Virus record (IMG/VR): IMGVR_UViG_3300028840_006907
Span: 96,001 to 160,000 of that record
Reading direction: 5' to 3' (one strand)
Length of the DNA stretch: 64,000 nt
Source: a virus
The notes under the pieces: generated by a model
Told to the model about the DNA's origin: nothing
Database searches by the model: none
Seen by the model: only the letters and a program-made list of their open reading frames with translations
Program-made: the position numbers and the translations under genes
Part shown: piece after piece, positions 1-64,000 of the stretch
How the letters are laid out: each line of letters starts with the position of its first letter
Position numbering within the stretch: the stretch's first letter is position 1

Positions 1-270
1 TGAAGATACAATGATTTGATTCTGACCTTGATATACATTAACTTTCCCTTGAATACGACAAACTTTAGCATTTTTAACTATTTCGTAATAAGTATCTGCA
101 TGATTGAAAGCGGTTGCTGCTATCTGTCCTTTTTTATCTCTCAACTCAAAAGTTAGAAAATTACCTTTTGAAGCGTTTTTGAATGGTCTTAGTGAAGCGT
201 CTGCTATAACGAAGATTCCATCTATATCTGTTCCACTACTCAATGTTAATATATCTGCTGTGTTTACCAT
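1..270 (-). CDS. OB-fold-like nucleic-acid-binding protein, N-terminal part (ORF open to window edge)
   Basis: Hand translation of minus strand from ATG at 270 is stop-free to position 1 (MVNTADILTLSSGTDIDG...RDKKGQIAATAF...); not in ORF track because truncated. Confidence 0.4.
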   Translation of the reverse strand, partial: MVNTADILTLSSGTDIDGIFVIADASLRPFKNASKGNFLTFELRDKKGQIAATAFNHADTYYEIVKNAKVCRIQGKVNVYQGQNQIIVSS

Positions 271-474
271 TATTCTCCTCCTATATCTATGTCTATTTCA
301 CCAATACCATCACCGACTTCTTCAATACCATCACAAATGATATCACAAAATGGTATATGCTTTCGGAAGATATAGCAGAAAATTATAATGAGAATTATTA
401 TTGCAACAACAATTAAAACCCAACCCCACCAAGGCATAGGTCACTCCTTTATTATGTGTTATCTATTATTTTAT

Positions 475-885
475 TTATACAAATTCAGTCATTGCTGTTA
501 TATCAAATTTTAACTGAATCGGTATTGGTGCACCAAAATCCCATATAGAGAATTCTTTACAGTCAGTGCATCTATAAATTACTTCATTATCAGATTCTGT
601 TATGAAACTTCCAGAAGTAATCAGCTCATTTCCGCAATTACATTTTAAAAAAGTGCATGGTTCATATGTAAATCTAACATCATACCAATCCAAACATTTC
701 TGTGAAACTGAATTGAATGTTTCCATTCCTATTTGATTTTTTAAGCATCTTTGTAGGATATAAGCAGTTGAAAGGATTTTTAATTTTCCTTCAAGCTTTT
801 TCCACCAAATGAATCTTCTCACAATTCTGGTTTTATTATAGACTTTCTTATGTATGCCTGGGTATGGATGAATATTGATCGCCAT
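475..885 (-). CDS. Cys-rich zinc-ribbon hypothetical protein
   Basis: ORF track 136 aa; CxxC pairs (CNCGNE, CTDCKE). Confidence 0.45.
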   Translation of the reverse strand: MAINIHPYPGIHKKVYNKTRIVRRFIWWKKLEGKLKILSTAYILQRCLKNQIGMETFNSVSQKCLDWYDVRFTYEPCTFLKCNCGNELITSGSFITESDNEVIYRCTDCKEFSIWDFGAPIPIQLKFDITAMTEFV

Positions 886-1242
886 CTTGAATTACTCCAT
901 AATATAAAAAGAACCTCATACTCTCAGTGCCTTTCAAGTCAAATTCCATTGCCAAATCCATGCATTAATCTGATATAGAATATATTTGTACTTGAGGTGA
1001 CATAATCGCCTGTCCCGCCTAGGCCAATCGTCTCTCGTTGGGCAAAGGATCGAACATATTAGTTGTCCCTATACCCTTGTGAGCCCGATTTTCAAGAGCA
1101 GAAATCTTTCTGGTATCGTCAAGAAAGATCCGCGACTGCACTTCGATAACATTTCTTTATCTTTTATTTTCGAGATACCACCGGAAATATCTTCATCAAT
1201 ACTTTGTAACCTCCTTTTGAGAGGGTATGAGGCCCTATTAAT

Positions 1243-1881
1243 TTAAAAAATACTTTTATATAATGTATTGTCACTATTTCCAATTTTATATGAAACTAGC
1301 GCTCCGAATTCTACAAATCGTTGCATTAATAAATATGCTTTGGCTCCAAATTTTTTAGAATAATCTTCAATCAATTCTGCCAGCTCTTCACGAGAAAATA
1401 AATGCGTGGTTATATCTTCACTTGCTTCGCTTAGATCTGAACTTATTTCTCCTTTAACAGAGCATAAAATCATAAATACCGATTCGTTCGTTAATCCTGT
1501 TGAACTATATATCGGAGGAGATACATGAAATATTTGATCGATATCTAATCCAGTTTCCTCCTTCATTTCTCTACGAGCCGCGATTTCGGGTGTCTCTCCT
1601 TTATCTATGAGCCCAGCAGGAAGGCCCCACTCGTAGTCTTCCAATGGTACTCTGTACTCTTTTGTTATCACCATTTTTCCATTATATAAAGCAGCGATAA
1701 CTACAGCTTTTTGATTATTAATTCTACGTACCCAATCCCATTTTTTATGTTCACCTCTTGTATCAATATATGGTGATGTAACCATTTGGATAAAAGGTGT
1801 TTTAAAATTAATTTCGATTAGATCCTTTAATATCCTCATTTTTCCATTAATCCTTAGAAATAAATGTTTCTGGTAACTCAT
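1243..1881 (-). CDS. NUDIX hydrolase (ADP-ribose pyrophosphatase-like)
   Basis: 212 aa; Nudix box GLPAGLIDKGETPEIAARREMKEETGL. Confidence 0.8.
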   Translation of the reverse strand: MSYQKHLFLRINGKMRILKDLIEINFKTPFIQMVTSPYIDTRGEHKKWDWVRRINNQKAVVIAALYNGKMVITKEYRVPLEDYEWGLPAGLIDKGETPEIAARREMKEETGLDIDQIFHVSPPIYSSTGLTNESVFMILCSVKGEISSDLSEASEDITTHLFSREELAELIEDYSKKFGAKAYLLMQRFVEFGALVSYKIGNSDNTLYKSIF

Positions 1882-2335
1882 GTTCTGATATTATCATGGT
1901 TCTTGTATTTGTTACTCGTAATGTATGCCATTTATATTCAAGATCATCCCAGAGTCCCTTAAATGTAAAAAGGTATTTTTCTTTTTTATCATACACATTG
2001 TATTCAAGACCGAGCATTCTAGTTTCTACCCACCGTTCAAGAAAAGAATCTCCGTAAGTGTTGCTGTCTTTAATATCATATTCTATAAGAGCTGTGTTAG
2101 GATCATTGAATCTTCCACTTATAACCAATCTTCTTTTTTCTATATCAACACATACATATTTAGATAAATCACGGCAGACACTTTTCAGTTTATTTTTATC
2201 AATCTTTTTTGAAGATTGATCTAAAACAGCTATACAAGAACATACAGGGACATCGGTTTTTTTCATTGTCTCAGCACCTGGAGACACTAAATGTCTTGTG
2301 GAGCTTAAATAAACAGTGAATTGTTTTAAACCCAT
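1847..2335 (-). CDS. hypothetical protein
   Basis: 162 aa ORF, tightly coupled upstream of NUDIX gene. Confidence 0.45.
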   Translation of the reverse strand: MGLKQFTVYLSSTRHLVSPGAETMKKTDVPVCSCIAVLDQSSKKIDKNKLKSVCRDLSKYVCVDIEKRRLVISGRFNDPNTALIEYDIKDSNTYGDSFLERWVETRMLGLEYNVYDKKEKYLFTFKGLWDDLEYKWHTLRVTNTRTMIISEHELPETFISKD

Positions 2336-2425
2336 AATAACCTCGAATCGTTGAAGTTAAATGCTCCTATATATTATACAAGATTGGGATAAGTAATATT
2401 CACTTTTTTTAAAAAAAATTTAGGA

Positions 2426-2502
2426 TGGTACCCCAATCAGGACTCTAACCTGAAATCTTTGGCTCCGGAAACCAACGCTTTATACAATTAAGCTATTGGG
2501 GC
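2426..2502 (-). tRNA. tRNA-Arg (anticodon CCG)
   Basis: Hand fold: acceptor GCCCCAA/TTGGGGT, anticodon loop TTCCGGA, encoded CCA. Confidence 0.8.
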
Positions 2503-2511
2503 ATTATAAGA

Positions 2512-2586
2512 TGGCGGTGCGTAAGGGAATCGAACCCTTGCCAGGAGATCGACAGTCTCCGGTCCTAACCACTGAACGAACGCACC
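2512..2586 (-). tRNA. tRNA-Asp (anticodon GTC)
   Basis: Hand fold: acceptor GGTGCGT/ACGCACC, loop CTGTCGA, T-loop GGTTCGATTCC, CCA. Confidence 0.85.
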
Positions 2587-2783
2587 GTATTTTTATTAAT
2601 CAATTTTTTTATTTCCGATAAAAAGACCGCAGTCGCATTGCCGAGCCATTTTCGTTTTATTCTTTATTACAATGCCTATTGCTTTAATAGGCTTTTTACA
2701 AGTGTTGCAAATATTTTGCTGTGTCTTTTTGTCATGCTGTTTCACTGCTGTTTTAGCCATTACTTGTACTCCTTAAATGTTAT

Positions 2784-2856
2784 GGCAGGGACGGTCAGAT
2801 TCGAACTGACATCGCCGGTTTTGGAGACCGGGTGCTTGACCGTTAGCGACGCCCCT
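2784..2856 (-). tRNA. tRNA-Trp (anticodon CCA)
   Basis: Hand fold: anticodon stem CCGGT/ACCGG, loop CTCCAAA, T-loop GTTCGAATC. Confidence 0.8.
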
Positions 2857-3062
2857 GTATTGACAAATTTTTCATGATTTGAACCATTCACTACAACCTT
2901 CGGCTAGTTCTAATAAATGAACACAAGGTTTTGTTTCTTTTGCCAGAACACAGCCACACACTGTACAAATTACCACAGCAGGTTTCAAATCATGTTTCTC
3001 AATTTCAGCGAATGCTTTCACTATATCATTCACTATATCATTCATTTTTTCTCCGAATTATC

Positions 3063-3135
3063 TGGGCGCAGACGGACTTGAACCGCCCACGAATGGCTTA
3101 TGAGACCACTACTCTACCGACTGAGTTATACGCCC
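3063..3135 (-). tRNA. tRNA-Met/Ile2 (anticodon CAT)
   Basis: Hand fold: acceptor GGGCGTA/TGCGCCC, loop CTCATAA, no encoded CCA. Confidence 0.8.
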
Positions 3136-3144
3136 TTGACTTAT

Positions 3145-3221
3145 GGCACACCCGGCACGATTTGAACGTGCGACTTCTTCGTTCGTGGCGAAGATCTCTA
3201 TCCGGACTGAGTTACGGGTGC
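3145..3221 (-). tRNA. tRNA-Arg (anticodon ACG)
   Basis: Hand fold: anticodon stem CTTCG/CGAAG, loop CCACGAA, T-arm GCACGTTCAAATCGTGC, CCA. Confidence 0.8.
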
Positions 3222-3227
3222 GTATTT

Positions 3228-3728
3228 TTATAAAAAAGTTTTATACGTTTTTTTATTAATGATATATGATAATGTTGATTTTGCTGATTTATATTCCTTT
3301 GCTAATTTATTTAAACTTTCTCCATTTTTATTTCTGTTAATTATAGATTCTATCTCTTTTTTTGTGAATTTTCTTAATTTATACGCAGCTTTAACTGCTT
3401 GCTCTTTTCTTTCTTTTTCAGGTATATCAAATGAATTCTCTGATCTTGTACCAATTGATATATTAGAATCATTGAAATTTAATCTATTTCTATCTAAGTG
3501 TCTAGTCTCAATCCCTTCTTCAAAAACTTTATCCCCAAATAAAAAGTATGCTTTTAATTTATGTACTTTTAAATTTTTAATCTTTTTGTTTACATAGATA
3601 TTTATGGTAGGGTAACCTTTTGAATAATGGAATCTTAAAGGTTTTCCCATTGGCCCAATAACTTCATTTTTATCATTAAAATGATATCCTTTTTTTACAG
3701 CTATTTTTAAGACATCATTATTTTTCAT
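3228..3728 (-). CDS. HNH homing endonuclease
   Basis: 166 aa; HNH_3-like motif HLDRNRLNFNDSN; abuts tRNA cluster. Confidence 0.7.
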   Translation of the reverse strand: MKNNDVLKIAVKKGYHFNDKNEVIGPMGKPLRFHYSKGYPTINIYVNKKIKNLKVHKLKAYFLFGDKVFEEGIETRHLDRNRLNFNDSNISIGTRSENSFDIPEKERKEQAVKAAYKLRKFTKKEIESIINRNKNGESLNKLAKEYKSAKSTLSYIINKKTYKTFL

Positions 3729-3748
3729 ATATTAATTTTTCTTTCTAA

Positions 3749-3821
3749 TAGGGGTACGGGGAGTCGAACCCCGGTCGTGGGAGAGAAAATCCCATATCCT
3801 AAGCCATTAGAAGATACCCCC
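3749..3821 (-). tRNA. tRNA-Glu (anticodon TTC)
   Basis: Hand fold: acceptor GGGGGTA/TACCCCT, anticodon stem TGGGA/TCCCA, loop TTTTCTC, T-arm CGGGGTTCGACTCCCCG; D-arm atypical. Confidence 0.65.
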
Positions 3822-3865
3822 ATAAAATAAAAAAGCTCCTGTCTGGTTCTCACCCGACAGGAGCT
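3822..3865 (-). terminator. rho-independent terminator (minus strand)
   Basis: 10-bp stem AGCTCCTGTC/GACAGGAGCT followed on minus strand by TTTTTTATTTT. Confidence 0.6.
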
Positions 3866-4023
3866 TGTATTTGCTTTATTGTTAGACAATATTATACCCT
3901 ATCAGGTGATATGTACCTCCCGATCTCGTTCGCGCCATTCTATAGCGATTGATATAATATTGTTTGTTGTTTTCATAATAATTTAAATATACCCCAAAAG
4001 GAAAGATATGTCAACTTTAAATT

Positions 4024-4653
4024 TTATTTTTTCTTGAGTCGCTTATGAAAAGTATAAGCTTGAGCTGTTTGAAGTAAAAGAGTTAACCAGTTTTCTTCAA
4101 ATTCTGTTATTAGATAAGGGAATTTTTTGACATCTTTATCTAATTTTGCCCACTTCCAATTAATTGGATCATCGTTACTACTAACCCATATATCTCCATT
4201 GTGCTGATTAATATAAGCTACCCAAAGTTCATTTCTTTCATTAGTATAAGAGTGAAAACAGAATCCTGTTATAAACGGCCCATCGGGAAGTTTGAATGGA
4301 TCTTGGTATTCTTCGAAAAATTGTTTTGATGTTTTTAATCCTGTTTTAATACATCCTGGAATAATTATTTTTTCTATGACATTTTTTTCTGACATTTCTT
4401 CGTTCAATTTTAAAGTAAATTTTGTACTACCTGAGTGCCTTTTCTTCATTTCTTCTTCTGATAATTGTTTAACAATACCGTAATCTTTAAAAGAGGATAG
4501 GTTGAAGGAAGCCCCAATATTCTTTTTACTTTTATTATTAAAAGTAGCTTTTTTTGTCAATCCAGTAATATCTGATATTACATACCCTATGTAAGTTAAA
4601 TTTTCTTTACGCCTAATTTCTAAACCATTTTCTAATAGCTGTGTGTCTTTCAA
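4024..4653 (-). CDS. hypothetical protein
   Basis: 209 aa ORF followed by terminator. Confidence 0.5.
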   Translation of the reverse strand: MKDTQLLENGLEIRRKENLTYIGYVISDITGLTKKATFNNKSKKNIGASFNLSSFKDYGIVKQLSEEEMKKRHSGSTKFTLKLNEEMSEKNVIEKIIIPGCIKTGLKTSKQFFEEYQDPFKLPDGPFITGFCFHSYTNERNELWVAYINQHNGDIWVSSNDDPINWKWAKLDKDVKKFPYLITEFEENWLTLLLQTAQAYTFHKRLKKK

Positions 4654-5193
4654 AACATCTCCTTTGATTTATTATATGGATTTAAGATTTCTATATAATT
4701 AGAAATATATGAAAAATATAAGGAAAAATCAAGAAAAATTTAAGATATCGTGAAAAAGTCGTGAGAACTATTTAAGTATAAAAATCGGAAGTACATAGAT
4801 AGGGATGAATTATATTATTAATCGACACTTTTTTAAAATGATGAAGCCCTTTTGAGGGTAGTCGCACGGGATATCTGTGATTATGAAAATTATCATAGGT
4901 ATCCCATTTTATTGTATTATATGTAGCTGATTATCTATTTCCCAATTATCCTCATCTTTAATAATATCTTCTGGCCATCTGGCTGCAGGAGAAAATTCAT
5001 TATTTTGCCAAATTATAAATTTTTTCATAGCTTCTGATTTGTCTTTTGCTAATACAAGATATTGGTGGCATCCACATCCTTCAGCAAGGAATGTATAATA
5101 GTTCACTTAAAAGAGCCTTTTTAATATGTAGGAATTTAAATTGGAGGATCCGCATTATGACGCAGATCCTCCAACAATGAAAGGAACTTAATA

Positions 5194-6192
5194 TTATTTA
5201 GATTTATTACTACCGGCGGCAATTTTCGAAACTTCTGAAATAGTCGCAGCGTCACCTTGTGCTTTCAGAGCTGCCTGTGCCATTGTAGCAACTTTTTCGT
5301 TGGCACTTAATACAGCTTCATTTGCTCTATTAATTTGTTTTTCCAGATCCACCACTTTAGCTTCAAGATTGGCAATAGTAGATTGAGCAATTTTAGCCTC
5401 AGCATCGGTATGGGATTTAACCATATTAGCCTGGAATTGCGCCGATTTCTTAGCTTTTTCCTCACCATTAGTAAAAGCTTCATCAATTTTATCTTGAATA
5501 CTCTTTTCAAGATTTTCAATCTTTCTAGAAAGTTCATCAATTTTACTATCTTTTTCATTGGCTATTTTTTCACGTTCACCGACTTCTTTTTCACGTTGAT
5601 CAAGGGATTTTGATTTCAACTCTAATTCATCAGCGACCTTATCAGCATCTTTACGACGGTTGCGTGTAGTATCATAGTTATATTGTTCTTCTTCACGAGC
5701 ACGTTCAATATCTTGTTTTTCTGTAATTTTTTCTGCTTCCTCATTGGTTTTCTTAATGGTGTCACGATAATATTCATCGGCTTCTTTCTTTTTCTCTTCA
5801 GCGTCAGCAATAATTTTCTTGGCCTCTTCATCTTTGTCAGCAATTAATTTTTCTTTAACCGCAGCCAGAGCAGCCAGGTCATTAGCACTAACTTCAATAC
5901 CATGAACTTCTTTTAATTCTGCTTTTTTAGCACCAATTGCAGTAACAAGATCATCGTATTCTTTTTTTAAGCCAACAACACCTTCGACAAGTTTTGTAAG
6001 AACAGTTTCAATAGTACTCGTGTCAATTCCAGAAGCATTTTTAACCGCACTTGATACAGCATCTTTGTTTGCTCTTTCAGTAGTACTGACAGGTTCATTT
6101 GCTTTTAATTTAGTTAATTCAGCTTTAGTTTCTTTATATGCATCCCATATTTCTTTTTTTGTGGAACCCATATATTTAATCTCTTCTGCCAT
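5194..6192 (-). CDS. coiled-coil protein (Lys/Glu-rich)
   Basis: 332 aa, low-complexity heptad-like K/E/A-rich sequence. Confidence 0.55.
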   Translation of the reverse strand: MAEEIKYMGSTKKEIWDAYKETKAELTKLKANEPVSTTERANKDAVSSAVKNASGIDTSTIETVLTKLVEGVVGLKKEYDDLVTAIGAKKAELKEVHGIEVSANDLAALAAVKEKLIADKDEEAKKIIADAEEKKKEADEYYRDTIKKTNEEAEKITEKQDIERAREEEQYNYDTTRNRRKDADKVADELELKSKSLDQREKEVGEREKIANEKDSKIDELSRKIENLEKSIQDKIDEAFTNGEEKAKKSAQFQANMVKSHTDAEAKIAQSTIANLEAKVVDLEKQINRANEAVLSANEKVATMAQAALKAQGDAATISEVSKIAAGSNKSK

Positions 6193-6334
6193 TTGAAATT
6201 CCTTTCTTTCAAAAGATTATTAATAAAAAGTTTGTACTACCCAACTATTTTTTGGTTGAGTAGTCCGTTAAATAATATTTAATTGTGAATATTTTTACTA
6301 GAGGAATTGGATGCTCCTTTACGGAGCACCTTTA

Positions 6335-7456
6335 TTATTTCATTCCGTGTTCCCAGTCCTCGACCTCATAAAGAAATTTTGTACCAGCAAGCAACTTCCG
6401 GTTATAGGAAGTACTCTGGATAAATATATTGTATTTGCCAAGATCTGCTTCTTTAGGAGCAAAAGAGACTCTTCCTTCTGGAATGCCTACGATCTCTCTT
6501 GCTTCACTACCACTGAAAAAATCTCCGGTGATTTTATCCTGGAGAATGACTTCTTTATATTCCTGAATCAGAACACGTTTAATAAATTCGTAGAATCCTC
6601 GGCCCTTCTTAAATGTCATCCCATTGTCTAGGACAAATTGTTTAATTGGACAATCTTCCTCAACATCCATAACCTGAAACCGTCCTGGTGGTACTGCAGA
6701 TAGCTTTGTGGTAGCATAACGCTCTTTATATTCTTTCGGAAGTGTAATTTCAGCTCCAGTAAGGGCTGTAAGGTTTTTGACCATGGAACGAGAGAAGTGA
6801 CGCTTCTTGAATCTCTTATTTACAAATTCAACAACTTTCTCTTTCCCGGCCTGGGAATAACATATAGCTTTAATCAGATCTGGAACATCTGAAAACTGAT
6901 TTAGTTCAAGATGAAGTCCTTCAGTTTTTCTGGCTACTTCTTTATAAAAACTGGTAGCATGACGACGGCCTAGTGCCTGAACTGCATATACGTGAACGCC
7001 CATTTCCAGGAGACAGTCTAGTTCGTTTCTCCAATCAAGATGTTTGTAATTTTGAGCCTCATTCTGTTTATGGGGAACATCATCACCGATAAGAACTAAA
7101 ACTTTGTTTTTGCCTGCTGTCCAGTTAAAGGCTCTGGCAGAATGAAGAACTAATTCATAACATTCCGGTGCATCACCACCGTAAGTATTACCACAATGAC
7201 GAATAAATTTTATTAATGAACTTTGATCGGTTGAGAGTTCATGTGTTTTAATAACATAAGTATTTCCATCATCACAATAATCCCCATGTGCAATTAACCC
7301 CATGCGAAAATTTGGTATGTCTTTAAAGAGATTTTTTGTAAACTTTTCGACCTCTTTTCGAACCTGGGTCAGGCATGGGTACATCGAGCCAGTAGTGTCA
7401 AAAGACACTAACACTTCGACGATTCCTTCTTTTTCATCCATAATTTTTTCCTCCAA
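6335..7456 (-). CDS. von Willebrand factor A (vWA) domain protein
   Basis: 373 aa; MIDAS-like DTTGSM near N-terminus, LIGDDVPH. Confidence 0.65.
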   Translation of the reverse strand: MEEKIMDEKEGIVEVLVSFDTTGSMYPCLTQVRKEVEKFTKNLFKDIPNFRMGLIAHGDYCDDGNTYVIKTHELSTDQSSLIKFIRHCGNTYGGDAPECYELVLHSARAFNWTAGKNKVLVLIGDDVPHKQNEAQNYKHLDWRNELDCLLEMGVHVYAVQALGRRHATSFYKEVARKTEGLHLELNQFSDVPDLIKAICYSQAGKEKVVEFVNKRFKKRHFSRSMVKNLTALTGAEITLPKEYKERYATTKLSAVPPGRFQVMDVEEDCPIKQFVLDNGMTFKKGRGFYEFIKRVLIQEYKEVILQDKITGDFFSGSEAREIVGIPEGRVSFAPKEADLGKYNIFIQSTSYNRKLLAGTKFLYEVEDWEHGMK

Positions 7457-7495
7457 TTTATGATTTTGGATTTTTGAATTTGTTTATTTATGTAT

Positions 7496-7852
7496 TTATG
7501 TTTTTTTGGCTGGAAAACCTAAATATGTAAGTTTCCAATCTAATTTTTGAGTCCATCCTTTTTCGATGGCTATATTTCTTGCTTCTTTTCTTGTCCTTGC
7601 TTGAATAACTTTAAAAAAATCTTTACGTGCAGGTACAGTAAAAAGAAAGAGAGGGGGATTTCCGTTAGGCATCTCCACTTTTGGAAGATGTTGATCTTTA
7701 GAGAAAATCCTCTCTATAGTTGTTACCCGATACCCACACTTTGGATTGGTACATAATCTCCTTCGCCTAGTGACATAAGGAGTTTTACAACGTGAATCTA
7801 TTACTTGAGTAGCACTCTCACATTGAGGGCATTTAAATTTTGTATGTGTCAT
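7496..7852 (-). CDS. NrdR-like zinc-ribbon protein (no ATP-cone)
   Basis: 118 aa; [15 protein letters not shown]...[21 protein letters not shown] resembles NrdR N-terminal zinc ribbon. Confidence 0.5.
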
Positions 7853-8726
7853 CTATACTTTGTTCCGCTATATTTAACAAATATTTTCCGTAATTATTCT
7901 TTTCCATTGGTAGAGCTAGGTTCATTAATTGCCCCTCATTTATATAACCATTTCGGTATGCTATCTCTTCAGGAGAAGAAATGATCAGTCCTTGTCTGGT
8001 TTGTATAGCTTCTACAAACTGGGAAGCTTGCATCATGGATTCATGTGTACCCGTATCAAGCCATGCTACTCCTCGGCCAAGAAGTTCTACTTTCAATAAT
8101 TCTTTTTCAAGATAAATCTGGTTAAGGCTAGTTATTTCAAGTTCTCCTCTGGGGGAGGGTTTTACCTGATGAGCGTATTCCACAACATTTTCATCATAGC
8201 AATATAAACCGGTAACAGCATAGTTTGATTTTGGATATTTGGGTTTCTCTTCAATACTAATGGCTCTTCCGTGTCCATTAAATTCTACAACTCCATATCT
8301 TTGGGGATCTGTGACTTGGTAACCGAAAACAGTAGCACCATGATTAAGTGTTACTGATTTTCGGAGTTTATCAATGAATTTATGACCCCAGAATATATTG
8401 TCTCCTAAAATGAGTGTCGTAGGTGAATCCATGGCAAAATCAGCCCCGACAAGAAAGGCTTGAGCCAGCCCTTCAGGTTTAGGTTGTATTACATAAGAGA
8501 AGGACAGCCCCAATTTATGGCCATCTCCGAGTAATCGTTTATACGACTCTATATCCTGGGGTGTTGATATTATGAGAATTTCTCTAATTCCTGCAAGCAT
8601 TAGTATTGATAGAGGATAATATATCATCGGCTTATCGTATATAGGAATTAACTGTTTGCTTATTCCTATAGTAGCTGGATAGAGCCTAGTCCCTGATCCT
8701 CCGGCAAGGATAATACCTTTTACCAT
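7833..8726 (-). CDS. rmlA: glucose-1-phosphate thymidylyltransferase
   Basis: 297 aa; [16 protein letters not shown], full-length RmlA-like. Confidence 0.9.
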
Positions 8727-8944
8727 TATTTTGTCTCTCCTTCAAAAGCTGCTTCTTTTTCATCACCTTTATTTTTATTAGCCATTTCGATGTATCTTTG
8801 TTCAATAAGATATGCTATCTCACCAGGTTCTAAATTTAATACAGCAAACCATCCTGGCATATCATTACGCATTAATCTTATTTGTACAACAGTAGGAGAG
8901 TGTTTTACATCACAGATGCTTATAACAGGCTTTTGTTTTGACAT
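8726..8944 (-). CDS. hypothetical protein (MPGWFA-motif paralog 1)
   Basis: 72 aa; shares MPGWFAxLxL motif with adjacent ORF. Confidence 0.45.
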
Positions 8945-8952
8945 AATTCCCC

Positions 8953-9177
8953 CTATTTTGATTTTAATTTTCTTGGTAATTTAGAAAACCCGCTACGGTC
9001 TTCAATTCCATTTTGAATTAAATTTTCATCAATTTTATATTTCTCTTCAAGTAATTGAGTAATTTCTTCTGCATCTAAATCCAATTCTGCAAACCATCCT
9101 GGCATATTTTTTTCTTTTAGTGTGATTCTGATAGCCCCCTCAACAGGTATCACATCTAATATGCTAAATGATCCCAT
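8953..9177 (-). CDS. hypothetical protein (MPGWFA-motif paralog 2)
   Basis: 74 aa; paralog of 8726-8944. Confidence 0.45.
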   Translation of the reverse strand: MGSFSILDVIPVEGAIRITLKEKNMPGWFAELDLDAEEITQLLEEKYKIDENLIQNGIEDRSGFSKLPRKLKSK

Positions 9178-9189
9178 CCTTTCTCCTTA

Positions 9190-9441
9190 TTAACATTTGG
9201 GTGGTTGGTTATAACTGGACACATTTGCAAGAGAACCAAATGCACTTTTAACTCCTTTAAAAGTTGATGTGATTATATTGTCTATTGTTGAAATAGTAAC
9301 TTTACATATAGTTACTATCCCTGTAACAATCACCCACAATGAAAATCCTGCCGTAACTAGAGTGAAACAACAAACAATTGTTTCTTGCACGTTGAGCCCA
9401 TCATTAATTAATTCCACTATTGCTTGCATTAATTCATTCAT
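9190..9441 (-). CDS. small membrane protein
   Basis: 83 aa with hydrophobic segments. Confidence 0.4.
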   Translation of the reverse strand: MNELMQAIVELINDGLNVQETIVCCFTLVTAGFSLWVIVTGIVTICKVTISTIDNIITSTFKGVKSAFGSLANVSSYNQPPKC

Positions 9442-9466
9442 ATCTGATTCCTATTTTATTTATTAT

Positions 9467-9931
9467 TTAATCTTCCCAAACAGTGTATTTATTAACACCT
9501 TGCCAATTAGTCTTATCATAAATGATCACAGGTCTTAAGAGATCCGGATCCAGAGCCATGGGAATCAACCATCTTAAATTTGGAATGATATTATTTGGCA
9601 AGTTGTTAATATCTGCTATAATTACTTTCTCATCTGTGGGATTATGTTCGGGTAAAATCAGTGCTGCTTTATTCAAAGCATAGAAAAAATAAACTCTCCA
9701 TCCTGAACCATTTATGATAGCAAAGTTTTTAAAATCCGCGATAGTATAAGAAGTTTCTTCTTTAAATTCCCTGATCATTGCCTGTTCAGGAGACTCCATT
9801 GGTTCAATATGACCTCCTATTCCGTTTACTTTATTTATCTGCCATTCTGGTCGATTTTTTTCTATCAGCATTACTTTATTAGTATGCCCTAAACAATCAT
9901 TAAAAAGAAATCCGACTACCATTTCAGTCAT
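9467..9931 (-). CDS. NUDIX hydrolase
   Basis: 154 aa; Nudix box GIGGHIEPMESPEQAMIREFKEETSYT. Confidence 0.75.
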   Translation of the reverse strand: MTEMVVGFLFNDCLGHTNKVMLIEKNRPEWQINKVNGIGGHIEPMESPEQAMIREFKEETSYTIADFKNFAIINGSGWRVYFFYALNKAALILPEHNPTDEKVIIADINNLPNNIIPNLRWLIPMALDPDLLRPVIIYDKTNWQGVNKYTVWED

Positions 9932-10317
9932 TCTTTTACTACCTCGATTGCGGGTTCACCTGGTTTATATGAATTACAAAGAGAATCGATAAATTCTTCT
10001 ATTGTACCGTACCTTTCTCGGGCACCTAATCCTTTATATTTTTCATTGTTCCAAAATTGGTCTGCCCGTTTCTCCATATACTCTCGATGTTTCTCAGGAG
10101 TAAGATCTGTAAAGATCCTGGAACCAACGGGAGGATCGTAATTAGGAAGACAACAATCTCCTTCCCAGTTTATATGAAGCATGTCTTTACCACATTTTAT
10201 ACATGTGATACCAAACGGGGTAACACCATCACGGCTGTTCCATATTGTTTCGGAATATCCACAATCCTTACACTGATATTTCATTAAACAGAAAGCTTCT
10301 TTGTGTAGATATGCCAT
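9928..10317 (-). CDS. zinc-ribbon protein
   Basis: 129 aa; CKDCG and CIKCG CxxC pairs. Confidence 0.5.
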   Translation of the reverse strand: MAYLHKEAFCLMKYQCKDCGYSETIWNSRDGVTPFGITCIKCGKDMLHINWEGDCCLPNYDPPVGSRIFTDLTPEKHREYMEKRADQFWNNEKYKGLGARERYGTIEEFIDSLCNSYKPGEPAIEVVKE

Positions 10318-10329
10318 AGATCCTCCTTG

Positions 10330-10542
10330 TTAATGTCCAAATACTTCATCTGTATCATCTTCAACAAATGCTATAGGATCAGCTACTCCGAATTCTCCCA
10401 TATCTTTTACGCACTCATGGTAAACACAAGTGGGAGTTAACGGCTTGTTTGCTTTAACATTTTCTTTGAATTCAATCTCATTTATACCAATTTCAAAAGT
10501 GCGCTTACAATTTCTGCATAAAAGTTTAATATAATATTTCAT
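10330..10542 (-). CDS. small Cys-rich protein
   Basis: 70 aa; CRNCK motif. Confidence 0.4.
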   Translation of the reverse strand: MKYYIKLLCRNCKRTFEIGINEIEFKENVKANKPLTPTCVYHECVKDMGEFGVADPIAFVEDDTDEVFGH

Positions 10543-10790
10543 TTGGTTTTGTCCTTTTTAAGTCTGTTTTTAACCCGGTCCTTTTCTTGAAAATGCAAAT
10601 CTGCTGTTGACATGTGTGGGCATCCATCATATGGATCAGTGCAGAATTTAATTTCATGCCGAAAACCAATATGTGATTTTATTAATATTATTTTTTTGCA
10701 CCATATGTTTTTGTCTTCATCAGTTATAAGACAACAGACTGGTAGGGTTTCAATACCTTTATTAGAATTTTCTTCGTAATTTACCATCAA
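10539..10790 (-). CDS. small Cys-rich protein
   Basis: 83 aa; 4-nt overlap coupling with neighbours. Confidence 0.4.
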   Translation of the reverse strand: MMVNYEENSNKGIETLPVCCLITDEDKNIWCKKIILIKSHIGFRHEIKFCTDPYDGCPHMSTADLHFQEKDRVKNRLKKDKTK

Positions 10791-10996
10791 TTTAAACCTA
10801 TATGATCAAATCGTTTCAAGGCACATTCTACACATTCATCATCACTTTTTATTTCTATTTTCGGATTTACATCACATCCGCAGTCTATGCATTTCTTTGG
10901 TTTAATTAATCTCGCTTTAATATTTAATTTTGTAAATAGTTGTATAAATTTTCCTATAAACTTTTCTTGTGTTTCTATTATAAAATAGTGGCTCAT
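10787..10996 (-). CDS. small zinc-ribbon protein
   Basis: 69 aa; CIDCGC...CVECA. Confidence 0.4.
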   Translation of the reverse strand: MSHYFIIETQEKFIGKFIQLFTKLNIKARLIKPKKCIDCGCDVNPKIEIKSDDECVECALKRFDHIGLN

Positions 10997-11047
10997 TTAT
11001 TGTTCTTGCCCTTTTGCAAGGTTCCTTTCTTTTTAGGTTTAAATACA

Positions 11048-12658
11048 TTAGTACAGAGGCTTTCCTGGTGCTGATCTCATACTCATAGGTCTTGGTATTT
11101 CTTCTTTCGCTGTTTCATCTTCTATAATAGCTATCTCTTCATTGAATTTATATGCTTTTAAATTCTTTTTAGACTGTTCGAAAAAGGTGATAGCTTTATC
11201 GATTTCATCTATAAGTGTTGATGTTTCCGGATTATCCATATTAATAAAGACCTTTTCAATAATACCGCATGTTAATTCTGCTTGTGTAAAATTATTGTTT
11301 AAGCATCGTGTTAGTATTTTTTCCAGATCTTTTTGTAGAGGAAATTCAATATCTTCGAATTTGGTATAGAAGCGTTTTAGTTTATTGAATTTGGACAGCA
11401 TCACGACATATGCCTCATCCCCGGTTCTGGGAGGTTTTATTTCAACTATTTCATCGAATCTCCCTGGTCGGTCAATGATAGTTTTATGGACTAATTCTGT
11501 GTCGTTAATGGTTATTAAAAGAACTATGTTAAGGTTATTATTTGTATCATCTATTTCATTTATAAAAGCTCCAACACGTTCGTTTTTTTCCTTAAATCCA
11601 AGAGCATCGAGATCTTCAATAATAACAAGAGCTGGTTGAATCATCCGAACAAATTGAAAGCACTTTTTTATTCGGTAAACTGTGCTGAATTCTTCAGGAC
11701 CTAGTTTGATAATAGTTATATCCGTAAGGATCTCTTCGAGTTTTTTTATGATAATAGATTTACCGGTACCCTGAAGCCCTATGAATCCGAAACCCCTTTT
11801 ACGATTATACTTTAAAATTTTCCTTATTACTTGTGCAAAAGCAGGAACATCATATTGGTTGATATTCTCTTCAACCTTCTGACGTGGTTTTGTTATAAGG
11901 CCATTTCTGAATTCCAATATATTGTCATGGGTATTAAAGGTGACAATGAAATCTTTTATTATGAGTTCTTCTAGATCGCGGATAATTTCTTCTGCTGAGT
12001 AAGATGAATTTAACGCATATTGTAAATCAAAGTAATATGAGGAAGATATCAACTTTGTGATCTTTAAATCGAACAATATTTTCTCATCATTAAATTCAAC
12101 CAGAATAAGGATCTCATTAAATTCGTGATCGAGTGAAACCTTTTCTAATGGTTTAAAAGAATGATCATAGTAACCTATTATTTTATATCCATTTGTTTTC
12201 GGGCTTTTAAATAGCCAGAATATGATGTCTTCATTTAAATATTTAGTCTCGTAATAACTGACATTATGGATATCCTCTATCTCTAAAAATTCTTTTAATT
12301 TCTTCTGCCTCTTATCATATTCAGAAAGTTCTTTTTGGTTTATTTTATCTATATATTTCTTGATTTTAATACCCATCTCCAGGCCATAGAGTGAAGCCGG
12401 TAAGGTATAGCGAAATAAGTTGAAGGTGTTTTTAAAAGTGAGTTTTCGATTACCATTGGTTAAGAATTTAAATCCTTTATCTAAATCTAAGATAACAGAT
12501 AAAGCTTTTGTGATATCTGCTGGACTTCCGTAATTTTCACCAATAAAATTGAATAAATGATATAGTTTGTGGTTTCTGGGAACCAGATTCATCAGTGATA
12601 TATCTGTTTTGGGATTTTCATCTCCTGCTGTCGTTACTGGCATATTTACTCGTGGCAT
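11048..12658 (-). CDS. AAA+ family ATPase
   Basis: 536 aa; Walker A GLQGTGKS, Walker B VIIEDLD. Confidence 0.7.
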   Translation of the reverse strand: MPRVNMPVTTAGDENPKTDISLMNLVPRNHKLYHLFNFIGENYGSPADITKALSVILDLDKGFKFLTNGNRKLTFKNTFNLFRYTLPASLYGLEMGIKIKKYIDKINQKELSEYDKRQKKLKEFLEIEDIHNVSYYETKYLNEDIIFWLFKSPKTNGYKIIGYYDHSFKPLEKVSLDHEFNEILILVEFNDEKILFDLKITKLISSSYYFDLQYALNSSYSAEEIIRDLEELIIKDFIVTFNTHDNILEFRNGLITKPRQKVEENINQYDVPAFAQVIRKILKYNRKRGFGFIGLQGTGKSIIIKKLEEILTDITIIKLGPEEFSTVYRIKKCFQFVRMIQPALVIIEDLDALGFKEKNERVGAFINEIDDTNNNLNIVLLITINDTELVHKTIIDRPGRFDEIVEIKPPRTGDEAYVVMLSKFNKLKRFYTKFEDIEFPLQKDLEKILTRCLNNNFTQAELTCGIIEKVFINMDNPETSTLIDEIDKAITFFEQSKKNLKAYKFNEEIAIIEDETAKEEIPRPMSMRSAPGKPLY

Positions 12659-12927
12659 TATTCTTTATCTTCTTCCTCTATTAATTTGTAACCCATACTA
12701 TGAGGCTCTTGTGGTTTAAAATATTTGTCATAAGTATCTGTGTCATCAATGTGAGCTATAATATAATCCCCTTTTATTTCTTTTACTTTCCCTATTATTT
12801 TATCTCCAAATTTAATTGGAGACCCTATAGGAGGTGCCCCTAAATTTGGGTTAATAGGAAATTTTATAAATTCCCCTTTTTCTTTTCGTTTTAAGAATTT
12901 TAAGAATATTTTTGGAAGAGCCATCAT
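12658..12927 (-). CDS. hypothetical protein
   Basis: 89 aa ORF. Confidence 0.4.
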   Translation of the reverse strand: MMALPKIFLKFLKRKEKGEFIKFPINPNLGAPPIGSPIKFGDKIIGKVKEIKGDYIIAHIDDTDTYDKYFKPQEPHSMGYKLIEEEDKE

Positions 12928-13202
12928 AATCCTAGTGCTTCTTTTTCTTTTTTGGTTAATTTTTTTAAAGCTCTTTTTCTGTAAATAACTTTGGGATCTG
13001 TTTTATCCAAATTATAGACTTTTCCTTCAACAATGACACGACCGCCACTGATCTCTTCTCCACTGGCTTTTAAAGGTCTGTAATCAACCCATTCTTCTTT
13101 CAAATCCCCACATTTTAATTCACAAGTTTCTTTATGGATAAATGCCTCTTTCATAAGATTCGACCCACCCATTGTACTTCTTTTCATTAAATAGACTTCC
13201 AT
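12924..13202 (-). CDS. hypothetical protein
   Basis: 92 aa ORF. Confidence 0.4.
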   Translation of the reverse strand: MEVYLMKRSTMGGSNLMKEAFIHKETCELKCGDLKEEWVDYRPLKASGEEISGGRVIVEGKVYNLDKTDPKVIYRKRALKKLTKKEKEALGL

Positions 13203-13612
13203 TATTTATTCCTTTTAATCAATGTCAAAAGAGTCAGCACTTCCACATTTGGGACACCTAGCTTTTCCATGGTTGTGGTCTCTTTTCCAATTCTCATAAA
13301 ACCACCATTTTTGAATCCAAAACTTTCGAAAGATCCTTTTAAATTGCTGTAACGCTAACCACCAGGAGTGCGGGTCAGATCTTTTCCAACCATTTTCTTC
13401 AGCATAATAGTCATCAAACCTAATTCGTGTTGGATACCAGTAACCTTTTTTAGTGAATACATATGAAAGGAAACAGGATATTGGATTATACCCCCATTTT
13501 ATTTTTATGATTGGGAAAGTATAATAACCATATTTTCCAAATTTAAAGTCCCAGAAATCATCCTGACTCCAATCACAGTTATGACAGTGTAAATAAGCGA
13601 TATTTAACTCCT

Positions 13613-14407
13613 TTATATATAGGTAGTGATTGTCTTTTCTACTGCCATAGGCAAAGTCTCAAAATTGGCATCTAATCTAATACAGGGAATTATACTAACA
13701 ATTTCTTCCATATTAAAATGCGATACTTCAAGTTCTCGTTTATAACCATCACTGTAATGATCGTAACATTTTTTATATTTATTAACAAAGTCTTGCCTGA
13801 CAACGAGATTTCTGTTTTCTTCTACAATAAGCCTCCCTTTGGTACCCTTGGTTCTCTGTACTACATTGTAGTATCTTTTCGCATATTTCGGAATTTTAAA
13901 ACGCCATAGATCATCAGGAGAAGCCCCACTGAATTTTACTGCTAATTTTCTTTTTTTCGATGGAGGTAAAAAACCGTCAATTAAAATCAATGCCTGTATG
14001 TTAGGTTTTTTATGATATGGTTTGAAAAAAGACAAGGCGGTAAGGGTATCCCCAACTCCGAAGCTCTTGGCAACAATGATATGATTAACATTATTTCCAT
14101 AATATTGCATAGTTTGTTGTAAAGCCTCAAAGAGACATTCTTCTGAGTCAGATCCAATAGTACCTCGACCAAAGATGAATACATAATTATCTTTGGTCTC
14201 AGGGGCCTTATTGCTCGTCCTGGCTTGTTCAACCCCGGTTAAGACTTCATAAAACAGGGAAGAATTGGTTTTCTCTATTTCTTGAACGTGAGGTAGCCAG
14301 ATAGTATTATAACCATCTAGTGCGTTCATATCAAAAGGATGTTCAGTGTCCTTTTGATGGAACCGGTTCATCCCAAGCATTACTGTTATAATAGTATATG
14401 AATCCAT
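13613..14407 (-). CDS. hypothetical protein
   Basis: 264 aa ORF divergent from rmlB; no motif recognised. Confidence 0.5.
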   Translation of the reverse strand: MDSYTIITVMLGMNRFHQKDTEHPFDMNALDGYNTIWLPHVQEIEKTNSSLFYEVLTGVEQARTSNKAPETKDNYVFIFGRGTIGSDSEECLFEALQQTMQYYGNNVNHIIVAKSFGVGDTLTALSFFKPYHKKPNIQALILIDGFLPPSKKRKLAVKFSGASPDDLWRFKIPKYAKRYYNVVQRTKGTKGRLIVEENRNLVVRQDFVNKYKKCYDHYSDGYKRELEVSHFNMEEIVSIIPCIRLDANFETLPMAVEKTITTYI

Positions 14408-14654
14408 CCATTCTCCTAATTGTTGAAAAAGCTACATATATTTTACGACATAAGGAGACGCTTTCATTAAGTAGTTTTTTTGAAAATCTAAAATAGTTTT
14501 ATTCGGGAAAAATTTCTGTGGTTAAATATTTGATATTAAAGTATGATTTTAAAGGAATTATCTAAGTTAAATCATTTTTTCAACTCAACAACGTAATATT
14601 AATATACCTTCATAAATATAGAACACTCTTTATCACATTTTTTTAGGATGGATT

Positions 14655-15758
14655 ATGAAATTGTTTGTTACCGGTGGAGCAGGATTTATAGGAGCTAATT
14701 TCGTAAATTATTGGATTCAGAAACACCCCAATGACTATGTTACTGTTTTTGATAAATTAACGTATGCAGGGAATCTTAGTAGTTTATCAAAAGTAATGAA
14801 ACATCCTCATTTTAAATTCATTCGTGGGGATATTTTAGATTATAATTTATTATGCAAATCATTGAAAGAAGTAAGTACAGTTGTTCATTTCGCTGCGGAA
14901 TCCCATGTGGATCGGTCTCTTTCGGGATATGAAGCAGAGATGTTGTTTAATCGAACTAATTTGGATGGTACTATCACGCTTCTTCATGCTTGTTCTTTAA
15001 TGGATGTTGAGAGATTTCATCATGTCTCTACAGATGAGGTATATGGTGATTTAGGATATGATGATAAGCCATTTAATGAGAAATCACCCTATAATCCCCA
15101 TAACCCTTATGCTATAAGTAAAGCTGCGGCTGATTTTGCGGTTAGAGGATTTTCCCGTAGTCATGGGTTGGTATATACTATAAGTAATTGTACCAATAAT
15201 TATGGTAAATACCAAACCCCAGAAAAAATTATCCCTCGATCTATATGTCTTTTATTGCAGGATAAAAAGATTGAACTCTATACCGATGAACTAGGAAATC
15301 CAGGGACGAATATTCGAGATTGGATTTTTGTAGAAGATCATTGTAGGGCAATTGAGAAGATCCTTTTATATGGGAAAAATGGAGAAACTTATTGTATTGG
15401 TGGTAATTGTGAGCTAAAAAATATCGAATTGGTTAAAAAGATTTTAGCAATTATGTCAAAATTATTGGGTAAAACCTTTTTTGTTGAAAATAATGTCAAA
15501 CTAGTTAAAGACAGACCCGGGCATGATTTAAGATATGCTATGGATATTGAGAAGATTTCTTCTGAGTTGGACTGGATCCCTAAGCATTCATTTAATGAGG
15601 CATTTGAGTTAACCGTAAAGTGGTATTTATCAGAAGAAGGACAACAGTGGTTAAAATCAGTTGAAAAAACTTCTGGGGAAGTGAGAAAAGATCAGAGTAA
15701 AAAACATAAGAAGAGTTTTGATCTAAAGAATAAATTCAGCCATATTTTCAAACAGTAG
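14655..15758 (+). CDS. rmlB: dTDP-glucose 4,6-dehydratase
   Basis: 367 aa; Rossmann GGAGFIGANFV, full-length RmlB-like. Confidence 0.9.
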   Translation: MKLFVTGGAGFIGANFVNYWIQKHPNDYVTVFDKLTYAGNLSSLSKVMKHPHFKFIRGDILDYNLLCKSLKEVSTVVHFAAESHVDRSLSGYEAEMLFNRTNLDGTITLLHACSLMDVERFHHVSTDEVYGDLGYDDKPFNEKSPYNPHNPYAISKAAADFAVRGFSRSHGLVYTISNCTNNYGKYQTPEKIIPRSICLLLQDKKIELYTDELGNPGTNIRDWIFVEDHCRAIEKILLYGKNGETYCIGGNCELKNIELVKKILAIMSKLLGKTFFVENNVKLVKDRPGHDLRYAMDIEKISSELDWIPKHSFNEAFELTVKWYLSEEGQQWLKSVEKTSGEVRKDQSKKHKKSFDLKNKFSHIFKQ

Positions 15759-15760
15759 AA

Positions 15761-15797
15761 GTTGGCCTCTCCTATAAGAAGAGGCCAACCATTCTTT
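15761..15797 (+). terminator. rho-independent terminator
   Basis: Stem GTTGGCCTCT/AGAGGCCAAC directly after rmlB stop. Confidence 0.6.
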
Positions 15798-15872
15798 AAG
15801 TGGTATACACAACTTAAAGAGCGGTCCTTCATGTTAACGTAGGTAATTTTCTCTGTAAGTTGTTGATTTATA

Positions 15873-16282
15873 TGGAGGTGAGGAGAGTTGAACTCCTGTC
15901 CGCGAAGGTATCTTGAGTAAACCTCTACATGTTTAGTCTATGGTTTAAATCTTATTCATAATCACGTTCACAGACAAACTTAATTAAGAACCAGTCTCTA
16001 GTCTCATTCATTGGTCAAGACTCCTCAATGAACCAGAACCCGTTTGGCTATCCGGAATTAACAGGGTTCAGTTAAAACCGGATTTGTCGTTTTTTGTTTA
16101 AACGACGGCTTCTTCTGCTTGATGAATAGCAGCAAGGTTAAGTGCTGAAAACATCGCACAGAAGTTAACTGTATTAGTTTTTTCAGTTATTATTGAAATC
16201 GGCTTTTTTACGAGGCCAACCGATTAACCTCGACATGCAGTTTACATTTCAACTCATCACGTCGAAAACCAAGTACACCCCC
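15873..16282 (-). ncRNA. ssrA: tmRNA (transfer-messenger RNA, ssrA-like)
   Basis: Minus strand 5' GGGGGTGTACTTGGTTTTCGACG..., internal GGTTGGCCTCGTAAAAAAGCCG matching conserved tmRNA pseudoknot/resume region, 3' tRNA-like GGAGTTCAACTCTCCTCACCTCCA. Confidence 0.8.
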
Positions 16283-16382
16283 AGAATTATCAAAGAACTA
16301 TTAATAGTATAAACTATTTCAATGAAAATATCAAATGTTTTTATCTTTATAAGGCTGTTTTTTAATTAGACTAAATACTAAT

Positions 16383-17201
16383 TTAACTTGATAAAGTTAA
16401 GCTTGGCACTTTTTTAATAGTAGTCTCAGTTTTACTCTCTTCAAAACTGACACCAACAGTAGTCTCATAAAAATCATATAATTTCTCTAATTGTTCTTCC
16501 AATCTTTGATTTGATTCAATAGCTATTTCTCTCGCTTGTTTAAACATGTTATAAGCCATTTTTAAATAATCTTCTTTGTTTTCATCGTAAGCTTCACGAA
16601 TTTCTTCCCTTGATACTTCCATTTTATCACTACAATAAAAATTATCAAAAAACTGGCTAGTTAATTCATATAGTATGATAGCTTTTTTCTCAGCATATTC
16701 TTTAAATTCATTATCAGTCATTTTATCAATATGATTTTGTTTAAATGCTGTAATCATGAGTTCTTTGACATCTCTACACATAATTAAATCTACAAGAGTG
16801 GCAAATGCTTTGTAATCTTCATGAGATGTGACATTTTTACTATCTTTAATATGTGGCATAAGAAGTTTACCATAAGTATTAAGCATGGCTGAACGGGAGA
16901 TAATTAATTGTTCTTCAACAGCAGACATTTGAGCTTTAAGAGTTTCCTGATATTTGATATTGCTATATACAGACATCACTTCAATTGTTTTTACCACGGT
17001 TTTTTTGAAATCAATGTTATGAGGGCATTTTTCATGAGGGGATGTTTTTCCTCCTTTTTGTGTCCCCAGTGCGAATACGAAAGATTTACCTATTTTTATA
17101 TATGGTTTTCCAAGAAAAATGATGATTAGTAATGTGATTAGGATAATGAGCAACACAGTCATAAGTTGCCAAAACTCAAATTTACTTAGAAATTCGACCA
17201 T
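16383..17201 (-). CDS. membrane-anchored hypothetical protein
   Basis: 272 aa; N-terminal hydrophobic helix. Confidence 0.5.
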   Translation of the reverse strand: MVEFLSKFEFWQLMTVLLIILITLLIIIFLGKPYIKIGKSFVFALGTQKGGKTSPHEKCPHNIDFKKTVVKTIEVMSVYSNIKYQETLKAQMSAVEEQLIISRSAMLNTYGKLLMPHIKDSKNVTSHEDYKAFATLVDLIMCRDVKELMITAFKQNHIDKMTDNEFKEYAEKKAIILYELTSQFFDNFYCSDKMEVSREEIREAYDENKEDYLKMAYNMFKQAREIAIESNQRLEEQLEKLYDFYETTVGVSFEESKTETTIKKVPSLTLSS

Positions 17202-17300
17202 AAGATAAACTCCTCCGAAATATTTAAACGATTAAAATGCTGTTATCTTGTTGCAATTTCTGTTTAATAAATTTTCGGTATTAATACATTATTGGAGTTT

Positions 17301-17651
17301 TTAGCTCTTTTTGATGAATTTTTTAGTGAGTGCTGTAAAACGATTGTGTCTAATCTCTTCTTTTTTTGGCTCCATTCTAAGGATCTTATTACTCCATAAA
17401 AATTCGCCTTTTTTTAGTATAAACCATATATCTTCTTCTACTAAATAACCCAATTCAAGATGGTCATGTTTCTTAAATAGTCTCCCTAAAACATTTATAA
17501 TGTCATCTGGAATGATAAAGGTTATGACAGAATTTCTAAGATTTGCTACGAATTGCTTTATTTCGGTTTTTTTTATTGGGTCAATAATTTTTTCTATTAA
17601 AACAGTGACTGTATTTTTTCTTAGAATTTTGTTAGTATAAAAATTGTGCAT
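17301..17651 (-). CDS. hypothetical protein (paralog flanking amidase)
   Basis: Start trimmed to internal ATG with AAGGAG RBS; C-terminus LWSNKILRMEPK...RFTAL paralogous to 18631-18987. Confidence 0.5.
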   Translation of the reverse strand: MHNFYTNKILRKNTVTVLIEKIIDPIKKTEIKQFVANLRNSVITFIIPDDIINVLGRLFKKHDHLELGYLVEEDIWFILKKGEFLWSNKILRMEPKKEEIRHNRFTALTKKFIKKS

Positions 17652-17706
17652 TATTGTTCTCCTTAACAATAATACACAATTTAGGTAAGAAAGATTTAGA
17701 AAAAAA

Positions 17707-18627
17707 TTAAATAATTTTATCCCAGTCGAATCCTGGGCCAATATCAAGTTTTCCATAGCCTCGATAGTTTACATGTGAACAAATTCCCTGGAAAGTCTGA
17801 GCTTCCTCTTTAGAAGGGAATAATCTGTAACGTTTATTCTCTGGAAGTAGTTCATGAGGAATATTGAATCTACTACATAGATAGGCTAATAAGTTACGAA
17901 GAGAGTCATATTGCTCTTCTGTGAAAGTAGCAAAATACGTATATTTGCGAAATGGCGTATCCAATTTAACATAAAATTCATCTTCATTAATGCCACAATA
18001 TTTCGTTCCGTAAACGGTATGTAAGTCTCCATTCTCTCTTACCAATGGGCCTATATTGGATAATTCAATAGCGATACTTCGTTTCGAATTTATACCATTT
18101 CCACCGACAGATCCTCGGCCCAGATGGTATGACCAATATCTTGGATCAAAAAGCTCGTATACAACACCATTTCGGCCTATCACATAAGCCGTAGACATAT
18201 GGACATCCTGCTCAGTCAGAGAGGCTAAATCACTCCGTAAAAACCCAACTGTAAAATGCAAGACTACCATATCTTTATCATATTCTGTCTCATAATAATA
18301 GCCAGTCACACCCTTTGGAGTTAAAATCGATAAAGGGAAAGTGAATGACCCATCTTCTTTCACATCATAAGAGACTCCGTCAGTATCTTTTTTTGTCCTT
18401 TCAAATTTTTCCTCGTGATTAGTAATACCTTCAGGGTACATCATTACCTCCTTTGTCTGATTGGTATTATCCTTTTCTGGTTCTTCTTTAATAGGCTCCG
18501 GCATTAAAGAAGTAGATGCAATAACTGATTCTTTTATTTTTGGTTGATCAGTTATTTTTTTGTTTGACTCGGTATTTGCAAACATTTGGCTTAAAAACCT
18601 GAAAAATGATTCTAATAAATTTTTCAT
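17707..18627 (-). CDS. N-acetylmuramoyl-L-alanine amidase (amidase_2/PGRP-like), endolysin candidate
   Basis: 306 aa; HFTVG...STAYVIGRNG pattern typical of amidase_2. Confidence 0.7.
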   Translation of the reverse strand: MKNLLESFFRFLSQMFANTESNKKITDQPKIKESVIASTSLMPEPIKEEPEKDNTNQTKEVMMYPEGITNHEEKFERTKKDTDGVSYDVKEDGSFTFPLSILTPKGVTGYYYETEYDKDMVVLHFTVGFLRSDLASLTEQDVHMSTAYVIGRNGVVYELFDPRYWSYHLGRGSVGGNGINSKRSIAIELSNIGPLVRENGDLHTVYGTKYCGINEDEFYVKLDTPFRKYTYFATFTEEQYDSLRNLLAYLCSRFNIPHELLPENKRYRLFPSKEEAQTFQGICSHVNYRGYGKLDIGPGFDWDKII

Positions 18628-18630
18628 AGT

Positions 18631-18987
18631 TTAACCTCCTTCCTTTATAAGTGCAGTATACCGATTGAACCTTTTCTTTGGTTCTGATTTTACTTCTTTA
18701 GGTTTTTCTGTAGTGATTTTAAAGTTACTCCATAGAATTTCCTCACCTAGAATCACAAACCATAATCTGTGTTTTCGGATATAACCTACATCACATATAT
18801 TATTTTTAAGAAGTACTTGATTAATTTTATAAAGAGTACCATTTGGTATCTTTAAACTAATCGTCCTATCTACATTGCGTGCATAAGTATCACCACCCTC
18901 CGTAAAAAGTAATACTTTGTTATAAGTGTCTTGTAATTCATCTATGGGAACATAAATAGGAAATTTTTTACTCATAATTCTACCCAA
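18631..18987 (-). CDS. hypothetical protein (paralog flanking amidase)
   Basis: 118 aa; C-terminus LWSNFKITTEKPK...RFNRYTAL. Confidence 0.5.
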   Translation of the reverse strand: MGRIMSKKFPIYVPIDELQDTYNKVLLFTEGGDTYARNVDRTISLKIPNGTLYKINQVLLKNNICDVGYIRKHRLWFVILGEEILWSNFKITTEKPKEVKSEPKKRFNRYTALIKEGG

Positions 18988-19305
18988 TTCATTATATATT
19001 TAAAATTCACCCTCAATACATTATACAAGATGTATAAGAGAGAAATTTGGTACTATTTTACTTTTTGAATATATTTAAGAGTACATCTTCAACTTTTTGC
19101 TTTGTAAGTTTTGTCTTTTTAGTGGCATATAGATATTGAATATCCAATAAATATTTCTTGGCTTCATTCATCTCATTTGAGGTATCTGTCTTTGATGTTT
19201 TTAAGTCCATAAGGTTAAAAAATAAAATTAAAGGATTATTACAGAAATTAATTATATTAAAAACAGATTTATAAAGAAAAAAACCATATTTACAAGAGAA
19301 CTACC

Positions 19306-19476
19306 ATGCCGAAATGTAGCGTATGTGGCCAGGATAAAGGAACTGTTGATAGAAATATGTTTGATGGTATGTGTGCTGAATGTACGGATAAAGCTTTATA
19401 TGACCCTTCAGTTAGTAAAAAGGCTGAAGAGAATAATAAATTACTTAAACAATTAAATGAATTGAACATTTTTTAG
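19306..19476 (+). CDS. small zinc-ribbon protein (56 aa)
   Basis: Hand translation MPKCSVCGQDKGTV...CAECTDK; below ORF-track size cutoff. Confidence 0.45.
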   Translation: MPKCSVCGQDKGTVDRNMFDGMCAECTDKALYDPSVSKKAEENNKLLKQLNELNIF

Positions 19477-19484
19477 GATTAATT

Positions 19485-19946
19485 ATGCTAGATAAAGTAC
19501 CTACATTATATGTATTAATCGGTATCCCGGGTTCAGGGAAGAGCCGTTGGGCCATAAAGAATTCTCAGTATTACCGAATATGTCCTGATGATATGATGAA
19601 TCAGAAGAATAATATCAATGCTCATTTAATTGTAAGAGGAATGTTGATCACAGCTTTAAAATTTGGTATAGACACCGTTTTAGACGGGACTAATCTTAAT
19701 ACACGTTTTCGTAGAGAGATGTTTGCTAAACTCCCATTTCATAAAAGATGTGCAAAAATGTTTGAGATAGATCCTGAAATAGCTTTTGACCGCATGAGCA
19801 AAGATATAAAAGACGGTATTTATAGAGCCGATGTACCTAAATCCACATTTTATCGATATTATGGAGATTTTTTATATTGTAAAGAGGCTGTGAAAGAAGA
19901 AGAAGAATTCGATTCGATAGATTATGTTGATCAGGATTCATTTTAA
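19485..19946 (+). CDS. P-loop kinase, polynucleotide-kinase (Pnk) kinase-domain-like
   Basis: 153 aa; Walker A LIGIPGSGKSRWA, resembles T4 Pnk N-terminus. Confidence 0.55.
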   Translation: MLDKVPTLYVLIGIPGSGKSRWAIKNSQYYRICPDDMMNQKNNINAHLIVRGMLITALKFGIDTVLDGTNLNTRFRREMFAKLPFHKRCAKMFEIDPEIAFDRMSKDIKDGIYRADVPKSTFYRYYGDFLYCKEAVKEEEEFDSIDYVDQDSF

Positions 19947-20063
19947 GTCATCTACTTCAAAGACCCACAGAAAAACCATATATAGTAAGAAAAAATCTGT
20001 TTTCTCTGAAAAATGTATTATTTTAATATCTATATATAATATAGAGCATAGGAGGAAACTGAT

Positions 20064-20522
20064 ATGAATATAAGAGATAGAGTGTTAGATCTTTTAGAGA
20101 AAAGTTCGAAACCCTTATCTTCAGAAGAAATTGCAAAGCAATTGAAGCTAACTAATCGGCAGGTTCAAGAAGCAAACACAAAACTTAAAAGACAAAAGCG
20201 TATTAAATCACATGGTATTCGTCCATGTAAGTTTTCGTTTCTCACAAGAGAACTAGGGACAAAACTATCAACCAAAAAAGTCGAAAAGAAAAAAACTGAA
20301 AAGAAGAAAACGACTGTTAAAAATAGTTCTTCTTTTAAATTTAATGGCTACATATTGATGTTTTTAACGGAGGATTCTCCTGACCCTAAGATGCTCCATG
20401 ATTTTGATAATGCTAAAGAATTAACTGATAAATTCGAAGAACTTCAAGATATGGATGGATTGATTGATATAGCGGCTTATTCAAAAATTGGGATGGTTCG
20501 AAAACTACAATTAGAAATTTAA
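20064..20522 (+). CDS. winged-helix DNA-binding protein
   Basis: 152 aa; N-terminal MarR-like VLDLLEKSSKPLSSEEIAKQL. Confidence 0.45.
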   Translation: MNIRDRVLDLLEKSSKPLSSEEIAKQLKLTNRQVQEANTKLKRQKRIKSHGIRPCKFSFLTRELGTKLSTKKVEKKKTEKKKTTVKNSSSFKFNGYILMFLTEDSPDPKMLHDFDNAKELTDKFEELQDMDGLIDIAAYSKIGMVRKLQLEI

Positions 20523-20523
20523 T

Positions 20524-21405
20524 TTATTTGTCTATATAGTGATAGCCCATTTTCTCCCACTGCTCTCTGAATTGAATAGCTTCATATTCTATCCCTAATA
20601 AATTTATTAGTATCTTTTCACTCTTTTTTGTTTTTTGTTGAATAGCTTGTTTAGTGATTTTATAAGAGTTAGCTAATTCTTCAAAAGTCCATTTACCTTT
20701 ATTATCCAAATTATACCGATGGATAATAATATTTTGTTGTTGTTCATTTAAATAGTTTTTTATGACTCTTCGAATGATAACATCTATTTCCGAATTCTCA
20801 TATTCTTTTCCGGTTAAGTAATGTTCATCAAGATCAGGTATATTATTTATTAGAAGGATGTCTTCAATTTCATTTCCATTACCTATGGGTTCATAGAGAG
20901 ATTCAACTTTTAATAATTTAAATCTCAATTTTTCCTTTTCTGTATATCTAATGTGAGGCATGTATTTTGTAATTATATTCTTTCTCGCTATTGGTGGTAT
21001 CATACTCATTATAAAAGTGGTCTCTTTATAAGCTGGGTTATAGCATTTACTTGAATGGGTGAGAATAGTAAGATTGATTTCATTTATAATATCCTGATAT
21101 TCTACTCCACCTTGTAAAGAGGTATATATCTTCTTTGCTATATTCACGACTATTCCTTCGTGTTTGGCTGGATCTATACGGTATATCTGTCGTATTAAAA
21201 TTTCTTTTCCTTTTATGGATGGTGAAGGTCTTTCTTTAAAGAGGCGGTATTCAGCTATTTTATTTTTTATTTGTTTAATTCCCGCTTTTTTGGCTGTCTT
21301 TTCATCGGTACAATTTGTTACTACTGCTGTGAATACTCTTTTGGAACCACTGAGATTTAATTTATCAGCTTTACCTTGTAATTTTACCTTAACTTCAAAT
21401 AGCAT
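20524..21405 (-). CDS. sigma-70-family-like transcription factor (divergent)
   Basis: 293 aa; C-terminal region-4-like HTH (FEELANSYKITKQAIQQ). Confidence 0.45.
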   Translation of the reverse strand: MLFEVKVKLQGKADKLNLSGSKRVFTAVVTNCTDEKTAKKAGIKQIKNKIAEYRLFKERPSPSIKGKEILIRQIYRIDPAKHEGIVVNIAKKIYTSLQGGVEYQDIINEINLTILTHSSKCYNPAYKETTFIMSMIPPIARKNIITKYMPHIRYTEKEKLRFKLLKVESLYEPIGNGNEIEDILLINNIPDLDEHYLTGKEYENSEIDVIIRRVIKNYLNEQQQNIIIHRYNLDNKGKWTFEELANSYKITKQAIQQKTKKSEKILINLLGIEYEAIQFREQWEKMGYHYIDK

Positions 21406-21564
21406 TATAACTCTCTTATTTTTTATATGAATATTTTCCAGGAATCACCCTAGCATGATCTGTGATATTTTGTTGTGGAATTTATTTAAATTACAGTTTA
21501 TGGGATTCTAATTATGACATGAATATTTAAAGAATATTACGATTTAATTTATTTGAAGAAGTTG

Positions 21565-21593
21565 TTGACTTTTTATTCGAAATTGAGTATACT
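21565..21593 (+). promoter_or_regulatory. sigma70-like promoter TTGACT-N17-TATACT
   Basis: Near-consensus -35/-10 with 17-nt spacer. Confidence 0.5.
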
Positions 21594-21632
21594 ATACAAA
21601 TAGCAAATGAAATTTAAATTAAAGAAGGAAAA

Positions 21633-21722
21633 ATGACTTCAATAAATCTAAGCGCAATTATAAAAACAGCGGGAGCCACCGGGACAACAGTCGTAGTGGG
21701 TACGGCAGGAGTATTGCCTTAG
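21633..21722 (+). CDS. small Gly/Thr/Ala-rich peptide (29 aa)
   Basis: AAGGA RBS then MTSINLSAIIKTAGATGTTVVVGTAGVLP, followed by terminator. Confidence 0.4.
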   Translation: MTSINLSAIIKTAGATGTTVVVGTAGVLP

Positions 21723-21757
21723 AGGAAGTCTATATTATATATAAAGTCAAAGAAAAA

Positions 21758-21792
21758 GGACTTCCTCGATAAAAAGAGGGAGTCCTTTTTTT
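21758..21792 (+). terminator. rho-independent terminator
   Basis: Stem GGACTTCCTC/GAGGGAGTCC then TTTTTTT. Confidence 0.6.
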
Positions 21793-21794
21793 AT

Positions 21795-21868
21795 GCCGGA
21801 ATAGCTCAGTTGGCCAGAGCGGTTGATTTGTAATCAATTCGTCGGGGGTTCGAATCCCTCTTTCGGCT
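21795..21868 (+). tRNA. tRNA-Thr (anticodon TGT)
   Basis: Hand fold: acceptor GCCGGAA/TTTCGGC, loop TTTGTAA, T-loop GGTTCGAATCC. Confidence 0.8.
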
Positions 21869-21934
21869 TGTAAATTTATTTGGAAAGGAGATGACATGAT
21901 GGCGAAAGTGTGATACTTAAACAAAGGAGCCGTT

Positions 21935-22234
21935 ATGTCTCATCCGAAAAACAAAAGAGAACGTTTTCTTATTGGGAAACGTAAAGGGGAAAAACGTTCT
22001 TATTTGTATTGGAGTGGTTATTCCAATTGGTTTGACCTTCCAGATTATTTCTATAAGAAAAGCCCTCGTAATAAGGGTGTTGAGTATGAGGAGAAAAAGA
22101 GATTACTCGAAAAGAGTAAAGCAATAAGAAGGGATACAACAAAGTTATGCTCTTGTCCTCAGTGTGGAAATCCGCGCAGACATTTTAAAGAGCGTACTTT
22201 ACAAGAAAAAAGATATTTTACTGCGGGGGGCTAG
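21935..22234 (+). CDS. hypothetical basic protein with C-terminal CxxC
   Basis: 99 aa; CSCPQCGNPRRH. Confidence 0.45.
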   Translation: MSHPKNKRERFLIGKRKGEKRSYLYWSGYSNWFDLPDYFYKKSPRNKGVEYEEKKRLLEKSKAIRRDTTKLCSCPQCGNPRRHFKERTLQEKRYFTAGG

Positions 22235-22294
22235 GCCTGGTGGTCTGGCAGGTCTCATAAGCCTGCAACTCAAGTTCAATTCTTGGCCCCGCAA
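22222..22294 (+). tRNA. tRNA-Met-like (anticodon CAT), atypical D-arm
   Basis: Hand fold: acceptor TGCGGGG/CCCCGCA, anticodon stem CAGGT/GCCTG, loop CTCATAA, T-loop TTCAATT. Confidence 0.5.
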
Positions 22295-22314
22295 ATGCAT
22301 ATAAAGGGGAAATA

Positions 22315-22683
22315 ATGGGAATGGATATACATGAGTGTTTTGAATATAAATTAAAATCATTTAATGAAATGGTTGCAAAGATCAATGAGAAACCGAAAGA
22401 AGATGAAGAGATCGATCTTGATAAACCTTATATCAGTCAATGGGATCATTTTGAGAGCTTCTTGAGGGAATTAATCTCTGATGATCACAGTCGGTTTAAA
22501 AGTGCTATTTTATGGCTTTTCTTTGCTGATGAAGAATTAGAGTTGCATGAAAAGATGAAAAACTTGTTTAACATATTAACAGATTTTGACGATAAACAAT
22601 TGATCTCTATGGTTTATGATTCGGGTTGTGATCGAGTGAAAGTTGATTTTGATAAATCGGAAAGTATAATTCATATGGAATAA
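22315..22683 (+). CDS. hypothetical acidic protein
   Basis: 122 aa ORF. Confidence 0.5.
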   Translation: MGMDIHECFEYKLKSFNEMVAKINEKPKEDEEIDLDKPYISQWDHFESFLRELISDDHSRFKSAILWLFFADEELELHEKMKNLFNILTDFDDKQLISMVYDSGCDRVKVDFDKSESIIHME

Positions 22684-22689
22684 AAATGG

Positions 22690-22765
22690 GGGCCGGAATG
22701 TTCCAAGGGGGCGAGAATGCCTTGCAAGCAATCTGCGGTGAGTTCGATTCTCACTCGGTCCACCA
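22690..22765 (+). tRNA. tRNA-Ala-like (anticodon TGC), degenerate D-arm
   Basis: G3:U70 acceptor pair, loop CTTGCAA, 3' half close to canonical tRNA-Ala (GTTCGATTC...TCCACCA); D-arm and one anticodon-stem pair irregular. Confidence 0.45.
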
Positions 22766-22919
22766 TAAGTAAAATAACAAAATCTTTCAAAAGGAAGTAG
22801 GCTTAAGAGTAGCCACTTTAATGAGTGATGAAAGGCGATGTGCACACGAATTTCGTGGAGTAGTTATCCGAATAGTCTTTGGTGTAACAACACACCTTTT
22901 GAAAGATTATTAATATAAT

Positions 22920-22994
22920 GCGAGTGTAGTTCAATGGCAGAACCCCACCCTTCCAAGGTGGTTGTTGTGAGTTCAAATCTCATCACTCGCTCCA
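22920..22994 (+). tRNA. tRNA-Gly (anticodon TCC)
   Basis: Hand fold: acceptor GCGAGTG/CACTCGC, loop CTTCCAA, CCA. Confidence 0.85.
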
Positions 22995-23001
22995 AATTTA
23001 T

Positions 23002-23076
23002 GCGGTAGTAGCTCAATGGTGGAGTTCCTCTTTGCCAAGGAGGAGGTTATCGGTTCAAGCCCGATCTACCGCTCCA
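23002..23076 (+). tRNA. tRNA-Gly (anticodon GCC)
   Basis: Hand fold: acceptor GCGGTAG/CTACCGC, loop TTGCCAA, CCA. Confidence 0.85.
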
Positions 23077-23166
23077 GGTCAAAGGCTCTGGCAGGTTGCC
23101 TTAAATAAAATGGGGTGTGGGTACCTAGGCACTTCTCACATCTCTGCCTGACCTGATTAAATTTAC

Positions 23167-23245
23167 GGGCGCGTAGCCTAGCTGGTTAGGGCACCTGTTT
23201 TACACGCAGGAGATTTCGTAGGTTCAAGTCCTACCGCGCCTACCA
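23167..23245 (+). tRNA. tRNA-Val (anticodon TAC)
   Basis: Hand fold: acceptor GGGCGCG/CGCGCCT, loop TTTACAC, T-arm GTAGGTTCAAGTCCTAC, CCA. Confidence 0.8.
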
Positions 23246-23253
23246 TAAATCAA

Positions 23254-23328
23254 GCCGGAGTAGCTCAGAGGCAGAGCAACGCTCTCGTAAAGCGTAGGTC
23301 AAGGGTTCAAGTCCCTTTTCCGGCTCCA
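23254..23328 (+). tRNA. tRNA-Thr (anticodon CGT)
   Basis: Hand fold: acceptor GCCGGAG/TTCCGGC, loop CTCGTAA, CCA. Confidence 0.85.
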
Positions 23329-23424
23329 TTATGAAAGAAGAAATAATATGCCAAAAGCAGAAAGGGCAGATGCCCATTAACTATCTCTGGAAAAACAATT
23401 GATGGAAATTTCGTTGTTAAGGGT

Positions 23425-23655
23425 GTGTTTCCATTATTCTCTTCATTAACAGGCTTACCTCTTGAAGATATCCTAGAAGTTTTAAAACAGAATAATATGA
23501 TTGTGGATTGGCTGGATTTTTATGACCAGGCAATGGAAGAGAATTGGAAACCGAAACGGACTTTATTGAAAATTCGTGATTCGGTCGGAGAGGTATATGG
23601 ATCTAAGGTAGGAGAAGAGATCATGAAAAAATTTAAAATTTTTCGGGATATTTGA
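23425..23655 (+). CDS. hypothetical protein
   Basis: 76 aa ORF. Confidence 0.4.
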   Translation: MFPLFSSLTGLPLEDILEVLKQNNMIVDWLDFYDQAMEENWKPKRTLLKIRDSVGEVYGSKVGEEIMKKFKIFRDI

Positions 23656-23705
23656 TATTCTAGTCTCGTATAATATTTATAGGGATATTTAAATATAAAT
23701 AATAA

Positions 23706-24290
23706 ATGGAGGGAAATATGGTAAATAAAGATCCAGAAGATGTGGCTTTATTCGACATGGATGGCACTCTCTGTGACTACGAGAAAGGACTTATAAAGAG
23801 CTTGGAACAACTCAGGTCACCAATGGAGCCTCCTGTAACGAAACCACCTTCAAAAAGTTCCCCGAACTATTTAAGGGTACGTGCGGATCTGGTACGTACG
23901 AATGAAGATTGGTATGTTAACCTTGATCGATTTGAACTTGGTTTTGATATCTGGAATATTGCTGAAGAACTCGATTATACCAGAATGATTTTAACCCAAG
24001 GCCCGAAACGAAATCCATTCGCATGGTCTGGGAAAAAGATGTGGATCGATAAGCATCTGGGGACGGATGTTGGCATCACCATCACGCGAGATAAAGGGTT
24101 AGTGTATGGACGTGTTCTTGTAGATGACTACCCAGGATATATCAATCGTTGGTTGGAATGGCGTAGGAACGGGTTGGTAGTAATGCCAGCTAGTAGAATT
24201 AATGGTGATTTCAAGCATCCTCAGGTTATCCGATATGACGGGAGTAATTTAAATGAAGTCAGAGAAAGAATGATTGCAGTGAAGAGGTAA
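23706..24290 (+). CDS. HAD-superfamily 5'(3')-deoxyribonucleotidase-like phosphatase
   Basis: 194 aa; motif I FDMDGTL, VLVDDYP. Confidence 0.6.
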   Translation: MEGNMVNKDPEDVALFDMDGTLCDYEKGLIKSLEQLRSPMEPPVTKPPSKSSPNYLRVRADLVRTNEDWYVNLDRFELGFDIWNIAEELDYTRMILTQGPKRNPFAWSGKKMWIDKHLGTDVGITITRDKGLVYGRVLVDDYPGYINRWLEWRRNGLVVMPASRINGDFKHPQVIRYDGSNLNEVRERMIAVKR

Positions 24291-24291
24291 T

Positions 24292-24693
24292 ATGAGAATG
24301 GTTTATTGTTTTCAAGATTTTGGGTCACACGGATTAATATATCCTCTTGAAGGTGATAATACTCCTAATATGGTTTTTTATATTGAGGAAAATGAAAACG
24401 GTATTTTAGATAATGCATATTTAATGAATACTATTTTTTGTAAAACAAAAGAGATATTCAATACAATTCTTAATAGAATTAAGAATGATCTATTTGAAGT
24501 GAAATATAAAGATTATTCGATTATGTTTAAAGCAATGAAATCGGATAAATCTTATGTGGGTAAATTAAAAAAGCCTTCGAATTCTCTATGGACATTAACA
24601 GAAATTGAAAAAAAAGATACAATCACTCAAATAGATTTATTTATAAAATGTGGCATTGTTCTAATAGGTTATTCTGAGGGAAAAGTAAAATGA
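24292..24693 (+). CDS. hypothetical protein
   Basis: 133 aa ORF. Confidence 0.4.
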   Translation: MRMVYCFQDFGSHGLIYPLEGDNTPNMVFYIEENENGILDNAYLMNTIFCKTKEIFNTILNRIKNDLFEVKYKDYSIMFKAMKSDKSYVGKLKKPSNSLWTLTEIEKKDTITQIDLFIKCGIVLIGYSEGKVK

Positions 24694-24902
24694 ATAATTT
24701 AAATAATTCCGAAGATTTAATTCAAAATTTATCTAATAGATCGCTTTTTTTATTAGATCAAGTCTCTGTTTTGAAAAACGATGAAGATTTTCTACTTTTA
24801 TGTTTACATATTGATTCATTGAAATCTTTCGAAAAAAAGATATTTATTAAATTACTTGAGAAAGAAAATATGGATTTTTATGAAAGATTTAAAAATTTAT
24901 GA
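24690..24902 (+). CDS. hypothetical protein
   Basis: 70 aa ORF, 4-nt overlap coupling. Confidence 0.4.
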   Translation: MNNLNNSEDLIQNLSNRSLFLLDQVSVLKNDEDFLLLCLHIDSLKSFEKKIFIKLLEKENMDFYERFKNL

Positions 24903-25333
24903 AATGTCCTGTTTGTAGTACTAAAATAAAAACAATGCCGAATGACGAAGATACGGTTTATTGCCCTAATTGCCATTCAGAGATTCCTCAAAGATTTGCT
25001 GAGAATTTTGAATTATATAAAGAAATGGGAAAAAGGATCAATCCATTCAATGAAATTGAAATCGCTCCTCAGGTCTTAGCGGATCAGTATGAAGATATTG
25101 CAAATCATTTTATACCACAAATCATTGGAGTAAAAGGATTCCTGATAACTGATGAATCGAGTTTGCTTGATTTTAATTTCGAAATTGTAGATGGGAAAAT
25201 AAAAAGAGAGACCAAAAAGACACTGAAGAAAATAAAAAAAATTTATGATGTAGATGTATCTGATATCAAAGATTTGAATTTAATGAAAATCTTTGAACGG
25301 TTAAGGATATTATCACCTGTATTTAATCAGTAA
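24899..25333 (+). CDS. zinc-ribbon protein
   Basis: 144 aa; CPVCS...CPNCH. Confidence 0.45.
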   Translation: MKCPVCSTKIKTMPNDEDTVYCPNCHSEIPQRFAENFELYKEMGKRINPFNEIEIAPQVLADQYEDIANHFIPQIIGVKGFLITDESSLLDFNFEIVDGKIKRETKKTLKKIKKIYDVDVSDIKDLNLMKIFERLRILSPVFNQ

Positions 25334-25475
25334 AGTGAGGTATTATGCTTTATTTAATTATTAACTCAATAATGATTCTTATAGCTATAGGGGTTTTAGT
25401 AATGTTCTATAGATTCAGTGAACAAGATATTGGCATGGAGTATGCCAGGGACGGATTACCATATAAGGGGAAAAT

Positions 25476-26360
25476 GTGGATTTAATAATTGAAACAGATA
25501 TAGGTCATGATCCTGATGATTTCTTTGCACTCTGTTATTTCTTTTCTGTAGGAGTAAATGTACGGGCTATTTTAATCTCACCAGGAGATGAATCACAAGT
25601 TGCTATTGTTCGTTTTCTCCTCTCTGAACTGGGTAGAGAGGATGTAGTTGTAGGTGTCCCGGAACTGGGCAGAAGAAAGGAATATTTAACAAGTATTCAT
25701 AAATATTTTATTATAAGATATAATTATCCACGTTTTTCAGATGATTGTTGTGTTGGTGAAGAAATTCTTCATACTGTTTTTGATATATACCCTCAGAGTG
25801 AATTGTTTATTTGTGGTGCAATAAGAAATATTGGTAATTATCTTATCAGAAATGAAAATATAAAAATACCGAAAGCAGTCATGCAAGGTGGGTTTATAGG
25901 ATACGATACTCATGGTATTGATGTACCTAAATTAGATAAGTTCATTGGTAAAGAGAGTGTACCAACTTTTAATCTCAATGGATATGTCAGAGGTTCTCAG
26001 GCTTTTTTAAATCATTATAATATTGGGGAAAGATGGTTTGTTTCTAAAAATGTGTGTCACACAGCTATCTATGATTCAAAGATCCATGAAAAAGTTACGG
26101 CTATTCCGGCCAAGAACAGAGCAATGGAATTATTCCAGGAAGGAATGACAGAGTATTTAAGGAAACATCCTAAAGGTAAGAAATTCCATGATCCAACGGC
26201 AGCGGTATGCCATCTTCATCCTGAAATCGGGACTTGGGTAAAAGCCCGGTTATATCGATATCAAGGGGGATGGGGTTCTCGTATAGACGGTAATGGTGAT
26301 AATATTATAGTTGATATTGATCATAAAAAATTATGGGATTACATTGCAAAAGGAAAATAA
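25476..26360 (+). CDS. nucleoside hydrolase (IU-preferring family-like)
   Basis: 294 aa; N-terminal ETDIGHDPDDFFAL resembles DxDxxxDD nucleoside hydrolase signature. Confidence 0.6.
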   Translation: MDLIIETDIGHDPDDFFALCYFFSVGVNVRAILISPGDESQVAIVRFLLSELGREDVVVGVPELGRRKEYLTSIHKYFIIRYNYPRFSDDCCVGEEILHTVFDIYPQSELFICGAIRNIGNYLIRNENIKIPKAVMQGGFIGYDTHGIDVPKLDKFIGKESVPTFNLNGYVRGSQAFLNHYNIGERWFVSKNVCHTAIYDSKIHEKVTAIPAKNRAMELFQEGMTEYLRKHPKGKKFHDPTAAVCHLHPEIGTWVKARLYRYQGGWGSRIDGNGDNIIVDIDHKKLWDYIAKGK

Positions 26361-26369
26361 TAGTTTGAT

Positions 26370-26645
26370 ATGTTACAGATTGCTTTTGATGTAGATGGTT
26401 GTTTAATTCAACAAATTGGGGTAAAAGAAGATACTCCCCGATATGATGTTATTGCTCTTTATCGTTTATTTGAAAAATTTGAAAATGATCTGTACATTTG
26501 GTCCGGCGGTGGTATAGATTATGCTACTAGATGGAGAGATAAATTAGGTTTAACAGGTGAGGTCGTTCAAAAAGGCTCTTTTAAACCTGATATTGCTGTT
26601 GATGACGAAGAAGTTGATCTTGGTATAGTAAATTTAAGGGTTTGA
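26370..26645 (+). CDS. small HAD-like phosphatase
   Basis: 91 aa; AFDVDGCL motif I, VDDEE. Confidence 0.45.
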   Translation: MLQIAFDVDGCLIQQIGVKEDTPRYDVIALYRLFEKFENDLYIWSGGGIDYATRWRDKLGLTGEVVQKGSFKPDIAVDDEEVDLGIVNLRV

Positions 26646-26646
26646 T

Positions 26647-26829
26647 ATGAATGCAAATAATGAAGAAAATCTGGATCAGGAAGATACTGGTTTTATATTA
26701 TGGTGTTTAGGATTTGTCCTTGGTGTATCAGAAGGTTTAGATGATAAACATAAAAAATTTATAAAAGATAATCATGATAGGGTTGCTTTAAAAATAGGCC
26801 GAATACATGAGAGGCAACAGGTAAATTAA
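26647..26829 (+). CDS. hypothetical protein
   Basis: 60 aa ORF. Confidence 0.35.
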   Translation: MNANNEENLDQEDTGFILWCLGFVLGVSEGLDDKHKKFIKDNHDRVALKIGRIHERQQVN

Positions 26830-26989
26830 TGGGACTTATAGGAAAACCTAATAAAGAATATAAAATCCGATTAAAATATTGGACCAAAGGCATGGAAATA
26901 CAATGCCCTAGTTGTAAAACAATGGTTAAAGAACCCTATAAATGTCCTAAATGTTTTTCTATTCTTAAACCATATGTTAAGGGGAAAAG

Positions 26990-27796
26990 ATGATAAAGTT
27001 AATTTATGCTACTGACCTTCATGGGGATCCTCGTAAGTATCGAGCTGTTCTGGAATTCGCTCTGAAACATGATATAAAGTTAATTCATCTCGGTGCTGAT
27101 ATATTACCGAAAGGTACCAATCTGTTAAAGATACAGAAAAGGTTCGTTAAGAATTACTTAAAAGATTTTCATACTGAGTGCGACTCTTATGGTATCAAAA
27201 TTTTAAGTTTCTTTGGCAATGACGATATCTATACTCGTAAGAAGTATTTTCGGGAATATGGTGAATTGCTCGATGAGAATCCATGTACAATAGAAGGCTA
27301 TGAATTTAAAGCTTACCCCTATGTCTTGGATTATCCCTTTGGTATAAAATCCGCTTGTAAACTGGATTATCCTGGGTGGAAATGTCCCGATCTTTATTTA
27401 ACCAATCCATGTGAGTTTAATGAAAAAGGTTATTATCTCATTGAAGATATAAATGATTACTTTCTGCAGAAGGGTACTGTGGAAGATGATCTTAAAGAGA
27501 TCCATGCCGATGATAAAACTATCATGGCGATGCATATGCCTCCGCAGGGACTCGGTATGGATGTCTGTTACGGGAACAGGCGTGTAGGTTCCAAGTCAGT
27601 CCTGGACTGGATCTATCGGGAACAACCCTTGTTATTTCTGTCAGGTCATATTCATGAAAGTCCTGAGATAACGGGTATTTGGAAGACTATGGTAGGTGAC
27701 ACAGTGGTTATTCAGCCCGGACAAAAAACCGATAAAACCACAATGGTTTATATCGAAATAGATGGTAATAAAGTTGATGCTCAATTAATAGGATAA
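26990..27796 (+). CDS. calcineurin-like metallophosphoesterase
   Basis: 268 aa; DLHGD, GNDD, GHIHE motifs. Confidence 0.65.
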   Translation: MIKLIYATDLHGDPRKYRAVLEFALKHDIKLIHLGADILPKGTNLLKIQKRFVKNYLKDFHTECDSYGIKILSFFGNDDIYTRKKYFREYGELLDENPCTIEGYEFKAYPYVLDYPFGIKSACKLDYPGWKCPDLYLTNPCEFNEKGYYLIEDINDYFLQKGTVEDDLKEIHADDKTIMAMHMPPQGLGMDVCYGNRRVGSKSVLDWIYREQPLLFLSGHIHESPEITGIWKTMVGDTVVIQPGQKTDKTTMVYIEIDGNKVDAQLIG

Positions 27797-27799
27797 ATT

Positions 27800-28072
27800 A
27801 TGTTTGAAAATTTACAGATAATAGTTTCTTCGGAAGAAGAGAAACAGGAATTATTAAGAGGGTGTAAGCATATTCATGATTTTACTGTGTTGTCTCAGGA
27901 TGATAAAAGCATCACAGCTCACGATGAATTTGGTGAAACTAGACCTCTTGAAAAAGATGTTGTTGGGGTATGTTTGAATTTCGATGAGTACCCTTTTGTT
28001 AATTTCCTAGCCGGACTATACGACTGTGATGATAAATCGATTCAAGAAGATATTATTAAAGTAAAACCCTAA
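27800..28072 (+). CDS. hypothetical protein
   Basis: 90 aa ORF. Confidence 0.4.
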   Translation: MFENLQIIVSSEEEKQELLRGCKHIHDFTVLSQDDKSITAHDEFGETRPLEKDVVGVCLNFDEYPFVNFLAGLYDCDDKSIQEDIIKVKP

Positions 28073-28170
28073 TTGCTCATACTAAATTATGATGTGATTA
28101 TAAAGTGAAAATATAAAAAGAAACAGTCTAATACCTGAAGAATACAGAAAAAATAAAAATAAAAAACTGG

Positions 28171-28199
28171 TTGACACGGTTATGTTTTTTTAGTATTAT
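28171..28199 (+). promoter_or_regulatory. sigma70-like promoter TTGACA-N17-TATTAT
   Basis: Consensus -35 with 17-nt spacer. Confidence 0.5.
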
Positions 28200-28408
28200 T
28201 AAGGGTAGTTATTGAAGATTAAATTTTTAAAAAGTAGGAAAATGATGAATTTATTTAAGGCCCAGAACACAGTCAAAAGCATAAGACTACTATCAAGTAG
28301 TTTTAAATGCTCATTGTGTTTATCCCATATGCTCTATTCAATTAGAGGAAAACAGGTATGGGTGGGGTCTATGTGAATGTGATTTAATACATAATACGGA
28401 TAAAAAAA

Positions 28409-28442
28409 GCCCCCGCCCGATAAAAAGGACGGGGGCTTTTTT
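28409..28442 (+). terminator. rho-independent terminator
   Basis: GC stem GCCCCCG/CGGGGGC then TTTTTT. Confidence 0.65.
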
Positions 28443-28462
28443 CGTTTATAGGGTTAAAAGTA

Positions 28463-28711
28463 ATGAAAACAGTAAAAGACAGAGCATATTCATTTAATCA
28501 TACGAAAGATCGGCTTCTTGAAAGATGCCAGGTATCTTTATCGTTCGATGAATACAATGAGCTTTGTCAGAGATATATTGATAATAAAGTAACAATTGAT
28601 AATGTGGAAGGAGAGCAGATAGTATTCCTGACTGGATTTAAAGGAAACATGATTAAGTTTGTCTGGTCAAATAAACGTAAGTTGATTACAACTGCTCTTA
28701 AAACAATTTAA
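28463..28711 (+). CDS. hypothetical protein
   Basis: 82 aa ORF. Confidence 0.45.
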   Translation: MKTVKDRAYSFNHTKDRLLERCQVSLSFDEYNELCQRYIDNKVTIDNVEGEQIVFLTGFKGNMIKFVWSNKRKLITTALKTI

Positions 28712-28767
28712 CAAAGGAGACAGCCATTATGGTTGATGACTTTAGTGACTTTAGAAGTTTTAATTAT

Positions 28768-28843
28768 GGCTGTCTGACCGATGTGGTAAAGGTGCTGGAC
28801 TGAAAATCCAGAAATTCCGGTTCAATTCCGGAGGCAGCCACCA
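28768..28843 (+). tRNA. tRNA-Phe (anticodon GAA)
   Basis: Hand fold: acceptor GGCTGTC/GGCAGCC, loop CTGAAAA, CCA. Confidence 0.85.
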
Positions 28844-28870
28844 TTAGTAAATTAGTGTTTTTTAATAAAA

Positions 28871-28946
28871 GGGCGTATCGGCAAGCGGTTAAGCCACTAC
28901 TCTGATAAGGTAGCATGCGAAAGTTCAAATCTTTCTACGCCCACCA
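28871..28946 (+). tRNA. tRNA-Ile (anticodon GAT)
   Basis: Hand fold: acceptor GGGCGTA/TACGCCC, loop CTGATAA, CCA. Confidence 0.85.
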
Positions 28947-28965
28947 TAAATCTTAGGAGGACAAG

Positions 28966-29187
28966 GTGTTCTGGGTTTTACAAAACAATCTTTTTAATGA
29001 AGTAGGGTTTCAGTCTTTGGTAGGAACTCTGGAAAGGATGAATATAAAACATATCATTGTGAAAGTGGTTCCTTTTGTAGGAGATATAATTCCTGACATA
29101 AACCCGAAGAACCCTGTCATAGCAGTGGGAGCCTATTCCATGTGGAAGGTTGCCAAAAGAAAAGATGGCACCCAGGTGTCTTTGTGA
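28966..29187 (+). CDS. ATP-grasp protein, N-terminal fragment (frame differs from downstream part)
   Basis: 73 aa ORF overlapping 29142-29732 in another frame. Confidence 0.4.
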   Translation: MFWVLQNNLFNEVGFQSLVGTLERMNIKHIIVKVVPFVGDIIPDINPKNPVIAVGAYSMWKVAKRKDGTQVSL

Positions 29188-29732
29188 ATGAGAATTTTAC
29201 GTATCCGAAATTGATAAAACATTATGGAGACAATCTCTTAAATAAAGAATGCAATATAACTACACTTGAGAATGTTCTCCCGAAATATAACGAATTTTTT
29301 ATAAAACCTTGTAAGGATAGTAAAGTTTTCTCAGGACAAAGGATGACCTGGGTAGAATTTAAAGAGTGGAGAGAAAGAATCTTAGAACTCGGATGGGAGG
29401 GTTCAGTAAAGGGAAGTACCTGTGTAGTACAGGCACCTGTAAAAGAAATCTACCGGGAGTACCGGTTCTTTATAGTGAATGGTAAAGTTGTCACAGGTTC
29501 GCAATACAGAGTAGGAATGCGGGTATTTTCAACGGAATGTCATGAAAAGGATGTAATTGAATATGCTCAACGAATGGTTGATCTCTGGAGTCCGGATGTA
29601 GGTTTTGTCATTGACATAGCACTAACTCCTGAAGGATTCAAAGTTATCGAGATAAACTGTTTAAATGCTTCAGGCTTTTATGCCTGTGATATGAGTAAAG
29701 TAGTTTTTGCATTGGAGAAAATTTATAATTAA
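29142..29732 (+). CDS. ATP-grasp domain protein (C-terminal part)
   Basis: 196 aa; EYRFFIVNGKVV...VIDIALT...KVIEINCLNASGFY. Confidence 0.55.
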   Translation: MEGCQKKRWHPGVFVNENFTYPKLIKHYGDNLLNKECNITTLENVLPKYNEFFIKPCKDSKVFSGQRMTWVEFKEWRERILELGWEGSVKGSTCVVQAPVKEIYREYRFFIVNGKVVTGSQYRVGMRVFSTECHEKDVIEYAQRMVDLWSPDVGFVIDIALTPEGFKVIEINCLNASGFYACDMSKVVFALEKIYN

Positions 29733-29733
29733 C

Positions 29734-29819
29734 GCAGACGTGCTGGAATGGTAGACAGGCTTGGCTAAGGACCAAGTGTTCGTATGGGCGTGAGAGTTCG
29801 AGTCTCTCCGTCTGCACCA
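29734..29819 (+). tRNA. tRNA-Leu (anticodon read as AAG), type II
   Basis: Hand fold: acceptor GCAGACG/CGTCTGC, loop CTAAGGA, long variable arm, CCA. Confidence 0.75.
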
Positions 29820-29833
29820 TATAGGAAGTAAAG

Positions 29834-29998
29834 ATGGGCGAATGTAATTGCTGTTATATGACAATGGGAGAACATGCTTTGACTTGCCCTGCGTATAAAA
29901 GGGATAAAAGTCAGCCCTGTGATTGTTGCTATATGACAACAGGAGAACATGCTCTTACTTGCCCACAGTATGAAATTGAAGATAATGAGGAGGATTAA
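29834..29998 (+). CDS. small Cys-rich protein with internal tandem repeat (54 aa)
   Basis: Hand translation MGECNCCYMTMGEHALTCPAYKRDKSQPCDCCYMTTGEHALTCPQYEIEDNEED; RBS AGGAAG. Confidence 0.45.
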   Translation: MGECNCCYMTMGEHALTCPAYKRDKSQPCDCCYMTTGEHALTCPQYEIEDNEED

Positions 29999-30077
29999 GA
30001 TGGGACTGAACTCATCGTTGTTTAAACGTAAGTGGTTTGTAGATTAAGACCTGAGCCTGAGTGCTACAGGTCTGTAC

Positions 30078-30150
30078 GGGCTTGTGGCCAAGTTGGTAAG
30101 GCTCTTGACTTTTAATCAAGAAATCGTCAGTTCGATCCTGACCAGGCCCA
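30078..30150 (+). tRNA. tRNA-Lys (anticodon TTT)
   Basis: Hand fold: acceptor GGGCTTG/CAGGCCC, loop CTTTTAA. Confidence 0.85.
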
Positions 30151-30159
30151 TATGTAAAC

Positions 30160-30236
30160 GCTCCCGTAACTCAGTTGGTCAGAGTAGCTGATTCTTAATC
30201 AGCGAGTCGAGTGTTCAAATCACTCCGGGAGTACCA
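30160..30236 (+). tRNA. tRNA-Lys (anticodon CTT)
   Basis: Hand fold: acceptor GCTCCCG/CGGGAGT, loop TTCTTAA, CCA. Confidence 0.8.
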
Positions 30237-30255
30237 TAAGTAAAGTAAATAATTC

Positions 30256-30344
30256 GGAAGGGAGCCAGATATTGGTTAGCTGGGGCTGTCTGCTAAACAG
30301 TTGTTCTATAAGGACTTAGGGTTCAATTCCCTATCCTTCCGCCA
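30256..30344 (+). tRNA. tRNA-Ser (anticodon GCT), type II
   Basis: Hand fold: acceptor GGAAGGG/TCCTTCC, loop CTGCTAA, long variable arm, CCA. Confidence 0.8.
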
Positions 30345-30360
30345 TAAAAAGAAGATTAGC

Positions 30361-30603
30361 ATGAAAGATGAAGATGAACTTAAATGGTGTGATGACGATT
30401 GCAAAAATTGTGATGACGATTCAATAATTAAAGAAATACATGCTATTCGGAAGGAACATGCTAAAAGGTTTAATTATGATATAAAAGCTATGGGAGACGA
30501 TCACAAATTAAAACATCCAATCATTGTAGAGATGATGACTGCAAGTAGAAAAGGAGATCATGAAACTGTTAGAAAATTAAGACAAAAGTTGAATTCTATG
30601 TGA
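30361..30603 (+). CDS. small Cys-rich protein
   Basis: ORF trimmed to first ATG after tRNA-Ser; WCDDDCKNCDDD. Confidence 0.45.
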   Translation: MKDEDELKWCDDDCKNCDDDSIIKEIHAIRKEHAKRFNYDIKAMGDDHKLKHPIIVEMMTASRKGDHETVRKLRQKLNSM

Positions 30604-30767
30604 ATGAAAAGATTTTAAAAATGAATATGAAAAAGAAAGAACAGAAAAAGGCAATAAAATGGGGCAGAAGAAAGATATACATAGGAAGAAAAAGATTAAT
30701 GCCCGTAAACGAAAACCGTGTAATCGGGATTGCGAAAACTATAAAAAATTCAAGTGTTAATATATAG

Positions 30768-30845
30768 GGCCGAGTGGTGAAGTTGTTTTAACACGGTAGT
30801 CTGCAAAACTATTATGCGTCGGTTAGAATCCGACCTCGGCCTCCA
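30768..30845 (+). tRNA. tRNA-Cys (anticodon GCA)
   Basis: Hand fold: acceptor GGCCGAG/CTCGGCC, loop CTGCAAA, CCA. Confidence 0.75.
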
Positions 30846-31068
30846 GTTCTTTGAAATAAATAAGTATATCGAGTCCACGCGCAGATGTTAAGTCTGTGAG
30901 GAAGCTCAGGACATCACCGCTGACGGAAGGAGACGTAAGTCGTAGGTACTTCCTAGGATGCAACACAAACAGACCTATGCCGGTGAGCGGGGCTATGATG
31001 GTCGGGTTAGTGGCAAAGATAAATGTGGACATAAAACAGAATCCTGGCTACGGATATACTTATTATAC

Positions 31069-31175
31069 GGAGAGGTAGGTTTAATTGGTAAAATCAGTGC
31101 TTTGCACAGCACCTAAGCTAGCAAGGTGCCATTCCAGGGATGGATTTCGGGGTTCAAGTCCCCGTCTCTCTGCCA
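31069..31175 (+). other. atypical 107-nt tRNA-like element (canonical acceptor, D-arm and T-arm; aberrant anticodon region)
   Basis: GGAGAGG/TCTCTCT acceptor pairing, D-arm GGTTTAATTGGTAAAATC, T-arm CGGGGTTCAAGTCCCCG, CCA; middle holds GTGCTTTGCAC hairpin and GCTAGC palindrome. Confidence 0.35.
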
Positions 31176-31186
31176 ATAAATTATAC

Positions 31187-31275
31187 GGAGGTAGACCGGC
31201 TGGACGAGGAGCCTGTCTTGAAAACAGGTAGGGCTGTAAAAGGTCTTCGGGGTTCAAGTCCTCGTGCCTCCGCCA
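31187..31275 (+). tRNA. tRNA-Ser (anticodon TGA), type II
   Basis: Hand fold: acceptor GGAGGTA/TGCCTCC, loop CTTGAAA, CCA. Confidence 0.8.
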
Positions 31276-31351
31276 TAAAAACAATAGTTATCAAAAGGTA
31301 ACTATAAGTTCTTTGACATTTCGGTTATTATGAAGTAAGCACATATTTATA

Positions 31352-31430
31352 TGGTGAGCGTAGCTTAACTTGGTTAGAGCACTGGATTGTGGTTCCAGGA
31401 GTTGGGGATTCGAGTTCCCTCGCTCACCCC
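31352..31430 (+). tRNA. tRNA-His (anticodon GTG)
   Basis: Extra 5' G(-1) opposite C73, loop TTGTGGT, CCA. Confidence 0.85.
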
Positions 31431-31459
31431 ATAAATTTTCATTTTATATAGAATGAAAC

Positions 31460-31549
31460 GAGTAGGAGGTCAGATAGTGGTTGGCTGCACCGGACTGTAA
31501 ATCCGGATCTCGTAAAGGGACGCTGGGGGTTCGACGCCCTCCCTACTCA
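31460..31549 (+). tRNA. tRNA-Tyr (anticodon GTA), type II
   Basis: Hand fold: acceptor GAGTAGG/CCTACTC, loop CTGTAAA, long variable arm. Confidence 0.8.
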
Positions 31550-31563
31550 TTTGTCAATTTTAT

Positions 31564-31649
31564 GGAGAGCAACCGAATGGTTAGGAGGCGGTTTCGAAAA
31601 CCGTTAAGGCTGAAAGGCTAACTAAGTTCGATTCTTAGGCTCTCCGCCA
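31564..31649 (+). tRNA. tRNA-Ser (anticodon CGA), type II
   Basis: Hand fold: acceptor GGAGAGC/GCTCTCC, loop TTCGAAA, CCA. Confidence 0.8.
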
Positions 31650-32066
31650 TTAACAAACAGATTTTAAAAAAGATGATGCTACTCTTTTAATTGCTTCTTT
31701 ATCGGCGTTTTCCATTTGATTAACAATTTTTTTGGCCCAGGTATATCCAGAATCACCTCCCCAAACAAGCCATGCTACATAACCTTTATCTTTCCATGGT
31801 TCATTTTTATATTCTGGGTTTATCTTTTTATTCTTTTGATGACGGTCGAAGAAAGCTTTCATTCTTTTGACTGTTTTGGGAGATAAAATATCTCTGTTTT
31901 TAAGATTAACAGCTCTTTGAACACCAGACCCAACACCTTCTGCTTTTGCCTGTTCAACTGTTAGTCCTCCTTTACCACCGGCCATTCTTCTATATCTTAA
32001 ACCTTTTTCAGCTTCTTTGGCTACTGATTCAGGAGGTTTAAAATTGATATGTTCATATTTTTTCAT
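31650..32066 (-). CDS. hypothetical protein
   Basis: 138 aa ORF, Gly-rich GGKGGLT and WLVWGGDSGY motifs. Confidence 0.5.
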   Translation of the reverse strand: MKKYEHINFKPPESVAKEAEKGLRYRRMAGGKGGLTVEQAKAEGVGSGVQRAVNLKNRDILSPKTVKRMKAFFDRHQKNKKINPEYKNEPWKDKGYVAWLVWGGDSGYTWAKKIVNQMENADKEAIKRVASSFLKSVC

Positions 32067-32116
32067 AATAAATAACTCCTTATTATGTTTTTATATATTT
32101 ATAGATAATTATTTTT

Positions 32117-32202
32117 GGAGGATATCCGAATTGGTTTAGGGGCTCGGTTGGAAACCGAGTGGGCTCAATGCCTTGCAGGTTCGATCCCTGTGTCCTCCGC
32201 CA
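32117..32202 (+). tRNA. tRNA-Ser (anticodon GGA), type II
   Basis: Hand fold: acceptor GGAGGAT/GTCCTCC, loop TTGGAAA, CCA. Confidence 0.8.
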
Positions 32203-32282
32203 CTTTTTCAAAAAAACTTCCGAACAATTCTTGTTCTCATGTCGTATCATATATAGGGGCTGTTTTTTATGAAAGGTAAGAT

Positions 32283-32624
32283 ATGGGTCGATACCAAATA
32301 GCACTGGAGAAAAAACCTAAAAAGATCGAGTTAAATAAATCCGATACTAAGAAAATTGATATTTCTAATAAATCTGAATTAAAACAATCATATTTCACCG
32401 ATCTTAAAGTGATGATGGAGTTTATGGCTGAAAAGGGTGGTAATTGGATACCAGAAAAAGATCTTTATTTTGAAGAGATCCCTTTAGTAGCCTATAAATC
32501 TGATAACGAAATGGTTGTCATTACTGCAAAGGATATGCATCTTACGGAAAAGAATATAACGGAAATGGACAGAAAATCTTTTAGATCTGAGAAACCTCTT
32601 CGATTTAAAAAGTTTTTTGAGTAG
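32283..32624 (+). CDS. MxRY-family small protein (paralog 1)
   Basis: 113 aa; N-terminus MGRYQIALEKKPKK. Confidence 0.5.
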   Translation: MGRYQIALEKKPKKIELNKSDTKKIDISNKSELKQSYFTDLKVMMEFMAEKGGNWIPEKDLYFEEIPLVAYKSDNEMVVITAKDMHLTEKNITEMDRKSFRSEKPLRFKKFFE

Positions 32625-32636
32625 GATAGGAATCAT

Positions 32637-32945
32637 ATGAGCCGGTATCGTATCATAGTTGATGAAAAAAAAGAAGAAGAACAGATCCATTTAAGACAGG
32701 AACGAAATAAAGAAGAGAATAATCGCATATTTGACGATGTAAAAAAGATGAGTGACTTTATGTCCCTATTAAATTCAGTATGGGTTCCTACTCATTTTGG
32801 GTTCATTATGAAATACAGGGAATTTGAAGGAGTGATAACAGTTATTATAAGTACTGCAGAGTATAATAAAACAAAAGATCTTTTACCCAAAGAATTGTTA
32901 ATACAATTCGAAGCTCATGGAGTGGTAGTTTTTAAAAAATCATGA
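32637..32945 (+). CDS. MxRY-family small protein (paralog 2)
   Basis: 102 aa; N-terminus MSRYRIIVDEKK. Confidence 0.5.
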   Translation: MSRYRIIVDEKKEEEQIHLRQERNKEENNRIFDDVKKMSDFMSLLNSVWVPTHFGFIMKYREFEGVITVIISTAEYNKTKDLLPKELLIQFEAHGVVVFKKS

Positions 32946-33262
32946 GTAGATACAAAATAGCATTAAATAAGGGAAAGTCTCCCGAAGATAAAGAATTAAA
33001 TGAGTATTTTGCAAATAAACCAGAACATAGTATTTCGTTTATAAGTGCTGTAGATGTTTATAATTTTTTATCTGAAGAAAGTGATAAATGGTTCCCAGAT
33101 TCTGGGACACCTTTGATAATAAGTTATGTAAATAAAGATAAAAATAGATCGTTTATGATAACTCAATATAACTGGAATAAGACAAAGCATTTTATACCAG
33201 TATCTATTTTGAGATCCATTGAAGAAAGAGCACCGTTTTTCGTATCAAAAAAGAGAGTATGA
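32942..33262 (+). CDS. MxRY-family small protein (paralog 3)
   Basis: 106 aa; N-terminus MSRYKIALNKGK. Confidence 0.5.
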   Translation: MSRYKIALNKGKSPEDKELNEYFANKPEHSISFISAVDVYNFLSEESDKWFPDSGTPLIISYVNKDKNRSFMITQYNWNKTKHFIPVSILRSIEERAPFFVSKKRV

Positions 33263-33263
33263 A

Positions 33264-33788
33264 ATGGGACAAGAAATTTGGTTGTACCCAGATCCGGTTC
33301 AGATACCTAAGGTAAAAGAGTACGTTAAACTTTTAGGTAAGAGGGTGGATGATTATAATTACATCGATGGACCGGATTTTGATGGTTGGGAAATGAATTG
33401 TTGGATTGAATGGACAACAGTGGATCCCGAATGGGAGAGTGATACAGAAGAATACAGTTTTGAAGGTATGGATGAATTCTTAGAAATAGGTTATCAATCT
33501 CATCACTATAAGGGTGATTTCGCAGAATGTATTGCCTGGGAAATTAAAAAACGATTTACAATACTTAAAGTTGGTTGGGATTCAATTGGATGGTCCACTC
33601 AGTTCTGGGATAATGAGCCTTTTGATTTTCAGATAAAGATGAGACAAAAAACATTGAAAAAAGATTTGAGTGATGAAATGCGAAGGGATTTCGAAGAAGA
33701 AATAGTTATGATAAAAAAGATAAAAGAAGGCTGTATGGGTTTTGCCAAAGAGCTGTTCTTAAAAGCTGATCAATTACTAAAAAATTAA
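33264..33788 (+). CDS. hypothetical Trp-rich acidic protein
   Basis: ORF-track 33219-33788 trimmed to ATG just after upstream stop (MGQEIWLYPDP...). Confidence 0.5.
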   Translation: MGQEIWLYPDPVQIPKVKEYVKLLGKRVDDYNYIDGPDFDGWEMNCWIEWTTVDPEWESDTEEYSFEGMDEFLEIGYQSHHYKGDFAECIAWEIKKRFTILKVGWDSIGWSTQFWDNEPFDFQIKMRQKTLKKDLSDEMRRDFEEEIVMIKKIKEGCMGFAKELFLKADQLLKN

Positions 33789-33790
33789 AT

Positions 33791-33946
33791 ATGGGTAGAT
33801 ACGAGATAGCACTAGATAAGCAACCGAAGAGAGTTTTAAATTTGAATCATTTTAAACAACAAGCCCAAACTGTTATATCAAGCTGGCCTAAATGGAAAAG
33901 ACAGGGAGCGGGTAAAGAGGAAACAGCTCCAATTAAAAGAAAATGA
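33791..33946 (+). CDS. MxRY-family small protein (paralog 4, 51 aa)
   Basis: Hand translation MGRYEIALDKQPKRVLNL...; below ORF-track cutoff. Confidence 0.4.
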   Translation: MGRYEIALDKQPKRVLNLNHFKQQAQTVISSWPKWKRQGAGKEETAPIKRK

Positions 33947-33964
33947 GTTATTAAGGGATACAGT

Positions 33965-34318
33965 ATGAGTCGTTTTGATATTGCCTTGGGTAAAGAACTC
34001 CCAAAGGTAAAAAAGACCAAAAATTCTAAGAAAAGTAAGAAGGCTAAAAAGAAGGTTATTTCTCCGTATGATTTAAAGAGTAATGTAACTGTATTTACGA
34101 ATGCTCGTAAGATGTATGAGTTTATGGGTTTGGCAATAGGTTCTTGGCATCCTGTTATTTCTGACCCACCGGTGATTGGTTATCATAACCCGGCTTGGGA
34201 AGGGATCTCGGTTACAATTAGTGTTGAAGATTACAACAAAACAAAAAGTCCAATTAAGGGTATTAAGATGCCTGTTATGAGTCCTGTTGAAATTGTAGGA
34301 AATTTGTTTAGAAAATAA
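33965..34318 (+). CDS. MxRY-family small protein (paralog 5)
   Basis: 117 aa; N-terminus MSRFDIALGKELPK. Confidence 0.5.
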   Translation: MSRFDIALGKELPKVKKTKNSKKSKKAKKKVISPYDLKSNVTVFTNARKMYEFMGLAIGSWHPVISDPPVIGYHNPAWEGISVTISVEDYNKTKSPIKGIKMPVMSPVEIVGNLFRK

Positions 34319-34320
34319 AT

Positions 34321-34397
34321 GGCAGTGTAGCATAGTAGATTAATGCATTCGGCTCATATCCGGGAGATCGGAGGTTTAATTCCTCTCACTGCCACCA
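34321..34397 (+). tRNA. tRNA-Met/Ile2 (anticodon CAT)
   Basis: Hand fold: acceptor GGCAGTG/CACTGCC, loop CTCATAT, CCA. Confidence 0.75.
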
Positions 34398-34420
34398 ATT
34401 TACATAAAGAAAGAAGTAGT

Positions 34421-34621
34421 ATGACATATGAATTAGAATTTGATCCTGAATATGAAGAACAAATTCGTGAGGCAGAATTACTTGCTAGTGATATATGCCC
34501 TACGTGCCTTGGTTCAGGTAAGGTCTATGGTAAATGGAATACAAAAAAACGGTGTACTGACTGTGATGGTACAGGAAAACACCCGGATAATCATAAAGAA
34601 GAAAAGGAGCTTCCTTATTAA
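34421..34621 (+). CDS. small DnaJ-type zinc-finger protein (CXXCXGXG x2)
   Basis: Trimmed to ATG after tRNA; CPTCLGSGK and CTDCDGTGK. Confidence 0.5.
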   Translation: MTYELEFDPEYEEQIREAELLASDICPTCLGSGKVYGKWNTKKRCTDCDGTGKHPDNHKEEKELPY

Positions 34622-34900
34622 TGGCAACAAACAACCAGACTACAACGCGCTGGGATCCTAATGGTGAAATCGTGAAAAACTATGGTTGTTTGAGCGATTG
34701 TGACGGTGCGATAATCCGATGACGGTGGACTCCGTAGCTGAAGCTCCATATCAGCTTCTATGGGTAACAATGGAGATAACCCATAGCGCAGGGCTGTCAT
34801 AGCTTTAGAGTGTCATATAAGGAAGTATCCTTATATAAATTTATTAACCCTTTACAAAGGAGGTAGATATGCTATAACACAATAAACAAGGAGTTATAGT

Positions 34901-35137
34901 ATGTCTAGAAGTTACAGAAAGCCGTATGTAAAAGACGGCTATGGATCAAAGGGCAAAAGATTCATGAAGAATTATGCCAATCGGGTGGTAAGGCATTCTA
35001 AGGATGTTCCGAATGGCAGAGCCTATAAGAAATTATTTTGTTCTTATGATATTTGTGATTATTATTTCTACGTGGAAGTAAAGAGAAAGGATGATCCTTA
35101 TTTTGAACCAGAGTTCTGGAAATACGCCAGAAAATGA
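34901..35137 (+). CDS. hypothetical basic protein
   Basis: 78 aa ORF. Confidence 0.4.
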   Translation: MSRSYRKPYVKDGYGSKGKRFMKNYANRVVRHSKDVPNGRAYKKLFCSYDICDYYFYVEVKRKDDPYFEPEFWKYARK

Positions 35138-35309
35138 AATAAAAGTACAAGCTACAAGGATAATGCAGGAATTACTTAAACGCATCTTAGACAATTCTGC
35201 AGAGGTAGGACGACCAGACCCAGACATAAGATATGGCTCTTCTCTTCATGTTTTAAGTAAATCCATTGGGCAAGTCATGGCGGAGGAATTGGAGAAATTG
35301 AAGAAATGA
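35091..35309 (+). CDS. hypothetical protein
   Basis: 72 aa ORF overlapping neighbour in another frame. Confidence 0.35.
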   Translation: MILILNQSSGNTPENEIKVQATRIMQELLKRILDNSAEVGRPDPDIRYGSSLHVLSKSIGQVMAEELEKLKK

Positions 35310-35503
35310 AAGTTTCATTCCATTTTTTATGGTATGACTTCTGGGTCGGGTTCTTTTGGGATCAAAAGAAACGAATTTTGTACTTTTGCCCATTACCATG
35401 TGCCGTTATTAAAATGAAATTCAGGAAAAGGAAAATTGATAAAGGTTTTCGACATCCAAAATTAAGCTTCTTTTATAAAGTTTTTAAAGGGAAAAAAGAA
35501 TAA
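35306..35503 (+). CDS. hypothetical protein
   Basis: 65 aa ORF. Confidence 0.35.
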   Translation: MKVSFHFLWYDFWVGFFWDQKKRILYFCPLPCAVIKMKFRKRKIDKGFRHPKLSFFYKVFKGKKE

Positions 35504-35557
35504 CTATTTGTGCTGTAATAAAGATGGGATTTTAATTGTAGAAAAAGTTATAGGATT

Positions 35558-36142
35558 ATGATGAGTGAAGCTCGTAAAAGTTATGCTAAACGTTCATTTA
35601 TTATAGGTAAATTTAAATATATCTTTAAAATATATGTTACTGAAGAACTAATATTTTCATCAGAGGATCTATTCCCTTTAAGGGATAAGACTATGATAAC
35701 ATTTTTTAGAACGAATTCTTATATTGAAACAGCAAAACAAATGAATATCTCAATTCCTGAATTAAAGAAAAAGATCTTAAATACTATAGAATTACTTGGA
35801 GAAGTTAGATCATTCTATTTAACGAAAAAACTTGTTAGGCATAATAAAAAAAGTAAAGATTGTAATTTAGGAACTTATAGAACAAAAAGAATAAGAGTAA
35901 GTGAATATAAAAAACCATTAGTTGAAGAATTCAGATGTAATATTAAGAGGTATCAAAATATAATGGGTAAATTTTTGAGCCCTTTAAAAAAGGATGTTAT
36001 GGAATTAATATTGAAAAACGGCTCTTATTTAAAAACAGCTAAAAGATTGAATATAACACCCAAAAAAGTCAGAAATGAGCTTGTGGGAATAGTTAAATTA
36101 CTTAAAAAGGTGAAAAAGACTGATTGGATTATTCCATCATAG
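35558..36142 (+). CDS. DNA-binding protein with two HTH repeats (sigma-70 region-4-like)
   Basis: 194 aa; repeated YIETAKQMNIS / YLKTAKRLNIT helix-turn-helix-like segments. Confidence 0.5.
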   Translation: MMSEARKSYAKRSFIIGKFKYIFKIYVTEELIFSSEDLFPLRDKTMITFFRTNSYIETAKQMNISIPELKKKILNTIELLGEVRSFYLTKKLVRHNKKSKDCNLGTYRTKRIRVSEYKKPLVEEFRCNIKRYQNIMGKFLSPLKKDVMELILKNGSYLKTAKRLNITPKKVRNELVGIVKLLKKVKKTDWIIPS

Positions 36143-36328
36143 AAAAGAGATATTATGACCATATGTCCTTATTGTAATGAACAAAGAAGTTTAGAGCATG
36201 ATAATTCATGTGTTCTCTGGAAACGAAGAATATACATAGGTTTTACGAATGCCCTGATGTGCCTTTTCGGGATACTTTTAATATTTGGTCTAATGTTTCT
36301 TGTAATAAAGTATGGTTGAAAGATTTAT

Positions 36329-36410
36329 GGCCGAGTGGCAGAATTGGCAGACGCGCTAGATTTAGGATCTAGTTTCGAAAGAATTGGAGGTTCGATCCCT
36401 CTCTCGGCTA
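36329..36410 (+). tRNA. tRNA-Leu (anticodon TAG), type II
   Basis: Hand fold: acceptor GGCCGAG/CTCGGCT, loop TTTAGGA, long variable arm. Confidence 0.8.
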
Positions 36411-36438
36411 TTTAAAGAATTCTTTAAAGGTAAATAAG

Positions 36439-36741
36439 ATGAGAACTTATGGACAAATAGTAGATGATGTAAAAAAGGTTTCAGGGCCTCAATTAGTGGC
36501 TTTGTTCTGCGTCATAGCAGGTGAGTGTATAAAAAAGAAATGTTTCAATCCTGGTGGGATGAAAACAACTATTGCCAGAATAGAAAACAGAATTGCTGAA
36601 GAAATGGGTAAAGAAGAACCTAAACCTAAGATAGCGGAATTAACGTGTGGAAGTTGTGGAGCCACTTACACTTTAGATACGAATTATATACATCGTACAT
36701 GTGGCTTACGGGGCTGTAAAGGTAAGTTACATAAATTATAA
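36439..36741 (+). CDS. zinc-ribbon protein
   Basis: 100 aa; CGSCG...CGLRGC. Confidence 0.45.
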   Translation: MRTYGQIVDDVKKVSGPQLVALFCVIAGECIKKKCFNPGGMKTTIARIENRIAEEMGKEEPKPKIAELTCGSCGATYTLDTNYIHRTCGLRGCKGKLHKL

Positions 36742-36749
36742 ATAAAAAT

Positions 36750-36833
36750 GATCGGGTGGAGGAATTGGGATACTCAGCAAATTTAAGCTTTGCTGTCCTT
36801 TGTGACATGCGGGTTCGATTCCCGCCCCGATTA
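36750..36833 (+). tRNA. tRNA-Leu (anticodon TAA), type II
   Basis: Hand fold: acceptor GATCGGG/CCCGATT, loop TTTAAGC, long variable arm. Confidence 0.8.
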
Positions 36834-36846
36834 TTATATAATAATT

Positions 36847-37323
36847 ATGGTTTACAAAAATTGTAGAACATACGGCCCTTATGAAGGTAAAGATGGTAGA
36901 CTAAGAGTATGTGTAGTTTACCCTGATTTGAGTAAAAGAACAGTATCATATCCTAAATATCTTATGGAGAAACATTTGAATAGATATTTAGAAAAGAATG
37001 AAACAATAGATCATAAAGATGAAAATCCTTTAAATAATAAATTAAGTAATTTGAATATTCTTATTAAAGGTGATCATTGCCGTAAACATGCTAAGAGATT
37101 GTTACCTAGAAGTTTTAGCTGCCCTCAATGTAAGAAACCGTTTGTTTTATCAGGACGAAGATTACATGATGCTATACAAAACAGAAAAAGAGGTAAAGTG
37201 GGTCCTTTTTGTAATAAAAGATGTGGGGGAATATACGGAACAGATGTTCAAAATAAAAGAATAGAAGTTTTAGATGTGATTCAAATACCTGTTGAATATG
37301 AGCCTAAAATAAAAGAGATATAG
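36847..37323 (+). CDS. HNH homing endonuclease
   Basis: Trimmed to ATG after tRNA-Leu; IDHKDENPLNNKLSNL HNH_3-like motif. Confidence 0.7.
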   Translation: MVYKNCRTYGPYEGKDGRLRVCVVYPDLSKRTVSYPKYLMEKHLNRYLEKNETIDHKDENPLNNKLSNLNILIKGDHCRKHAKRLLPRSFSCPQCKKPFVLSGRRLHDAIQNRKRGKVGPFCNKRCGGIYGTDVQNKRIEVLDVIQIPVEYEPKIKEI

Positions 37324-37325
37324 AC

Positions 37326-37637
37326 ATGAATTTATATTGTCCAAAATGCAAGGAGCGTCGTGTTGCCCAAGTAGGTGCAGGGGCTTCTATAATGGTAAAT
37401 GGTAAACCTGCTGATTATAGCATTTTAAAAGGAATTATGAGATGCGGTGAGTGTGGTAGCTCATTGGTAGCAGAAGAAGATTTAATAGAATACAATCCTC
37501 ATAAATGTTTACCTGTTGGGTTTTCTTTTTGTGAAGGGTTTTGTCCACAGAAGACAGAAGATGGTAAATGCGGGTTTGATAAGTATGAGTTGTTAAGTTG
37601 TCCTTATGATTTAGGTAATCGTAATTGTAATTGTTAA
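37326..37637 (+). CDS. Cys-rich zinc-binding protein
   Basis: 103 aa with many Cys (CPKCKE, CGECG, CNC). Confidence 0.45.
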   Translation: MNLYCPKCKERRVAQVGAGASIMVNGKPADYSILKGIMRCGECGSSLVAEEDLIEYNPHKCLPVGFSFCEGFCPQKTEDGKCGFDKYELLSCPYDLGNRNCNC

Positions 37638-37644
37638 TAAATAA

Positions 37645-37727
37645 GGCCGGATGTTGGAATTGGTATACAAGGACGGCTCAAACCCGTTCGCCTTTACGGT
37701 ATGGGAGTTCGATTCTCCCTCCGGCTA
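37645..37727 (+). tRNA. tRNA-Leu (anticodon CAA), type II
   Basis: Hand fold: acceptor GGCCGGA/TCCGGCT, loop CTCAAAC, long variable arm. Confidence 0.8.
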
Positions 37728-37741
37728 AATAAAGGATTCTT

Positions 37742-38035
37742 ATGAATAAAAGGTGCTTTTATACGTCAATAGTGCAAAGCCGGTATCATATCAGAGGCAC
37801 TAAGCCACAGGAACCTTATATTCATTATATAGATCCTTATCTTCGGAAGGTATTGAGATATCCTCGGTGGTTAAGATCTGATCTTAAATTTGAAGTACAA
37901 GAGCCCGTTTTATCGAAAAAAGAATATTTAAAAATAAAAATGAAAATTATAGCTAAAATTGCAAAAAAAGCTACAGAGCAAATTCAAGCTGAAGAAGATA
38001 GACGCATTATCAAATTTTTAAAGAAAGTTGCATAA
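37742..38035 (+). CDS. hypothetical protein
   Basis: 97 aa ORF. Confidence 0.4.
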   Translation: MNKRCFYTSIVQSRYHIRGTKPQEPYIHYIDPYLRKVLRYPRWLRSDLKFEVQEPVLSKKEYLKIKMKIIAKIAKKATEQIQAEEDRRIIKFLKKVA

Positions 38036-38376
38036 TGGAAAATAAAGAAATTACTCTTAGGGAAATTGGTGAATTAGCCAATAAACTAGAAGATGAAATC
38101 GGAATAAATCTGGATGCTGTGATGAATAAGTTGACTCAGGAGGTTGGAGAGTTCAATGATGCCATCCAAAAGCACAGAGGTATTCACAGCCGGTCATGGG
38201 TACCTTTGGTTAAAGTGATAGATGAGCTAGGTGATGTCCTTGTGAATTTAATATCGATAGCTTATAGGCTTGAAATTAATCCAGATGCCTTTCCTGGTAT
38301 AGCTGAGAAGACTCTTAATAAGTTCAAAGAGCGTAAGAATGATTACATAGAAAATAAGGGGATTGATAATGTATAG
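38035..38376 (+). CDS. MazG-like nucleoside triphosphate pyrophosphohydrolase
   Basis: 113 aa; EVGEF...DELGDVLVNLISIA all-alpha NTP-PPase-like motifs. Confidence 0.55.
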   Translation: MENKEITLREIGELANKLEDEIGINLDAVMNKLTQEVGEFNDAIQKHRGIHSRSWVPLVKVIDELGDVLVNLISIAYRLEINPDAFPGIAEKTLNKFKERKNDYIENKGIDNV

Positions 38377-38557
38377 TTCGATTCAAACTGATTTAGTGAC
38401 CAGACGTGTCCTTATAAATGATTATGAGGTAAAGGATTATGAGGGAATTGTAAGAGCCGTCTTTCATGATGGTAAATATTTAAAAGCCATAGTGGAAAAA
38501 GAAGGTGGTGAATTAGAACAGTGTAATGTTGTAGAGATGAAAATTATTAGAAAATAA
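38363..38557 (+). CDS. hypothetical protein
   Basis: 64 aa ORF. Confidence 0.4.
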   Translation: MIMYSSIQTDLVTRRVLINDYEVKDYEGIVRAVFHDGKYLKAIVEKEGGELEQCNVVEMKIIRK

Positions 38558-38563
38558 ATATAC

Positions 38564-38642
38564 GCCCTGTTAGCTCAGTTGGATCTAGAGCAAGGCCCTT
38601 CTAAGGCTTAGGTCGGGGGTTCGAGTCCCTCACAGGGTGCCA
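38564..38642 (+). tRNA. tRNA-Arg (anticodon TCT)
   Basis: Hand fold: acceptor GCCCTGT/ACAGGGT, loop CTTCTAA, CCA. Confidence 0.85.
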
Positions 38643-38867
38643 TTTTAATAATGCTCTAATAGCGCATTTTTAATAAATGCGAATGGAGGATTATTATGGA
38701 CGAGAACAAGAAGCATTTAATTGAAATGGCTACACTTAAGTACGGAGAAATTTATCCCACTAGTGAATGTAATTCCCTCTTAGAATGATTTACTGTAGTG
38801 GGAGGTAAGTTGTACCTCTGGTTTAATTTAAAGGATGGGAATACAAGAGTCCTGTCACGGGAGATAA

Positions 38868-39443
38868 ATGATGGGGATAAGGATTGATATTGAACATGTC
38901 CGGAAGATCCAGGAAGAACGGAAAAGAATTAATTCTATACCATTAGAACAAATTGAATGGTACGAAGATGGGATAAAATTGGAAATTCATCCCGATTTAA
39001 TAAGAGAATTTTTATTTACAGGATTAGATAATACTGACTTCATAATAAGTGAAATGTACAAAGATAAAGGTCCTTACAGAGTTTTTAAAGATTCTGAATG
39101 TGGTAGATTATTTGATGAGAAGCAAATTGTCGGGCAGAAAATGTGCTATTTAGGTGATGTTGGTTGTGGCTCAACCGGTATAGGACCTAGACCTATATTT
39201 GTTGATGCTGAAGAGTTTGTGAAAAGAGTAAGTACTTTACGATCAGAAGGTATGACAAAAGAACAGTGTAAAGAGTTTGTCTTTAAGAAACTGGAAAAGA
39301 AAGGGTGTGGTTATAATTTTAGTGGATCCTGGATTGAATGGGATAGTCTTATAGAAGCAGTTTTCGGTAATTTAGAAACTGATAACACGAATCCAGTTGT
39401 CCGGAACGTAATTGAAATAATGAAACGTGATAAGTCCCTGTAG
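38868..39443 (+). CDS. hypothetical protein
   Basis: 191 aa ORF; stop overlaps start of tRNA-Arg. Confidence 0.5.
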   Translation: MMGIRIDIEHVRKIQEERKRINSIPLEQIEWYEDGIKLEIHPDLIREFLFTGLDNTDFIISEMYKDKGPYRVFKDSECGRLFDEKQIVGQKMCYLGDVGCGSTGIGPRPIFVDAEEFVKRVSTLRSEGMTKEQCKEFVFKKLEKKGCGYNFSGSWIEWDSLIEAVFGNLETDNTNPVVRNVIEIMKRDKSL

Positions 39444-39509
39444 TTCAACAGGATAGAACATAGGTTTCCTAAACCTAGTATTGGGGTTCGAGTCCCTACA
39501 GGGATACCA
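39434..39509 (+). tRNA. tRNA-Arg (anticodon CCT)
   Basis: Hand fold: acceptor GTCCCTG/CAGGGAT, loop TTCCTAA, CCA. Confidence 0.8.
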
Positions 39510-39640
39510 TAAATTCATAATAGAAAGGAACATCAGAGTGCAGAAAAACATGTTGAAGGTGTTTAGCATTTTGCCCCATTATTACATACAATATGACACT
39601 CGAAATGTATAATTAAAAATGAGAGGAGGATGATGTAGCT

Positions 39641-40192
39641 ATGAACAACTATAAGACATTAGTATTAGCAGGTGGAGTACCTATTGACGTGGAAAGCTGG
39701 CAAAAATCATTAACAAAATGTATATCGGGAAAGGCCATAGCAATCAAGAATAGGAAAGAAATTGCCTTTGAGACTAATGGAGTAGTTACATACATACCTT
39801 CGATCATTGTAATCTTAAATACCTATTTTATGGGTAGATTAAGGTTTGTAAATACGGTTCCTCTTAATAGGCGTAATTTGTGGCTTAGGGATAAAGGTCA
39901 TTGTATGTATTGTAATAGTAAAATAACGACAGAAGAAGTGACTTTTGATCATGTCATTCCTCAAAGTAAAGGCGGTAAAACAACTTGGACGAACGTTGTC
40001 TGCTCGTGTTCTATTTGTAATAATAAAAAAGACAATAGAACTCCAAAACAGGCTAGGATGACTTTGGTAAAAGCACCAACGGTTCCTAAACTTAGTAAAA
40101 AGGTTGTCCAAAGAATGATAAAAAAGTTGGGAACTATTTCTATTAATGAGGATTCTTGGAAAGGTTATTGGGACGTGACTTTATTGTCGTAA
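39641..40192 (+). CDS. HNH endonuclease
   Basis: 183 aa; CMYCNSKIT...FDHVIPQSKGG...CSCSICNNKK. Confidence 0.7.
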   Translation: MNNYKTLVLAGGVPIDVESWQKSLTKCISGKAIAIKNRKEIAFETNGVVTYIPSIIVILNTYFMGRLRFVNTVPLNRRNLWLRDKGHCMYCNSKITTEEVTFDHVIPQSKGGKTTWTNVVCSCSICNNKKDNRTPKQARMTLVKAPTVPKLSKKVVQRMIKKLGTISINEDSWKGYWDVTLLS

Positions 40193-40253
40193 GAAAAAGG
40201 GAGTATTTTTACTCCCTTTTTTTATATTTAAAATTATAAAAGGAGAAAAAATT

Positions 40254-40514
40254 TTGAAAGCTGTATGCACATGGGGTGATGGACCCGATGTAATCTTATG
40301 TTTAGATGGAACACCTTTGGTTTTACTCGAAAATCCTGATTTAAATAATGGCCAATCAGTTCATGGTGTTGTAACTAAAGGTGATGTAGATTTAACTGCT
40401 GATCAGGCTTATAAATTGGGTTTTCAATTAATAAATGCCGCTCAACAGGCCAAAAAATTGTATGAAGGGATTAGGGGACAGGATGAGAAAAGAAATTCAG
40501 GAAATGATAGATAA
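40254..40514 (+). CDS. hypothetical protein
   Basis: 86 aa ORF. Confidence 0.35.
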   Translation: MKAVCTWGDGPDVILCLDGTPLVLLENPDLNNGQSVHGVVTKGDVDLTADQAYKLGFQLINAAQQAKKLYEGIRGQDEKRNSGNDR

Positions 40515-40662
40515 AATTGATCGTGGTGAACACATGCCTTATAAAGTTATTAAAGGGCGGGTGCCTATAACAAACGGTGAAGAAGACTGGGACCAAGCAG
40601 AATTTACATCAACCGAGGAGAGGGTATTATGTCCAGAGACAGCGAATGCGAAGAATCATTAA
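40435..40662 (+). CDS. hypothetical protein (start likely internal)
   Basis: 75 aa ORF overlapping neighbours. Confidence 0.3.
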   Translation: MPLNRPKNCMKGLGDRMRKEIQEMIDKIDRGEHMPYKVIKGRVPITNGEEDWDQAEFTSTEERVLCPETANAKNH

Positions 40663-40841
40663 GGTACCATACCTGCCAGGGACCTCTGCATAAAGTTATA
40701 GATAATGGTGAATCCAGAGTTATTTGTATGGGTGCTATAAAAACTTTAATATTAAAAGGCCATGAAATAGATATAGAGGAAAATGTTCCCAGGAAGTTTA
40801 AGAAGGAGTTGTCCAGTATTGTTATAATCGATAATTCATAA
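40629..40841 (+). CDS. hypothetical protein
   Basis: 70 aa ORF. Confidence 0.3.
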   Translation: MSRDSECEESLRYHTCQGPLHKVIDNGESRVICMGAIKTLILKGHEIDIEENVPRKFKKELSSIVIIDNS

Positions 40842-40868
40842 TAATTCATTAATATCGATTTAAATAGT

Positions 40869-41246
40869 ATGGCAAAGAAAAAAATATTCGAAATCGATAA
40901 AGACAGTATTGTTAAAGCAACTAAAGAGGGTTATCTATATTGTTGTACTATACCACCTCATGGAGAAATCCGTGGGGATAGAAATAAGCGTTATATTTAT
41001 TACCATAGAGCTTTAATGGAACAAAAATTAGGTCGTTTTCTTAAATCTTGGGAAGAGGTTGACCATAAAAATGGGGATAAAACTGATAACCGCCTATCAA
41101 ATCTTGTTTTAAAGGTACATGGAGAGCATCAACGTGATCATGCCAATAATGGTAATAGCTTCTGGAAAAAGAGTCCTCTGAATAAACCTGGTGCGAAACG
41201 AAAGGCTCATAGAGTAATAGCTAAGTTTTTGGGAGAAATGTGTTAA
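40869..41246 (+). CDS. HNH homing endonuclease
   Basis: 125 aa; VDHKNGDKTDNRLSNL HNH_3-like motif. Confidence 0.7.
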   Translation: MAKKKIFEIDKDSIVKATKEGYLYCCTIPPHGEIRGDRNKRYIYYHRALMEQKLGRFLKSWEEVDHKNGDKTDNRLSNLVLKVHGEHQRDHANNGNSFWKKSPLNKPGAKRKAHRVIAKFLGEMC

Positions 41247-41478
41247 AGAATACTTTTTCGGCTTCTTGTGGAGTATACTTTTTAAATAAGAGTGATATCT
41301 TTTTTCCTTCAATATCTAAAATTCTTTCTACATAAGGTTGCCCTATTTCAGGTATAAATTTATTTGCAAATTTATTATTTTTCTGTATTTTCAATGAATG
41401 GTGATATCTTAATTTTGAAGGAATATCTTTTATTCTTTTTTTAGGTTTTTTCTCTAAAATTATCTCATATCTACCCAT
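41221..41478 (-). CDS. MxRY-family small protein (paralog 6, dispersed copy)
   Basis: 85 aa; N-terminus MGRYEIILEKKPKK. Confidence 0.5.
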   Translation of the reverse strand: MGRYEIILEKKPKKRIKDIPSKLRYHHSLKIQKNNKFANKFIPEIGQPYVERILDIEGKKISLLFKKYTPQEAEKVFFNTFLPKT

Positions 41479-41481
41479 GAT

Positions 41482-41985
41482 TTAAAAAGTTTTCCATGAA
41501 GTCCCTTCTGAATTACCTGCTCCGGGTCCAGCAGTAAAACCGCAGGTCTTACAAGTAGGGTACTGCCAGCATGTGGTACCATTTCCTTCATAAGTCCGAC
41601 AACAACGACAGTTTGTATATGTATATTTTATATCAATTCCCCCACATTTGGGGCATGGGTCTTGTCCGTTTCTTAGAATACCTTTTTCATCAAATAACTT
41701 TTTCAGTCGTCTTTTTTCTTTGTATAGGTTCTCAATCTTTTTATCTATTTTTTCAATCATTTTAGTAAAGATAGGATTAGCCTTGTTCCAAGCAATTCGG
41801 ATTGATTCATATTCTGCTCCTAAAGCACAAATACTTACCTTTACTGTATTATTACATTTTTTATTTGAGCACCGGGCCTCACCGGGATTAAAGGTTGTAT
41901 AACCGCAATGCCCAGCCAAGATTCCTTTGGTACCACATTTTAAACAGGGGTTAACCTTTTTATTAATAGGAGTTTTTAGTTCCAT
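41482..41985 (-). CDS. Lar-like restriction alleviation protein with extra C-terminal zinc ribbon
   Basis: 167 aa; PCLKCG...C..C...IRIAWNKANP resembles Lar family; second CPKCGG...CKTCG. Confidence 0.5.
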   Translation of the reverse strand: MELKTPINKKVNPCLKCGTKGILAGHCGYTTFNPGEARCSNKKCNNTVKVSICALGAEYESIRIAWNKANPIFTKMIEKIDKKIENLYKEKRRLKKLFDEKGILRNGQDPCPKCGGIDIKYTYTNCRCCRTYEGNGTTCWQYPTCKTCGFTAGPGAGNSEGTSWKTF

Positions 41986-42164
41986 TTAAGTCTCTTTCTG
42001 TTTAAAGCAATCACGCCAATTATCACCGAAATGTTCTTGTGCAAATTTAATTGTAATAACTCTGACTGAATTACAATTATCACAAGGTCTATCCATACTA
42101 TCCTGCTCATGACCACATTCTGAACATACATAATTCATTTTATTGCCTCCCTCAGGTTTATATA

Positions 42165-42566
42165 TTATCTACAAGCTCCTGCACAACTCTTACCACAGTG
42201 CTTCCAAAATTCATCCCATTTCTTTTTACTGGCATTTTTCTTAGGTAACCGGGCAATGGGGCCTATCCATCTTACATCATCTGACCCACATTTACACATA
42301 CGTACTACACCAGAACGTTTAAGTACAAAATAATCAGGCCATACATAAATTTTATGGCATTCGTAACATATTACTTTATAGGAAGCTCGGGTAGTTTCTG
42401 TCCTTTCACAATAAACTTCCCCTTTCCTAGGTTTATTTTTTCGTAAAGGTTTAAGGGGTGTTTGTTTATATACCTTTGCTCTTATAGTTTTAAGAAATTT
42501 CTGGAATATCCTTTGTCTTTCCTCACCATTAATAGCATCTCTTAATTCTTGGCCTAACGTTTTCAT
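42165..42566 (-). CDS. zinc-ribbon protein
   Basis: 133 aa; CYECH, CKCGS, CGKSCAGAC. Confidence 0.4.
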   Translation of the reverse strand: MKTLGQELRDAINGEERQRIFQKFLKTIRAKVYKQTPLKPLRKNKPRKGEVYCERTETTRASYKVICYECHKIYVWPDYFVLKRSGVVRMCKCGSDDVRWIGPIARLPKKNASKKKWDEFWKHCGKSCAGACR

Positions 42567-42612
42567 GTAAATATTCCTCTTAAAATTGTGCCTTGAAAAC
42601 TTGCACCGTTTT

Positions 42613-42915
42613 TTAAATATTTTGATTTATGATTTTGCCTTTATATTCCTTAAGCATCTCATCCATATTGGTGATCCGAATTTTTTTATTGAACTGCTTT
42701 GCCATTCCCCTGGGACTTTTTAAAATTAGTCCAGTATCATCTAATTCGAAATATTCCCATTCCCGACGTTGATATCCAAGAGATTTAACAATACGCATAC
42801 CGTAACCTCCCCCTTCATTTTTATGTACTGCATTAGATTGACAGCCCATAACATTGTAACTGGCTAAATATTTTAGGAGGGGAAATTCCTCATATTTGAT
42901 TTCTTTGACTTTCAT
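42613..42915 (-). CDS. hypothetical protein
   Basis: 100 aa ORF. Confidence 0.4.
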   Translation of the reverse strand: MKVKEIKYEEFPLLKYLASYNVMGCQSNAVHKNEGGGYGMRIVKSLGYQRREWEYFELDDTGLILKSPRGMAKQFNKKIRITNMDEMLKEYKGKIINQNI

Positions 42916-43277
42916 TTTTTACTGTAACCTTTTTTACGTTTATATTCTACTCTTGTTAACCATCCACTAAAAGAAATTAATGCTCTTCTTTTTAATCTGG
43001 GCTTTGAATAAAAGCGTGATTTATAGTGCTTCCTTTGAAATGATAACTTTCTTCTGAGTTTGATTAATTCAGGATCAATCGGTTTTAAATGATACTCTTC
43101 TTGTTTTTCAGGTTCAGGCTCTCCCGTAAAAGTACCCATGGCAACTGGAGTCCTACCTACAAAAACAATAGTACAAGTCCATGTGCAATTAGCACAACAA
43201 GTAGAAGTTAATCCCCATCCTTGAGGGCATTGATTATAATAAGTTCCTCCAGTGCCTGTGCAAGAGATATCTATCAT
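42912..43277 (-). CDS. Cys-rich hypothetical protein
   Basis: 121 aa; CPQGWGLTSTCCANCTWTC. Confidence 0.4.
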   Translation of the reverse strand: MIDISCTGTGGTYYNQCPQGWGLTSTCCANCTWTCTIVFVGRTPVAMGTFTGEPEPEKQEEYHLKPIDPELIKLRRKLSFQRKHYKSRFYSKPRLKRRALISFSGWLTRVEYKRKKGYSKK

Positions 43278-44089
43278 TTGTCAGGTATCTCCTGGAATTT
43301 GTTACTGTATTTCCATTTAAATCCACCACCTGTTCTATTTGTAAAAAATTTTTTTCCAGACGGATCATTTCTATTCCTATCTTTTCGGTTCCTGGCTACT
43401 GCTGTTATTTTAGACTTATCTACACCTGTTACAAAAGAAGCTTCTTTAATACTGCTGTATGTGCATATTAAGTTTACTCCCTTTTTATCCCATTGTTCTA
43501 CAGGTCTTTCAAATTTTTTGCACCATTGTTCTTTGGTTATTATTTCAAGGTTGTCTAATGCATATGGTTTATTTGTATCAATTCGGGTTATATATGGTGT
43601 TAAACCTTTATTTTGTTTATCTTGTACCCATATCCGAAACATTTTGAAAAATTTATATTGATCGGAGATCCATCCTAAAAACTCATCGAATGAATAAGAA
43701 AGATCTTCTCCTTTTTTTCTTGAAAGTGCCTTATGACGATTGTAAACTTTATTTAGAAAATCATTAACATAATTGAGCCTTTTTTTCTTCCAAATTTTAT
43801 GACAGTCTTTGCATATGTTGAAATTTTTACGAGCTTTATTTTTATCAGTTAATTCAACTCTACATTTACAACATACTTTTTGGTTATCATGTTCATAATT
43901 TTCTGCATATTTCCAGATGTAACCTCCACAACTTTTAGATTTACCAACAACACAATTATTTATAGTTTGTCGATGTAATTTATTCTTTCTTGCAGCCATG
44001 GATATTGAAGGGTAAGTCTTTATGGCTCTACCGGTTTCCATTGAATATTTTGTAACTGCTCTCCATCGAGTCTTTGGTATATTAATCAT
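43274..44089 (-). CDS. homing-endonuclease-like DNA-binding protein (NUMOD/HTH-like modules)
   Basis: 271 aa; repeated SI..AAR.. and YSSIKEASFVTGV segments like homing-endonuclease DNA-binding modules; no clear catalytic motif seen. Confidence 0.4.
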   Translation of the reverse strand: MINIPKTRWRAVTKYSMETGRAIKTYPSISMAARKNKLHRQTINNCVVGKSKSCGGYIWKYAENYEHDNQKVCCKCRVELTDKNKARKNFNICKDCHKIWKKKRLNYVNDFLNKVYNRHKALSRKKGEDLSYSFDEFLGWISDQYKFFKMFRIWVQDKQNKGLTPYITRIDTNKPYALDNLEIITKEQWCKKFERPVEQWDKKGVNLICTYSSIKEASFVTGVDKSKITAVARNRKDRNRNDPSGKKFFTNRTGGGFKWKYSNKFQEIPDK

Positions 44090-45297
44090 GGTTTTTTACA
44101 GAAATGATAAAGTTTACGTTTTTCTGGAAAAGATTTACCTATCCGGGATTCTCCTAATAACTTATAATAATTAAATCCGACATCTCTGAAAATAGTTACA
44201 ACATCTCCGTCCGAGTCATGAGGCTCAAGAAATACATGTCGAAAAAGTGATAAATATTTAAGTAGTCTCTTTTTCTTTTTAATCCATCGTAAAAAACTGA
44301 AACAAAAAACTACGTCATAATCATATCCAAGGATGTTTTCATATTCTGAATTATCAAGATCTATTTGAATAATTCTCATCTTATCAGTAGGAATTCGAAA
44401 AGCATTTTTTACTATCTGTGTAGCTTGTAGATGAACCGAATTAAAATCAATTGCAGTAGCTGAATCTATCCCACAATATTTGAAGAGATAGGCAGGGACA
44501 AGTCCCATACAGGTACCTAGATCAAGTACTTTGAGCCCTTCCCAGCAAATTTCATTTTTAAATTTAGTCCATCTTAAATTCCAATTTCTTTCCCCTTCAT
44601 AATACTTCCCATTTATGGTAACGTTATAATAGGGTTTAAAATTCATACCACCCGTGGAATAAGACCAGGCTTTTTCTATAAGAGGAATATCGATTCCAGA
44701 ACGTTCGATAGTAATTGTTTCATTATATAAATTCTTTAGAAATTCATAATAGTCAACTGGGATGCATTGTAAGTGGTATAAAGGGATCTTTATAAAATCT
44801 CTGATATTTGCTATTGATTCAAGATCGATTATACCGTATTCATATCCATTATCAGTTACATTTGATTGGACTAAGTCATAAAAGAAGAACCCAGTTTTTC
44901 GGGCATTTTCGGTTAAAGTTTTAAAGAATCGTTTATACTTGTCGTTCTGTTTATTTACATTTTCAAAAGTACTAAATTCATGCTTATTTTTATACCGTTG
45001 AATATCCCCGTATAGTTTACCATCTATTTCCTTCATGGGACAAGAGACATATCCCATGCTGTACCCTATACAAGAGCCGTTATCAGAAAGAATAACTTCT
45101 TTGATGTCAGCAAGACCATTATAAAATCCTGCATTTACAGCTTGTAGAAATAGACTTCCTATATGTCGTTCCCAAAGGACATAGTCTTCTTTCCAAAGTT
45201 TGTAATATGTTTTATTTAAAGGGTCGTAAAATAATCTGTTTTCTTTTACAATTTCTAGTGCACAGAAGTCAATAGTATCTATATATGTAAATTTCAT
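44086..45297 (-). CDS. SAM-dependent methyltransferase-like protein
   Basis: 403 aa; motif I VLDLGTCMG, DYDVVFCFSFL. Confidence 0.5.
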   Translation of the reverse strand: MKFTYIDTIDFCALEIVKENRLFYDPLNKTYYKLWKEDYVLWERHIGSLFLQAVNAGFYNGLADIKEVILSDNGSCIGYSMGYVSCPMKEIDGKLYGDIQRYKNKHEFSTFENVNKQNDKYKRFFKTLTENARKTGFFFYDLVQSNVTDNGYEYGIIDLESIANIRDFIKIPLYHLQCIPVDYYEFLKNLYNETITIERSGIDIPLIEKAWSYSTGGMNFKPYYNVTINGKYYEGERNWNLRWTKFKNEICWEGLKVLDLGTCMGLVPAYLFKYCGIDSATAIDFNSVHLQATQIVKNAFRIPTDKMRIIQIDLDNSEYENILGYDYDVVFCFSFLRWIKKKKRLLKYLSLFRHVFLEPHDSDGDVVTIFRDVGFNYYKLLGESRIGKSFPEKRKLYHFCKKP

Positions 45298-45306
45298 TAA
45301 TTCTCC

Positions 45307-45804
45307 TTAATCTGATATAAGAATAAATTCACTTTCATGAACATTAAATTTGTCAGGATCCCATGTTGATACGATAATTTGGATTAATTCATTGGCTTTG
45401 TTTTTTGTCGCATCAATTCCTTGAAGACCGCATTTTACATTATTTTTAATATTACTAGCACCTGAAATTGTGACCATATCATCATTTTTGGAAATTGTAT
45501 TTAAGATACGGCCCATTGTATCCATGGAAAGAAGTTGTACATCTTTAAAGATAAAACGAAATAGAGAATATTTTTTTTCTTCGTAATGTCTTTTCTGTAT
45601 ATCAGGCCAACAAATATTATGGAATTTTTTAATTTCTTTTTTAATACTGTTTATGTCTTCAATCACTTCTTTCCATTCATTAGAGATGGTATAATTAGGG
45701 ATAGAAATTTCATGAGCCGTTTCAATTCCGGCTTCAATTAGTAAAGTCGTTCTTAATATTCTTGTTTTCTGATAATATTCGAGATAATTTTTTATTTGAC
45801 CCAT
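45307..45804 (-). CDS. hypothetical protein
   Basis: 165 aa ORF. Confidence 0.45.
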   Translation of the reverse strand: MGQIKNYLEYYQKTRILRTTLLIEAGIETAHEISIPNYTISNEWKEVIEDINSIKKEIKKFHNICWPDIQKRHYEEKKYSLFRFIFKDVQLLSMDTMGRILNTISKNDDMVTISGASNIKNNVKCGLQGIDATKNKANELIQIIVSTWDPDKFNVHESEFILISD

Positions 45805-46084
45805 TTTTTATTTCCTCTTCTTTTTTCTTAATATCAAATGAAATCATCCCTATTATATAAATTATAAAAGTTGCAGTAAAAATTATAATAGGAGGTAAGA
45901 TTTTAAACCCTAACCATAGGATAATACTGACAACATAAATAATAATAATAATAATCCATGTAATAATGAATCTGTTAGGTGGCTCATAAAAACATTTCAA
46001 TTCTTCATAAGTACTATTTTTCATATGGTAATTTTTTCTCCCACTGCTTTCCACAAATTTTACATTCCATAGTGACTTTACCAT
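45734..46084 (-). CDS. small membrane protein
   Basis: 116 aa; two hydrophobic helices. Confidence 0.35.
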   Translation of the reverse strand: MVKSLWNVKFVESSGRKNYHMKNSTYEELKCFYEPPNRFIITWIIIIIIYVVSIILWLGFKILPPIIIFTATFIIYIIGMISFDIKKKEEEIKNGSNKKLSRILSENKNIKNDFTN

Positions 46085-46382
46085 CTCTTTTGCTATTCGG
46101 GATTTCTCTACTTTCAGTATGTATCCAACGTATATCTTCAGAATCCCTGTCTTGTGTATAAGGGTAATCAGGTGTACATTTTTCTATAGTCTTTTTTAAC
46201 TTTTTCAGTCTTTCTCTAATTTTTTCTTGCCTCTTTCCGAATTCTGGGTCACATTTTTCCATGTGCTCACTCCAGTGGCCCCGTTTTATTCTTTTATGGC
46301 ATATTTGACAAGTAAAACAACATGCAATAGTGTGTTTGATGCTTTTATTGTCATGGCATTTACAGTGGCATTCTTCAGTCAA
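46014..46382 (-). CDS. Cys/His-rich zinc-binding protein
   Basis: 122 aa; CHCKCH, CCFTCQICH. Confidence 0.4.
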   Translation of the reverse strand: MTEECHCKCHDNKSIKHTIACCFTCQICHKRIKRGHWSEHMEKCDPEFGKRQEKIRERLKKLKKTIEKCTPDYPYTQDRDSEDIRWIHTESREIPNSKRDGKVTMECKICGKQWEKKLPYEK

Positions 46383-46401
46383 TTTTATATCTCCCCTTTA
46401 A

Positions 46402-47571
46402 TTATCCAAAATTAGACTTTCGGGTCAGAGGTATCTTTTTTGCAGTATCCGCAAATAGTTTTAACCCTTTCCATGAATCAATGTGGTAGGAAGTAATATA
46501 AGGTGCCTTAGGAGGTGGGCAACCACAATGCCCGTTAACTCTAACTGATCTTTTACCCTCTTTATTGGCATACATCTCCTTAGCATCTTTTAAAGGCATA
46601 TTCCCATCGACCATCCAGTAAGTCCATGCTCTTTCAAAGGTGAAACCCGGGAGTTCTCCAGAGATAGAGAAAGGAACTTCTCCGTCACCTTTTTTAGATA
46701 CAATATCAATACCGGCTAGATCAAGTTCAAGTCTGATGTAATGATCACAAGCTACCTCTCCAGCAAGATTCCCCATTGTATAACTTTCTCCATTATTGGC
46801 TAGATGCGTTTCGCATTTCTTTTTGATTTTTTTCTGATAACATTCTTCGTGGAAATATTTCCATTTTTCATAAAGAACTTCATCATTTTCTTCAATGACA
46901 TAATTTTCATCTATATTTTTTCTGCCATTTTTGTTTTTCTCATAACCATATTCTTTATCAATAGTCAGGTCAATGAGCCCCCTATTGAAAATAGTATGAT
47001 GAAATATATAGACAGTATTTTTGTCTGTGTTTCGAAGCTCTTTTTCAATTTCTGTTAAAGTTTTCCCGACGTATTTGGAGTTTATCTCAAATTGGTTAGA
47101 GTACCGTAATCTTTTGGTTTTATGGCAATACTCTACTTCCCATCCTTTATTACAGTGGGAACATTTTACATAAGCGGGAGGTAAATCATTGCCCATTGAG
47201 AATGAGATACTTATAGGATACGGCCTTTTGTTTTTTGCCCAATCAAAATCTTCTGCATCCATCTCTTCTCGGGTTAATATATTAGGGATATTTTCTTTAC
47301 TCCATCTTTCAATAAAATCCCAAAATTCTGTCTTTGTAAAAACTTTTCCTACAGGAAAATTGAAAATTTTCTCTACCGGAATAAAACCTGTCGCAGTACC
47401 TAAATTACCACACGTATCGAGATAATATCGACCTAAGACATAATATTCGTATAGTCTTTCATCACGTTTGTAACCTGCTTCGTGTCTTTCATTGATCATT
47501 TCCCAAAATGTGTTGTAAGATTTAAGTGACTTTTCGATTCCTTTAATTGTGTTATAGTCTTGTTTTTTCAT
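46402..47571 (-). CDS. hypothetical protein
   Basis: 389 aa ORF, no motif recognised. Confidence 0.5.
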   Translation of the reverse strand: MKKQDYNTIKGIEKSLKSYNTFWEMINERHEAGYKRDERLYEYYVLGRYYLDTCGNLGTATGFIPVEKIFNFPVGKVFTKTEFWDFIERWSKENIPNILTREEMDAEDFDWAKNKRPYPISISFSMGNDLPPAYVKCSHCNKGWEVEYCHKTKRLRYSNQFEINSKYVGKTLTEIEKELRNTDKNTVYIFHHTIFNRGLIDLTIDKEYGYEKNKNGRKNIDENYVIEENDEVLYEKWKYFHEECYQKKIKKKCETHLANNGESYTMGNLAGEVACDHYIRLELDLAGIDIVSKKGDGEVPFSISGELPGFTFERAWTYWMVDGNMPLKDAKEMYANKEGKRSVRVNGHCGCPPPKAPYITSYHIDSWKGLKLFADTAKKIPLTRKSNFG

Positions 47572-48599
47572 TTTACCACATGTTTAGAAGTGATTGTTTC
47601 TGCGAATTCTGGCCCCCTATCATAGTCATCAATCCATATGTTATCACAGTGCCGATTTCCTTTTTTCTCACTGCCGTACCATTGTGTCCTCCAATGTGCC
47701 TCAACTCTTATCTTATGATCCAGTTTCCATTTTCCGACACCTCCAGCTTGTTTGATACGAGTTATATCGTTATTCTTATCCTTTATATTTGAACCAACAA
47801 TAATAAATCTTTTGTTGGTAGCTTTTTCTTTCCTTTGTTCCAGTTTTCTTTTCTTGGTTTTATTTTTAATATTTTTTAATCTTGCATCAAAATCTAGTGG
47901 ATCATGGTTTTTTAAATCAGGTTTTTTGCTTGTGATATATAAAAGAGTGTTAAATACAAATTTTGCGAATTCTTCTAAATGATCAACATTTTTATATAAA
48001 TCATATTTATCTACTTCTTCCTTTTTTCTTTTTGTCTCATTTTCAATATAAATCTTTAATTGATCCTGAATTTTTCCAGGTTGCATTTCTATGTGGAAAT
48101 AAAAGGTGGTATCATTAAATGGTATGTCTGGTGTAGGTTTTAATAATGAACATGCCATTACTCTAATATGCTTTTCAGTATTGAAATCTCGAAGATAAAC
48201 GTAAAAACCATTTACAGGATGTTTACTTCCATCTATATCATTTATAGAAAAAAGACCTGGATCTATCTGTATAAAAATTTCTCTAAACGGGGATCTTAAG
48301 AAATAAGCATCAGTATTACAATTTGTTTGGGCTAGTCTTGCTGAAAGTTCTGGTGTTATATAGTATATCTGATCAGCATTATTTTTCATTTGATACATAT
48401 GAAAATATGTATTGTAAAAATGACTTATTCTTGCTGGTGAATCAAATTCAGTAAAAATAGAAGAAGTAGCATTACAAAATTGTTTGAATGTAGGATCAAA
48501 ACCAATATCGAGCATATTTTGTACTAGTATAGTTGGGGCTACTGTCTCTAGATGTTTAATAGCCAGTTCATAATGAGTTTTTGTGAAATACTTCTCCAT
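47568..48599 (-). CDS. hypothetical protein
   Basis: 343 aa ORF. Confidence 0.5.
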   Translation of the reverse strand: MEKYFTKTHYELAIKHLETVAPTILVQNMLDIGFDPTFKQFCNATSSIFTEFDSPARISHFYNTYFHMYQMKNNADQIYYITPELSARLAQTNCNTDAYFLRSPFREIFIQIDPGLFSINDIDGSKHPVNGFYVYLRDFNTEKHIRVMACSLLKPTPDIPFNDTTFYFHIEMQPGKIQDQLKIYIENETKRKKEEVDKYDLYKNVDHLEEFAKFVFNTLLYITSKKPDLKNHDPLDFDARLKNIKNKTKKRKLEQRKEKATNKRFIIVGSNIKDKNNDITRIKQAGGVGKWKLDHKIRVEAHWRTQWYGSEKKGNRHCDNIWIDDYDRGPEFAETITSKHVVK

Positions 48600-48763
48600 A
48601 ATAATTATACAAAGTTTATAAGGTGTTTCAATAAGAAAAAAATGATTTAATTTCTATTTAATCGTTTAATCAGCGATTATCTATTAATATAATTACCGTA
48701 TATAGAAAGTAATGTACTATAAAAATAAAGTGAAATACCATAAAAGCAAACAGAAATGATAAA

Positions 48764-49390
48764 ATGATTGAGACACTTTTTTATTTTTGCTATTATTCTT
48801 ATTTACTAGGTGACTTAAAAAGTACTGAGATGTACTATTCTCTATTGAGAAAAGAATTCAAAGAACATGGCCGAAAAGATTCATTAGAATCTCACCAATA
48901 CCGAGAATTGAAAAAAGTTAAAGATGCTCTTGATTCTGGAACCATATCCAAGAAGGAATGGGTAGCTGATAAAGTTATTGTACCCAAGATTAATTCAGAG
49001 ATAAAAATAAAACAAGATGAATTGGTCCGGAAGATCCATATGGAGGGGCTAGAACAGCTTAAAGTTATCTTGGATGATTGTGTGCAGATATATAATATTG
49101 AGCATCCTTGTGGCTCCTACGGGGCTGTAGATATGGTTTATAAAGGATTGAATACGATCTATCCGGTGGAAGTGAAACGAAGTCGGGGAGAACATGATTT
49201 AATTGGACAAATAGGAAAGTATGATTTATATCATCGTTTAAGGCTCCATTACAAACATTATAAACATGTTCAACCGGTAACGATATGTCATTCTTATCAG
49301 AAATTTGCTTTAAATGAGTTAAGACAAATGAGGGTTTTGACCTTAATTTATACCATAATTAATAAGAAAATTACTCTAAATGTAATATAA
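48764..49390 (+). CDS. hypothetical protein, possible PD-(D/E)xK nuclease fold
   Basis: 208 aa; AVDMVY...IYPVEVKRS resembles D...E.K motif. Confidence 0.4.
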   Translation: MIETLFYFCYYSYLLGDLKSTEMYYSLLRKEFKEHGRKDSLESHQYRELKKVKDALDSGTISKKEWVADKVIVPKINSEIKIKQDELVRKIHMEGLEQLKVILDDCVQIYNIEHPCGSYGAVDMVYKGLNTIYPVEVKRSRGEHDLIGQIGKYDLYHRLRLHYKHYKHVQPVTICHSYQKFALNELRQMRVLTLIYTIINKKITLNVI

Positions 49391-49402
49391 ATTACTTTTC
49401 TA

Positions 49403-49431
49403 TTGACTTTAAGATCATTTAGGGGTATATT
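49403..49431 (+). promoter_or_regulatory. sigma70-like promoter TTGACT-N17-TATATT
   Basis: Near-consensus -35/-10. Confidence 0.5.
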
Positions 49432-49487
49432 TAAATTAAATTACCTTTTGTTAGAAAACGATAATTTCTAAAGAGTGTGTCAAAGAA

Positions 49488-49565
49488 ATGCTGAGAATGA
49501 CTTTTAATAGTAACCCAAATCCACAACCAAAGAATTTGCTATTCGTTGGGGTTGTTATGATATAG
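49488..49565 (+). CDS. micro-ORF (25 aa) with NPNPQP motif
   Basis: MLRMTFNSNPNPQPKNLLFVGVVMI between promoter and terminator. Confidence 0.35.
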   Translation: MLRMTFNSNPNPQPKNLLFVGVVMI

Positions 49566-49592
49566 TCATAATCTCTACCTTGGATCAGGAAA

Positions 49593-49628
49593 AGCCCCGG
49601 CAAATGAGAGTTCTCCGGGGCTTTTCTT
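49593..49628 (+). terminator. rho-independent terminator / conserved hairpin (copy 1)
   Basis: GCCCCGG-caaatgagagttct-CCGGGGC then TTTT. Confidence 0.6.
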
Positions 49629-49646
49629 ATTTAATAATGTACTAAT

Positions 49647-49979
49647 ATGAAATTCGGTTCTATCACAGGTTTTTATAAGGGAAGGATAGAACTTATGAAT
49701 AAAGTATCTTGGGATGAGTATAATAGTATGGTAAATTCAGCAATTGATAGTGGGTATCCTTATGCTAGTGGTATTTTAATAGCTGAATTAGAATCCATAG
49801 CTAAGAATCTAACTCATCAAAATAAAAAGATAGAGGAAACATTAGTAAAAGAAGATAAGGATAAATTGGAAATTAGATTGGAATCAGTAAAGTCATGGAA
49901 TAAAGATACTATTGAGGGTATCGAAAGAGCTATTAAAAAAGCTGATGAAGCAGTAAAAAAATTAAGTGTTGACATTTAA
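49647..49979 (+). CDS. hypothetical protein
   Basis: 110 aa ORF. Confidence 0.45.
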   Translation: MKFGSITGFYKGRIELMNKVSWDEYNSMVNSAIDSGYPYASGILIAELESIAKNLTHQNKKIEETLVKEDKDKLEIRLESVKSWNKDTIEGIERAIKKADEAVKKLSVDI

Positions 49980-49997
49980 TACAATTTGTGGTATCTT
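49969..49997 (+). promoter_or_regulatory. possible promoter TTGACA-N17-TATCTT
   Basis: Consensus -35, weak -10. Confidence 0.35.
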
Positions 49998-50035
49998 TAA
50001 ATTTACATAGTTTTTATTATAAGGAAAGTTTTAAA

Positions 50036-50110
50036 ATGTTGTTTACAAAAATACTCAATAATAACCCGCAACCTAATCAACCAACGAATATTTATTTGTC
50101 GGGGGCCTGA
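50036..50110 (+). CDS. micro-ORF (24 aa) with NNNPQPNQP motif
   Basis: MLFTKILNNNPQPNQPTNIYLSGA; RBS AAGGAAAG. Confidence 0.35.
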   Translation: MLFTKILNNNPQPNQPTNIYLSGA

Positions 50111-50141
50111 GTATTGTCCAAAAGTTAAACTGAAATCACAA

Positions 50142-50178
50142 CCCCCGGCGAATGAGAGTTCACCGGGGGTTTTTATTT
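50142..50178 (+). terminator. rho-independent terminator / conserved hairpin (copy 2)
   Basis: CCCCCGG-cgaatgagagttca-CCGGGGG then TTTTTATTTTT. Confidence 0.6.
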
Positions 50179-50179
50179 T

Positions 50180-50255
50180 TGGGATGTCGCCTAACGGTAT
50201 GGCACCTGACTCTGGCTCAGGAATAATCAGGGTTCAAGTCCTTGCATCCCAGCCA
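50180..50255 (+). tRNA. tRNA-Gln (anticodon CTG)
   Basis: U1:A72 acceptor TGGGATG/CATCCCA, loop CTCTGGC, CCA. Confidence 0.8.
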
Positions 50256-50279
50256 ATTAACTTTAGGAAACAACAATAA

Positions 50280-50353
50280 CGGGGTGTGGCCTAGTCTGGT
50301 AAGGCGTCTGCTTCGGGAGTAGAAAATCGGAGGTTCAAATCCTCTCATCCCGA
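50280..50353 (+). tRNA. tRNA-Pro (anticodon CGG)
   Basis: C1:G72 acceptor CGGGGTG/CATCCCG, loop TTCGGGA. Confidence 0.8.
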
Positions 50354-50371
50354 TTAATAAAGGTAAAAATT

Positions 50372-50926
50372 ATGAGACCCATGATATATCCTAAAAAGAA
50401 TAGGAAAATAAAAAGACCACGAAGATCGAGACCATTAAAAAGATGTGTTCATATTGATGGAAAAGAATGGAGGTGGGAAACAACAGGTCACTGGGATAGT
50501 GATGCAGGTAGTTATGGTTGTTTAACTGATCAGAGCGTTAAAATACTTTCTCCTGATAATAAATTTTTTTCTATACGTGCTCATGAAGTAATGAAATGTG
50601 AACCGATAAGATGGGAATGTTGTGTTGGTGAAAAATTAATAACAGTTTTACCGGGGAAAGTAAAACAGTATATAATAGATAATTTAATTGATCATGATAT
50701 TTCAAGATCGTTAAGGAGACGCATTCATATAGATGGTAGAGAATGGGGTTGGCAGTTTAGTAAAGGAAATCCTGCATATCAGCTCTGTGGAGTATCTGTC
50801 CGTTCTCCTGATAATCGGTATTTATGGATTTATGCAAAAGAGTTAGGATACGAGATTAAACCATCAGTAATTAAAAAGTATATAATTGATAATTTATTAT
50901 ATCGGGGTATAGCGCAGCCTGGTTAG
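50372..50926 (+). CDS. hypothetical protein with internal duplicated ~75-aa module
   Basis: 184 aa; repeats HIDG(K/R)EW(R/G)W...SPDN(K/R)...YIIDNL; 3' end overlaps tRNA-Pro. Confidence 0.45.
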   Translation: MRPMIYPKKNRKIKRPRRSRPLKRCVHIDGKEWRWETTGHWDSDAGSYGCLTDQSVKILSPDNKFFSIRAHEVMKCEPIRWECCVGEKLITVLPGKVKQYIIDNLIDHDISRSLRRRIHIDGREWGWQFSKGNPAYQLCGVSVRSPDNRYLWIYAKELGYEIKPSVIKKYIIDNLLYRGIAQPG

Positions 50927-50979
50927 CGCGTCTGAATGGGGTTCAGAAGGTCGCCAGTTCAACTCTGGCTACCCCGACC
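50902..50979 (+). tRNA. tRNA-Pro (anticodon GGG)
   Basis: C1:G72 acceptor CGGGGTA/TACCCCG, loop ATGGGGT, CCA. Confidence 0.8.
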
Positions 50980-50998
50980 AAAGTTCTTTGAAAATTAT

Positions 50999-51274
50999 GG
51001 GGGTGTGGCAGAAGGGATATGCAGTCCTCAAAAAGTAGACAGGTCTGGGTAAAACCGGGTCATTACAGGAAGTTTGTATTCGCTACTGAAACGAAACAAA
51101 GGGAAGGTAGTGTAACGCTTACGGACTGGTGCTTGCAAGGGTTTACGGAAGACACTGACACGTTGCCTGGGATCTGGAGACAGCCCAGGAGGGTTTGTAA
51201 ATAACGGCAGGAAGTCCTTTTTCCCAATAGTGAGCTTTGGATGACTTATGCCGGTTCGAATCCGGTCACCTCCA
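50999..51274 (+). other. tRNA-like ends (acceptor GGGGGTG/CACCTCC, T-arm GCCGGTTCGAATCCGGT) enclosing ~200-nt GC-rich insert; unresolved structured RNA or intron-containing tRNA
   Basis: Acceptor complementarity and canonical T-arm at 3' end; no normal anticodon arm found by hand; GC content far above surroundings. Confidence 0.4.
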
Positions 51275-51360
51275 TCAAAATAAATTAAATAGATAGATAG
51301 GCAAACTGGCAAGCCATTTGGTTGTAATAGAAAATGTGTAGCAAGATCATAAAGACATAC

Positions 51361-51632
51361 TGGAGTGTAGCTCAGTGGCAGAGCGGGTGGCTGTCTTGGT
51401 TGGCAGCTCTTATAGGAAACTGTAAGATGAAAACTCGGTGAATTCAGGGAAACCTAAGTCTTAAACAGATATGGCAATCCTGAGCGAAGCCTTGAGAAAG
51501 GAACGTGCAGAGACTTATAGCGCCGAGCACCTAAGGTGAAAACTATGGTGATGAGATAGTCCAGGCCCTTGGGAAATCAGGGGAATTACTGTAACCACTT
51601 GGTCGGGGGTTCAAATCCCTCCACTCCAGCCA
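51361..51632 (+). tRNA. tRNA-Asn (anticodon GTT) interrupted by a group I intron
   Basis: Exon 1 51361-51394 (TGGAGTG...GGTGG-CTGT), exon 2 51592-51632 (TAA-CCACT...CACTCCAGCCA); spliced loop CTGTTAA; U1:A72 as in bacterial tRNA-Asn. Confidence 0.7.
51395..51591 (+). ncRNA. group I intron (~197 nt) in tRNA-Asn anticodon loop
   Basis: 5' exon ends in U; IGS GGCAG pairs with exon CUGU; R-like GCAGAGACTTATAGCG and S-like GAGATAGTCC elements; terminal G before exon 2. Confidence 0.65.
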
Positions 51633-51683
51633 ATTTTAAAGGGTCCTAGAGGAATTTACTTTAAAGAAAAGGAGAAAAATTAA

Positions 51684-51884
51684 ATGAGTAAAGATGAGAA
51701 ACCTGATTATTCGAAAGATTTCGATACATGTCCTTGGTGTAATAAAATACCAAAAGTATCGAAACATTTCAGATATGATGAATGGCAACTGATCCATCGT
51801 TGTGATAAATTACTTACTGTAATTAGTATGGATTGGACTGAATTAGATAGTCTTAAAAATCGATGGAATCGACCTAAGAAATGA
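51684..51884 (+). CDS. hypothetical protein
   Basis: 66 aa ORF; CPWCNK. Confidence 0.4.
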   Translation: MSKDEKPDYSKDFDTCPWCNKIPKVSKHFRYDEWQLIHRCDKLLTVISMDWTELDSLKNRWNRPKK

Positions 51885-52156
51885 CAGAATGTACTATATG
51901 TGAAAGAGAAACTCCTGAGAAATATGTGGAGAAACATCACTTGACTCCTTGTAGCCGAGGAGGAAAGGATAAGGAGAAAACACTTACTTGTATTGATTGC
52001 GGAGATCAGGTACATCGATTATTTACGAATAAAGAATTGGAGAGAGACTATTATACACTCGAAAAATTATTAGCTCATCCTAAAATCCAGAAATGGAAGA
52101 AATGGGTTAAGAATAAGAGATTCGGGATATGTATGAAACGAAAAAAGAAGAGATAA
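51881..52156 (+). CDS. small HNH-type endonuclease-like protein
   Basis: 91 aa; CTICE...EKHHLTPCSRGG...CIDCGDQVH. Confidence 0.5.
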   Translation: MTECTICERETPEKYVEKHHLTPCSRGGKDKEKTLTCIDCGDQVHRLFTNKELERDYYTLEKLLAHPKIQKWKKWVKNKRFGICMKRKKKR

Positions 52157-52163
52157 TATATAA

Positions 52164-52239
52164 CGGGCGGTCGCCTAATCTGGTATGGCACCACATTTGG
52201 GATGTGGAATAACTGGAAGTTCAAATCTTCTCCGCCCGA
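52164..52239 (+). tRNA. tRNA-Pro (anticodon TGG)
   Basis: C1:G72 acceptor CGGGCGG/CCGCCCG, loop TTTGGGA. Confidence 0.8.
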
Positions 52240-52253
52240 TATATTTTTAAATC

Positions 52254-52329
52254 AATAAGTTACTGGGATGTAGTTCAGTTGAAAGAACACCGGAATTTGG
52301 ATCCGGGGGTCGCAGGTTTGAGCCCTGCC
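52254..52329 (+). tRNA. tRNA-Gln (anticodon TTG)
   Basis: U1:A72 acceptor TGGGATG/CATCCCA, loop ATTTGGA, CCA. Confidence 0.8.
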
Positions 52330-52537
52330 ATCCCAGCCATTTAATTTTTTTATCAATATATTTACCACAAAGACGTATATTATTTATACAACTTAAAAAT
52401 AGGAATAATATATGACATAGATAAAAATACCACCCTAGATCCTCAAAATATTCAAACCTCCTTAAAACACGGTTATTATACCAAATGGTGTTATACCAAA
52501 CAGTACAATATTCATTCATTTAAACAGGAGAATAACC

Positions 52538-52837
52538 GTGATCAAAAATAGAAAATTTTTAAAATTTGAATTAAAATTAGAAGCTCAAAAATTACGAAAA
52601 ATCAAGACTGATATTAAAACCAAGCAGAGAGCTGGCCAGTATGCCGGTCATGAACAGTCCGAATTATTGACTCTTAAATGGAATTACCGCCATCGATTTA
52701 TTGCTTATTGTATGATGCGGGGTAGAGAATATAAGCAAATCGAAAGAACATGTAGAGTTGAACCAAATCATGACTGGGTAAAGGAGATCATCAATGAATA
52801 CTCCCCGCAAAAAGAAACTATACGTGCTTCTGCGTAA
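52538..52837 (+). CDS. hypothetical protein
   Basis: 99 aa ORF. Confidence 0.4.
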   Translation: MIKNRKFLKFELKLEAQKLRKIKTDIKTKQRAGQYAGHEQSELLTLKWNYRHRFIAYCMMRGREYKQIERTCRVEPNHDWVKEIINEYSPQKETIRASA

Positions 52838-53108
52838 AGATTTGGATGAAACTTATCGATGTGTTCAAGGAGGCCATGCTATTGCTGAGTATTCTCTAAA
52901 GGATTACCAGTCATTTAAAGAATGGGCAAATGGAACTCTGATTTATCTTGGAGTACCTGATTTAAAAGCTTTGGAATTATGGTTGCTCAAATTGGAACGG
53001 AAAAATATTTTTCATATCAGGTTTCATGAACCCGATCTTGGGAATGAGTTAACATCGGTAGCTTGTATAAATACAGGGAAAATTTTTAAAAGTCTTCCTC
53101 TTGCTTAA
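52794..53108 (+). CDS. possible PTH2-like peptidyl-tRNA hydrolase
   Basis: 104 aa; KLYVLLRKDLDE...GGHAIAEY weakly resembles PTH2 family. Confidence 0.35.
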   Translation: MNTPRKKKLYVLLRKDLDETYRCVQGGHAIAEYSLKDYQSFKEWANGTLIYLGVPDLKALELWLLKLERKNIFHIRFHEPDLGNELTSVACINTGKIFKSLPLA

Positions 53109-53115
53109 AGTTACA

Positions 53116-53189
53116 GCGCCTGAGGCTCTGAGGTGAGCAACTTGGACTCTAAATCCAAGTTTTTCAGGGTTCGACTCCCTACAGGCGCA
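53116..53189 (+). tRNA. suppressor tRNA (anticodon CTA, reads UAG)
   Basis: Hand fold: acceptor GCGCCTG/CAGGCGC, anticodon stem TTGGA/TCCAA, loop CTCTAAA (U33, CUA, A37), T-loop TTCGACT. Confidence 0.65.
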
Positions 53190-53287
53190 TTATAACTATA
53201 ATCTTTCCAACATTTTAAATTTTTAGTTATCACAATCATCTCTCAATCTTGTATAATATATAAGGGAAAAATTTAAGGAGATATAAA

Positions 53288-54022
53288 GTGATAATAATTT
53301 CTAAATTCCATGATTATTACGATAGTGGAATGACATATGGTATTGATAAAGAATTGAGGTTTATAAGAAAAACTGAAAAAATAGATAAACAATTGGAGAT
53401 ACCTGAAAAGATTACTGAATTAATGAAAGATTTGCCTAAGGTTTATGATTATTATAGAAGTCAACAATTTACAGCTCAACCTTTTATAATAATTTTCTGT
53501 GGTCAGGTTCATCTGGGGTATCATTTTTTTAATTTGAAAGATCCTAAGGATAAGAACTATTATGTGCGTCATACAGATCCAGATATCTATACATATGATT
53601 TGCCTTCAGTAGAAAAAGTGATTCAGAAATACGAACCGGAGATGTTCAAAACGTTTCGTAATAAAGATACACTCTTTCACCGTATCCTACCTTCATTCAA
53701 ATATGACGTTCTGGAAAGAGCATTCAAAAAATTCGAAGACAAGAAAATGGATGTCGGGATTCATCTGGATGAAGAATCCCCGATCCTATATCTTGGATAT
53801 GATGACAGAGATTTTATTTACATAAAGAATCCTGTTCTTCGGAAACTTCAATTTTTTAAAAAGGTTAATTCATTTACAGCTTTCCAGAATATCTCAATGT
53901 TTATAGGAGGAATTTGTAGCAAGACTTTCCCTCCCACCGTGGAACTCAGTGAAAAAGACAGAATCGGAAAACAAGGATTTGACAAGTGGTCTTTCAGAAA
54001 GAAGGGGGAAAATTCAAAATGA
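53288..54022 (+). CDS. hypothetical protein
   Basis: 244 aa ORF. Confidence 0.5.
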   Translation: MIIISKFHDYYDSGMTYGIDKELRFIRKTEKIDKQLEIPEKITELMKDLPKVYDYYRSQQFTAQPFIIIFCGQVHLGYHFFNLKDPKDKNYYVRHTDPDIYTYDLPSVEKVIQKYEPEMFKTFRNKDTLFHRILPSFKYDVLERAFKKFEDKKMDVGIHLDEESPILYLGYDDRDFIYIKNPVLRKLQFFKKVNSFTAFQNISMFIGGICSKTFPPTVELSEKDRIGKQGFDKWSFRKKGENSK

Positions 54023-54290
54023 ATTTATTAGTAGCAGTAACAGGAGGATTCAATTTGTTTCATTGAAAATGCTATGGAACATTGTAGTGTAGAAGATCGT
54101 AAGAATGTTTATTATAATAATGCAGATAAAATATTGGATGGGGTTTATTTAGATAGATAAAGAAGAGTTTTAAATACATATATTTGAAATTGAAATACCC
54201 ATATTCGAAATTCATGAATCTTGAATATGGGTATTTTAATTATTTATTGATATTTCCATTAATTATAAACCTTAACTAGGAAGATGTATT

Positions 54291-54563
54291 ATGGCCGATA
54301 AAAAAACCGAAAAGAAGAAGTTTAATTGTGAGGTATTATTAGCACTTGATGAGAAGATAGGCCGAGGCAATATAGTCAGGTTACAAGTAGTGCGTTGGAA
54401 TAATTATTCCCCGGTTCTGGAAAAACGGGAGTATTACCAGAAGGATGATGAAGAAAGAACTGGGAAAGCCAAAGGTTTTAATCATGAAGATTTTGAAATG
54501 ATCCTAGAAAATGCAGATAAAATTCAGAAACTCCTTGAAAAGGAGTTTAAAGATAAAAAATAA
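54291..54563 (+). CDS. hypothetical protein
   Basis: 90 aa ORF. Confidence 0.4.
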   Translation: MADKKTEKKKFNCEVLLALDEKIGRGNIVRLQVVRWNNYSPVLEKREYYQKDDEERTGKAKGFNHEDFEMILENADKIQKLLEKEFKDKK

Positions 54564-54580
54564 AATAAAGGTTAGTTTAT

Positions 54581-54763
54581 ATGAGTATCGAGATTGTCGT
54601 AGCTGAATTAACACAAGGACTCAAAACTTTTCAATCAATCCATGGAGTTGATGACGAAGCAATGGTTGATGTTCTTACAGAGTGTGCCGAAATGTATAAA
54701 CGTAAAAAATTAGCAAAGGAAATGATGAAAAATAAAGATATAGTGACTGAACCTATTACTTAG
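54581..54763 (+). CDS. hypothetical protein
   Basis: 60 aa ORF. Confidence 0.35.
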   Translation: MSIEIVVAELTQGLKTFQSIHGVDDEAMVDVLTECAEMYKRKKLAKEMMKNKDIVTEPIT

Positions 54764-55454
54764 ATTTCTTTTCTTTATATTTGCTAAAGAGACCCATAAA
54801 AAGCGTCCAGAGTAATTTCAAGGCGTTATTCCTGACGTATTTTATTATTAATTCAATACCTTTCTTTTCGATATATAATTCAAATTCCTTTTCAAAAGTT
54901 TCTGTTCTATCCTTTATTGATTTTTTCCATACTTCAACCATTTCATTCAGATTGGTTTTACGTTCTTCAATCTCTTCTCGAATAGAATCTATTACCTCTT
55001 CTTTTTTATTACCTATTTCACTCAACAGGTCACTTAAATTTTTATCAATATCATTTTTGACATTCTTTAAAGCATCCTCTAGGAAACCTTGACCTTCATC
55101 CAATATCTTTCTGAGATTGTTATAGACTTCTCCCAATTCCCCTGTCTTGGTATCAGTTTTTCCCAAGAATTCCTTAACATTCTGGAGCTTTTCATCCATA
55201 TTACCAAGGTTGAGCTTTTCCATTGATTTTCTAATTTTTTCTGCTTTATCTTCTTGAATAGCCATATATTCTGCTAAATAATCTACTATTTTGTTTATTT
55301 TAAGTTTTGATTCAGAAAAATCAGGTTTTAGTTTTTCAACTTCCTCTTGTAATTCTTCTAAAAACATTTCACGGATTTTCTGAAGGGCTCCTTCCATTGC
55401 CCCACCGTTTGATGAGACACTGTTAAGTAGGTTCTTAAATTTCTTTTTATTCAT
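54756..55454 (-). CDS. coiled-coil protein
   Basis: 232 aa; E/K/L-rich heptad-like sequence. Confidence 0.5.
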   Translation of the reverse strand: MNKKKFKNLLNSVSSNGGAMEGALQKIREMFLEELQEEVEKLKPDFSESKLKINKIVDYLAEYMAIQEDKAEKIRKSMEKLNLGNMDEKLQNVKEFLGKTDTKTGELGEVYNNLRKILDEGQGFLEDALKNVKNDIDKNLSDLLSEIGNKKEEVIDSIREEIEERKTNLNEMVEVWKKSIKDRTETFEKEFELYIEKKGIELIIKYVRNNALKLLWTLFMGLFSKYKEKKSK

Positions 55455-55726
55455 GATTTCCTTTCTATTATTGTTATTTTTCTTACTTTGAGTTTCGGTC
55501 CTGGTACAACTTTGGCTGGTATTGGTATTTGTTCATGATACCATTCTATAAATCTTTCATCGTTTATATCAAAAATAAGCCCATCAGAGATAACAATATC
55601 AGGTTTATTTGATTTACTATCTGAAGTACCAATATGGACAGGATGGGTATATTCTTTTTCTGATGTTTGAACTTTTTCAGTTACCCAATAATATCCGTTT
55701 TTTTCAGGAGCTTTCTTTGTCCACAT
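55451..55726 (-). CDS. hypothetical protein
   Basis: 91 aa ORF, overlap-coupled in minus-strand gene block. Confidence 0.4.
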   Translation of the reverse strand: MWTKKAPEKNGYYWVTEKVQTSEKEYTHPVHIGTSDSKSNKPDIVISDGLIFDINDERFIEWYHEQIPIPAKVVPGPKLKVRKITIIERKS

Positions 55727-56029
55727 TTATAATATTTCTTTCACTTTGTTTTTTAATGTATCACATTTAGGATCAAATTCTGGCTCTTTTCCATCGTTCC
55801 ATGGTGACTTAATCCAGAAAAAGCATGAGTCAACACGACCCACTCTGATGTCTCCATTCATGTAATCCCTTTGTCCTTTAAAATAAGCCCTCTCAATGGC
55901 TTTAAAGTCGGTAGTGGCCTCTATACTAATGTATTGTATTTTATTGCTCTCAGGGGCAAATAACCGCCATGAGATAAGGAATAGTAAGTAAGCTCCTATT
56001 AAAATTATAAAACTATTAATTTTAAACAT
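55727..56029 (-). CDS. membrane-anchored hypothetical protein
   Basis: 100 aa; N-terminal hydrophobic helix. Confidence 0.4.
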   Translation of the reverse strand: MFKINSFIILIGAYLLFLISWRLFAPESNKIQYISIEATTDFKAIERAYFKGQRDYMNGDIRVGRVDSCFFWIKSPWNDGKEPEFDPKCDTLKNKVKEIL

Positions 56030-56897
56030 ATAAATTGTTCTCTTGTATAATACCAGCTATTAATGTGAGAAAAGGAGACTCCCTAAGATACTTTTCCCGA
56101 TCCTCCTTTAATTCTTTTCTGATATCTGTAGAGGATATCTTTGGTATTTTATTACCAGCATCAAAAAACTTATGTGGTTCTTTCATATACCAATTCACAT
56201 TTGGATCGCGCTTTTCTCCTTGTCTAGATACTACAATGAATGGTATCAATTTTTCAAGGTGTTCATAGTTAACCCATTTATCAAATGTATTGGCATTATC
56301 AAGTCCAATGACATAATTGAATCGGTATTCGTTTTTGGCAAAATCCTCTTCCATAAATTTATTAAGGAAATAATATGTCTCTCCAGCTAGTTCGTGAACA
56401 ATTTCATAATCGCATACTTTCATTCTCTTATCTACCTGTACATATTCTCGACACATGGCTAGCCGTAGTGATGCAGGAGCCATTTCTTTTCCATATAAAT
56501 GTCTGTAGCAGGGGATGTACCAAACTTCATCGAATAACCCTGCTTCATCGAGTAAGAATTTTCCTATAGCAAGATGGCCAGGATGGATGGGATCAAAAGC
56601 ACCCCCGATGAGCGCAACTGATACTTTCCTGCCAAGTTTACGGTATAAAGATCGGCTATTAATTTTGGTGATGTTCATTTCAACCAATTCATTAAAATCA
56701 TAACCGGCTTCATTAATCCATTGTATCAGTGTACCAAGTAGATCGCTCGTTTCATCTTTTAATCCCGTCATGGTCCTGGCTCTTGTCAATTCAAATGCTT
56801 CTTTAAGGATATCATTCAATCTGATATCAGTAGGAGTATTTCCAAAAGCTTCTGAATACGTTTTATTGATATTATTTAATAAATCTGATAAATTCAT
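56022..56897 (-). CDS. nadD: nicotinate-nucleotide adenylyltransferase (NadD/NMNAT-like) with N-terminal MazG-like extension
   Basis: 291 aa; GGAFDPIHPGHL (HxGH nucleotidyltransferase) and ISSTDIR; N-terminal ~90 aa EAFELTRARTMTGLKDETSDLLGTLIQWINEAG resembles MazG/HisE-type NTP-PPase. Confidence 0.75.
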   Translation of the reverse strand: MNLSDLLNNINKTYSEAFGNTPTDIRLNDILKEAFELTRARTMTGLKDETSDLLGTLIQWINEAGYDFNELVEMNITKINSRSLYRKLGRKVSVALIGGAFDPIHPGHLAIGKFLLDEAGLFDEVWYIPCYRHLYGKEMAPASLRLAMCREYVQVDKRMKVCDYEIVHELAGETYYFLNKFMEEDFAKNEYRFNYVIGLDNANTFDKWVNYEHLEKLIPFIVVSRQGEKRDPNVNWYMKEPHKFFDAGNKIPKISSTDIRKELKEDREKYLRESPFLTLIAGIIQENNLYV

Positions 56898-57078
56898 TTT
56901 TCAATTTCTTTTTAGGTAAATTTTTTATTATACAATCAATACAAATATCTTTACTTTTCCACTGCCCATTTTCTATAGTTCTTAATACCACCCTATAACT
57001 TTTATCTCTAATAAAGAGCCTGCTATCGTCAATATCCATTTGTTTTTTGCATATATCACATATTGTAATTTTAGCCAT
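56872..57078 (-). CDS. small zinc-ribbon protein
   Basis: 68 aa; CDICKK...CIDCI. Confidence 0.4.
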   Translation of the reverse strand: MAKITICDICKKQMDIDDSRLFIRDKSYRVVLRTIENGQWKSKDICIDCIIKNLPKKKLKNEFIRFIK

Positions 57079-57095
57079 TTTGTTTTAAATTACAT

Positions 57096-57887
57096 TTATA
57101 TATCTAAATGGCAAATACGAGGCATTTCCATTTTATGAGCATTCTTTTCATGTCGTTCTAGATATAATTCAAGAACTTTCATTTTTCTTTTTTCTATTGT
57201 TAACATAGATTTCATCGCTTCAAGTCCTTTGATAGTTTTTAAACCACCTAATTTTTTACAAAAATCCATAGCCCATTCCAATTCAGAATATGTAGCTCCA
57301 ATCTGATCTTCATCAGTTCTGCCATCTTCCCATAATCCATCAGTAGGTTTTGCTGTTAAAATATCTGAGTTCACTCCAAGATAGGCTCCCATACCATATA
57401 CCTCAGATTTGACTAGCTCTCCTATTGGACTTATATCAACACCACCATCACCGAATTTTGTAAAGAAACCAATTCCGAAATCTTCAACCATATTCCCAGT
57501 ACCAACAACATAATAATTATGGGTATTTGCGATAGCATAAAGAGCTACCATTCGAAGACGGGATCTGGTATTAACCATGGCAAATTCATTGTAATAATTA
57601 CTATGATTAAAATTATTAAAGACAACTGAAAGATCTTCCGTATGACTGGTAACATTGGTATAGTCTTTTTTTAATTTTTCAACATGTGCTTCTGCTCTGG
57701 GAAGAATATCTTGATTTATTGGCATATGGGCACATATAACAGGTTTATAAGTTCTGGCACATAAATTTGATACAACTGCTGAGTCAATTCCACCTGAAAC
57801 TCCAACTACACAGCCATCTACATGGGATTCCTTCATGTCTCTAATAATCCAATTTACAATATGATCTGAGACTTTTTTATAGTCCAA
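57096..57887 (-). CDS. nadE: NAD+ synthetase (NH3-dependent type)
   Basis: 263 aa; PP-loop GVSGGIDSAV. Confidence 0.8.
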   Translation of the reverse strand: MDYKKVSDHIVNWIIRDMKESHVDGCVVGVSGGIDSAVVSNLCARTYKPVICAHMPINQDILPRAEAHVEKLKKDYTNVTSHTEDLSVVFNNFNHSNYYNEFAMVNTRSRLRMVALYAIANTHNYYVVGTGNMVEDFGIGFFTKFGDGGVDISPIGELVKSEVYGMGAYLGVNSDILTAKPTDGLWEDGRTDEDQIGATYSELEWAMDFCKKLGGLKTIKGLEAMKSMLTIEKRKMKVLELYLERHEKNAHKMEMPRICHLDI

Positions 57888-57899
57888 ATTTATCCTCCT

Positions 57900-59624
57900 T
57901 TAATTCATGGCAATTGAGTATATTTTTTTATTGTCAACAAATAACACTTTCATATGTTCATGGTATAATCGCATAGATACATTAATCGGTGTATTCGTAA
58001 TATCCTTACTTCCTTTATTATTTTTAAATAGAGACATTTTATCATTATCGACAGAGATGCACATTCCAGTAGGTAATGTAATAAAATTAACTGGATGGTA
58101 ATCAATCATATCTTCCTGTTTAATATCATAGCTAGTATGGGTTTTATCAAAACAAATTGTATATTTAAAATAACTTCCCTGTTTTTCTGTGACCACTATA
58201 CAGATTCCTTTATCATACCGGGCATCAATGATTCTTTGGCCGTCCAATTCTTTTACATAAGTATTAATACATTTCCCTCTTTCGAAAGGAATAGCTAATC
58301 GTATCTTTGTGAAATCATCCTGTACAATAACACCTCGGAAAGACTTATATGATTTGCTTATTCTACATACAGTTTTAGTCGTATGAATAACTCTCTGGAA
58401 TTTTTCAAAATGATTCTCTATCAATCTTCCATTATTAATGGTGTAAATATACCCATTATACCCCATTATGTCTTCAGCTTTGATGTCGGATATTGATTTA
58501 TTATTTAAATCAAAGAACTCAGCTTTTAAATTCTTGAAATAAACTATTAAGGGATCCGCTCCATAAGCTTCACACATGCCTACTATGGTTGATTTTAAAG
58601 GTTTATGGAACTTAACCACTTTATCTTTATTCTGGTCATATATGGCTTTAGAAGTTATCACAAAGCGTTTATCATTAAAGAAGAAGATATTCCGAATCGG
58701 TTCATTTACTTCGAATACTTTTTCTACTATGAAATCACCTCTACTAGTTATAGTTCTGGCAACTGCTGCTACAACCACGACCTCGTCCGGTAATGGCGGG
58801 ATGGATCTCTCATTATTTTTAAATTCTGATACATACCATTCAAAATGTTTTTTAGGGATCACAGAATAATCTTGGCACATGGCCGGTAATGGCTTTGCTC
58901 CTTTATCAAAATTTGAGACTCCATCATCCATCCTTTTAATCCATTGTTTCGGTTTATAATCGATATGTCTACTTTTGTAAGGGTGAATACCCAGATACAT
59001 TTGATAAGTTACGACACCCCAGGAGAACCAGTCAGAGTACTCAGTAAATTGAGCATTCTTAACCTGTCGATCTCGAACACTATCCATAAGAGCATCTGCT
59101 GGGAAGCTTTTTGTTTTCCAGGCATCCACATCAATGTGATAAACGGTCTTTAAATCACCGCTAAGAAGGAAATTCATCTCATTATAATCAACTACTAGGA
59201 AGCCATTTTTATGGATGTATTGTAGGGCTTTCTGCATTTTAAGAACTAGGTCAGCTATATCTGTTGGACTTAAATGTTTATTGTCTCTGAAAGTCTTAGT
59301 AAATACTTGGCAGAGAAATTCAACTCCATCAACATATCTCATTGTAAACCCAATGGGTGTGTGGTTCCTCACTTCATATAAAGGTTCTATGGGTGACAGG
59401 ATATCATCTCGTTTTAATTCGGTCAATTCGTGTATTTTTGCTTCTGGTATCATATTTTTAGTATCATGATAAATTTTATATGCAATCCCATTTAGATAAA
59501 AAACTGTTCCAAAACCACCAGAAGCTTTATAATTATCATCAGTCAAAGTAACAATTTCTTTTGTTGTCTGAACTTTGAATGACTTCTTTATTATCGGGTT
59601 CATTTTTGTTTTCGGTAAAATCAT
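57900..59624 (-). CDS. protein-kinase-like (Ser/Thr kinase fold) protein with C-terminal extension
   Basis: 574 aa; Gly-rich loop SGGFGTVF, AYKIY Lys, catalytic-loop-like VVDYNEMNFLL, DVDAW. Confidence 0.6.
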   Translation of the reverse strand: MILPKTKMNPIIKKSFKVQTTKEIVTLTDDNYKASGGFGTVFYLNGIAYKIYHDTKNMIPEAKIHELTELKRDDILSPIEPLYEVRNHTPIGFTMRYVDGVEFLCQVFTKTFRDNKHLSPTDIADLVLKMQKALQYIHKNGFLVVDYNEMNFLLSGDLKTVYHIDVDAWKTKSFPADALMDSVRDRQVKNAQFTEYSDWFSWGVVTYQMYLGIHPYKSRHIDYKPKQWIKRMDDGVSNFDKGAKPLPAMCQDYSVIPKKHFEWYVSEFKNNERSIPPLPDEVVVVAAVARTITSRGDFIVEKVFEVNEPIRNIFFFNDKRFVITSKAIYDQNKDKVVKFHKPLKSTIVGMCEAYGADPLIVYFKNLKAEFFDLNNKSISDIKAEDIMGYNGYIYTINNGRLIENHFEKFQRVIHTTKTVCRISKSYKSFRGVIVQDDFTKIRLAIPFERGKCINTYVKELDGQRIIDARYDKGICIVVTEKQGSYFKYTICFDKTHTSYDIKQEDMIDYHPVNFITLPTGMCISVDNDKMSLFKNNKGSKDITNTPINVSMRLYHEHMKVLFVDNKKIYSIAMN

Positions 59625-60487
59625 TAATATTCCTCATTTAAATAAATAGTAGCAGTACCAACGTCATCATAATGATGCCAATTATGTTTTTTAACTTTCT
59701 TACCAAAAAAGATCATGCGCTTTTTTACAAATTCACCGGTAGTGTTTTTAAATCCAATAAATTCGGGTATTGTAATATCTAATCCTATATCTTTTTTATA
59801 ACTATCTCTGTAGGTTGATATACCATCTGTACATATTGTAACAGATAAGAGTTTATCCTTCATAATATTGGAAATTTCTTCGGAATAGATTGTATCAAAA
59901 GGTAATGAAGATTCAAGAGGATTTTCTAGCCCCTTTTCTCCTGACAAAGTAATAATTTCCCGAAAGCATTGAGGATTATCTTCACCTTTAATAGCACAAT
60001 TTTTTAAATAGACTGTTCTATCACTTATTAGATAAAATGGGGCATTTAAGGAATAATCTATTTTCATTATTAGCTGATAATTACCGCCATCTTCTTTTCT
60101 ATAATTAGCTGTAATGACACCATCACCCCATGCAAATACCAATACTCTTGAAGACAATCTTATAGTTATTAATAATGTGGCTTCCAAAGCCTTAGGAGTA
60201 ATGGGGTATATCTTTCTTATTTCATCAGCTCTTTTGTGAATGCCGTTTCCGAGATAAAATGAGAGTTCTTTCAGATTTAATCGTTCGAATAATCCAGTTT
60301 GGATACAAAATTCAATATTATATTTAGCAACATGACATAATATTTGAGCACCTACTTCAGAATGATCCGCAGAAGAACATCCATCTGCAACGATGCCATA
60401 CTCAATTCCTTTAAAAGAGCCACTTAATGCATAGTCTTGACAGACTAAATGAGTGCTTCCTTTTTCATAATATGAGTCACAGCTCAC
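59624..60487 (-). CDS. PP2C-family (PPM) protein phosphatase-like
   Basis: 287 aa; GIVADGCSS, FAWGDGV, ICTDGIS motifs. Confidence 0.6.
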   Translation of the reverse strand: MSCDSYYEKGSTHLVCQDYALSGSFKGIEYGIVADGCSSADHSEVGAQILCHVAKYNIEFCIQTGLFERLNLKELSFYLGNGIHKRADEIRKIYPITPKALEATLLITIRLSSRVLVFAWGDGVITANYRKEDGGNYQLIMKIDYSLNAPFYLISDRTVYLKNCAIKGEDNPQCFREIITLSGEKGLENPLESSLPFDTIYSEEISNIMKDKLLSVTICTDGISTYRDSYKKDIGLDITIPEFIGFKNTTGEFVKKRMIFFGKKVKKHNWHHYDDVGTATIYLNEEY

Positions 60488-60546
60488 AATTACCTCCTTT
60501 TAGTAAGCACAGAAGGCTCCATTACAGAGCCTTCCTGCAAAAATTC

Positions 60547-61314
60547 CTAGTTAAATTTGAAATCTTTAATTGGTTGTGAAGGTTGTCCGGTGCCGAGGGC
60601 ATCTGACTGTGAGCTAACACTCTGACTCATAAACTGGGCTAGTTTAGCTAATTTTGATTCAGAAACATCACCCATTGATATATATTCATCAAGTCCAGCT
60701 TCTTCTTTGAAATCCGTAAGTAATTTCTTTAAATCTTTTCTACCATCATTAACACCAATAAGAATGGTACGAACTGATTCCATCGCTTCATCTTCATCAT
60801 TCATACTGTCTAATGTTTCTTTTATCATTTGTGGAGTAACACCGAATTCGGGGCAATTATCTTCACCATCAGTAATTATGAAAACCATTCCATTAGCATT
60901 TACGATCCTTTCAGAATTATAGAGCTTATTTATATAATCTCTCATGACGTCCAAACCACAAAGAGTCGCTTGAAAAAGATTTGTAGCATTCGCTGGAAAG
61001 ATCACATCGTCGTAATTATCTAGTTCAATATCACTCAGAAGCATCCATCCATGAATTTCCTGGATACCTCCATTATTAAAAGCGATAACACGTAATAAAA
61101 GATTCAAAGCTCGTGGGGAGCCTTTACATGACCCTACACATGCTTTTATCATTTTTTCCAGACCTGTTTTAAACCCTTTCACTGAATAGGTTTTATCAAC
61201 GATTATAGTGACTGCTGTATATTCTGTAGCTCCAAGTCTATCAACTTTAACTTTTGTATAATCGAATTTATGGAGAGATACATCGGAATCACTTACATTC
61301 ATAAACTTAGGCAT
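60547..61314 (-). CDS. vWA-domain protein (TerY-like)
   Basis: 255 aa; VFIITDGEDN and degenerate MIDAS IIVDKTYS. Confidence 0.55.
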   Translation of the reverse strand: MPKFMNVSDSDVSLHKFDYTKVKVDRLGATEYTAVTIIVDKTYSVKGFKTGLEKMIKACVGSCKGSPRALNLLLRVIAFNNGGIQEIHGWMLLSDIELDNYDDVIFPANATNLFQATLCGLDVMRDYINKLYNSERIVNANGMVFIITDGEDNCPEFGVTPQMIKETLDSMNDEDEAMESVRTILIGVNDGRKDLKKLLTDFKEEAGLDEYISMGDVSESKLAKLAQFMSQSVSSQSDALGTGQPSQPIKDFKFN

Positions 61315-61326
61315 AAGTTATCCTTT

Positions 61327-62154
61327 CTAGAAAAAGTCCACTGTTGTAGCAACCTGCATACCATAATCATCTGCAGTATACTTGTTAATAAAGTCTTCAC
61401 CATTTTGCTCACATCCAGGTACACTTGAAGTAGCATCTTTGAGTAAAACGAATTTTTTAACTTGGTCGGCACCTAAATATTCAAAGATATCTCTGAATGT
61501 AAAGGAATAGCAGTGTGAAAGAGCTTCACCAGCTCCAAGAATTATATCATATTCCTTGATTACATTGATAAAATCTTCGTTTAATCTGGTTCCTTCATCC
61601 TCTGGGTCAATCACGTCAGCCACTAATGCTGAATAGTGCTCAGTGAAAGGATTACTCCCTTTGGTGGTACGGGGAGCAATACCGTAATAAGTGGCTTCCC
61701 ATTCAGAGACCGCATTGAGAAATTCAGGCTCTAACATTTGTCCATCACTTCCGATAATACAATGTTCAGGCCATATCATTAATTGATATCTGTTATTAGC
61801 CTTTAATTGTTTCAAGTAGTCAACATAACGCTCTTGAAAGCCTGGATTGAAAGCACGGTATTCTCCATCTAAGACCATTTCTAAAGTTAAGTACGTAGGT
61901 ACAGTATTCCCTTTGTGAAGGAAAATAGGTGTGGGGTGGTTTCCCTCTCTGTCAATCCAAGATCGGCTGTGAGCCACGTGGAGCTTATAATGTGAGTCCA
62001 TCGTGATTTGGATTTCATCAATATCACCCCCGAATTTTCGAATCATTTTTGAAAGTCTTGCCATGTCTTCAACGGCACCAGGAACAGTGAGAGTTCCCCT
62101 TGTAAAGTCTTTTTGAGGGTCAATTACCACAAGGCACACTTTAGGTTTTTCCAT
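61327..62154 (-). CDS. pncA: nicotinamidase (isochorismatase-family)
   Basis: 275 aa; VVIDPQKDF, WPEHCIIGSDGQ, RTTKG, catalytic-Cys context GAGEALSHCY. Confidence 0.8.
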   Translation of the reverse strand: MEKPKVCLVVIDPQKDFTRGTLTVPGAVEDMARLSKMIRKFGGDIDEIQITMDSHYKLHVAHSRSWIDREGNHPTPIFLHKGNTVPTYLTLEMVLDGEYRAFNPGFQERYVDYLKQLKANNRYQLMIWPEHCIIGSDGQMLEPEFLNAVSEWEATYYGIAPRTTKGSNPFTEHYSALVADVIDPEDEGTRLNEDFINVIKEYDIILGAGEALSHCYSFTFRDIFEYLGADQVKKFVLLKDATSSVPGCEQNGEDFINKYTADDYGMQVATTVDFF

Positions 62155-62201
62155 ATCTTATCCTCCTTTAAGATTTAGTATATGTTATCTGTTATTTATA
62201 A

Positions 62202-62444
62202 TTAAAGCAACCCTTTTATATCAGCCCTTTCAATATCAGTTCTGTTAAAAAAGTTCTTATTTCCTTTTTTTCTAGGTTCTGGTAATACCCCGCATTTTAT
62301 ACGACGGTATATAGTTTGTTTGGATATATTATATTCAGTACAAATATCTCTCAAACTAATTTCATCTCTATGATGTTTGTAAAGTATTTTAGCTACTTCT
62401 TCTGCTATAGCTTTTGCTAATTTTTTAATATCTGCATCATCCAT
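62202..62444 (-). CDS. small HTH DNA-binding protein (AlpA/MerR-like)
   Basis: 80 aa; ISKQTIYRRIKCGVLPEP. Confidence 0.5.
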   Translation of the reverse strand: MDDADIKKLAKAIAEEVAKILYKHHRDEISLRDICTEYNISKQTIYRRIKCGVLPEPRKKGNKNFFNRTDIERADIKGLL

Positions 62445-62451
62445 AATATAT

Positions 62452-63624
62452 TTATATCATTAAATCTTTTTTACAATGTACAATCATATCTTTATTACCA
62501 GTGTTCTTTCCTTCGTCATCTGATAACTTGACTGTGTCAATCCATCTGCCATTTATCATACAGGCTATCATTTTAATAACAATATTCAATGGTATGACAT
62601 CTACGTCATTTGTAAACCAGGTTCCAATTCCATATGCATCTCTGATCAAATTGATGCAAGCTTTATGGATAGATTTCACTTTATCTATACTGTTAATAGC
62701 ATCAGAGAATACCAATGTTTTAAGCATCGGATCAATTCTTAATTTTTGGTATTTACTTACTGATTTAGTAATGAAATCAAAAGGTGAACCACTATCTTGC
62801 CGGAGACCATCAAAAAGTTTCGCAAAAAATGTATTGAATGTTTTTAGGAATACATCAGTAGTAAATGTATCTGGAAGAGCAATTCCAAGATCTCCTTGAA
62901 ATATATCAGACCATATTTTCAGAGCCATCTCATTAGCCATACGAAATCCATACATAGCTGCATGGAATTGATACCATTCATGAGCTTTTGTTCCTATGGG
63001 AGTTAAATTGTATTTCTTTGCTAGATAAACATTACTAGGTCCAGAGAAACAACTACCTAGATATTGCTTTGCATCACGAACTACTTCATCATGATTCTTT
63101 AGAGAGTATCTTCTACGAGTACCAAATTCAGCGATGGGTACTCCGATTTCTTTAAGAGCCATAAATTTCAGACGATTTCTTTCTTTACGTTCCTTACGAA
63201 TCATCTTTGTCTTACCAGTTTTCTCAAAATAAAGTTGACTGATAGTAGCCATCAAAGGTACTTCCCAAAGAATCTTTCGGTACCAGGGTCCTATATACTT
63301 ACAATGAAAATTAGATCCTTCTTGTGTTAATATTATCTCATCTGGGTTATACCGGTACCCACTAAGAAGATCGATATAGGCAGGATTTAAATAATAACAT
63401 TTTTCTTTAAGAAAGTCTATATCATCTTTGCTTAATGTAAAACCACGAAATGTGTCTATAATTCTCCTTAATTCATCGGCAAAGCCATCTGGAAACTCTC
63501 TACCATCACGGTTTATAAATTGGTACATAGCGAGAGCATTGGGGTATTTCTGACATGCCCCACACTGCATAGTGAATTTATACACATCATTATCGAGTAT
63601 ACCAGCTACGTACTCATTCTCCAT
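62452..63624 (-). CDS. pncB: nicotinate phosphoribosyltransferase
   Basis: 390 aa; N-terminal LDNDVYKFTM signature of NAPRTase family. Confidence 0.8.
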   Translation of the reverse strand: MENEYVAGILDNDVYKFTMQCGACQKYPNALAMYQFINRDGREFPDGFADELRRIIDTFRGFTLSKDDIDFLKEKCYYLNPAYIDLLSGYRYNPDEIILTQEGSNFHCKYIGPWYRKILWEVPLMATISQLYFEKTGKTKMIRKERKERNRLKFMALKEIGVPIAEFGTRRRYSLKNHDEVVRDAKQYLGSCFSGPSNVYLAKKYNLTPIGTKAHEWYQFHAAMYGFRMANEMALKIWSDIFQGDLGIALPDTFTTDVFLKTFNTFFAKLFDGLRQDSGSPFDFITKSVSKYQKLRIDPMLKTLVFSDAINSIDKVKSIHKACINLIRDAYGIGTWFTNDVDVIPLNIVIKMIACMINGRWIDTVKLSDDEGKNTGNKDMIVHCKKDLMI

Positions 63625-63712
63625 ATATACCCTCCTTTTATTTTATCTATTTCCGTTCTTTTATTTCTAAAATCCTTTTTTTATATTCTTATAATGGAAA
63701 GGAACTATCATA

Positions 63713-63943
63713 TTGGAAACTGAAAAACATATAAAAACGATTATAGCTGAGATTTTATGCCTTAAAGAAGATGAAATAATACCGCAAGCATCTATCGTAG
63801 ATGATCTTGGTGCAGATTCACTAGATGAAATAGAAATTTTAATGGCTTTAGAGGATGAACTTGATATAGATATTCCTGAAAATGAAGCTCAGAGAATGAA
63901 AACAGTTAAGGATATCTTAAAATATATTGAAGAAATCACCTAA
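63713..63943 (+). CDS. acyl carrier protein-like
   Basis: 76 aa; DLGADSLDEIEIL phosphopantetheine-attachment motif. Confidence 0.65.
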   Translation: METEKHIKTIIAEILCLKEDEIIPQASIVDDLGADSLDEIEILMALEDELDIDIPENEAQRMKTVKDILKYIEEIT

Positions 63944-64000
63944 CTAAATACATAACTCCTAAATAGAATAAAAGACCAAAAATAGCAAATAAACTTAAGA

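Follow-up and report, generated by a model that had tools for sequence, protein, structure and literature searches.

A near-complete tRNA set and an apparent miniature RNase P RNA in a huge-phage-type metagenome contig

The sequence analysed here, 64,000 nucleotides in length and hereafter called the window, belongs to a metagenome contig of 388,651 bp with phage-like features and has a GC content of 30–40% (around 33% for the phage). Its gene content is phage-like: one gene matches phrog_3980 (E = 6.9e-81), and others encode a sigma factor, HNH endonucleases, an amidase, an R2K ATP-grasp protein and enzymes of NAD salvage (NAPRTase, NAD synthase, NMNAT-like). Genes for capsid, terminase and portal proteins were found neither in the window nor in the 10-kb flank examined, and in 74 kb nothing ribosomal was seen, nor any core replication or metabolic housekeeping gene, most ORFs being of unknown kind. 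A syntenic relative (L130), itself an IMG/VR viral contig, is around 70–77% identical overall. The IMG/VR copy that was searched does not contain the contig itself, so its description as a phage rests on this gene content and on its relatives.

Between positions 2426 and 53189, ARAGORN with default settings finds 34 tRNAs and one tmRNA. The full inventory comes to 38 tRNA genes in five clusters, among which small ORFs and genes for HNH endonucleases are interspersed. All 20 amino acids are served and one tRNA is of the amber-suppressor type (CUA), making 35 distinct sense anticodons plus CTA, with one extra, aberrant tRNA-shaped gene counted apart. The tmRNA (15870–16282, minus strand) is canonical, scoring 159.9 bits against RF00023 (gathering score 47), and its predicted tag, EKTNTVNFCAMFSALNLAAIHQAEEAVV*, corresponds according to ARAGORN to no known tag.

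The following genes were called by default ARAGORN, with bit scores for the Rfam model RF00005 unless otherwise stated. On the minus strand lie tRNA-Arg(CCG) with an encoded CCA (2426–2502, 62.9 bits), Asp(GTC) (2512–2586, 60.6), Trp(CCA) (2783–2856, 48.5), a tRNA(CAT) that is either elongator Met or lysidine-type Ile2 (3063–3135, 59.9), Arg(ACG) (3144–3221, 45.4) and Glu(TTC) (3748–3822, 48.7). All others are on the plus strand: Thr(TGT) (21795–21868, 66.5), Gly(TCC) (22920–22994, 67.3), Gly(GCC) (23002–23076, 62.5), Val(TAC) (23167–23245, 62.3) and Thr(CGT) (23254–23328, 67.3); Phe(GAA) (28768–28843, 60.2), Ile(GAT) (28871–28946, 62.1), Leu(AAG), with A34 (29734–29819, 53.3), Lys(TTT) (30078–30150, 69), Lys(CTT) (30160–30236, 66.5), Ser(GCT), with a long variable arm and syntenic in L130 (30256–30344), Cys(GCA) (30768–30845, 60.6), Ser(TGA) (31187–31275, also matched in Rfam), His(GTG) (31354–31431, 58.1) and Ser(GGA) (32117–32202, Rfam); a second tRNA(CAT), elongator Met or Ile2 (34321–34397, 61), Leu(TAG) (36328–36411, 46.5), Leu(TAA) (36749–36834, Rfam 46.8), Leu(CAA) (37645–37727, Rfam), Arg(TCT) (38564–38642, 61) and Arg(CCT) (39434–39509, 61.6); and Gln(CTG) (50180–50255, 54.6), Pro(CGG) (50280–50353, 62.7), Pro(GGG) (50903–50980, Rfam 61.3), Pro(TGG) (52164–52239, 54.2) and Gln(TTG) (52264–52339, 61.1).

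The RF00005 gathering score is reached by 29 of the 34 default ARAGORN tRNAs. The long-armed species (the four Ser tRNAs, Leu(CAA) and Tyr) fall below it or are matched by the tRNA-Sec model only; type II tRNAs often score low on the general tRNA model. Relaxed or special searches were required for four further genes that we regard as real, namely Tyr(GTA), Ser(CGA), Ala(TGC) and Asn(GTT). The first of these (31463–31549, plus strand), with a long variable arm, was recovered by relaxed ARAGORN and Rfam and has a syntenic Tyr counterpart in L130. Ser(CGA) (31564–31649, plus strand), likewise syntenic there, scores 32.6 bits with the tRNA-Sec model, and its minimum-energy fold is a cloverleaf (z = -2.6). 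An initial annotation had put the number of clustered tRNA genes at about 38 and read them as a near-complete decoding set. ARAGORN and Rfam bear this out: most of the calls were retained by automated folding and every anticodon listed, Leu(AAG) included, was recovered. That factual core stands, but the earlier interpretation had missed the features most telling about mechanism, namely the RNase P-like RNA, the tRNA-Asn intron, the CTA suppressor and the tmRNA.

Two members of the set are atypical. One, an initiator-like tRNA(CAT) carrying a C1xA72 mismatch (22224–22294, plus strand) and called by ARAGORN, is sub-threshold at 22.7 bits against the RF00005 gathering score of 29, and the cloverleaf is its minimum-energy fold (z = -2.7). 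The other, the Ala(TGC) gene (22690–22765, plus strand), was seen by relaxed ARAGORN only. It has G3:U70, a good T arm and CCA, together with a weak D arm; RF00005 gave no match even in a local scan, the best being the tRNA-Sec model at 19.8 bits, and we consider it Ala-like with low confidence. The aberrant tRNA-shaped gene (31069–31175, plus strand; RF00005 30.1 bits) folds with a 7-bp acceptor, D and T arms and a GCCA end, but is no normal decoder: its ‘anticodon’ arm is extended to 12 bp with a 6-nt loop, there is an extra arm, ARAGORN fits it only by means of an artificial 11-nt intron, and no counterpart exists in L130. Separately, an ARAGORN ‘tRNA-Stop(tta)’ at 35592–35687 was rejected, having 23% GC and poor stems and lying within an ORF.

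Under standard wobble rules the sense codons would essentially all be covered, given two assumptions: that one of the CAT tRNAs is a lysidine tRNA-Ile2 reading AUA, and that the single U34 tRNAs of Ala, Val and Thr each read a whole codon box. The tRNA-Leu(AAG) had been singled out for its A34. It is indeed unusual but not unprecedented, since Lactobacillales and Streptococcus have a documented tRNALeu(AAG→IAG) (PMC13249217, PMC11472039). Because the gene is 93% identical to that of L130, against only some 70–77% overall, it is under selection.

The classical explanation of phage tRNAs is codon-usage compensation, the tRNAs of an AT-rich phage boosting codons that are rare in the host. The low GC content and the dominance of A/T-ending codons (AAA 78%, GAT 83%, TTA 40% of Leu) would suit this, but compensation would give a biased subset and the set here is complete. 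Rare G/C-ending codons have their own tRNAs (CGG 49, UCG 33 and CCG 51 of 13,193 codons), dedicated species serving the phage's own rarest codons, namely CGG, UCG, CCG and ACG and, by way of C34 tRNAs, CAG, AAG, AGG and UUG; ATA, by contrast, makes up 38% of Ile codons, yet no UAU tRNA is present. The accompanying tmRNA and putative tRNA-processing RNA (see below) point, moreover, to wholesale self-sufficiency. With tRNAs for rare codons and for all 20 amino acids, the set thus exceeds a top-up for AT-rich codon bias, and compensation as its only function seems unlikely.

The initial annotation had proposed independence from the host tRNA pool, which the make-up of the set fits, or a defensive role against host anticodon nucleases and the depletion of tRNAs; both may plausibly apply. 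That the pool is chiefly an anti-defence device, its tRNAs replacing or out-competing host tRNAs cut by anticodon nucleases or depleted in abortive infection, is less likely than not. Such a device would have to be complete if every host tRNA is open to attack, and the NAD+ salvage genes are neighbours of a counter-defence type. Reviews tie jumbo-phage tRNAs and RNA ligases to the reversal of tRNA cleavage (PMC13282480). The window showed neither an RNA ligase nor a PNK.

A group I intron of 197 nt (51395–51591; RF00028 92.8 bits, gathering score 50) interrupts the tRNA-Asn(GTT) gene (51361–51632, plus strand; found by relaxed ARAGORN) between anticodon positions 35 and 36. Its boundaries can be read from a U(-1):G pair in P1 and from the terminal G of the intron, giving a first exon ending ...CUGU (51361–51394), a second running UAA...GCCA (51592–51632) and an anticodon loop CUGU|UAA. 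The spliced tRNA would have U1-A72 and G73. On this prediction a functional tRNA-Asn must require self-splicing of the intron at 35/36. Introns of this class became known not long ago from Patescibacteria, which are enriched for them. There the introns were experimentally spliced and are miscalled by ARAGORN as Thr(UGU) with a 33/34 intron (PMC13011429); the same miscall recurs on the phage gene.

Between tRNA-Cys and the aberrant tRNA-shaped gene lies an RNA gene of around 200 nt (30862–31061, plus strand) that matches RF00373 over its full span (46.8 bits, E = 4.5e-10), a full-length Rfam RNase P model being compressed into this short length. Helices P1, P2 and P3, the P4 pseudoknot with its bulged U, P5 and the P6 pseudoknot can all be drawn, as can P15/16-17-like helices, and a GGU motif and the motifs GAGGAA, AGAUAAAUG and ACAGAA are present. 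Of the bacterial type-A RNase P RNA the entire catalytic core is kept, whereas the specificity domain is almost wholly absent, a hairpin of some 40 nt taking its place as a stub. In type-A enzymes the GGU motif binds the substrate 3' end, and the specificity domain normally recognises the T and D loops of tRNA. Members of the family match RF00010 at 49–64 bits, and no Rfam RNase P match reaches its gathering score. We found neither a published description of this RNA nor an Rfam family matching it; it is apparently an undescribed, shrunken version of the RNase P ribozyme, whose normal task is to process the precursors of tRNAs.

Homologues occur in at least 43 viral contigs and in three published phages of 735, 642 and 635 kb. 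Among 185,579 species genomes only eight matches were obtained, seven of them to MAG contigs; the sole isolate, Achromobacter anxifer, has a divergent copy (nhmmer E = 5e-4, family profile E = 6e-19). Most members lie within tRNA arrays, tRNAs being present at 37 of 45 positive loci compared with 11 of 81 loci matching the pattern only, while for two, L131 and L132, the nearest tRNA is over 4 kb away. When 37 sequences were aligned with MAFFT, blind to structure, 85.6% of cells were paired, against 59.2% in shuffles (none of 500 reaching the observed value) and 29–43% in slid controls; by helix the figure is 96.9% for P4, 100% for P5 and 86.5% for P6. Compensatory double changes are seen in 45 of the 51 pairs, and GAGGAA, the bulged U, GGU, AGAU-AAUG and ACAGAA are invariant. 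The RNA therefore belongs to a conserved, covarying family that occurs almost exclusively in viral tRNA arrays.

Since the specificity domain is missing, the RNA could be inactive or a decoy. It might be a regulator that, for instance, titrates away the host's RnpA or is a competitor of its RNase P, or a decaying fragment of a captured host rnpB, and the uniformly sub-gathering Rfam scores would suit such readings, as would the degenerate core of the huge-phage copy L131, in which GAGGAA and ACAGAA are mutated. The only earlier viral RNase P-like RNA, that of camelpox virus, is inactive in vitro (PMC3001073). Decay, however, would not yield compensatory changes across so many pairs of 37 diverged sequences, nor would catalytic-core nucleotides such as the P4 bulged U and GGU stay invariant. 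For a decoy a protein-binding surface alone would suffice, and the close linkage to tRNA arrays fits a processing role. Isolated C-domains of bacterial RNase P RNA retain catalysis. We consider it possible, but on the improbable side, that the RNA is something other than an enzyme acting on the phage's tRNAs.

Cells, too, combine a full complement of tRNAs with a tmRNA and an RNase P RNA, and this raises the question of whether the contig derives from a reduced symbiont, a CPR bacterium or a megaplasmid, its tRNAs being a housekeeping set. The otherwise Patescibacteria-enriched intron class, the lack of virion genes in the window and the absence of the contig from the searched IMG/VR copy point the same way. 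Nevertheless, 74 kb hold HNH endonucleases, PHROG families, an amidase and a sigma factor in place of housekeeping genes, and the closest relative and the at least 43 carriers of the small RNA are viral contigs, with three curated huge phages alongside; the genome-scan matches, as described, are to MAG contigs but for one divergent isolate copy. Cells carry full-length RNase P RNA, unlike the version of around 200 nt here. A cellular origin is very improbable.

We favour, with a probability of roughly 0.75, the reading that the window is a piece of a huge-phage-type genome of around 389 kb with a self-contained set of translation RNAs, including RNase P-like processing. Large tRNA sets and tmRNAs are known in huge phages from earlier publications. 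The clusters would be transcribed as multi-tRNA precursors, although consensus scans for promoters and terminators showed no enrichment over shuffles, so that polycistronic transcription is an assumption. The phage ribozyme, itself punctuated out of the common transcript by the flanking tRNAs, would cut the 5' leaders of the precursors; its partner would probably be host RnpA, as the window yielded no rnpA gene. The resulting pool could sustain translation of phage mRNA whatever the state of the host pool, bypassing codon mismatch, host shut-off and tRNA cleavage or depletion, while the tmRNA would rescue stalled ribosomes.

The last tRNA of the window is the amber-suppressor type with anticodon CTA, a stop anticodon that the initial annotation did not report (53116–53189, plus strand; ARAGORN; RF00005 38.1 bits), labelled ‘Pyl’ by ARAGORN and folding as a cloverleaf (z = -3.7). 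TAG ends eight of the 62 ORFs of at least 100 aa in the window, including a full-length GDP-mannose dehydratase. It is thus an ordinary stop here and the tRNA has no evident target in the window; it may serve TAG read-through or recoding in genes outside it.

Finally, a 279-nt RNA-like element (50999–51277, plus strand), on which ARAGORN in intron mode makes an artefactual call, matches the full RF00023 model weakly (11.2 bits). Its fold has a z-score of -0.68, its T arm reads GGUUCGAAUCC, and its acceptor stem, GGGGGUG/CACCUCC with G3:U70, is identical to that of the tmRNA. It could represent a degenerate second gene of the tmRNA type.

Between tRNA-Cys and a tRNA-shaped gene, the window holds a gene of about 200 nt (30862-31061, plus strand) whose product resembles RNase P RNA. 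A permissive Rfam scan matched it to the archaeal RNase P model RF00373 with 46.8 bits (E 4.5e-10, gathering score 84), model positions 1-288 being spanned in only 200 nt because some 117 positions of the specificity domain (S-domain) are skipped. Other family members match the bacterial class A model RF00010 over its full length at 49-64 bits (gathering score 100), and every Rfam RNase P score in the family lies below gathering. The gene begins 16 nt past tRNA-Cys and stops 7 nt before the tRNA-like gene that follows. Rfam 15 contains no family matching it.

Conservation and covariation of the family were demonstrated by aligning 37 distinct sequences with MAFFT, blind to structure, and writing the structure of the type-A catalytic domain (C-domain) onto the alignment. 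The structure comprises P1, P2, P3, a P4 pseudoknot with bulged U, P5, a P15/16-like helix and P6, a pseudoknot in which the loop of a P16/17-like hairpin takes part; a two-tier hairpin replaces the S-domain. Paired cells amount to 85.6%, compared with 59.2% in shuffles (0 of 500 as high) and 29-43% in slid controls, and 45 of the 51 pairs show changes on both sides. P4 is paired in 96.9% of cells, with five of its seven pairs covarying, and the corresponding figures for P5, P6 and the P15-like helix are 100%, 86.5% and 94.6%; P1 and P3 are less well aligned (64-68% paired). All of the C-domain helices P1, P2, P3, P5 and P15-17, as well as the P6 pseudoknot, are supported by compensatory changes. 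The bulged U of P4 and the conserved regions GAGGAAAGUC, ACAGAA and AGAUGAAUG are invariant across the 37 sequences, the full set of invariant columns being GAGGAA, the bulged U, GCAA, an A in the J5/15-like strand, GGU, AGAU-AAUG and ACAGAA. The copy in LR745206 reads GAGAAA for GAGGAA and has AGCAAAA where ACAGAA is missing, and may be decaying.

The likeness to bacterial type-A RNase P RNA (RF00010) thus extends over P1-P5, P4 with its bulged U, P6 with the P16/17-like loop, the GAGGAA(A)G-UC, AGAUGAAUG-like and ACAGAA regions and a GGU beside the P15/16 helix, with the models aligning end to end. There are differences too. The family RNAs measure about 185-235 nt rather than 350-400 nt, and they are virus-encoded and sit inside tRNA arrays. 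P7-P14, that is the S-domain with CR-II and CR-III, are absent, one hairpin, some 40 nt long and bearing a conserved GGGAG...UCGUUUGUAC motif of its own, standing in their place, and the window copy also lacks P18. Extra hairpins are seen after the GGGU motif, at the P18 position, in a syntenic viral relative of the window (L130, 7104-7400) and in a further locus (L132, 3984-4211); the former copy has another insertion after ACAGAA. Naturally reduced RNase P RNAs are familiar from the type T of Pyrobaculum and from the small RNAs of Mollicutes and organelles.

A motif scan of IMG/VR followed by nhmmer placed homologues in at least 38 loci, and a profile built from the alignment raised this to at least 54 sources: 43 of the 119 viral motif-scan loci listed, seven of eight matches from a genome scan, the syntenic relative, LR756501, LR745206 and the window itself. 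LR756501 and LR745206 are published huge phages of 735 kb and 635 kb; blastn matches were also found in LR756503 and in the 642-kb LR756502. None of these GenBank huge-phage records is annotated. A single family member used as query gave no blastn match among GenBank phages; only a concatenated multi-member query found three huge phages.

Linkage of the family to tRNA arrays is likewise demonstrated. Among the matches listed, tRNAs accompany the element in 37 of 45 positive loci, 480 tRNAs in all, and occur in 11 of 81 loci matching the pattern only, five of those 11 having turned positive with the profile. At most of the loci, element and tRNAs point the same way and are a few to about 40 nt apart. 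A highly specific pattern, for which about 0.3 chance matches were estimated, occurred in only eight places among 185,579 species genomes. Seven of these are MAG contigs, one of 425 kb being binned as "Pacearchaeota". The eighth is an isolate genome, Achromobacter anxifer LMG 26857 (NZ_CAHLAR010000005.1), in which 32 tRNA genes lie within 8 kb; its copy is divergent (profile E 6e-19), and this is probably prophage DNA or else a tRNA array that is mobile. It offers a possible culturable system for testing the RNA.

What might such an RNA do? As the S-domain is missing, a decoy or regulator is a possible answer, and the only earlier viral RNase P-like RNA, that of camelpox virus, was inactive (PMC3001073). 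The camelpox RNA shares with the phage family its encoding by a virus and its resemblance to RNase P RNA, but it belongs to a eukaryotic virus, has no tRNA array and was inactive in vitro (PMC3001073), whereas the phage RNAs keep a full catalytic core and sit among their presumed substrates. The invariance of core and GGU motif is better explained by catalysis than by decoy or regulatory function. [quoted passage not shown] A tie between the invariant GGU and genomically encoded CCA ends was tested and dropped, CCA encoding being all-or-none per phage and unrelated to the element (41% vs 44%).

We put at about one in two the probability that huge phages encode a minimal RNase P ribozyme of about 200 nt, combining a catalytic domain of type A and a mini specificity hairpin of a novel kind, which is transcribed in tRNA arrays, excised by tRNA punctuation and matures phage pre-tRNAs. 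On this catalytic reading the clusters would give rise to multi-tRNA transcripts, processing of the flanking tRNAs would release the RNase P-like RNA, and the RNA, probably with host RnpA, would remove 5' leaders. No RnpA-like ORF appeared among six-frame ORFs of the window with a crude three-sequence profile (best E 0.65), nor rnpA in Pfam scans of 30 ORFs.

Full-text literature, in which few subscription journals are included, gave no description of a virus-encoded RNase P RNA beyond that of camelpox virus (PMC3001073), and RNase P, tRNA introns and RNase P-like RNA are unmentioned both in the huge-phage survey of Al-Shayeb et al. 2020 (PMC7162821) and in a 2026 review of jumbo phages (PMC13282480). 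As far as could be determined, the mini RNase P RNA is undescribed. Three of the largest genomes of Al-Shayeb et al. 2020 (PMC7162821) nevertheless carry it. If the reading holds, this would be the first RNase P RNA encoded by a virus that functions, and one of the smallest of bacterial type in nature; phages would then provide 5' processing of tRNAs independently of the host, alongside supplying tRNAs, rescuing ribosomes and self-splicing introns. An active RNA would mean that phages take over tRNA maturation besides tRNA supply. It would also provide a natural minimal RNase P for probing the need for an S-domain and for compact tRNA-processing tools, and a simple marker with which to annotate tRNA arrays in viral metagenomes.

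The tRNA genes themselves were inventoried with ARAGORN and Rfam. Default ARAGORN finds 34 tRNA genes and one tmRNA, all inside 2426-53189, and 29 genes reach the RF00005 gathering score of 29 bits, at 38-69 bits. Six long-arm tRNAs (Ser, Leu, Tyr) fall under RF00005 gathering or are matched on the tRNA-Sec model alone. Four genes complete the set: tRNA-Tyr(GTA) at 31463-31549, from relaxed ARAGORN; tRNA-Ser(CGA) at 31564-31649, from Rfam and its fold, syntenic with a Ser(CGA) that default ARAGORN calls in the viral relative L130; an atypical Ala-like tRNA(TGC) with G3:U70 at 22690-22765, from relaxed ARAGORN and below the Rfam threshold; and an intron-containing tRNA-Asn at 51361-51632, from ARAGORN intron mode and Rfam. 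A cloverleaf having a 7-nt anticodon loop and a standard anticodon was returned for 34 genes by default ARAGORN, for the Tyr and Ala genes in relaxed searches and for Asn in intron mode. Altogether there are 38 tRNA genes, among which 35 different sense anticodons and CTA occur. One of them, an initiator-like CAT tRNA, is atypical in its C1xA72 mismatch and scores 22.7 bits, below the Rfam threshold. The initial annotation had folded about 38 clustered tRNA genes by hand, and each anticodon it listed is recovered among the 38; since automated folding, with 34 default ARAGORN genes and 29 at Rfam gathering, did not reject most of the calls, its observation is confirmed. An ARAGORN 'tRNA-Stop(tta)' at 35592-35687 was discarded as it sits within an ORF.

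The tRNA-shaped gene directly 3' of the RNase P-like RNA (31069-31175, plus strand) would be a 39th. It is normal in its acceptor stem, its D and T arms and its GCCA end, but has an extra arm and a 12-bp extended anticodon-type arm closed by a 6-nt loop; it fails the standard cloverleaf test. On account of that 12-bp "anticodon" arm and 6-nt loop it was not counted as a decoder. A homologue was sought in 130 loci and none was found; at the corresponding place the syntenic relative has an HNH-like ORF.

Many tRNAs accompanied by other translation RNAs, here 38 tRNAs and a tmRNA, are a trait of the translation islands of huge phages. Such phages may carry up to 67 tRNAs per genome, along with tmRNAs and SmpB (Al-Shayeb et al. 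2020, Nature; PMC7162821), and the present contig resembles them in exceeding 200 kb and in having dozens of tRNAs distinct from the host's and a tmRNA. Large tRNA repertoires of huge phages being already known, the tRNA set is expected; a conserved virus-borne RNase P-type RNA among the tRNAs, unlike the big set itself, does not figure in the literature searched.

All 20 amino acids are represented, and even the rarest codons have tRNAs (CGG, UCG and CCG occur 49, 33 and 51 times among the 13,193 codons of ORFs that reach 100 aa). That the set simply compensates for codon bias is argued against by its completeness. Completeness does not discriminate, however, between roles in host shut-off, in broad host range and against nucleases; the phage tRNA pool would free phage translation from dependence on that of the host. 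ATA makes up 38% of Ile codons and tRNA-Ile(UAU) is absent from the set. Going by the established rules of decoding, the lysidine tRNA-Ile2 is probably one of the two CAT tRNAs that are not initiator-like (3063-3135 and 34321-34397); sequence similarity did not settle which. From wobble rules, single U34 tRNAs would serve the Ala, Val and Thr boxes.

The A34 of tRNA-Leu(AAG) had been singled out as unusual for bacteria-like systems. ARAGORN finds this tRNA well formed, and it is 93% identical in the syntenic relative, where the adjoining DNA is only 67-77% identical; the difference indicates that A34 is selected and no error. CUU is the commonest of the CUN codons. The anticodon is indeed unusual, but it has precedents, tRNALeu(IAG) being documented in Lactobacillales and Streptococcus (PMC13249217, PMC11472039, PMC8266599).

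The split tRNA-Asn contains a group I intron, matched by RF00028 at 51385-51583 (92.8 bits, gathering score 50). The last bases of the 5' exon are ...GGUGG-CUGU, the final U being wobble-paired (U(-1), G:U) in P1 (GCUGU-C / GGCAGC); the intron ends ...ACUG, that is with a terminal G, and the 3' exon begins UAA-CCACU. From these ends, read from the sequence, the intron occupies 51395-51591 (197 nt), between anticodon positions 35 and 36. The predicted splice product has the anticodon loop CUGUUAA and is tRNA-Asn(GUU), with U1-A72 and discriminator G73, the sole isoacceptor otherwise missing from the set. ARAGORN miscalls the gene as tRNA-Thr(UGU) with an intron at 33/34, and its intron mode yields many chimeric false calls within tRNA arrays. 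The same miscall has been described for the tRNA-Asn 35/36 introns of Patescibacteria, for which self-splicing was shown in vitro (PMC13011429); that survey covered cellular genomes only and found the site rare outside Patescibacteria (PMC13011429). The class is also the 'Asn.4Ug' of Williams 2020 (bioRxiv 10.1101/2020.01.27.920355). With the Patescibacteria tRNA-Asn/Asp 35/36 introns (PMC13011429) the window intron shares the tRNA, the insertion site, U(-1), the terminal G, a length of about 200 nt and the absence of a homing endonuclease ORF, for it too contains no ORF. It differs from them (PMC13011429) in being carried by a phage-type genome, so that the class, which was described in 2025-26, gains a new host context. 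Maturation of the phage tRNA-Asn would accordingly proceed through self-splicing. The recently described class therefore reaches phages, in which standard annotation undercounts and mislabels tRNAs, taking Asn for Thr. A viral contig (L115, 12452-12758, minus strand) has a tRNA-Leu(TAA) split by a 232-nt intron resembling that of the window (nhmmer E 5.7e-5). Group I introns may be recurrent in phage tRNA genes.

The CTA anticodon belongs to a tRNA at 53116-53189 with a clean cloverleaf (fold z -3.7, RF00005 38.1 bits). Phages in which TAG is recoded to Gln (code 15) and which encode suppressor tRNAs have been summarised in a paper on theta ribozymes (PMC10879173). The window resembles these in encoding a tRNA with anticodon CUA but differs in that TAG is an ordinary terminator, ending eight of 62 ORFs of at least 100 aa, among them a GDP-mannose dehydratase whose Pfam match runs the full length of the model. 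Coding density under code 11 is 79%, and the 10-kb flank also holds long code-11 genes. The few ORF pairs bridged by TAG look like separate genes with normal spacers. Recoding of TAG or TGA gave no convincing bridged genes and no in-frame TAG was seen in convincing genes of the window, so that within the window the suppressor tRNA(CUA) is accompanied neither by TAG avoidance nor by in-frame TAG. Late genes elsewhere in the genome may be recoded, and the CUA tRNA would then read TAG in genes outside the sequence seen; it marks the genome as worth checking for stage-specific TAG recoding. The syntenic relative L130 (IMGVR_UViG_3300031673_009100) has at 8313-8407, between tRNA-Tyr and tRNA-Ser(CGA), a tRNA(TCA) of 95-99 nt that exceeds the Rfam tRNA-Sec gathering score (64.3 vs 47). 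This is a phage-borne Sec-type or opal-reading tRNA, and is missing from the window.

The tmRNA (15870-16282) is canonical, with 159.9 bits to RF00023 against a gathering score of 47, and its tRNA-Ala-like domain has G3:U70, the 5' end GGGGGUG and the 3' end CACCUCCA. It would rescue stalled ribosomes. Degradation tags of tmRNAs typically end ...ALAA; the tag predicted here is unusual, having 28 residues that end ...EEAVV, and the ARAGORN output was 'Tag not identified'. A 279-nt element at 50999-51277 (plus strand) has an acceptor stem GGGGGUG...CACCUCC-A with G3:U70, as in the tmRNA, and a GGUUCGAAUCC T arm, the two halves being separated by unrelated sequence of about 207 nt. Its match to the tmRNA model is full-length but weak (11.2 bits), and it folds no better than shuffles. 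A degenerate second gene of tmRNA type is a possibility; the 130 loci compared contain no homologue. The 'tRNA-Gln' that ARAGORN calls at 50998-51276 in intron mode was not taken to be a tRNA gene.

The motif GTTCTTTGA(A/T) occurs at 30846-30855 (plus strand), 50983-50992 (plus) and 16289-16298 (minus), each time 6-7 nt ahead of where a non-tRNA RNA starts, namely the RNase P-like RNA, the tm-like element and the tmRNA, respectively. At the same distance, a similar TTCT(T/G)T is seen in RNase P-like members without a preceding tRNA (L045, L018/L086 and L057). The motif may be a dedicated promoter or processing signal; as a 10-mer it is not enriched in the window (16 matches, 11 expected). A scan of the window for sigma-70 promoters and intrinsic terminators likewise gave numbers not above those of shuffles (79 vs 73 and 16 vs 10).

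An identical NAPRTase gene assigns the window to the JGI contig Ga0180437_10000019 (3300017963), which measures 388,651 bp, above the 200 kb that marks huge phages. Window and flank encode an R2K ATP-grasp protein, an amidase, a sigma-factor-like protein, a Nudix hydrolase and phrog_3980 (E 6.9e-81), a predicted gene content typical of huge phages, and cellular housekeeping genes were seen in neither. Nor were virion hallmark genes (major capsid, portal, terminase) found in the window or the 10-kb flank, for which reason the phage nature of the contig is strongly suggested, short of proof. Megablast of 12 kb of the window gave no match among GenBank phages, and an exact 29-mer taken from the window had none in the IMG/VR copy searched. 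HNH or homing-endonuclease-like ORFs lie among the tRNA clusters at 3228-3728 (minus strand), 39641-40192 (plus) and 43274-44089 (minus). An NAD+ salvage block (56022-63624) is encoded on the minus strand by an NMNAT-like CTP_transf protein (56022-56897), NAD synthase (57096-57887) and NAPRTase (62452-63624), and is adjoined on the same strand by genes for a Ser/Thr kinase (57900-59624) and a PP2C phosphatase (59624-60487). The flank outside the window contains flotillin, PspA, YqiJ and a K+-channel-like gene. These look like NAD+ salvage and membrane-stress modules of the kind typical of jumbo phages. Finally, just downstream of the ORF at 53288-54022, a stretch of 58-60 nt (54185-54244) forms a strong palindromic hairpin and matches the mir-5583 model on both strands at 35-38 bits, short of the gathering score. 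Probably this is a terminator that works in both directions, or an inverted repeat of another kind.

Follow-up and report, generated by a model that had tools for sequence, protein, structure and literature searches.

Separately placed genes for the first two dTDP-sugar enzymes, and a cone-less NrdR-type zinc ribbon, in a huge phage genome

A portion of a huge phage genome encodes the first two enzymes of dTDP-sugar synthesis, RmlA and RmlB, at two separate sites. The window, which is the whole stretch of DNA that was analysed, spans 64,000 nt of source contig Ga0180437_10000019 (388,651 bp), and proteins identical to those of the window also occur on contigs of up to 469,617 bp. In the explanation that we favor (probability about 0.6), both are intact auxiliary metabolic genes of host origin, each at a site of its own. 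This rml pair would be dispensable and accessory, coming and going among related phages, and the zinc-ribbon gene that overlaps the end of rmlA would go with the vWA-like gene downstream of it and not with rmlA. Phage-borne metabolic genes of this kind are already known, and the finding is real but ordinary.

7833..8726, minus strand: rmlA, glucose-1-phosphate thymidylyltransferase, 297 aa (TIGR01207, PF00483, PDB 5ids, motifs)
[quoted passage not shown]

RmlA converts dTTP and glucose-1-phosphate to dTDP-glucose, which RmlB dehydrates to dTDP-4-keto-6-deoxy-D-glucose, the common branch point of dTDP-sugar pathways. The first-pass annotation had named both genes, and on sequence criteria both are bona fide because their scores pass the equivalog cut-offs of NCBIfam and their catalytic motifs are intact. 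RmlA reaches 475.9 bits against TIGR01207 (cut-off 360.65), with residues 3-287 on model positions 1-285/286. It also matches PF00483 (E 2.7e-69) and aligns gap-free and end to end with the PDB RmlA 5ids (E 1.3e-120). It has the nucleotide-binding GGxGTRL signature and the conserved segments that bind the sugar phosphate in solved RmlA structures, and the motifs GGSGTRL (residues 9-15), LGDNIF (107-112), EEKP (159-162) and WLDTGT (222-227) are kept. The full-length match of RmlB to TIGR01181 scores 393.6 bits (cut-off 365.1), and PDB dTDP-glucose 4,6-dehydratases align with it end to end (best E 5.9e-85, 2hun). Its sequence has the NAD-binding GxxGxxG, catalytic TDE and YxxxK elements of SDR proteins, and it retains GGAGFIG (7-13), STDEVYG (125-131), YAISK (152-156) and RPGHDLRY (287-294). 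RmlB is 74-75% identical to its relatives. The best cellular matches have 44-63% identity and are scattered across many phyla. The two genes lie on different strands with 5.9 kb between them and therefore do not form a single operon.

The dTDP-sugar steps encoded in the window and its 10-kb flanks are the first two only, in agreement with what the first-pass annotation had reported for the window. Gene-absence searches covered the window plus 10 kb on each side, or about 83 kb of the 388,651-bp contig. Among the 113 window ORFs, Pfam finds no RmlC, RmlD, DegT-type aminotransferase or glycosyltransferase, and the single PF04321 match is RmlB itself. Precomputed Pfam tables spanning record positions 270,819-353,968 lack these genes too, and tblastn with phage RmlC and RmlD queries gives no match in the sequence searched. 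Custom HMMs for RmlC (33-sequence) and RmlD were run against all six-frame ORFs of the window and 10-kb flanks; the best RmlC E-value is 1.9, and the RmlD model matches RmlB alone (E 1e-11) via paralogy. PHROGs applied to the larger ORFs of no assigned function also yield no downstream pathway gene. A search for aminotransferases and glycosyltransferases, proposed earlier as a check, thus comes up empty in the approximately 83 kb covered.

These observations are most compatible with a phage that would boost, during infection, the entry steps that dTDP-sugar pathways share. Enzymes encoded outside the 83 kb examined would take over from there, most simply host RmlC and RmlD or other 4-keto-sugar enzymes, and these would serve cell-envelope glycans. 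The phage genes are probably accessory, because rmlA and rmlB are unlinked, because the equivalent regions of two related phages lack rml genes and because rmlA has decayed in other relatives. In three independent assemblies (L089-L091) a frameshifted remnant of rmlA covers residues 152-297 only, and this decay indicates that the gene is dispensable in a close relative. Two related huge phages (L092 and L093) share the neighbor of rmlB that encodes a 264-aa protein (44-58% identity) and lack rml genes up to 10 kb away from it. The surroundings of rmlB include three other features.

13613..14407, minus strand: 264-aa protein whose family is conserved among huge phages, divergent from rmlB
15760..15790, no strand assigned: hairpin with a 14-bp stem (terminator scan), where rmlB and the tmRNA gene converge
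15870..16282, minus strand: tmRNA gene (Rfam RF00023, 159.9 bits, GA 47; also called by ARAGORN)

None of the 45 homologues of the 264-aa protein, which occur on contigs of up to 397,812 bp, has a Pfam match. The hairpin is likely a two-way terminator, and the tmRNA gene is a neighbor of rmlB that stands outside the sugar gene set.

This phage is one more huge-phage lineage with dTDP-sugar entry enzymes, and the comparison with relatives indicates that rml genes are gained, moved and lost over a short evolutionary scale. Such turnover points to optional boosters of host metabolism more than to an essential pathway that modifies DNA or virions. RmlA and RmlB have been counted among phage auxiliary metabolic genes (PMC6969025), and the huge phage 3-SewaC has a four-gene dTDP-L-rhamnose cassette (PMC10747093). 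Coliphages of the phAPEC8-like group, such as phage ukendt, carry rmlBACD, and a 208-kb contig (L053) has a full rml cassette. The phage studied here resembles the phAPEC8-like phages and 3-SewaC in that a large genome of the lytic type encodes RmlA and RmlB, both host-like, amid nucleotide-metabolism and accessory genes, but the 83 kb examined contain A and B only, at unlinked sites and one on each strand, and neither C nor D. Within the flanks available, 24 of 80 IMG/VR loci with RmlA have all four genes and 14 have A and B only, the latter including huge-phage contigs L059 (315 kb, beside FemAB) and L061 (325 kb). In IMG/VR 3300007339_000098 (315 kb) and 3300045988_177154 (325 kb), as here, the first two steps are encoded and the 10 kb around them lack C and D, although their A and B genes are adjacent, co-oriented and beside a FemAB-family gene. 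Identity between this phage and these two contigs is 55% for RmlA and 45% for RmlB, and the tested window proteins have no match in the two loci.

A complete pathway for dTDP-L-rhamnose or another dTDP-sugar, with rmlC and rmlD or equivalents elsewhere in the other approximately 305 kb of the contig, is possible but unlikely; it would make this an ordinary split rhamnose pathway. The lack of linkage between rmlA and rmlB makes additional scattered genes plausible, and full cassettes do exist in the 24 IMG/VR loci, L053, the phAPEC8 group and 3-SewaC. What argues against it is that the 83 kb around the rml genes contains no C or D and that phage C and D genes, where present, directly adjoin A and B.

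We consider it doubtful that dTDP-glucose or dTDP-4-keto-6-deoxyglucose is a glycosyl donor for phage DNA, through thymidine or hydroxymethyl-base hypermodification, or for virion proteins. Such a role had been suggested in the first-pass annotation, and there is a possible precedent in a glucose-1-phosphate thymidylyltransferase-like gene of Carin-5 that was proposed to feed thymidine hypermodification. That gene adjoins glycosyltransferases and a DNA polymerase (PMC12686479). No glycosyltransferase, hydroxymethylase, DNA kinase or base-modification gene occurs in the 83 kb examined here. An essential genome-protection pathway is also hard to square with the rmlA pseudogene remnant in a close relative and with the lack of rml genes at the equivalent place in two related huge phages. 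The 83 kb offer no evidence for the suggested glycosylation, and accessory genes remain the preferred reading of the rml pair.

The gene directly downstream of rmlA encodes a short zinc-ribbon protein and is followed by a vWA-like gene.

7496..7852, minus strand: 118-aa protein with an NrdR-type zinc ribbon (residues 7-50; PF22811) and a lineage-specific C-terminal domain (60-118)
6335..7441, minus strand: vWA-like protein, 368 aa (PF00092, 23.6 bits), directly downstream of the ribbon gene

An NrdR-like ribbon lacking the ATP-cone had been noticed here earlier, and the profile check proposed at that time bears it out. The protein scores 35.1 bits against PF22811 (Zn_ribbon_NrdR, GA 27.2) and has no match to the ATP-cone (PF03477), and the NrdR model TIGR00244 aligns with residues 7-49 only (23.2 bits, cut-off 124.65). 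Its ribbon contains the motifs CPQC, DSR, RRRR, Cx4C and TTxE. The AF2 model has pLDDT values of 94-98 at residues 10-50, and its top PDB fold match is E. coli NrdR (9fvr_D; 48 columns, rmsd 1.6 A, 40% identity). The DNA-contact residues D15, R17, R26-29 and R37 of S. coelicolor NrdR correspond to D19, R21, R29-32 and R42 of the ribbon. In bacterial NrdR proteins (E. coli 9fvr, S. coelicolor 7p37) the zinc ribbon has the same fold with CxxC, DSR, RRRR and TTxE elements, but they are longer (140-220 aa versus 118 aa), and the phage protein has Cx4C in place of CxxC as the second Cys pair. Instead of an ATP-cone it has a C-terminal domain with a predicted beta-beta-alpha-beta fold, for which no structural match was found, and hence neither nucleotide sensing nor tetramerisation through a cone is known for it.

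By sequence comparison the protein falls among the NrdR-type ribbons without a cone, a large family of some open interest in phages. A search of 1.84 billion representatives returns 91 matches at E<=1e-3, nearly all of them 45-190 aa in length, and these cover residues 7-55 of the query. PF22811 is found in 91 of 92 family members, the Ogr/Delta model in 72 and the ATP-cone in five. Ogr/Delta proteins (PF04606) are zinc-finger late-gene activators of P2-like phages. The ribbon protein resembles them as a small phage-encoded four-Cys zinc protein and scores 26.6 bits against their model, barely over the GA of 26.3 and below its NrdR ribbon score, but P2-type late promoters and genome context are lacking here. 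A match to PHROG 603, 'transcriptional regulator' (E 5.8e-6), is also consistent with a protein that is probably a DNA-binding phage transcription regulator.

The proposal that this regulator responds to nucleotides is not supported. NrdR senses nucleotides through its ATP-cone (PMC9110341), and the phage protein, as judged from its sequence and model, appears to have no visible sensor, with no recognisable nucleotide-binding fold in its C-terminal 60 residues. The window contains no excess of NrdR boxes (one match, with 3 mismatches, versus 1.65 expected by chance). Short cone-less ribbons could instead act as nucleotide-blind mimics or dominant-negative partners of host NrdR, binding NrdR boxes or pairing with its ribbons and reprogramming RNR expression, which would then be uncoupled from the dATP/ATP ratio during infection. 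This idea is thinkable because the residues with which NrdR recognises and holds its box are kept while the sensor domain is missing; NrdR ribbons do pair with one another (PMC9110341), and the family is large with mostly short members. We nonetheless regard it as improbable given the chance-level box count, the lack of an RNR gene near the ribbon gene or anywhere in the 83 kb seen, the Cx4C pair and the similarity to Ogr/Delta activators. The ribbon protein also has only 53-64% identity among relatives, versus 82-88% for flanking genes.

The preferred reading of the ribbon gene, as a partner of the vWA-like gene, draws on the same relatives. The vWA-like protein is 82-88% identical in L083 and L089-L091, and its gene always directly follows the ribbon gene. 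The assemblies with decayed rmlA keep the ribbon (53% identity), vWA (82%) and coiled-coil (56%) genes, and the idea that the ribbon and rmlA work together is unsupported. The first-pass annotation had the ribbon ORF overlapping the rmlA start, but the 20 nt from its ATG (7852) onward are actually shared with the 3' end of rmlA, whose stop codon is at 7833-7835. In this phage, as in the two relatives at 64% identity, an intact rmlA immediately precedes the ribbon gene, and this arrangement could reflect co-expression with some functional sense. The vWA assignment made earlier is marginal: the ORF has a MIDAS-like DTTGS (residues 15-19) where DxSxS is expected, and its PF00092 score of 23.6 bits is just under the GA of 23.8. 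The vWA-like protein has no sequence match in the PDB. Its gene most likely starts at the ATG at 7441, which is preceded by a GGAGG ribosome-binding site.

Three further features lie between rmlA and the 264-aa gene.

8726..9177, minus strand: tandem pair of small paralogous ORFs (72 and 74 aa) that precedes rmlA
9467..9931, minus strand: MutT-like NUDIX hydrolase, 154 aa (PF00293, 35.9 bits, GA 21.1)
11048..12658, minus strand: AAA+ ATPase, 536 aa (PF00004, E 1.4e-10)

The NUDIX hydrolase had been correctly recognized near the rml genes; its Nudix box is intact (residues 40-59), and its best PDB matches are MutT proteins (E about 5e-4). RmlA consumes dTTP, this NUDIX gene is 0.7 kb upstream of rmlA and genes for nucleotide and NAD metabolism abound in the window. 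Even so, it is very improbable that RmlA serves chiefly to drain dTTP or alter nucleotide pools alongside the hydrolase, and not as a sugar-pathway enzyme, because the intact RmlB, 74-75% conserved in relatives, implies that the sugar product matters and because the window has no sign of thymidine replacement. The two small ORFs have no family match in Pfam or PHROGs, and each cross-matches the other's homologue in L083.

The window encodes the first two enzymes of dTDP-sugar synthesis, RmlA and RmlB, as the first-pass annotation had proposed. They lie within a run of genes, mainly on the minus strand, that spans 6.3-16.3 kb and includes the following features.

6335-7456, minus strand: vWA domain protein, marginal (23.6 bits versus GA 23.8)
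7496-7852, minus strand: NrdR-type zinc ribbon (PF22811, 35.1 bits versus 27.2; Ogr_Delta, 26.6 versus 26.3)
7833-8726, minus strand: RmlA (PF00483, E 2.7e-69; TIGR01207, 475.9 bits versus a cut-off of 360.65)
9467-9931, minus strand: NUDIX hydrolase (Pfam/NCBIfam)
11048-12658, minus strand: AAA+ ATPase (Pfam/NCBIfam)
14655-15758, plus strand: RmlB (PF16363, E 8.9e-68; TIGR01181, 393.6 bits versus a cut-off of 365.1)
15870-16282, minus strand: tmRNA, genuine (Rfam, 159.9 bits)

The alignment of RmlA to solved structures of this enzyme is gap-free (5ids, E 1.3e-120), and RmlB aligns with solved dTDP-glucose 4,6-dehydratases (2hun, E 5.9e-85). Because these alignments agree with the family scores and the signature motifs of both proteins are intact, the identification of the two genes is correct. 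Judged from their sequences, both enzymes look active and would jointly yield dTDP-4-keto-6-deoxyglucose. The highest identity of RmlA to any viral or solved homologue is about 61-63%. A scan of IMG/VR with RmlA gave no match above 61% identity, and none of the IMG/VR RmlA loci has tested window ORFs in common except RmlA/RmlB.

The two rml genes are encoded on opposite strands, with 5.9 kb between them. The ATG of the zinc-ribbon ORF (7852) lies within the final codons of rmlA (stop, 7833-7835), so the 20-nt overlap is with the 3' end of rmlA and not with its start, as had been claimed. This start call is right, since the N-terminus M-x-x-T-K-F-K/R-C-P is conserved among homologues. The vWA gene most likely begins at ATG 7441, which is preceded by a GGAGG site. 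Directly upstream of rmlA are two tandem paralogous small ORFs (8726-8944 and 8953-9177, minus strand; 72 and 74 aa) that have an NMPGWFA motif in common, are conserved in the related locus L083 and have no family assignment. The rmlB gene converges with the tmRNA gene, and a hairpin with a 14-bp stem lies between them. The tmRNA tag peptide given by ARAGORN, EKTNTVNFCAMFSALNLAAIHQAEEAVV*, is unusually long.

The statement that only the first two dTDP-sugar steps are present in the window withstands several searches. Among 113 window ORFs, PF04321 and PF01370 match a single ORF, RmlB, and PF00908, DegT aminotransferase and glycosyltransferase are absent from the Pfam families found at E < ~1e-8. 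A tblastn search with the RmlC and RmlD of phage ukendt detected only RmlB paralogy. Custom HMMs built from 33 RmlC and 26 RmlD sequences were run against 965 six-frame ORFs from the window and both 10-kb flanks; the best RmlC E-value was 1.9 and the sole RmlD match was RmlB, so neither later enzyme, whose presence nearby would have pointed to an ordinary rhamnose pathway, was found there. Precomputed Pfam gene tables for positions 270,819-353,968 of the 388,651-bp JGI metagenome contig Ga0180437_10000019 (3300017963), on which the window corresponds to about 280,443-344,442 in reverse complement, list no sugar-modifying enzyme, and a PHROGs search of the larger unknown ORFs added no further sugar-pathway enzyme. 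These absences cover about 83 kb of the contig, with the remaining ~305 kb outside the search. The 264-aa neighbor divergent from rmlB (13613-14407, minus strand) was considered as a missing sugar enzyme and rejected; it has no family match, and where homologues occur in other huge phages they do not adjoin rml genes.

Possession of A and B without C and D is not very unusual. Among 80 IMG/VR loci with an RmlA relative, judged within the available flanks, 24 have all four genes, 14 have A and B only and 26 have A only. Two contigs of the A-and-B set come from huge phages (315 and 325 kb), and in both a FemAB-family gene is followed by rmlA-rmlB. One published account counts RmlA and RmlB among the auxiliary metabolic genes that virulent coliphages carry (PMC6969025). 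The window, with A and B only, differs in this respect from phAPEC8-like coliphages, in which rmlBACD adjoins nucleotide-metabolism genes, and from a wastewater huge phage with a complete dTDP-L-rhamnose cassette (PMC10747093).

Comparison with relatives indicates that the rml genes are accessory. In two loci whose ribbon protein is 64% identical (L083 and L084), an intact rmlA that is 82% identical abuts the ribbon gene. In three independent assemblies (L089-L091), rmlA is cut to residues 152-297 and split by a frameshift, and its catalytic N-terminal half is gone; the vWA-like (82%), coiled-coil (56%) and ribbon (~54%) genes are still intact. In L089, where this region spans 185-3166, an IS607-like pair (serine recombinase and TnpB/OrfB_IS605) occurs just upstream. 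The 264-aa protein is part of a family with 45 members that occurs in huge phages, and two related huge phages, L092 (397,812 bp) and L093 (208,085 bp), encode it at 44-58% identity with no rmlA or rmlB within 10 kb of the homologue. On contig L177, the only close RmlB relative among the matches listed in the metagenome scan, a 74%-identical rmlB directly adjoins an amidase homologue; the tmRNA and two ORFs (to 17756) that part rmlB from the amidase gene in the window are missing. This absence, decay and relocation imply that rml genes have been gained, moved and lost within the phage group. The steady partner of the ribbon gene is the vWA-like gene, not rmlA.

RmlA and RmlB are most likely optional auxiliary metabolic genes that would raise capacity at the entry steps common to dTDP-sugar pathways, with the downstream steps supplied by the host. 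A complete pathway that is split, with distant phage genes for the later steps, is unlikely and is a weaker explanation than host supply. For the earlier proposal that the products feed DNA or virion glycosylation, an analogue has been published from phage Carin-5 (PMC12686479), but the proposal is improbable here: examining the window and its 10-kb flanks for aminotransferases and glycosyltransferases produced none, and rmlA has decayed in a close relative.

The predicted NrdR-like zinc ribbon without an ATP-cone is confirmed by profile and by fold. A HMMER search of 1.84 billion representatives gave 91 matches at E<=1e-3, nearly all of 45-190 aa and aligned over residues 7-55 only. Full-length relatives number just three among billions of proteins (64%, 64% and ~54% identity), and ribbon identity among relatives is 53-64% versus 82-88% for flanking genes. 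In a 92-protein set made up of the ribbon protein, P0002/P0003 and 89 of the 91 matches, PF22811 occurs in 91/92, Ogr_Delta in 72/92 and the ATP-cone in only 5/92, which places the protein in a large cone-less NrdR-type family; PHROGs labels some members as transcriptional regulators. An AlphaFold2 model from the 92-sequence alignment, used in place of a poor one from three sequences (pLDDT 63), has pLDDT 94-98 over residues 10-50. In the PDB the model best matches E. coli NrdR (9fvr_D), with rmsd 1.6 A and 40% identity over 48 columns; that protein has a similar ribbon fold but also the ATP-cone that the phage protein lacks. The C-terminal 60 residues, common only to the three full-length relatives, are predicted to be beta-beta-alpha-beta (pLDDT 59-84) and have no structural match.

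In S. coelicolor NrdR, D15 and R17 contact bases and R26-29 and R37 contact the backbone (PMC9110341). D19, R21, R29-32 and R42 of the ribbon protein align with these DNA-contact residues, and the protein is probably a DNA-binding phage regulator that is tied to sugar metabolism by position alone. Nucleotide sensing by NrdR runs through the ATP-cone (PMC9110341), so the suggested nucleotide-responsive role loses its basis in a protein that lacks this domain. NrdR boxes are not enriched in the window (1 match versus 1.65 expected), and no RNR gene is seen in the 83 kb. There is a slim chance that phages use cone-less NrdR ribbons to antagonize or mimic the NrdR of the host. A function of RmlA as a dTTP sink is very improbable.

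The source is a huge phage. Besides the tmRNA and 34 tRNA genes, the window contains NAD-salvage genes, HNH endonucleases, a group I intron and numerous ORFans, and identical proteins occur on contigs of up to 469,617 bp (NCBI, ENA, Logan). A megablast search with the region had no match in 50,697 GenBank phage records. The RmlB clade comprises about 60 clusters at 56-75% identity. Two inspected members (62-63%) are both on cellular contigs with rmlB alone: one CPR-like, with RecR, tRNA synthetases and PMT-type glycosyltransferases, and one Gram-negative, with PFOR and an RND efflux pump. The best species-genome matches are 44-51% identical and are spread over Gammaproteobacteria, CPR, Acidobacteriota, archaea and others. 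Inference of a host from RmlB was rejected because of this spread and the mixed relatives.

ORFs were called with the standard genetic code. Stop-codon recoding was dismissed as a source of mis-called ORFs; TAG terminates 13 of the 95 likely window ORFs, and reading TAG or TGA as sense leaves the long ORFs unlengthened, so any TAG recoding would concern other parts of the genome. An amber-suppressor tRNA (anticodon CTA; ARAGORN 'Pyl') is encoded at 53116-53189 (plus strand) among the 34 tRNA genes. The group I intron (51385-51583, plus strand; Rfam, 92.8 bits) looks like a homing-endonuclease intron, since small ORFs come after it (51684-52156, plus strand), one of them with a weak HNH_5 match. 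The minus-strand stretch 56022-63624 carries an NAD+ salvage/synthesis set that consists of a cytidylyltransferase-like NMNAT candidate (56022-56897), NAD synthase (57096-57887) and NAPRTase (62452-63624). A Ser/Thr protein kinase (57900-59624) and a PP2C phosphatase (59624-60487) lie in between. A 343-aa protein (47568-48599, minus strand) has a precomputed Pfam match to the anti-CRISPR-associated AcrVA2-like family (PF26125). A 293-aa ORF (20524-21405, minus strand) matches PHROG 351, 'RNA polymerase sigma factor' (E 4.1e-8), and is possibly a phage sigma-like factor. Just past the right end of the window, locus L088 (2676-8825) holds a phage membrane-stress/remodelling cluster with a YqiJ-like protein, a flotillin/Band_7 protein (621 aa), PspA/IM30 and a K+ channel with an RCK domain.

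Follow-up and report, generated by a model that had tools for sequence, protein, structure and literature searches.

A complete tmRNA gene with a long tag ending in AVV on a probable huge-phage contig

The DNA analysed here, to which we refer as the window, is a stretch of 64,000 nt within the 388,651-bp JGI contig Ga0180437_10000019 (metagenome 3300017963). Its minus strand carries a one-piece tmRNA (ssrA) gene at 15873-16282. A preliminary description of the sequence had proposed a tmRNA in this position, and ARAGORN calls one with the same coordinates, taking nt 99-185 of the gene as the coding part. The Rfam model RF00023, searched with Infernal, matches 15870..16282 (-) with a score of 159.9 bits, where the gathering score is 47 (E = 3.7e-63), and the alignment extends over model positions 1-374 of 374, and is thus not truncated. 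This is far beyond chance, so that the covariance-model search named in that description as a check gives no ground for refuting the tmRNA. The minus strand reads GGGGGTGTACTTGGTTTTCGACG ... GGTTGGCCTCGTAAAAAAGCCG ... GGAGTTCAACTCTCCTCACCTCCA, and the three strings that had been quoted from it are all present where they were placed. The G+C content of the gene is 40%, compared with 31-34% in its surroundings, and the RNA is more stable than all of 100 dinucleotide shuffles (folding z = -4.87). We number the RNA such that nt p corresponds to window coordinate 16283-p. The features of the locus are as follows.

15873-16282, minus strand: one-piece tmRNA (ssrA) gene of 410 nt, the 3′-most base being the discriminator A (ARAGORN and RF00023).
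16276-16282, minus strand: 5′ strand of the acceptor stem, GGGGGUG (nt 1-7), forming 7 pairs with CACCUCC at 15874-15880 (nt 403-409).
16198-16232, minus strand: pseudoknot PK1 (nt 51-85); all positions pair when checked.
16098-16184, minus strand: tag reading frame EKTNTVNFCAMFSALNLAAIHQAEEAVV of 28 sense codons, with resume codon GAA at 16184-16182 and stop codon TAA at 16100-16098.
16115-16132, minus strand: hairpin H5a, CUGCU-AUUCAUCA-AGCAG (nt 151-168), directly 3′ of the codons for ...LAA.
16086-16106, minus strand: hairpin H5b, GUCGUUU-AAACAAA-AAACGAC (nt 177-197), with 7 of 7 Watson-Crick pairs.
15936-16083, minus strand: pseudoknots PK2 (nt 200-247), PK3 (nt 250-283) and PK4 (nt 293-347), nested stems as aligned by the Rfam model.
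15874-15897, minus strand: T-arm AGGAG-UUCAACU-CUCCU (nt 386-402) followed by the 3′ strand of the acceptor stem (nt 403-409), from Rfam and the pair check.
16306-16334, minus strand: candidate sigma-70-like promoter, TTGATA-17-TATACT, a 10/12 match to the consensus.
15760-15790, minus strand: terminator-like hairpin of 14 bp, located 83 nt beyond the 3′ end of the tmRNA, by consensus match only.

Each module of the tmRNA has been verified by explicit listing of its base pairs. The tRNA-Ala-like domain is complete, comprising the 7-bp acceptor stem with a G3:U70 wobble pair, the T-arm and the discriminator base A410. G3:U70 is the established identity element for alanine. The terminal CCA is not encoded, the bases that follow the discriminator being TAT (UAU), and a CCA-adding enzyme would therefore be required. 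An encoded CCA is also missing from about 9 of the 34 tRNA genes in the window.

PK1 lies just 5′ of the resume codon. Its stem 1, CGAGG/CCUCG (51-55/68-72), interleaves with stem 2, AUCGGUU/AGCCGAU (59-65/79-85). Interleaved second stems were found by hand for PK2-PK4 (GAACCC/GGGUUC, AGUCU/AGACU and GUCUGUG/CAUAGAC), so that these three pseudoknots can be drawn with stems of 5-10 bp between the tag and the 3′ strand of helix 2. Hairpin H5b is present in both the minimum free energy and the centroid folds, immediately 5′ of PK2, and the UAA stop codon of the tag lies at the edge of its stem and loop, which is the canonical helix-5 position. The locus is thus a complete tmRNA with all the parts of the one-piece form.

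The resume codon GAA (nt 99-101) falls on the resume codon of the model in the Rfam alignment and is also the choice of ARAGORN. It is preceded by AUAACU, placing U at -5 and A at -4 and -3, and this UAA-N-N|G context is identical in every related phage tmRNA that we have recovered (about 30). In the E. coli tmRNA positions -4 and -5 are important for setting the frame. An alternative frame starting from CUG at nt 97 was rejected; it lacks the initial G, carries an A at -5 in place of U and would run into PK2. The open frame is 84 nt long and is followed by UAA, so the gene contains an in-frame tag with a stop codon, 28 codons plus UAA by ARAGORN, in a region where the preliminary description had found no obvious frame. 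Its candidate tag fragment ...AAIHQAEEAVV is the C terminus of this tag. Together these data establish the identity and completeness of the gene, its reading frame and its stop.

Including the alanine from the charged tmRNA, the peptide is (A)EKTNTVNFCAMFSALNLAAIHQAEEAVV, i.e. AEKTNTVNFCAMFSALNLAAIHQAEEAVV, with 29 residues. The tag ends in ...AEEAVV, and it lacks the ClpXP-type [LV]AA-COOH end, the sequence LAA being internal only. That the tag ends atypically had been recognized at the outset, and rightly so, the terminus being AVV in place of the usual LAA. Within the frame ALNLAA is encoded at 16145-16128, followed by H5a and then by nine more codons (IHQAEEAVV). H5a occupies the canonical position of the helix-5 loop carrying the stop, yet its loop contains no stop codon. 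The arrangement reads like an ancestral ...LAA-stop from which the stop has been lost and nine codons gained, and as such the tag could be drifting. In contrast with this appearance of a relic and its extension, the true stop sits in a well-formed hairpin at the canonical position. A full-text search of the literature with the tag strings found no paper.

The candidate promoter is located about 17 nt upstream of the mature 5′ end, within the 100-nt gap that follows the ORF at 16383-17201. Four promoter-like sites were found in the region compared with 2.0 expected, all identified by match to the consensus only. On the other side of the gene, the terminator-like hairpin abuts the convergent epimerase gene (14655-15758, +).

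We gathered relatives of the tmRNA using two exact seeds, the 24-mer spanning T-arm and acceptor and an 18-mer from H2/PK1, GCATGTCGAGGTTAATCG. About 40 tmRNAs were recovered with them, on viral contigs of IMG/VR and in JGI metagenomes. When the 18-mer was compared with 185,579 bacterial species genomes, it was found in one true tmRNA, from a Verrucomicrobiota MAG with the tag ANEEPELALAA, together with five chance hits; the scan gave no clue to the host of the phage. The distribution of the 18-mer points to a mainly phage-borne tmRNA lineage, within the limited reach of exact-seed searching. The window tmRNA is about 50% identical overall to all of those retrieved, sharing with them either the tRNA-like end or PK1 only. 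Other approaches returned no closer relative. The window tmRNA matched none of 50,697 deposited phage genomes in a blastn search, and exact-pattern scans of IMG/VR (5′ end, window-type PK1 and 3′ strand of helix 2) gave nothing or chance hits in protein-coding sequence. The ORF upstream of the gene has a single homologue among 5.8 billion proteins, with 77% identity, and on the 2.1-kb contig of that homologue an unrelated ORF occupies the place expected for the tmRNA. Searching IMG/VR with the same ORF for related loci found nothing.

The acceptor stems of the relatives include compensatory changes, GGGCGUG/CACGUCC and GGGGAUG/CAUCUCC, in which G4-C69 is replaced by C-G and G5-C68 by A-U, while G3:U70 is invariant. 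The locus L021 (Ga0180433_10000659, 5631-6001 (-)) is a tmRNA with the exact PK1 hairpin stem of the window. It lies on a phage contig with 17 tRNA genes, from a sample whose accession neighbours that of the window. Its tag is short and canonical, (T)NDESYRLAA with a TAG stop, and its helix 5 is GCUGCU-UAGAAU-AGUAGC with the stop in the loop. In L053 the PK1 hairpin is nearly that of the window, with one A fewer in the loop, and the tag is ANNDYALAA.

A larger group of these tmRNAs, from uncultured phages, forms a family with acidic tags of 32-35 aa ending L[LM]AA, the genes being 431-462 nt long and the contigs reaching 211 kb (L002, L004, L005, L009, L010, L012-L018, L020, L022, L024, L026, L027, L029-L033, L035-L037, L040, L041, L043-L048 and L051). 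Read from the homologous resume position, examples of these tags are AEDNTDSILAEAEYIFNNSDEFLGGVEEEYLMAA and AEDFTSDLLAEAESIFNNADEVLASYADEEMLLAA. The family resembles the window tmRNA in its nearly identical 5′ acceptor and D-region, the 18-mer, the UAA-N-N context and the possession of a long tag, and in L002, L004, L005, L009 and L010 the T-arm/acceptor 24-mer is identical to that of the window. It differs in the overall identity of about 50%, the canonical L[LM]AA end and a tag of unrelated sequence. The set contains 26 distinct nucleotide versions encoding 16 distinct peptides. Over 35 codons the numbers of variable sites at codon positions 1, 2 and 3 are 14, 11 and 31, the Nei-Gojobori dN/dS is about 0.18, and insertions and deletions occur in whole codons only. 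These patterns of variation show that the long tags of this sister family are under purifying selection, and hence that the phage tmRNA lineage is translated. The result applies to the sister family, and the tag of the window with its nine-codon extension lies outside it. Shuffle tests of the window tag against the Bxz1 tag or the long-tag family gave p values of 0.26-0.51, and homology was rejected as not significant; the same applies to the AEEA shared near the C terminus.

ARAGORN reports the long-tag genes with a 9-aa tag ADEEMLLAA, or misses them. The full-length extractable genes that it missed begin GGGC, GGGGA or GGGGGTGAATTA, rather than GGGGGTGTAC, and some members have unusual T-loops such as GGGCAGCAC. 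The long tags of phages have probably been mis-annotated systematically as a result of this handling.

A motif resembling TTGAAAWTTT (TTGATAATTCT, window 16283-16293 (-)) directly adjoins the mature 5′ end of the window tmRNA, and occurs at the equivalent position in nearly all of the recovered phage tmRNAs (L002-L051). It could be a processing or promoter element. It was rejected as a general promoter of the phage, since the window has 37 matches where 37.6 are expected, and hence no enrichment.

The RNA may be compared with known systems. Like canonical ssrA (RF00023), it has a tRNA-like domain, PK1, an mRNA-like domain, helix 5 and PK2-4. It differs in having 28 codons ending in VV where the canonical tag ends in AA, in a resume codon that is GAA rather than GCN, and in the CCA that is not encoded. 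The tag of E. coli is ANDENYALAA. Mollicute tmRNAs have tags of about 27 aa without an LAA end, as in the window, and in mycoplasmas these are reportedly read by Lon and not by ClpXP. In the tmRNA database the commonest tag length is 10 aa (PMC11915505).

Phage tmRNA genes have been known since the genome of mycobacteriophage Bxz1 (cluster C1). The tmRNA of this phage, 435 nt by ARAGORN on NC_004687, is a one-piece form in a large tRNA array that includes a tRNA with a CTA anticodon; in these respects it is like the tmRNA of the window. In Bxz1 the CTA tRNA is situated at the start of the array. Its tag too is long (25 codons, ATDTDATVTDAEIEAFFAEEAAALV), with a hydrophobic end that is not AA (ALV) following an acidic patch. 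It comes from another host lineage with a different G+C content and from a genome of 156 kb compared with at least 389 kb, the two tags have no significant similarity (shuffle p = 0.51), and the internal LAA is a feature of the window. Bxz1-like phages, phage G and DS6A are listed as bearing tmRNA (PMC4131195), and both tmRNA and SmpB have been described in huge phages by Al-Shayeb et al. 2020 (PMC7162821). The occurrence of tmRNAs in large phages, to which the preliminary description had alluded, is thus well documented (PMC7162821, PMC4131195, PMC12484599). Phage G has a tmRNA of 308 nt with a 13-aa tag, AKLNITNNELQVA (PMC12484599). As in the window, phage G and the huge phages combine genomes of more than 200 kb with a tmRNA beside many tRNAs and other translation genes (PMC7162821, PMC12484599, PMC4131195); the papers on them do not analyse the tags. 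An [LV]AA end is typical of tmRNAs and does not define them, as the Bxz1 (ALV) and phage G (QVA) tags demonstrate (PMC12484599). Thus both a phage tmRNA and a long phage tag that does not end in AA have precedents, and what is unusual here is only the tag length together with the AVV end.

We consider it likely that the gene encodes a functional phage-borne tmRNA. This is supported by the intact modules, the full-length match to RF00023, the conserved resume context and the promoter-like and terminator-like sites on either side. It is supported further by the position of the gene among 34 tRNA genes, the same arrangement as in Bxz1, and by the relatives, with their compensatory acceptor changes around an invariant G3:U70 and their selected long tags.

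For the activity of the RNA, we infer expression, charging, an SmpB partner, a benefit to the phage and the fate of the tagged proteins as follows. Transcription would probably start at the gene's own promoter in the 100-nt gap, and RNase P would remove a 5′ leader of about 17 nt. At the 3′ end, trimming would be followed by the addition of CCA by a CCA-adding enzyme, since no CCA is encoded. Host alanyl-tRNA synthetase would charge the tmRNA with alanine via G3:U70. No SmpB gene was found in the 64-kb window (tblastn with E. coli and B. subtilis query sequences; best E = 0.31), and the partner would therefore probably be that of the host or be encoded elsewhere in the phage genome. ArfB, Pth and ClpP were likewise not found in the 64-kb window. 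Where ribosomes stall on broken or non-stop mRNAs in the infected cell, the tmRNA with SmpB would enter them and move translation onto the GAA resume codon, so that AEKTNTVNFCAMFSALNLAAIHQAEEAVV is added to the nascent chain. Termination at UAA would then free the ribosome for reuse. The phage would probably benefit by keeping ribosomes available if the host supply of ssrA fails or if mRNA cleavage is heavy. Recognition by ClpX requires a terminal LAA with a free carboxylate, as established by E. coli biochemistry, and canonical recognition of a tag with an internal LAA and an AVV-COOH end is unlikely. The rescued proteins would thus probably not be handled by ClpXP like those tagged with ...LAA. 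The outcome could be rescue without rapid degradation by ClpXP, or the involvement of another protease.

The possibility to be weighed most carefully against a functional tmRNA is that of a decaying or repurposed tmRNA captured from a host, in which the stop after ALNLAA was lost and nine arbitrary codons are read through. Such an RNA might rescue ribosomes without providing a working degron, or might mainly soak up SmpB and so disturb trans-translation in the host, for which the TLD-only RNA of phage DS6A provides a precedent of SmpB interference (PMC4131195, PMC11915505). The internal ALNLAA followed by the CUGCU-loop-AGCAG hairpin, positionally homologous to the stop-bearing helix 5 of the relatives, is what this explanation would predict, and a C-terminal AVV is rare among tags. 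In addition, the first 19-20 residues of the tag weakly resemble a Bacillus-type tag, with a shuffle p of about 0.01 that is uncorrected for 10 comparisons. Against this, all the modules required for rescue are intact with scores far above threshold, and the true stop has the canonical location, within a perfect hairpin of 7 bp that immediately precedes PK2. Moreover the long phage tags of the related lineage are demonstrably selected, and Bxz1 has a long tag ending in ALV. On balance we think that decay is unlikely, and prefer a functional tmRNA.

The preliminary description had also taken the gene to be encoded by a phage. The evidence for this is strong, though indirect, and it comes from the surrounding sequence. 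In addition to the 388,651-bp contig itself, there are the 34 tRNA genes found by ARAGORN and an intron-split tRNA-Asn, and the tmRNA is flanked on either side by tRNA genes and ORFs of phage families. A neighbouring protein is also encoded on contigs of up to 469,617 bp. The protein-coding genes include a homing endonuclease, a sigma-like factor and a lysis-type amidase. Six ORFs match PHROG families that are known only from phages, several of them of unknown function. When the window ORFs were compared by tblastn with 50,697 phage genomes, the matches were in jumbo and huge phages only, comprising uncultured phages of 462-735 kb, Bacillus phage G, Ralstonia RsoM2USA and Tenacibaculum PTm1; for the ORF at 5194-6192 the sole homologue in the phage database is in Bacillus phage G. 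From this evidence we conclude that the window is probably part of a huge-phage genome, with the caveat that no virion or packaging gene (capsid, portal or terminase) occurs within its 64 kb.

That caveat is what a megaplasmid or tiny symbiont genome carrying a non-viral extra copy of ssrA would lead us to expect, and some large putative plasmids do carry similar sets of translation genes (Al-Shayeb et al., PMC7162821). In addition, a search of a copy of IMG/VR did not turn up the contig. Such an origin is hard to reconcile with the six ORFs in phage-only PHROG families and with the fact that huge and jumbo phages supply the best matches, or the only ones, in the phage collection. The lysis-type amidase, the homing endonuclease and the dense scatter of tRNA genes also argue against it, as does a scan of about 40 ORFs in which neither ribosomal genes nor other core genes of bacteria were seen, and we regard it as very improbable. 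An even weaker case can be made for a bacterial host ssrA, brought into the contig at a prophage or island integration site or by chimeric assembly. In its favour are the frequent use of tmRNA genes as integration sites (PMC11915505) and the higher G+C content of the gene. Against it, composition and gene content are uniform over tens of kilobases to either side of the tmRNA, which is flanked by tRNA genes and ORFs of phage families, and the same neighbouring protein occurs on six contigs of 0.2-1 Mb. The tRNA-like end or PK1 agrees with phage tmRNAs, and the 18-mer was found in a true tmRNA in just one of 185,579 bacterial species genomes. A higher G+C content is normal for structured RNAs and is seen also in the tRNA-rich segments of the window. 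We find this explanation barely credible.

Taken alone, the window gene is one more tmRNA among the translation genes of huge phages, as would be expected. The comparison set brings out a widespread group of tmRNAs in uncultured phages, in which tags of 32-35 aa show conservation of the encoded protein sequence. The peculiarity of the tag and the mis-annotated long-tag family merit follow-up. If the RNA is active, proteins tagged without an LAA end should behave unlike those tagged by the host.

We might speculate further that large phages customize trans-translation, using long lineage-specific tags to give the rescued chains a fate chosen by the phage instead of the 'rescue and destroy' of the host. 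We put this forward tentatively, and with more doubt than confidence. The idea may cover the window tmRNA, the family with 32-35-aa tags and Bxz1. One possibility would be escape from host ClpXP, by virtue of an AVV end without the LAA-COOH degron. Another possibility would be delivery to a factor specified by the phage, such as the AAA+ ATPase encoded at 11048-12658, 3.2 kb away. For at least one lineage, the sister family with its dN/dS of about 0.18, the pattern of substitution shows that the extra tag residues matter.

The gene at 11048-12658 (-) encodes a protein of 536 aa containing a classic-clade AAA+ module, which is closest to the p97/Cdc48 D2, PAN and FtsH ATPase domains. No family was detectable for its N-terminal half (about 270 aa), and the protein has no homologue in deposited phage genomes. 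We see no link between this gene and the tag beyond the distance of 3.2 kb.

Several tRNA genes of the window have features of their own. A gene for tRNA-Asn(GUU) at 51361-51637 (+) is divided into exons at 51361-51394 and 51592-51637 by an intron at 51395-51591. This is a group I intron of 197 nt (Rfam RF00028, 92.8 bits) inserted in the anticodon loop after U35. The unspliced gene is invisible to both ARAGORN and the Rfam tRNA model, and the joined exons give a clean 75-nt tRNA-Asn in ARAGORN with an encoded CCA. A tRNA-like sequence of 104-107 nt at 31069-31175 (+) scores 30.1 bits with the Rfam tRNA model, and is called as tRNA-Cys(GCA) with an 11-nt insert by ARAGORN with the intron option only; possibly it represents a tRNA whose variable arm is very long, or one bearing a small insert. 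At 53116-53189 (+) there is a tRNA with a CTA anticodon, an amber suppressor to which ARAGORN gives the label 'Pyl'. Recoding of TAG or TGA, an idea arising from this tRNA, was rejected; there is no sign of it in the stop-to-stop frame statistics of the window, and the stop of the tag is TAA.

Lastly, a number of other protein-coding genes were noted in the window. NUDIX hydrolases are encoded at 1243-1881 and 9467-9931. Two genes are related to nucleotide sugars, one like a glucose-1-phosphate nucleotidyltransferase at 7833-8726 (-) and the other like an NDP-sugar 4,6-dehydratase/epimerase at 14655-15758 (+). The latter converges on the tmRNA, and the terminator hairpin is common to both. An NAD-related cluster at 56022-63624 (-) comprises an NMNAT-like cytidylyltransferase (56022-56897), NAD synthase (57096-57887) and nicotinate phosphoribosyltransferase (62452-63624), and interleaved within it are a Ser/Thr protein kinase (57900-59624) and a PP2C phosphatase (59624-60487).
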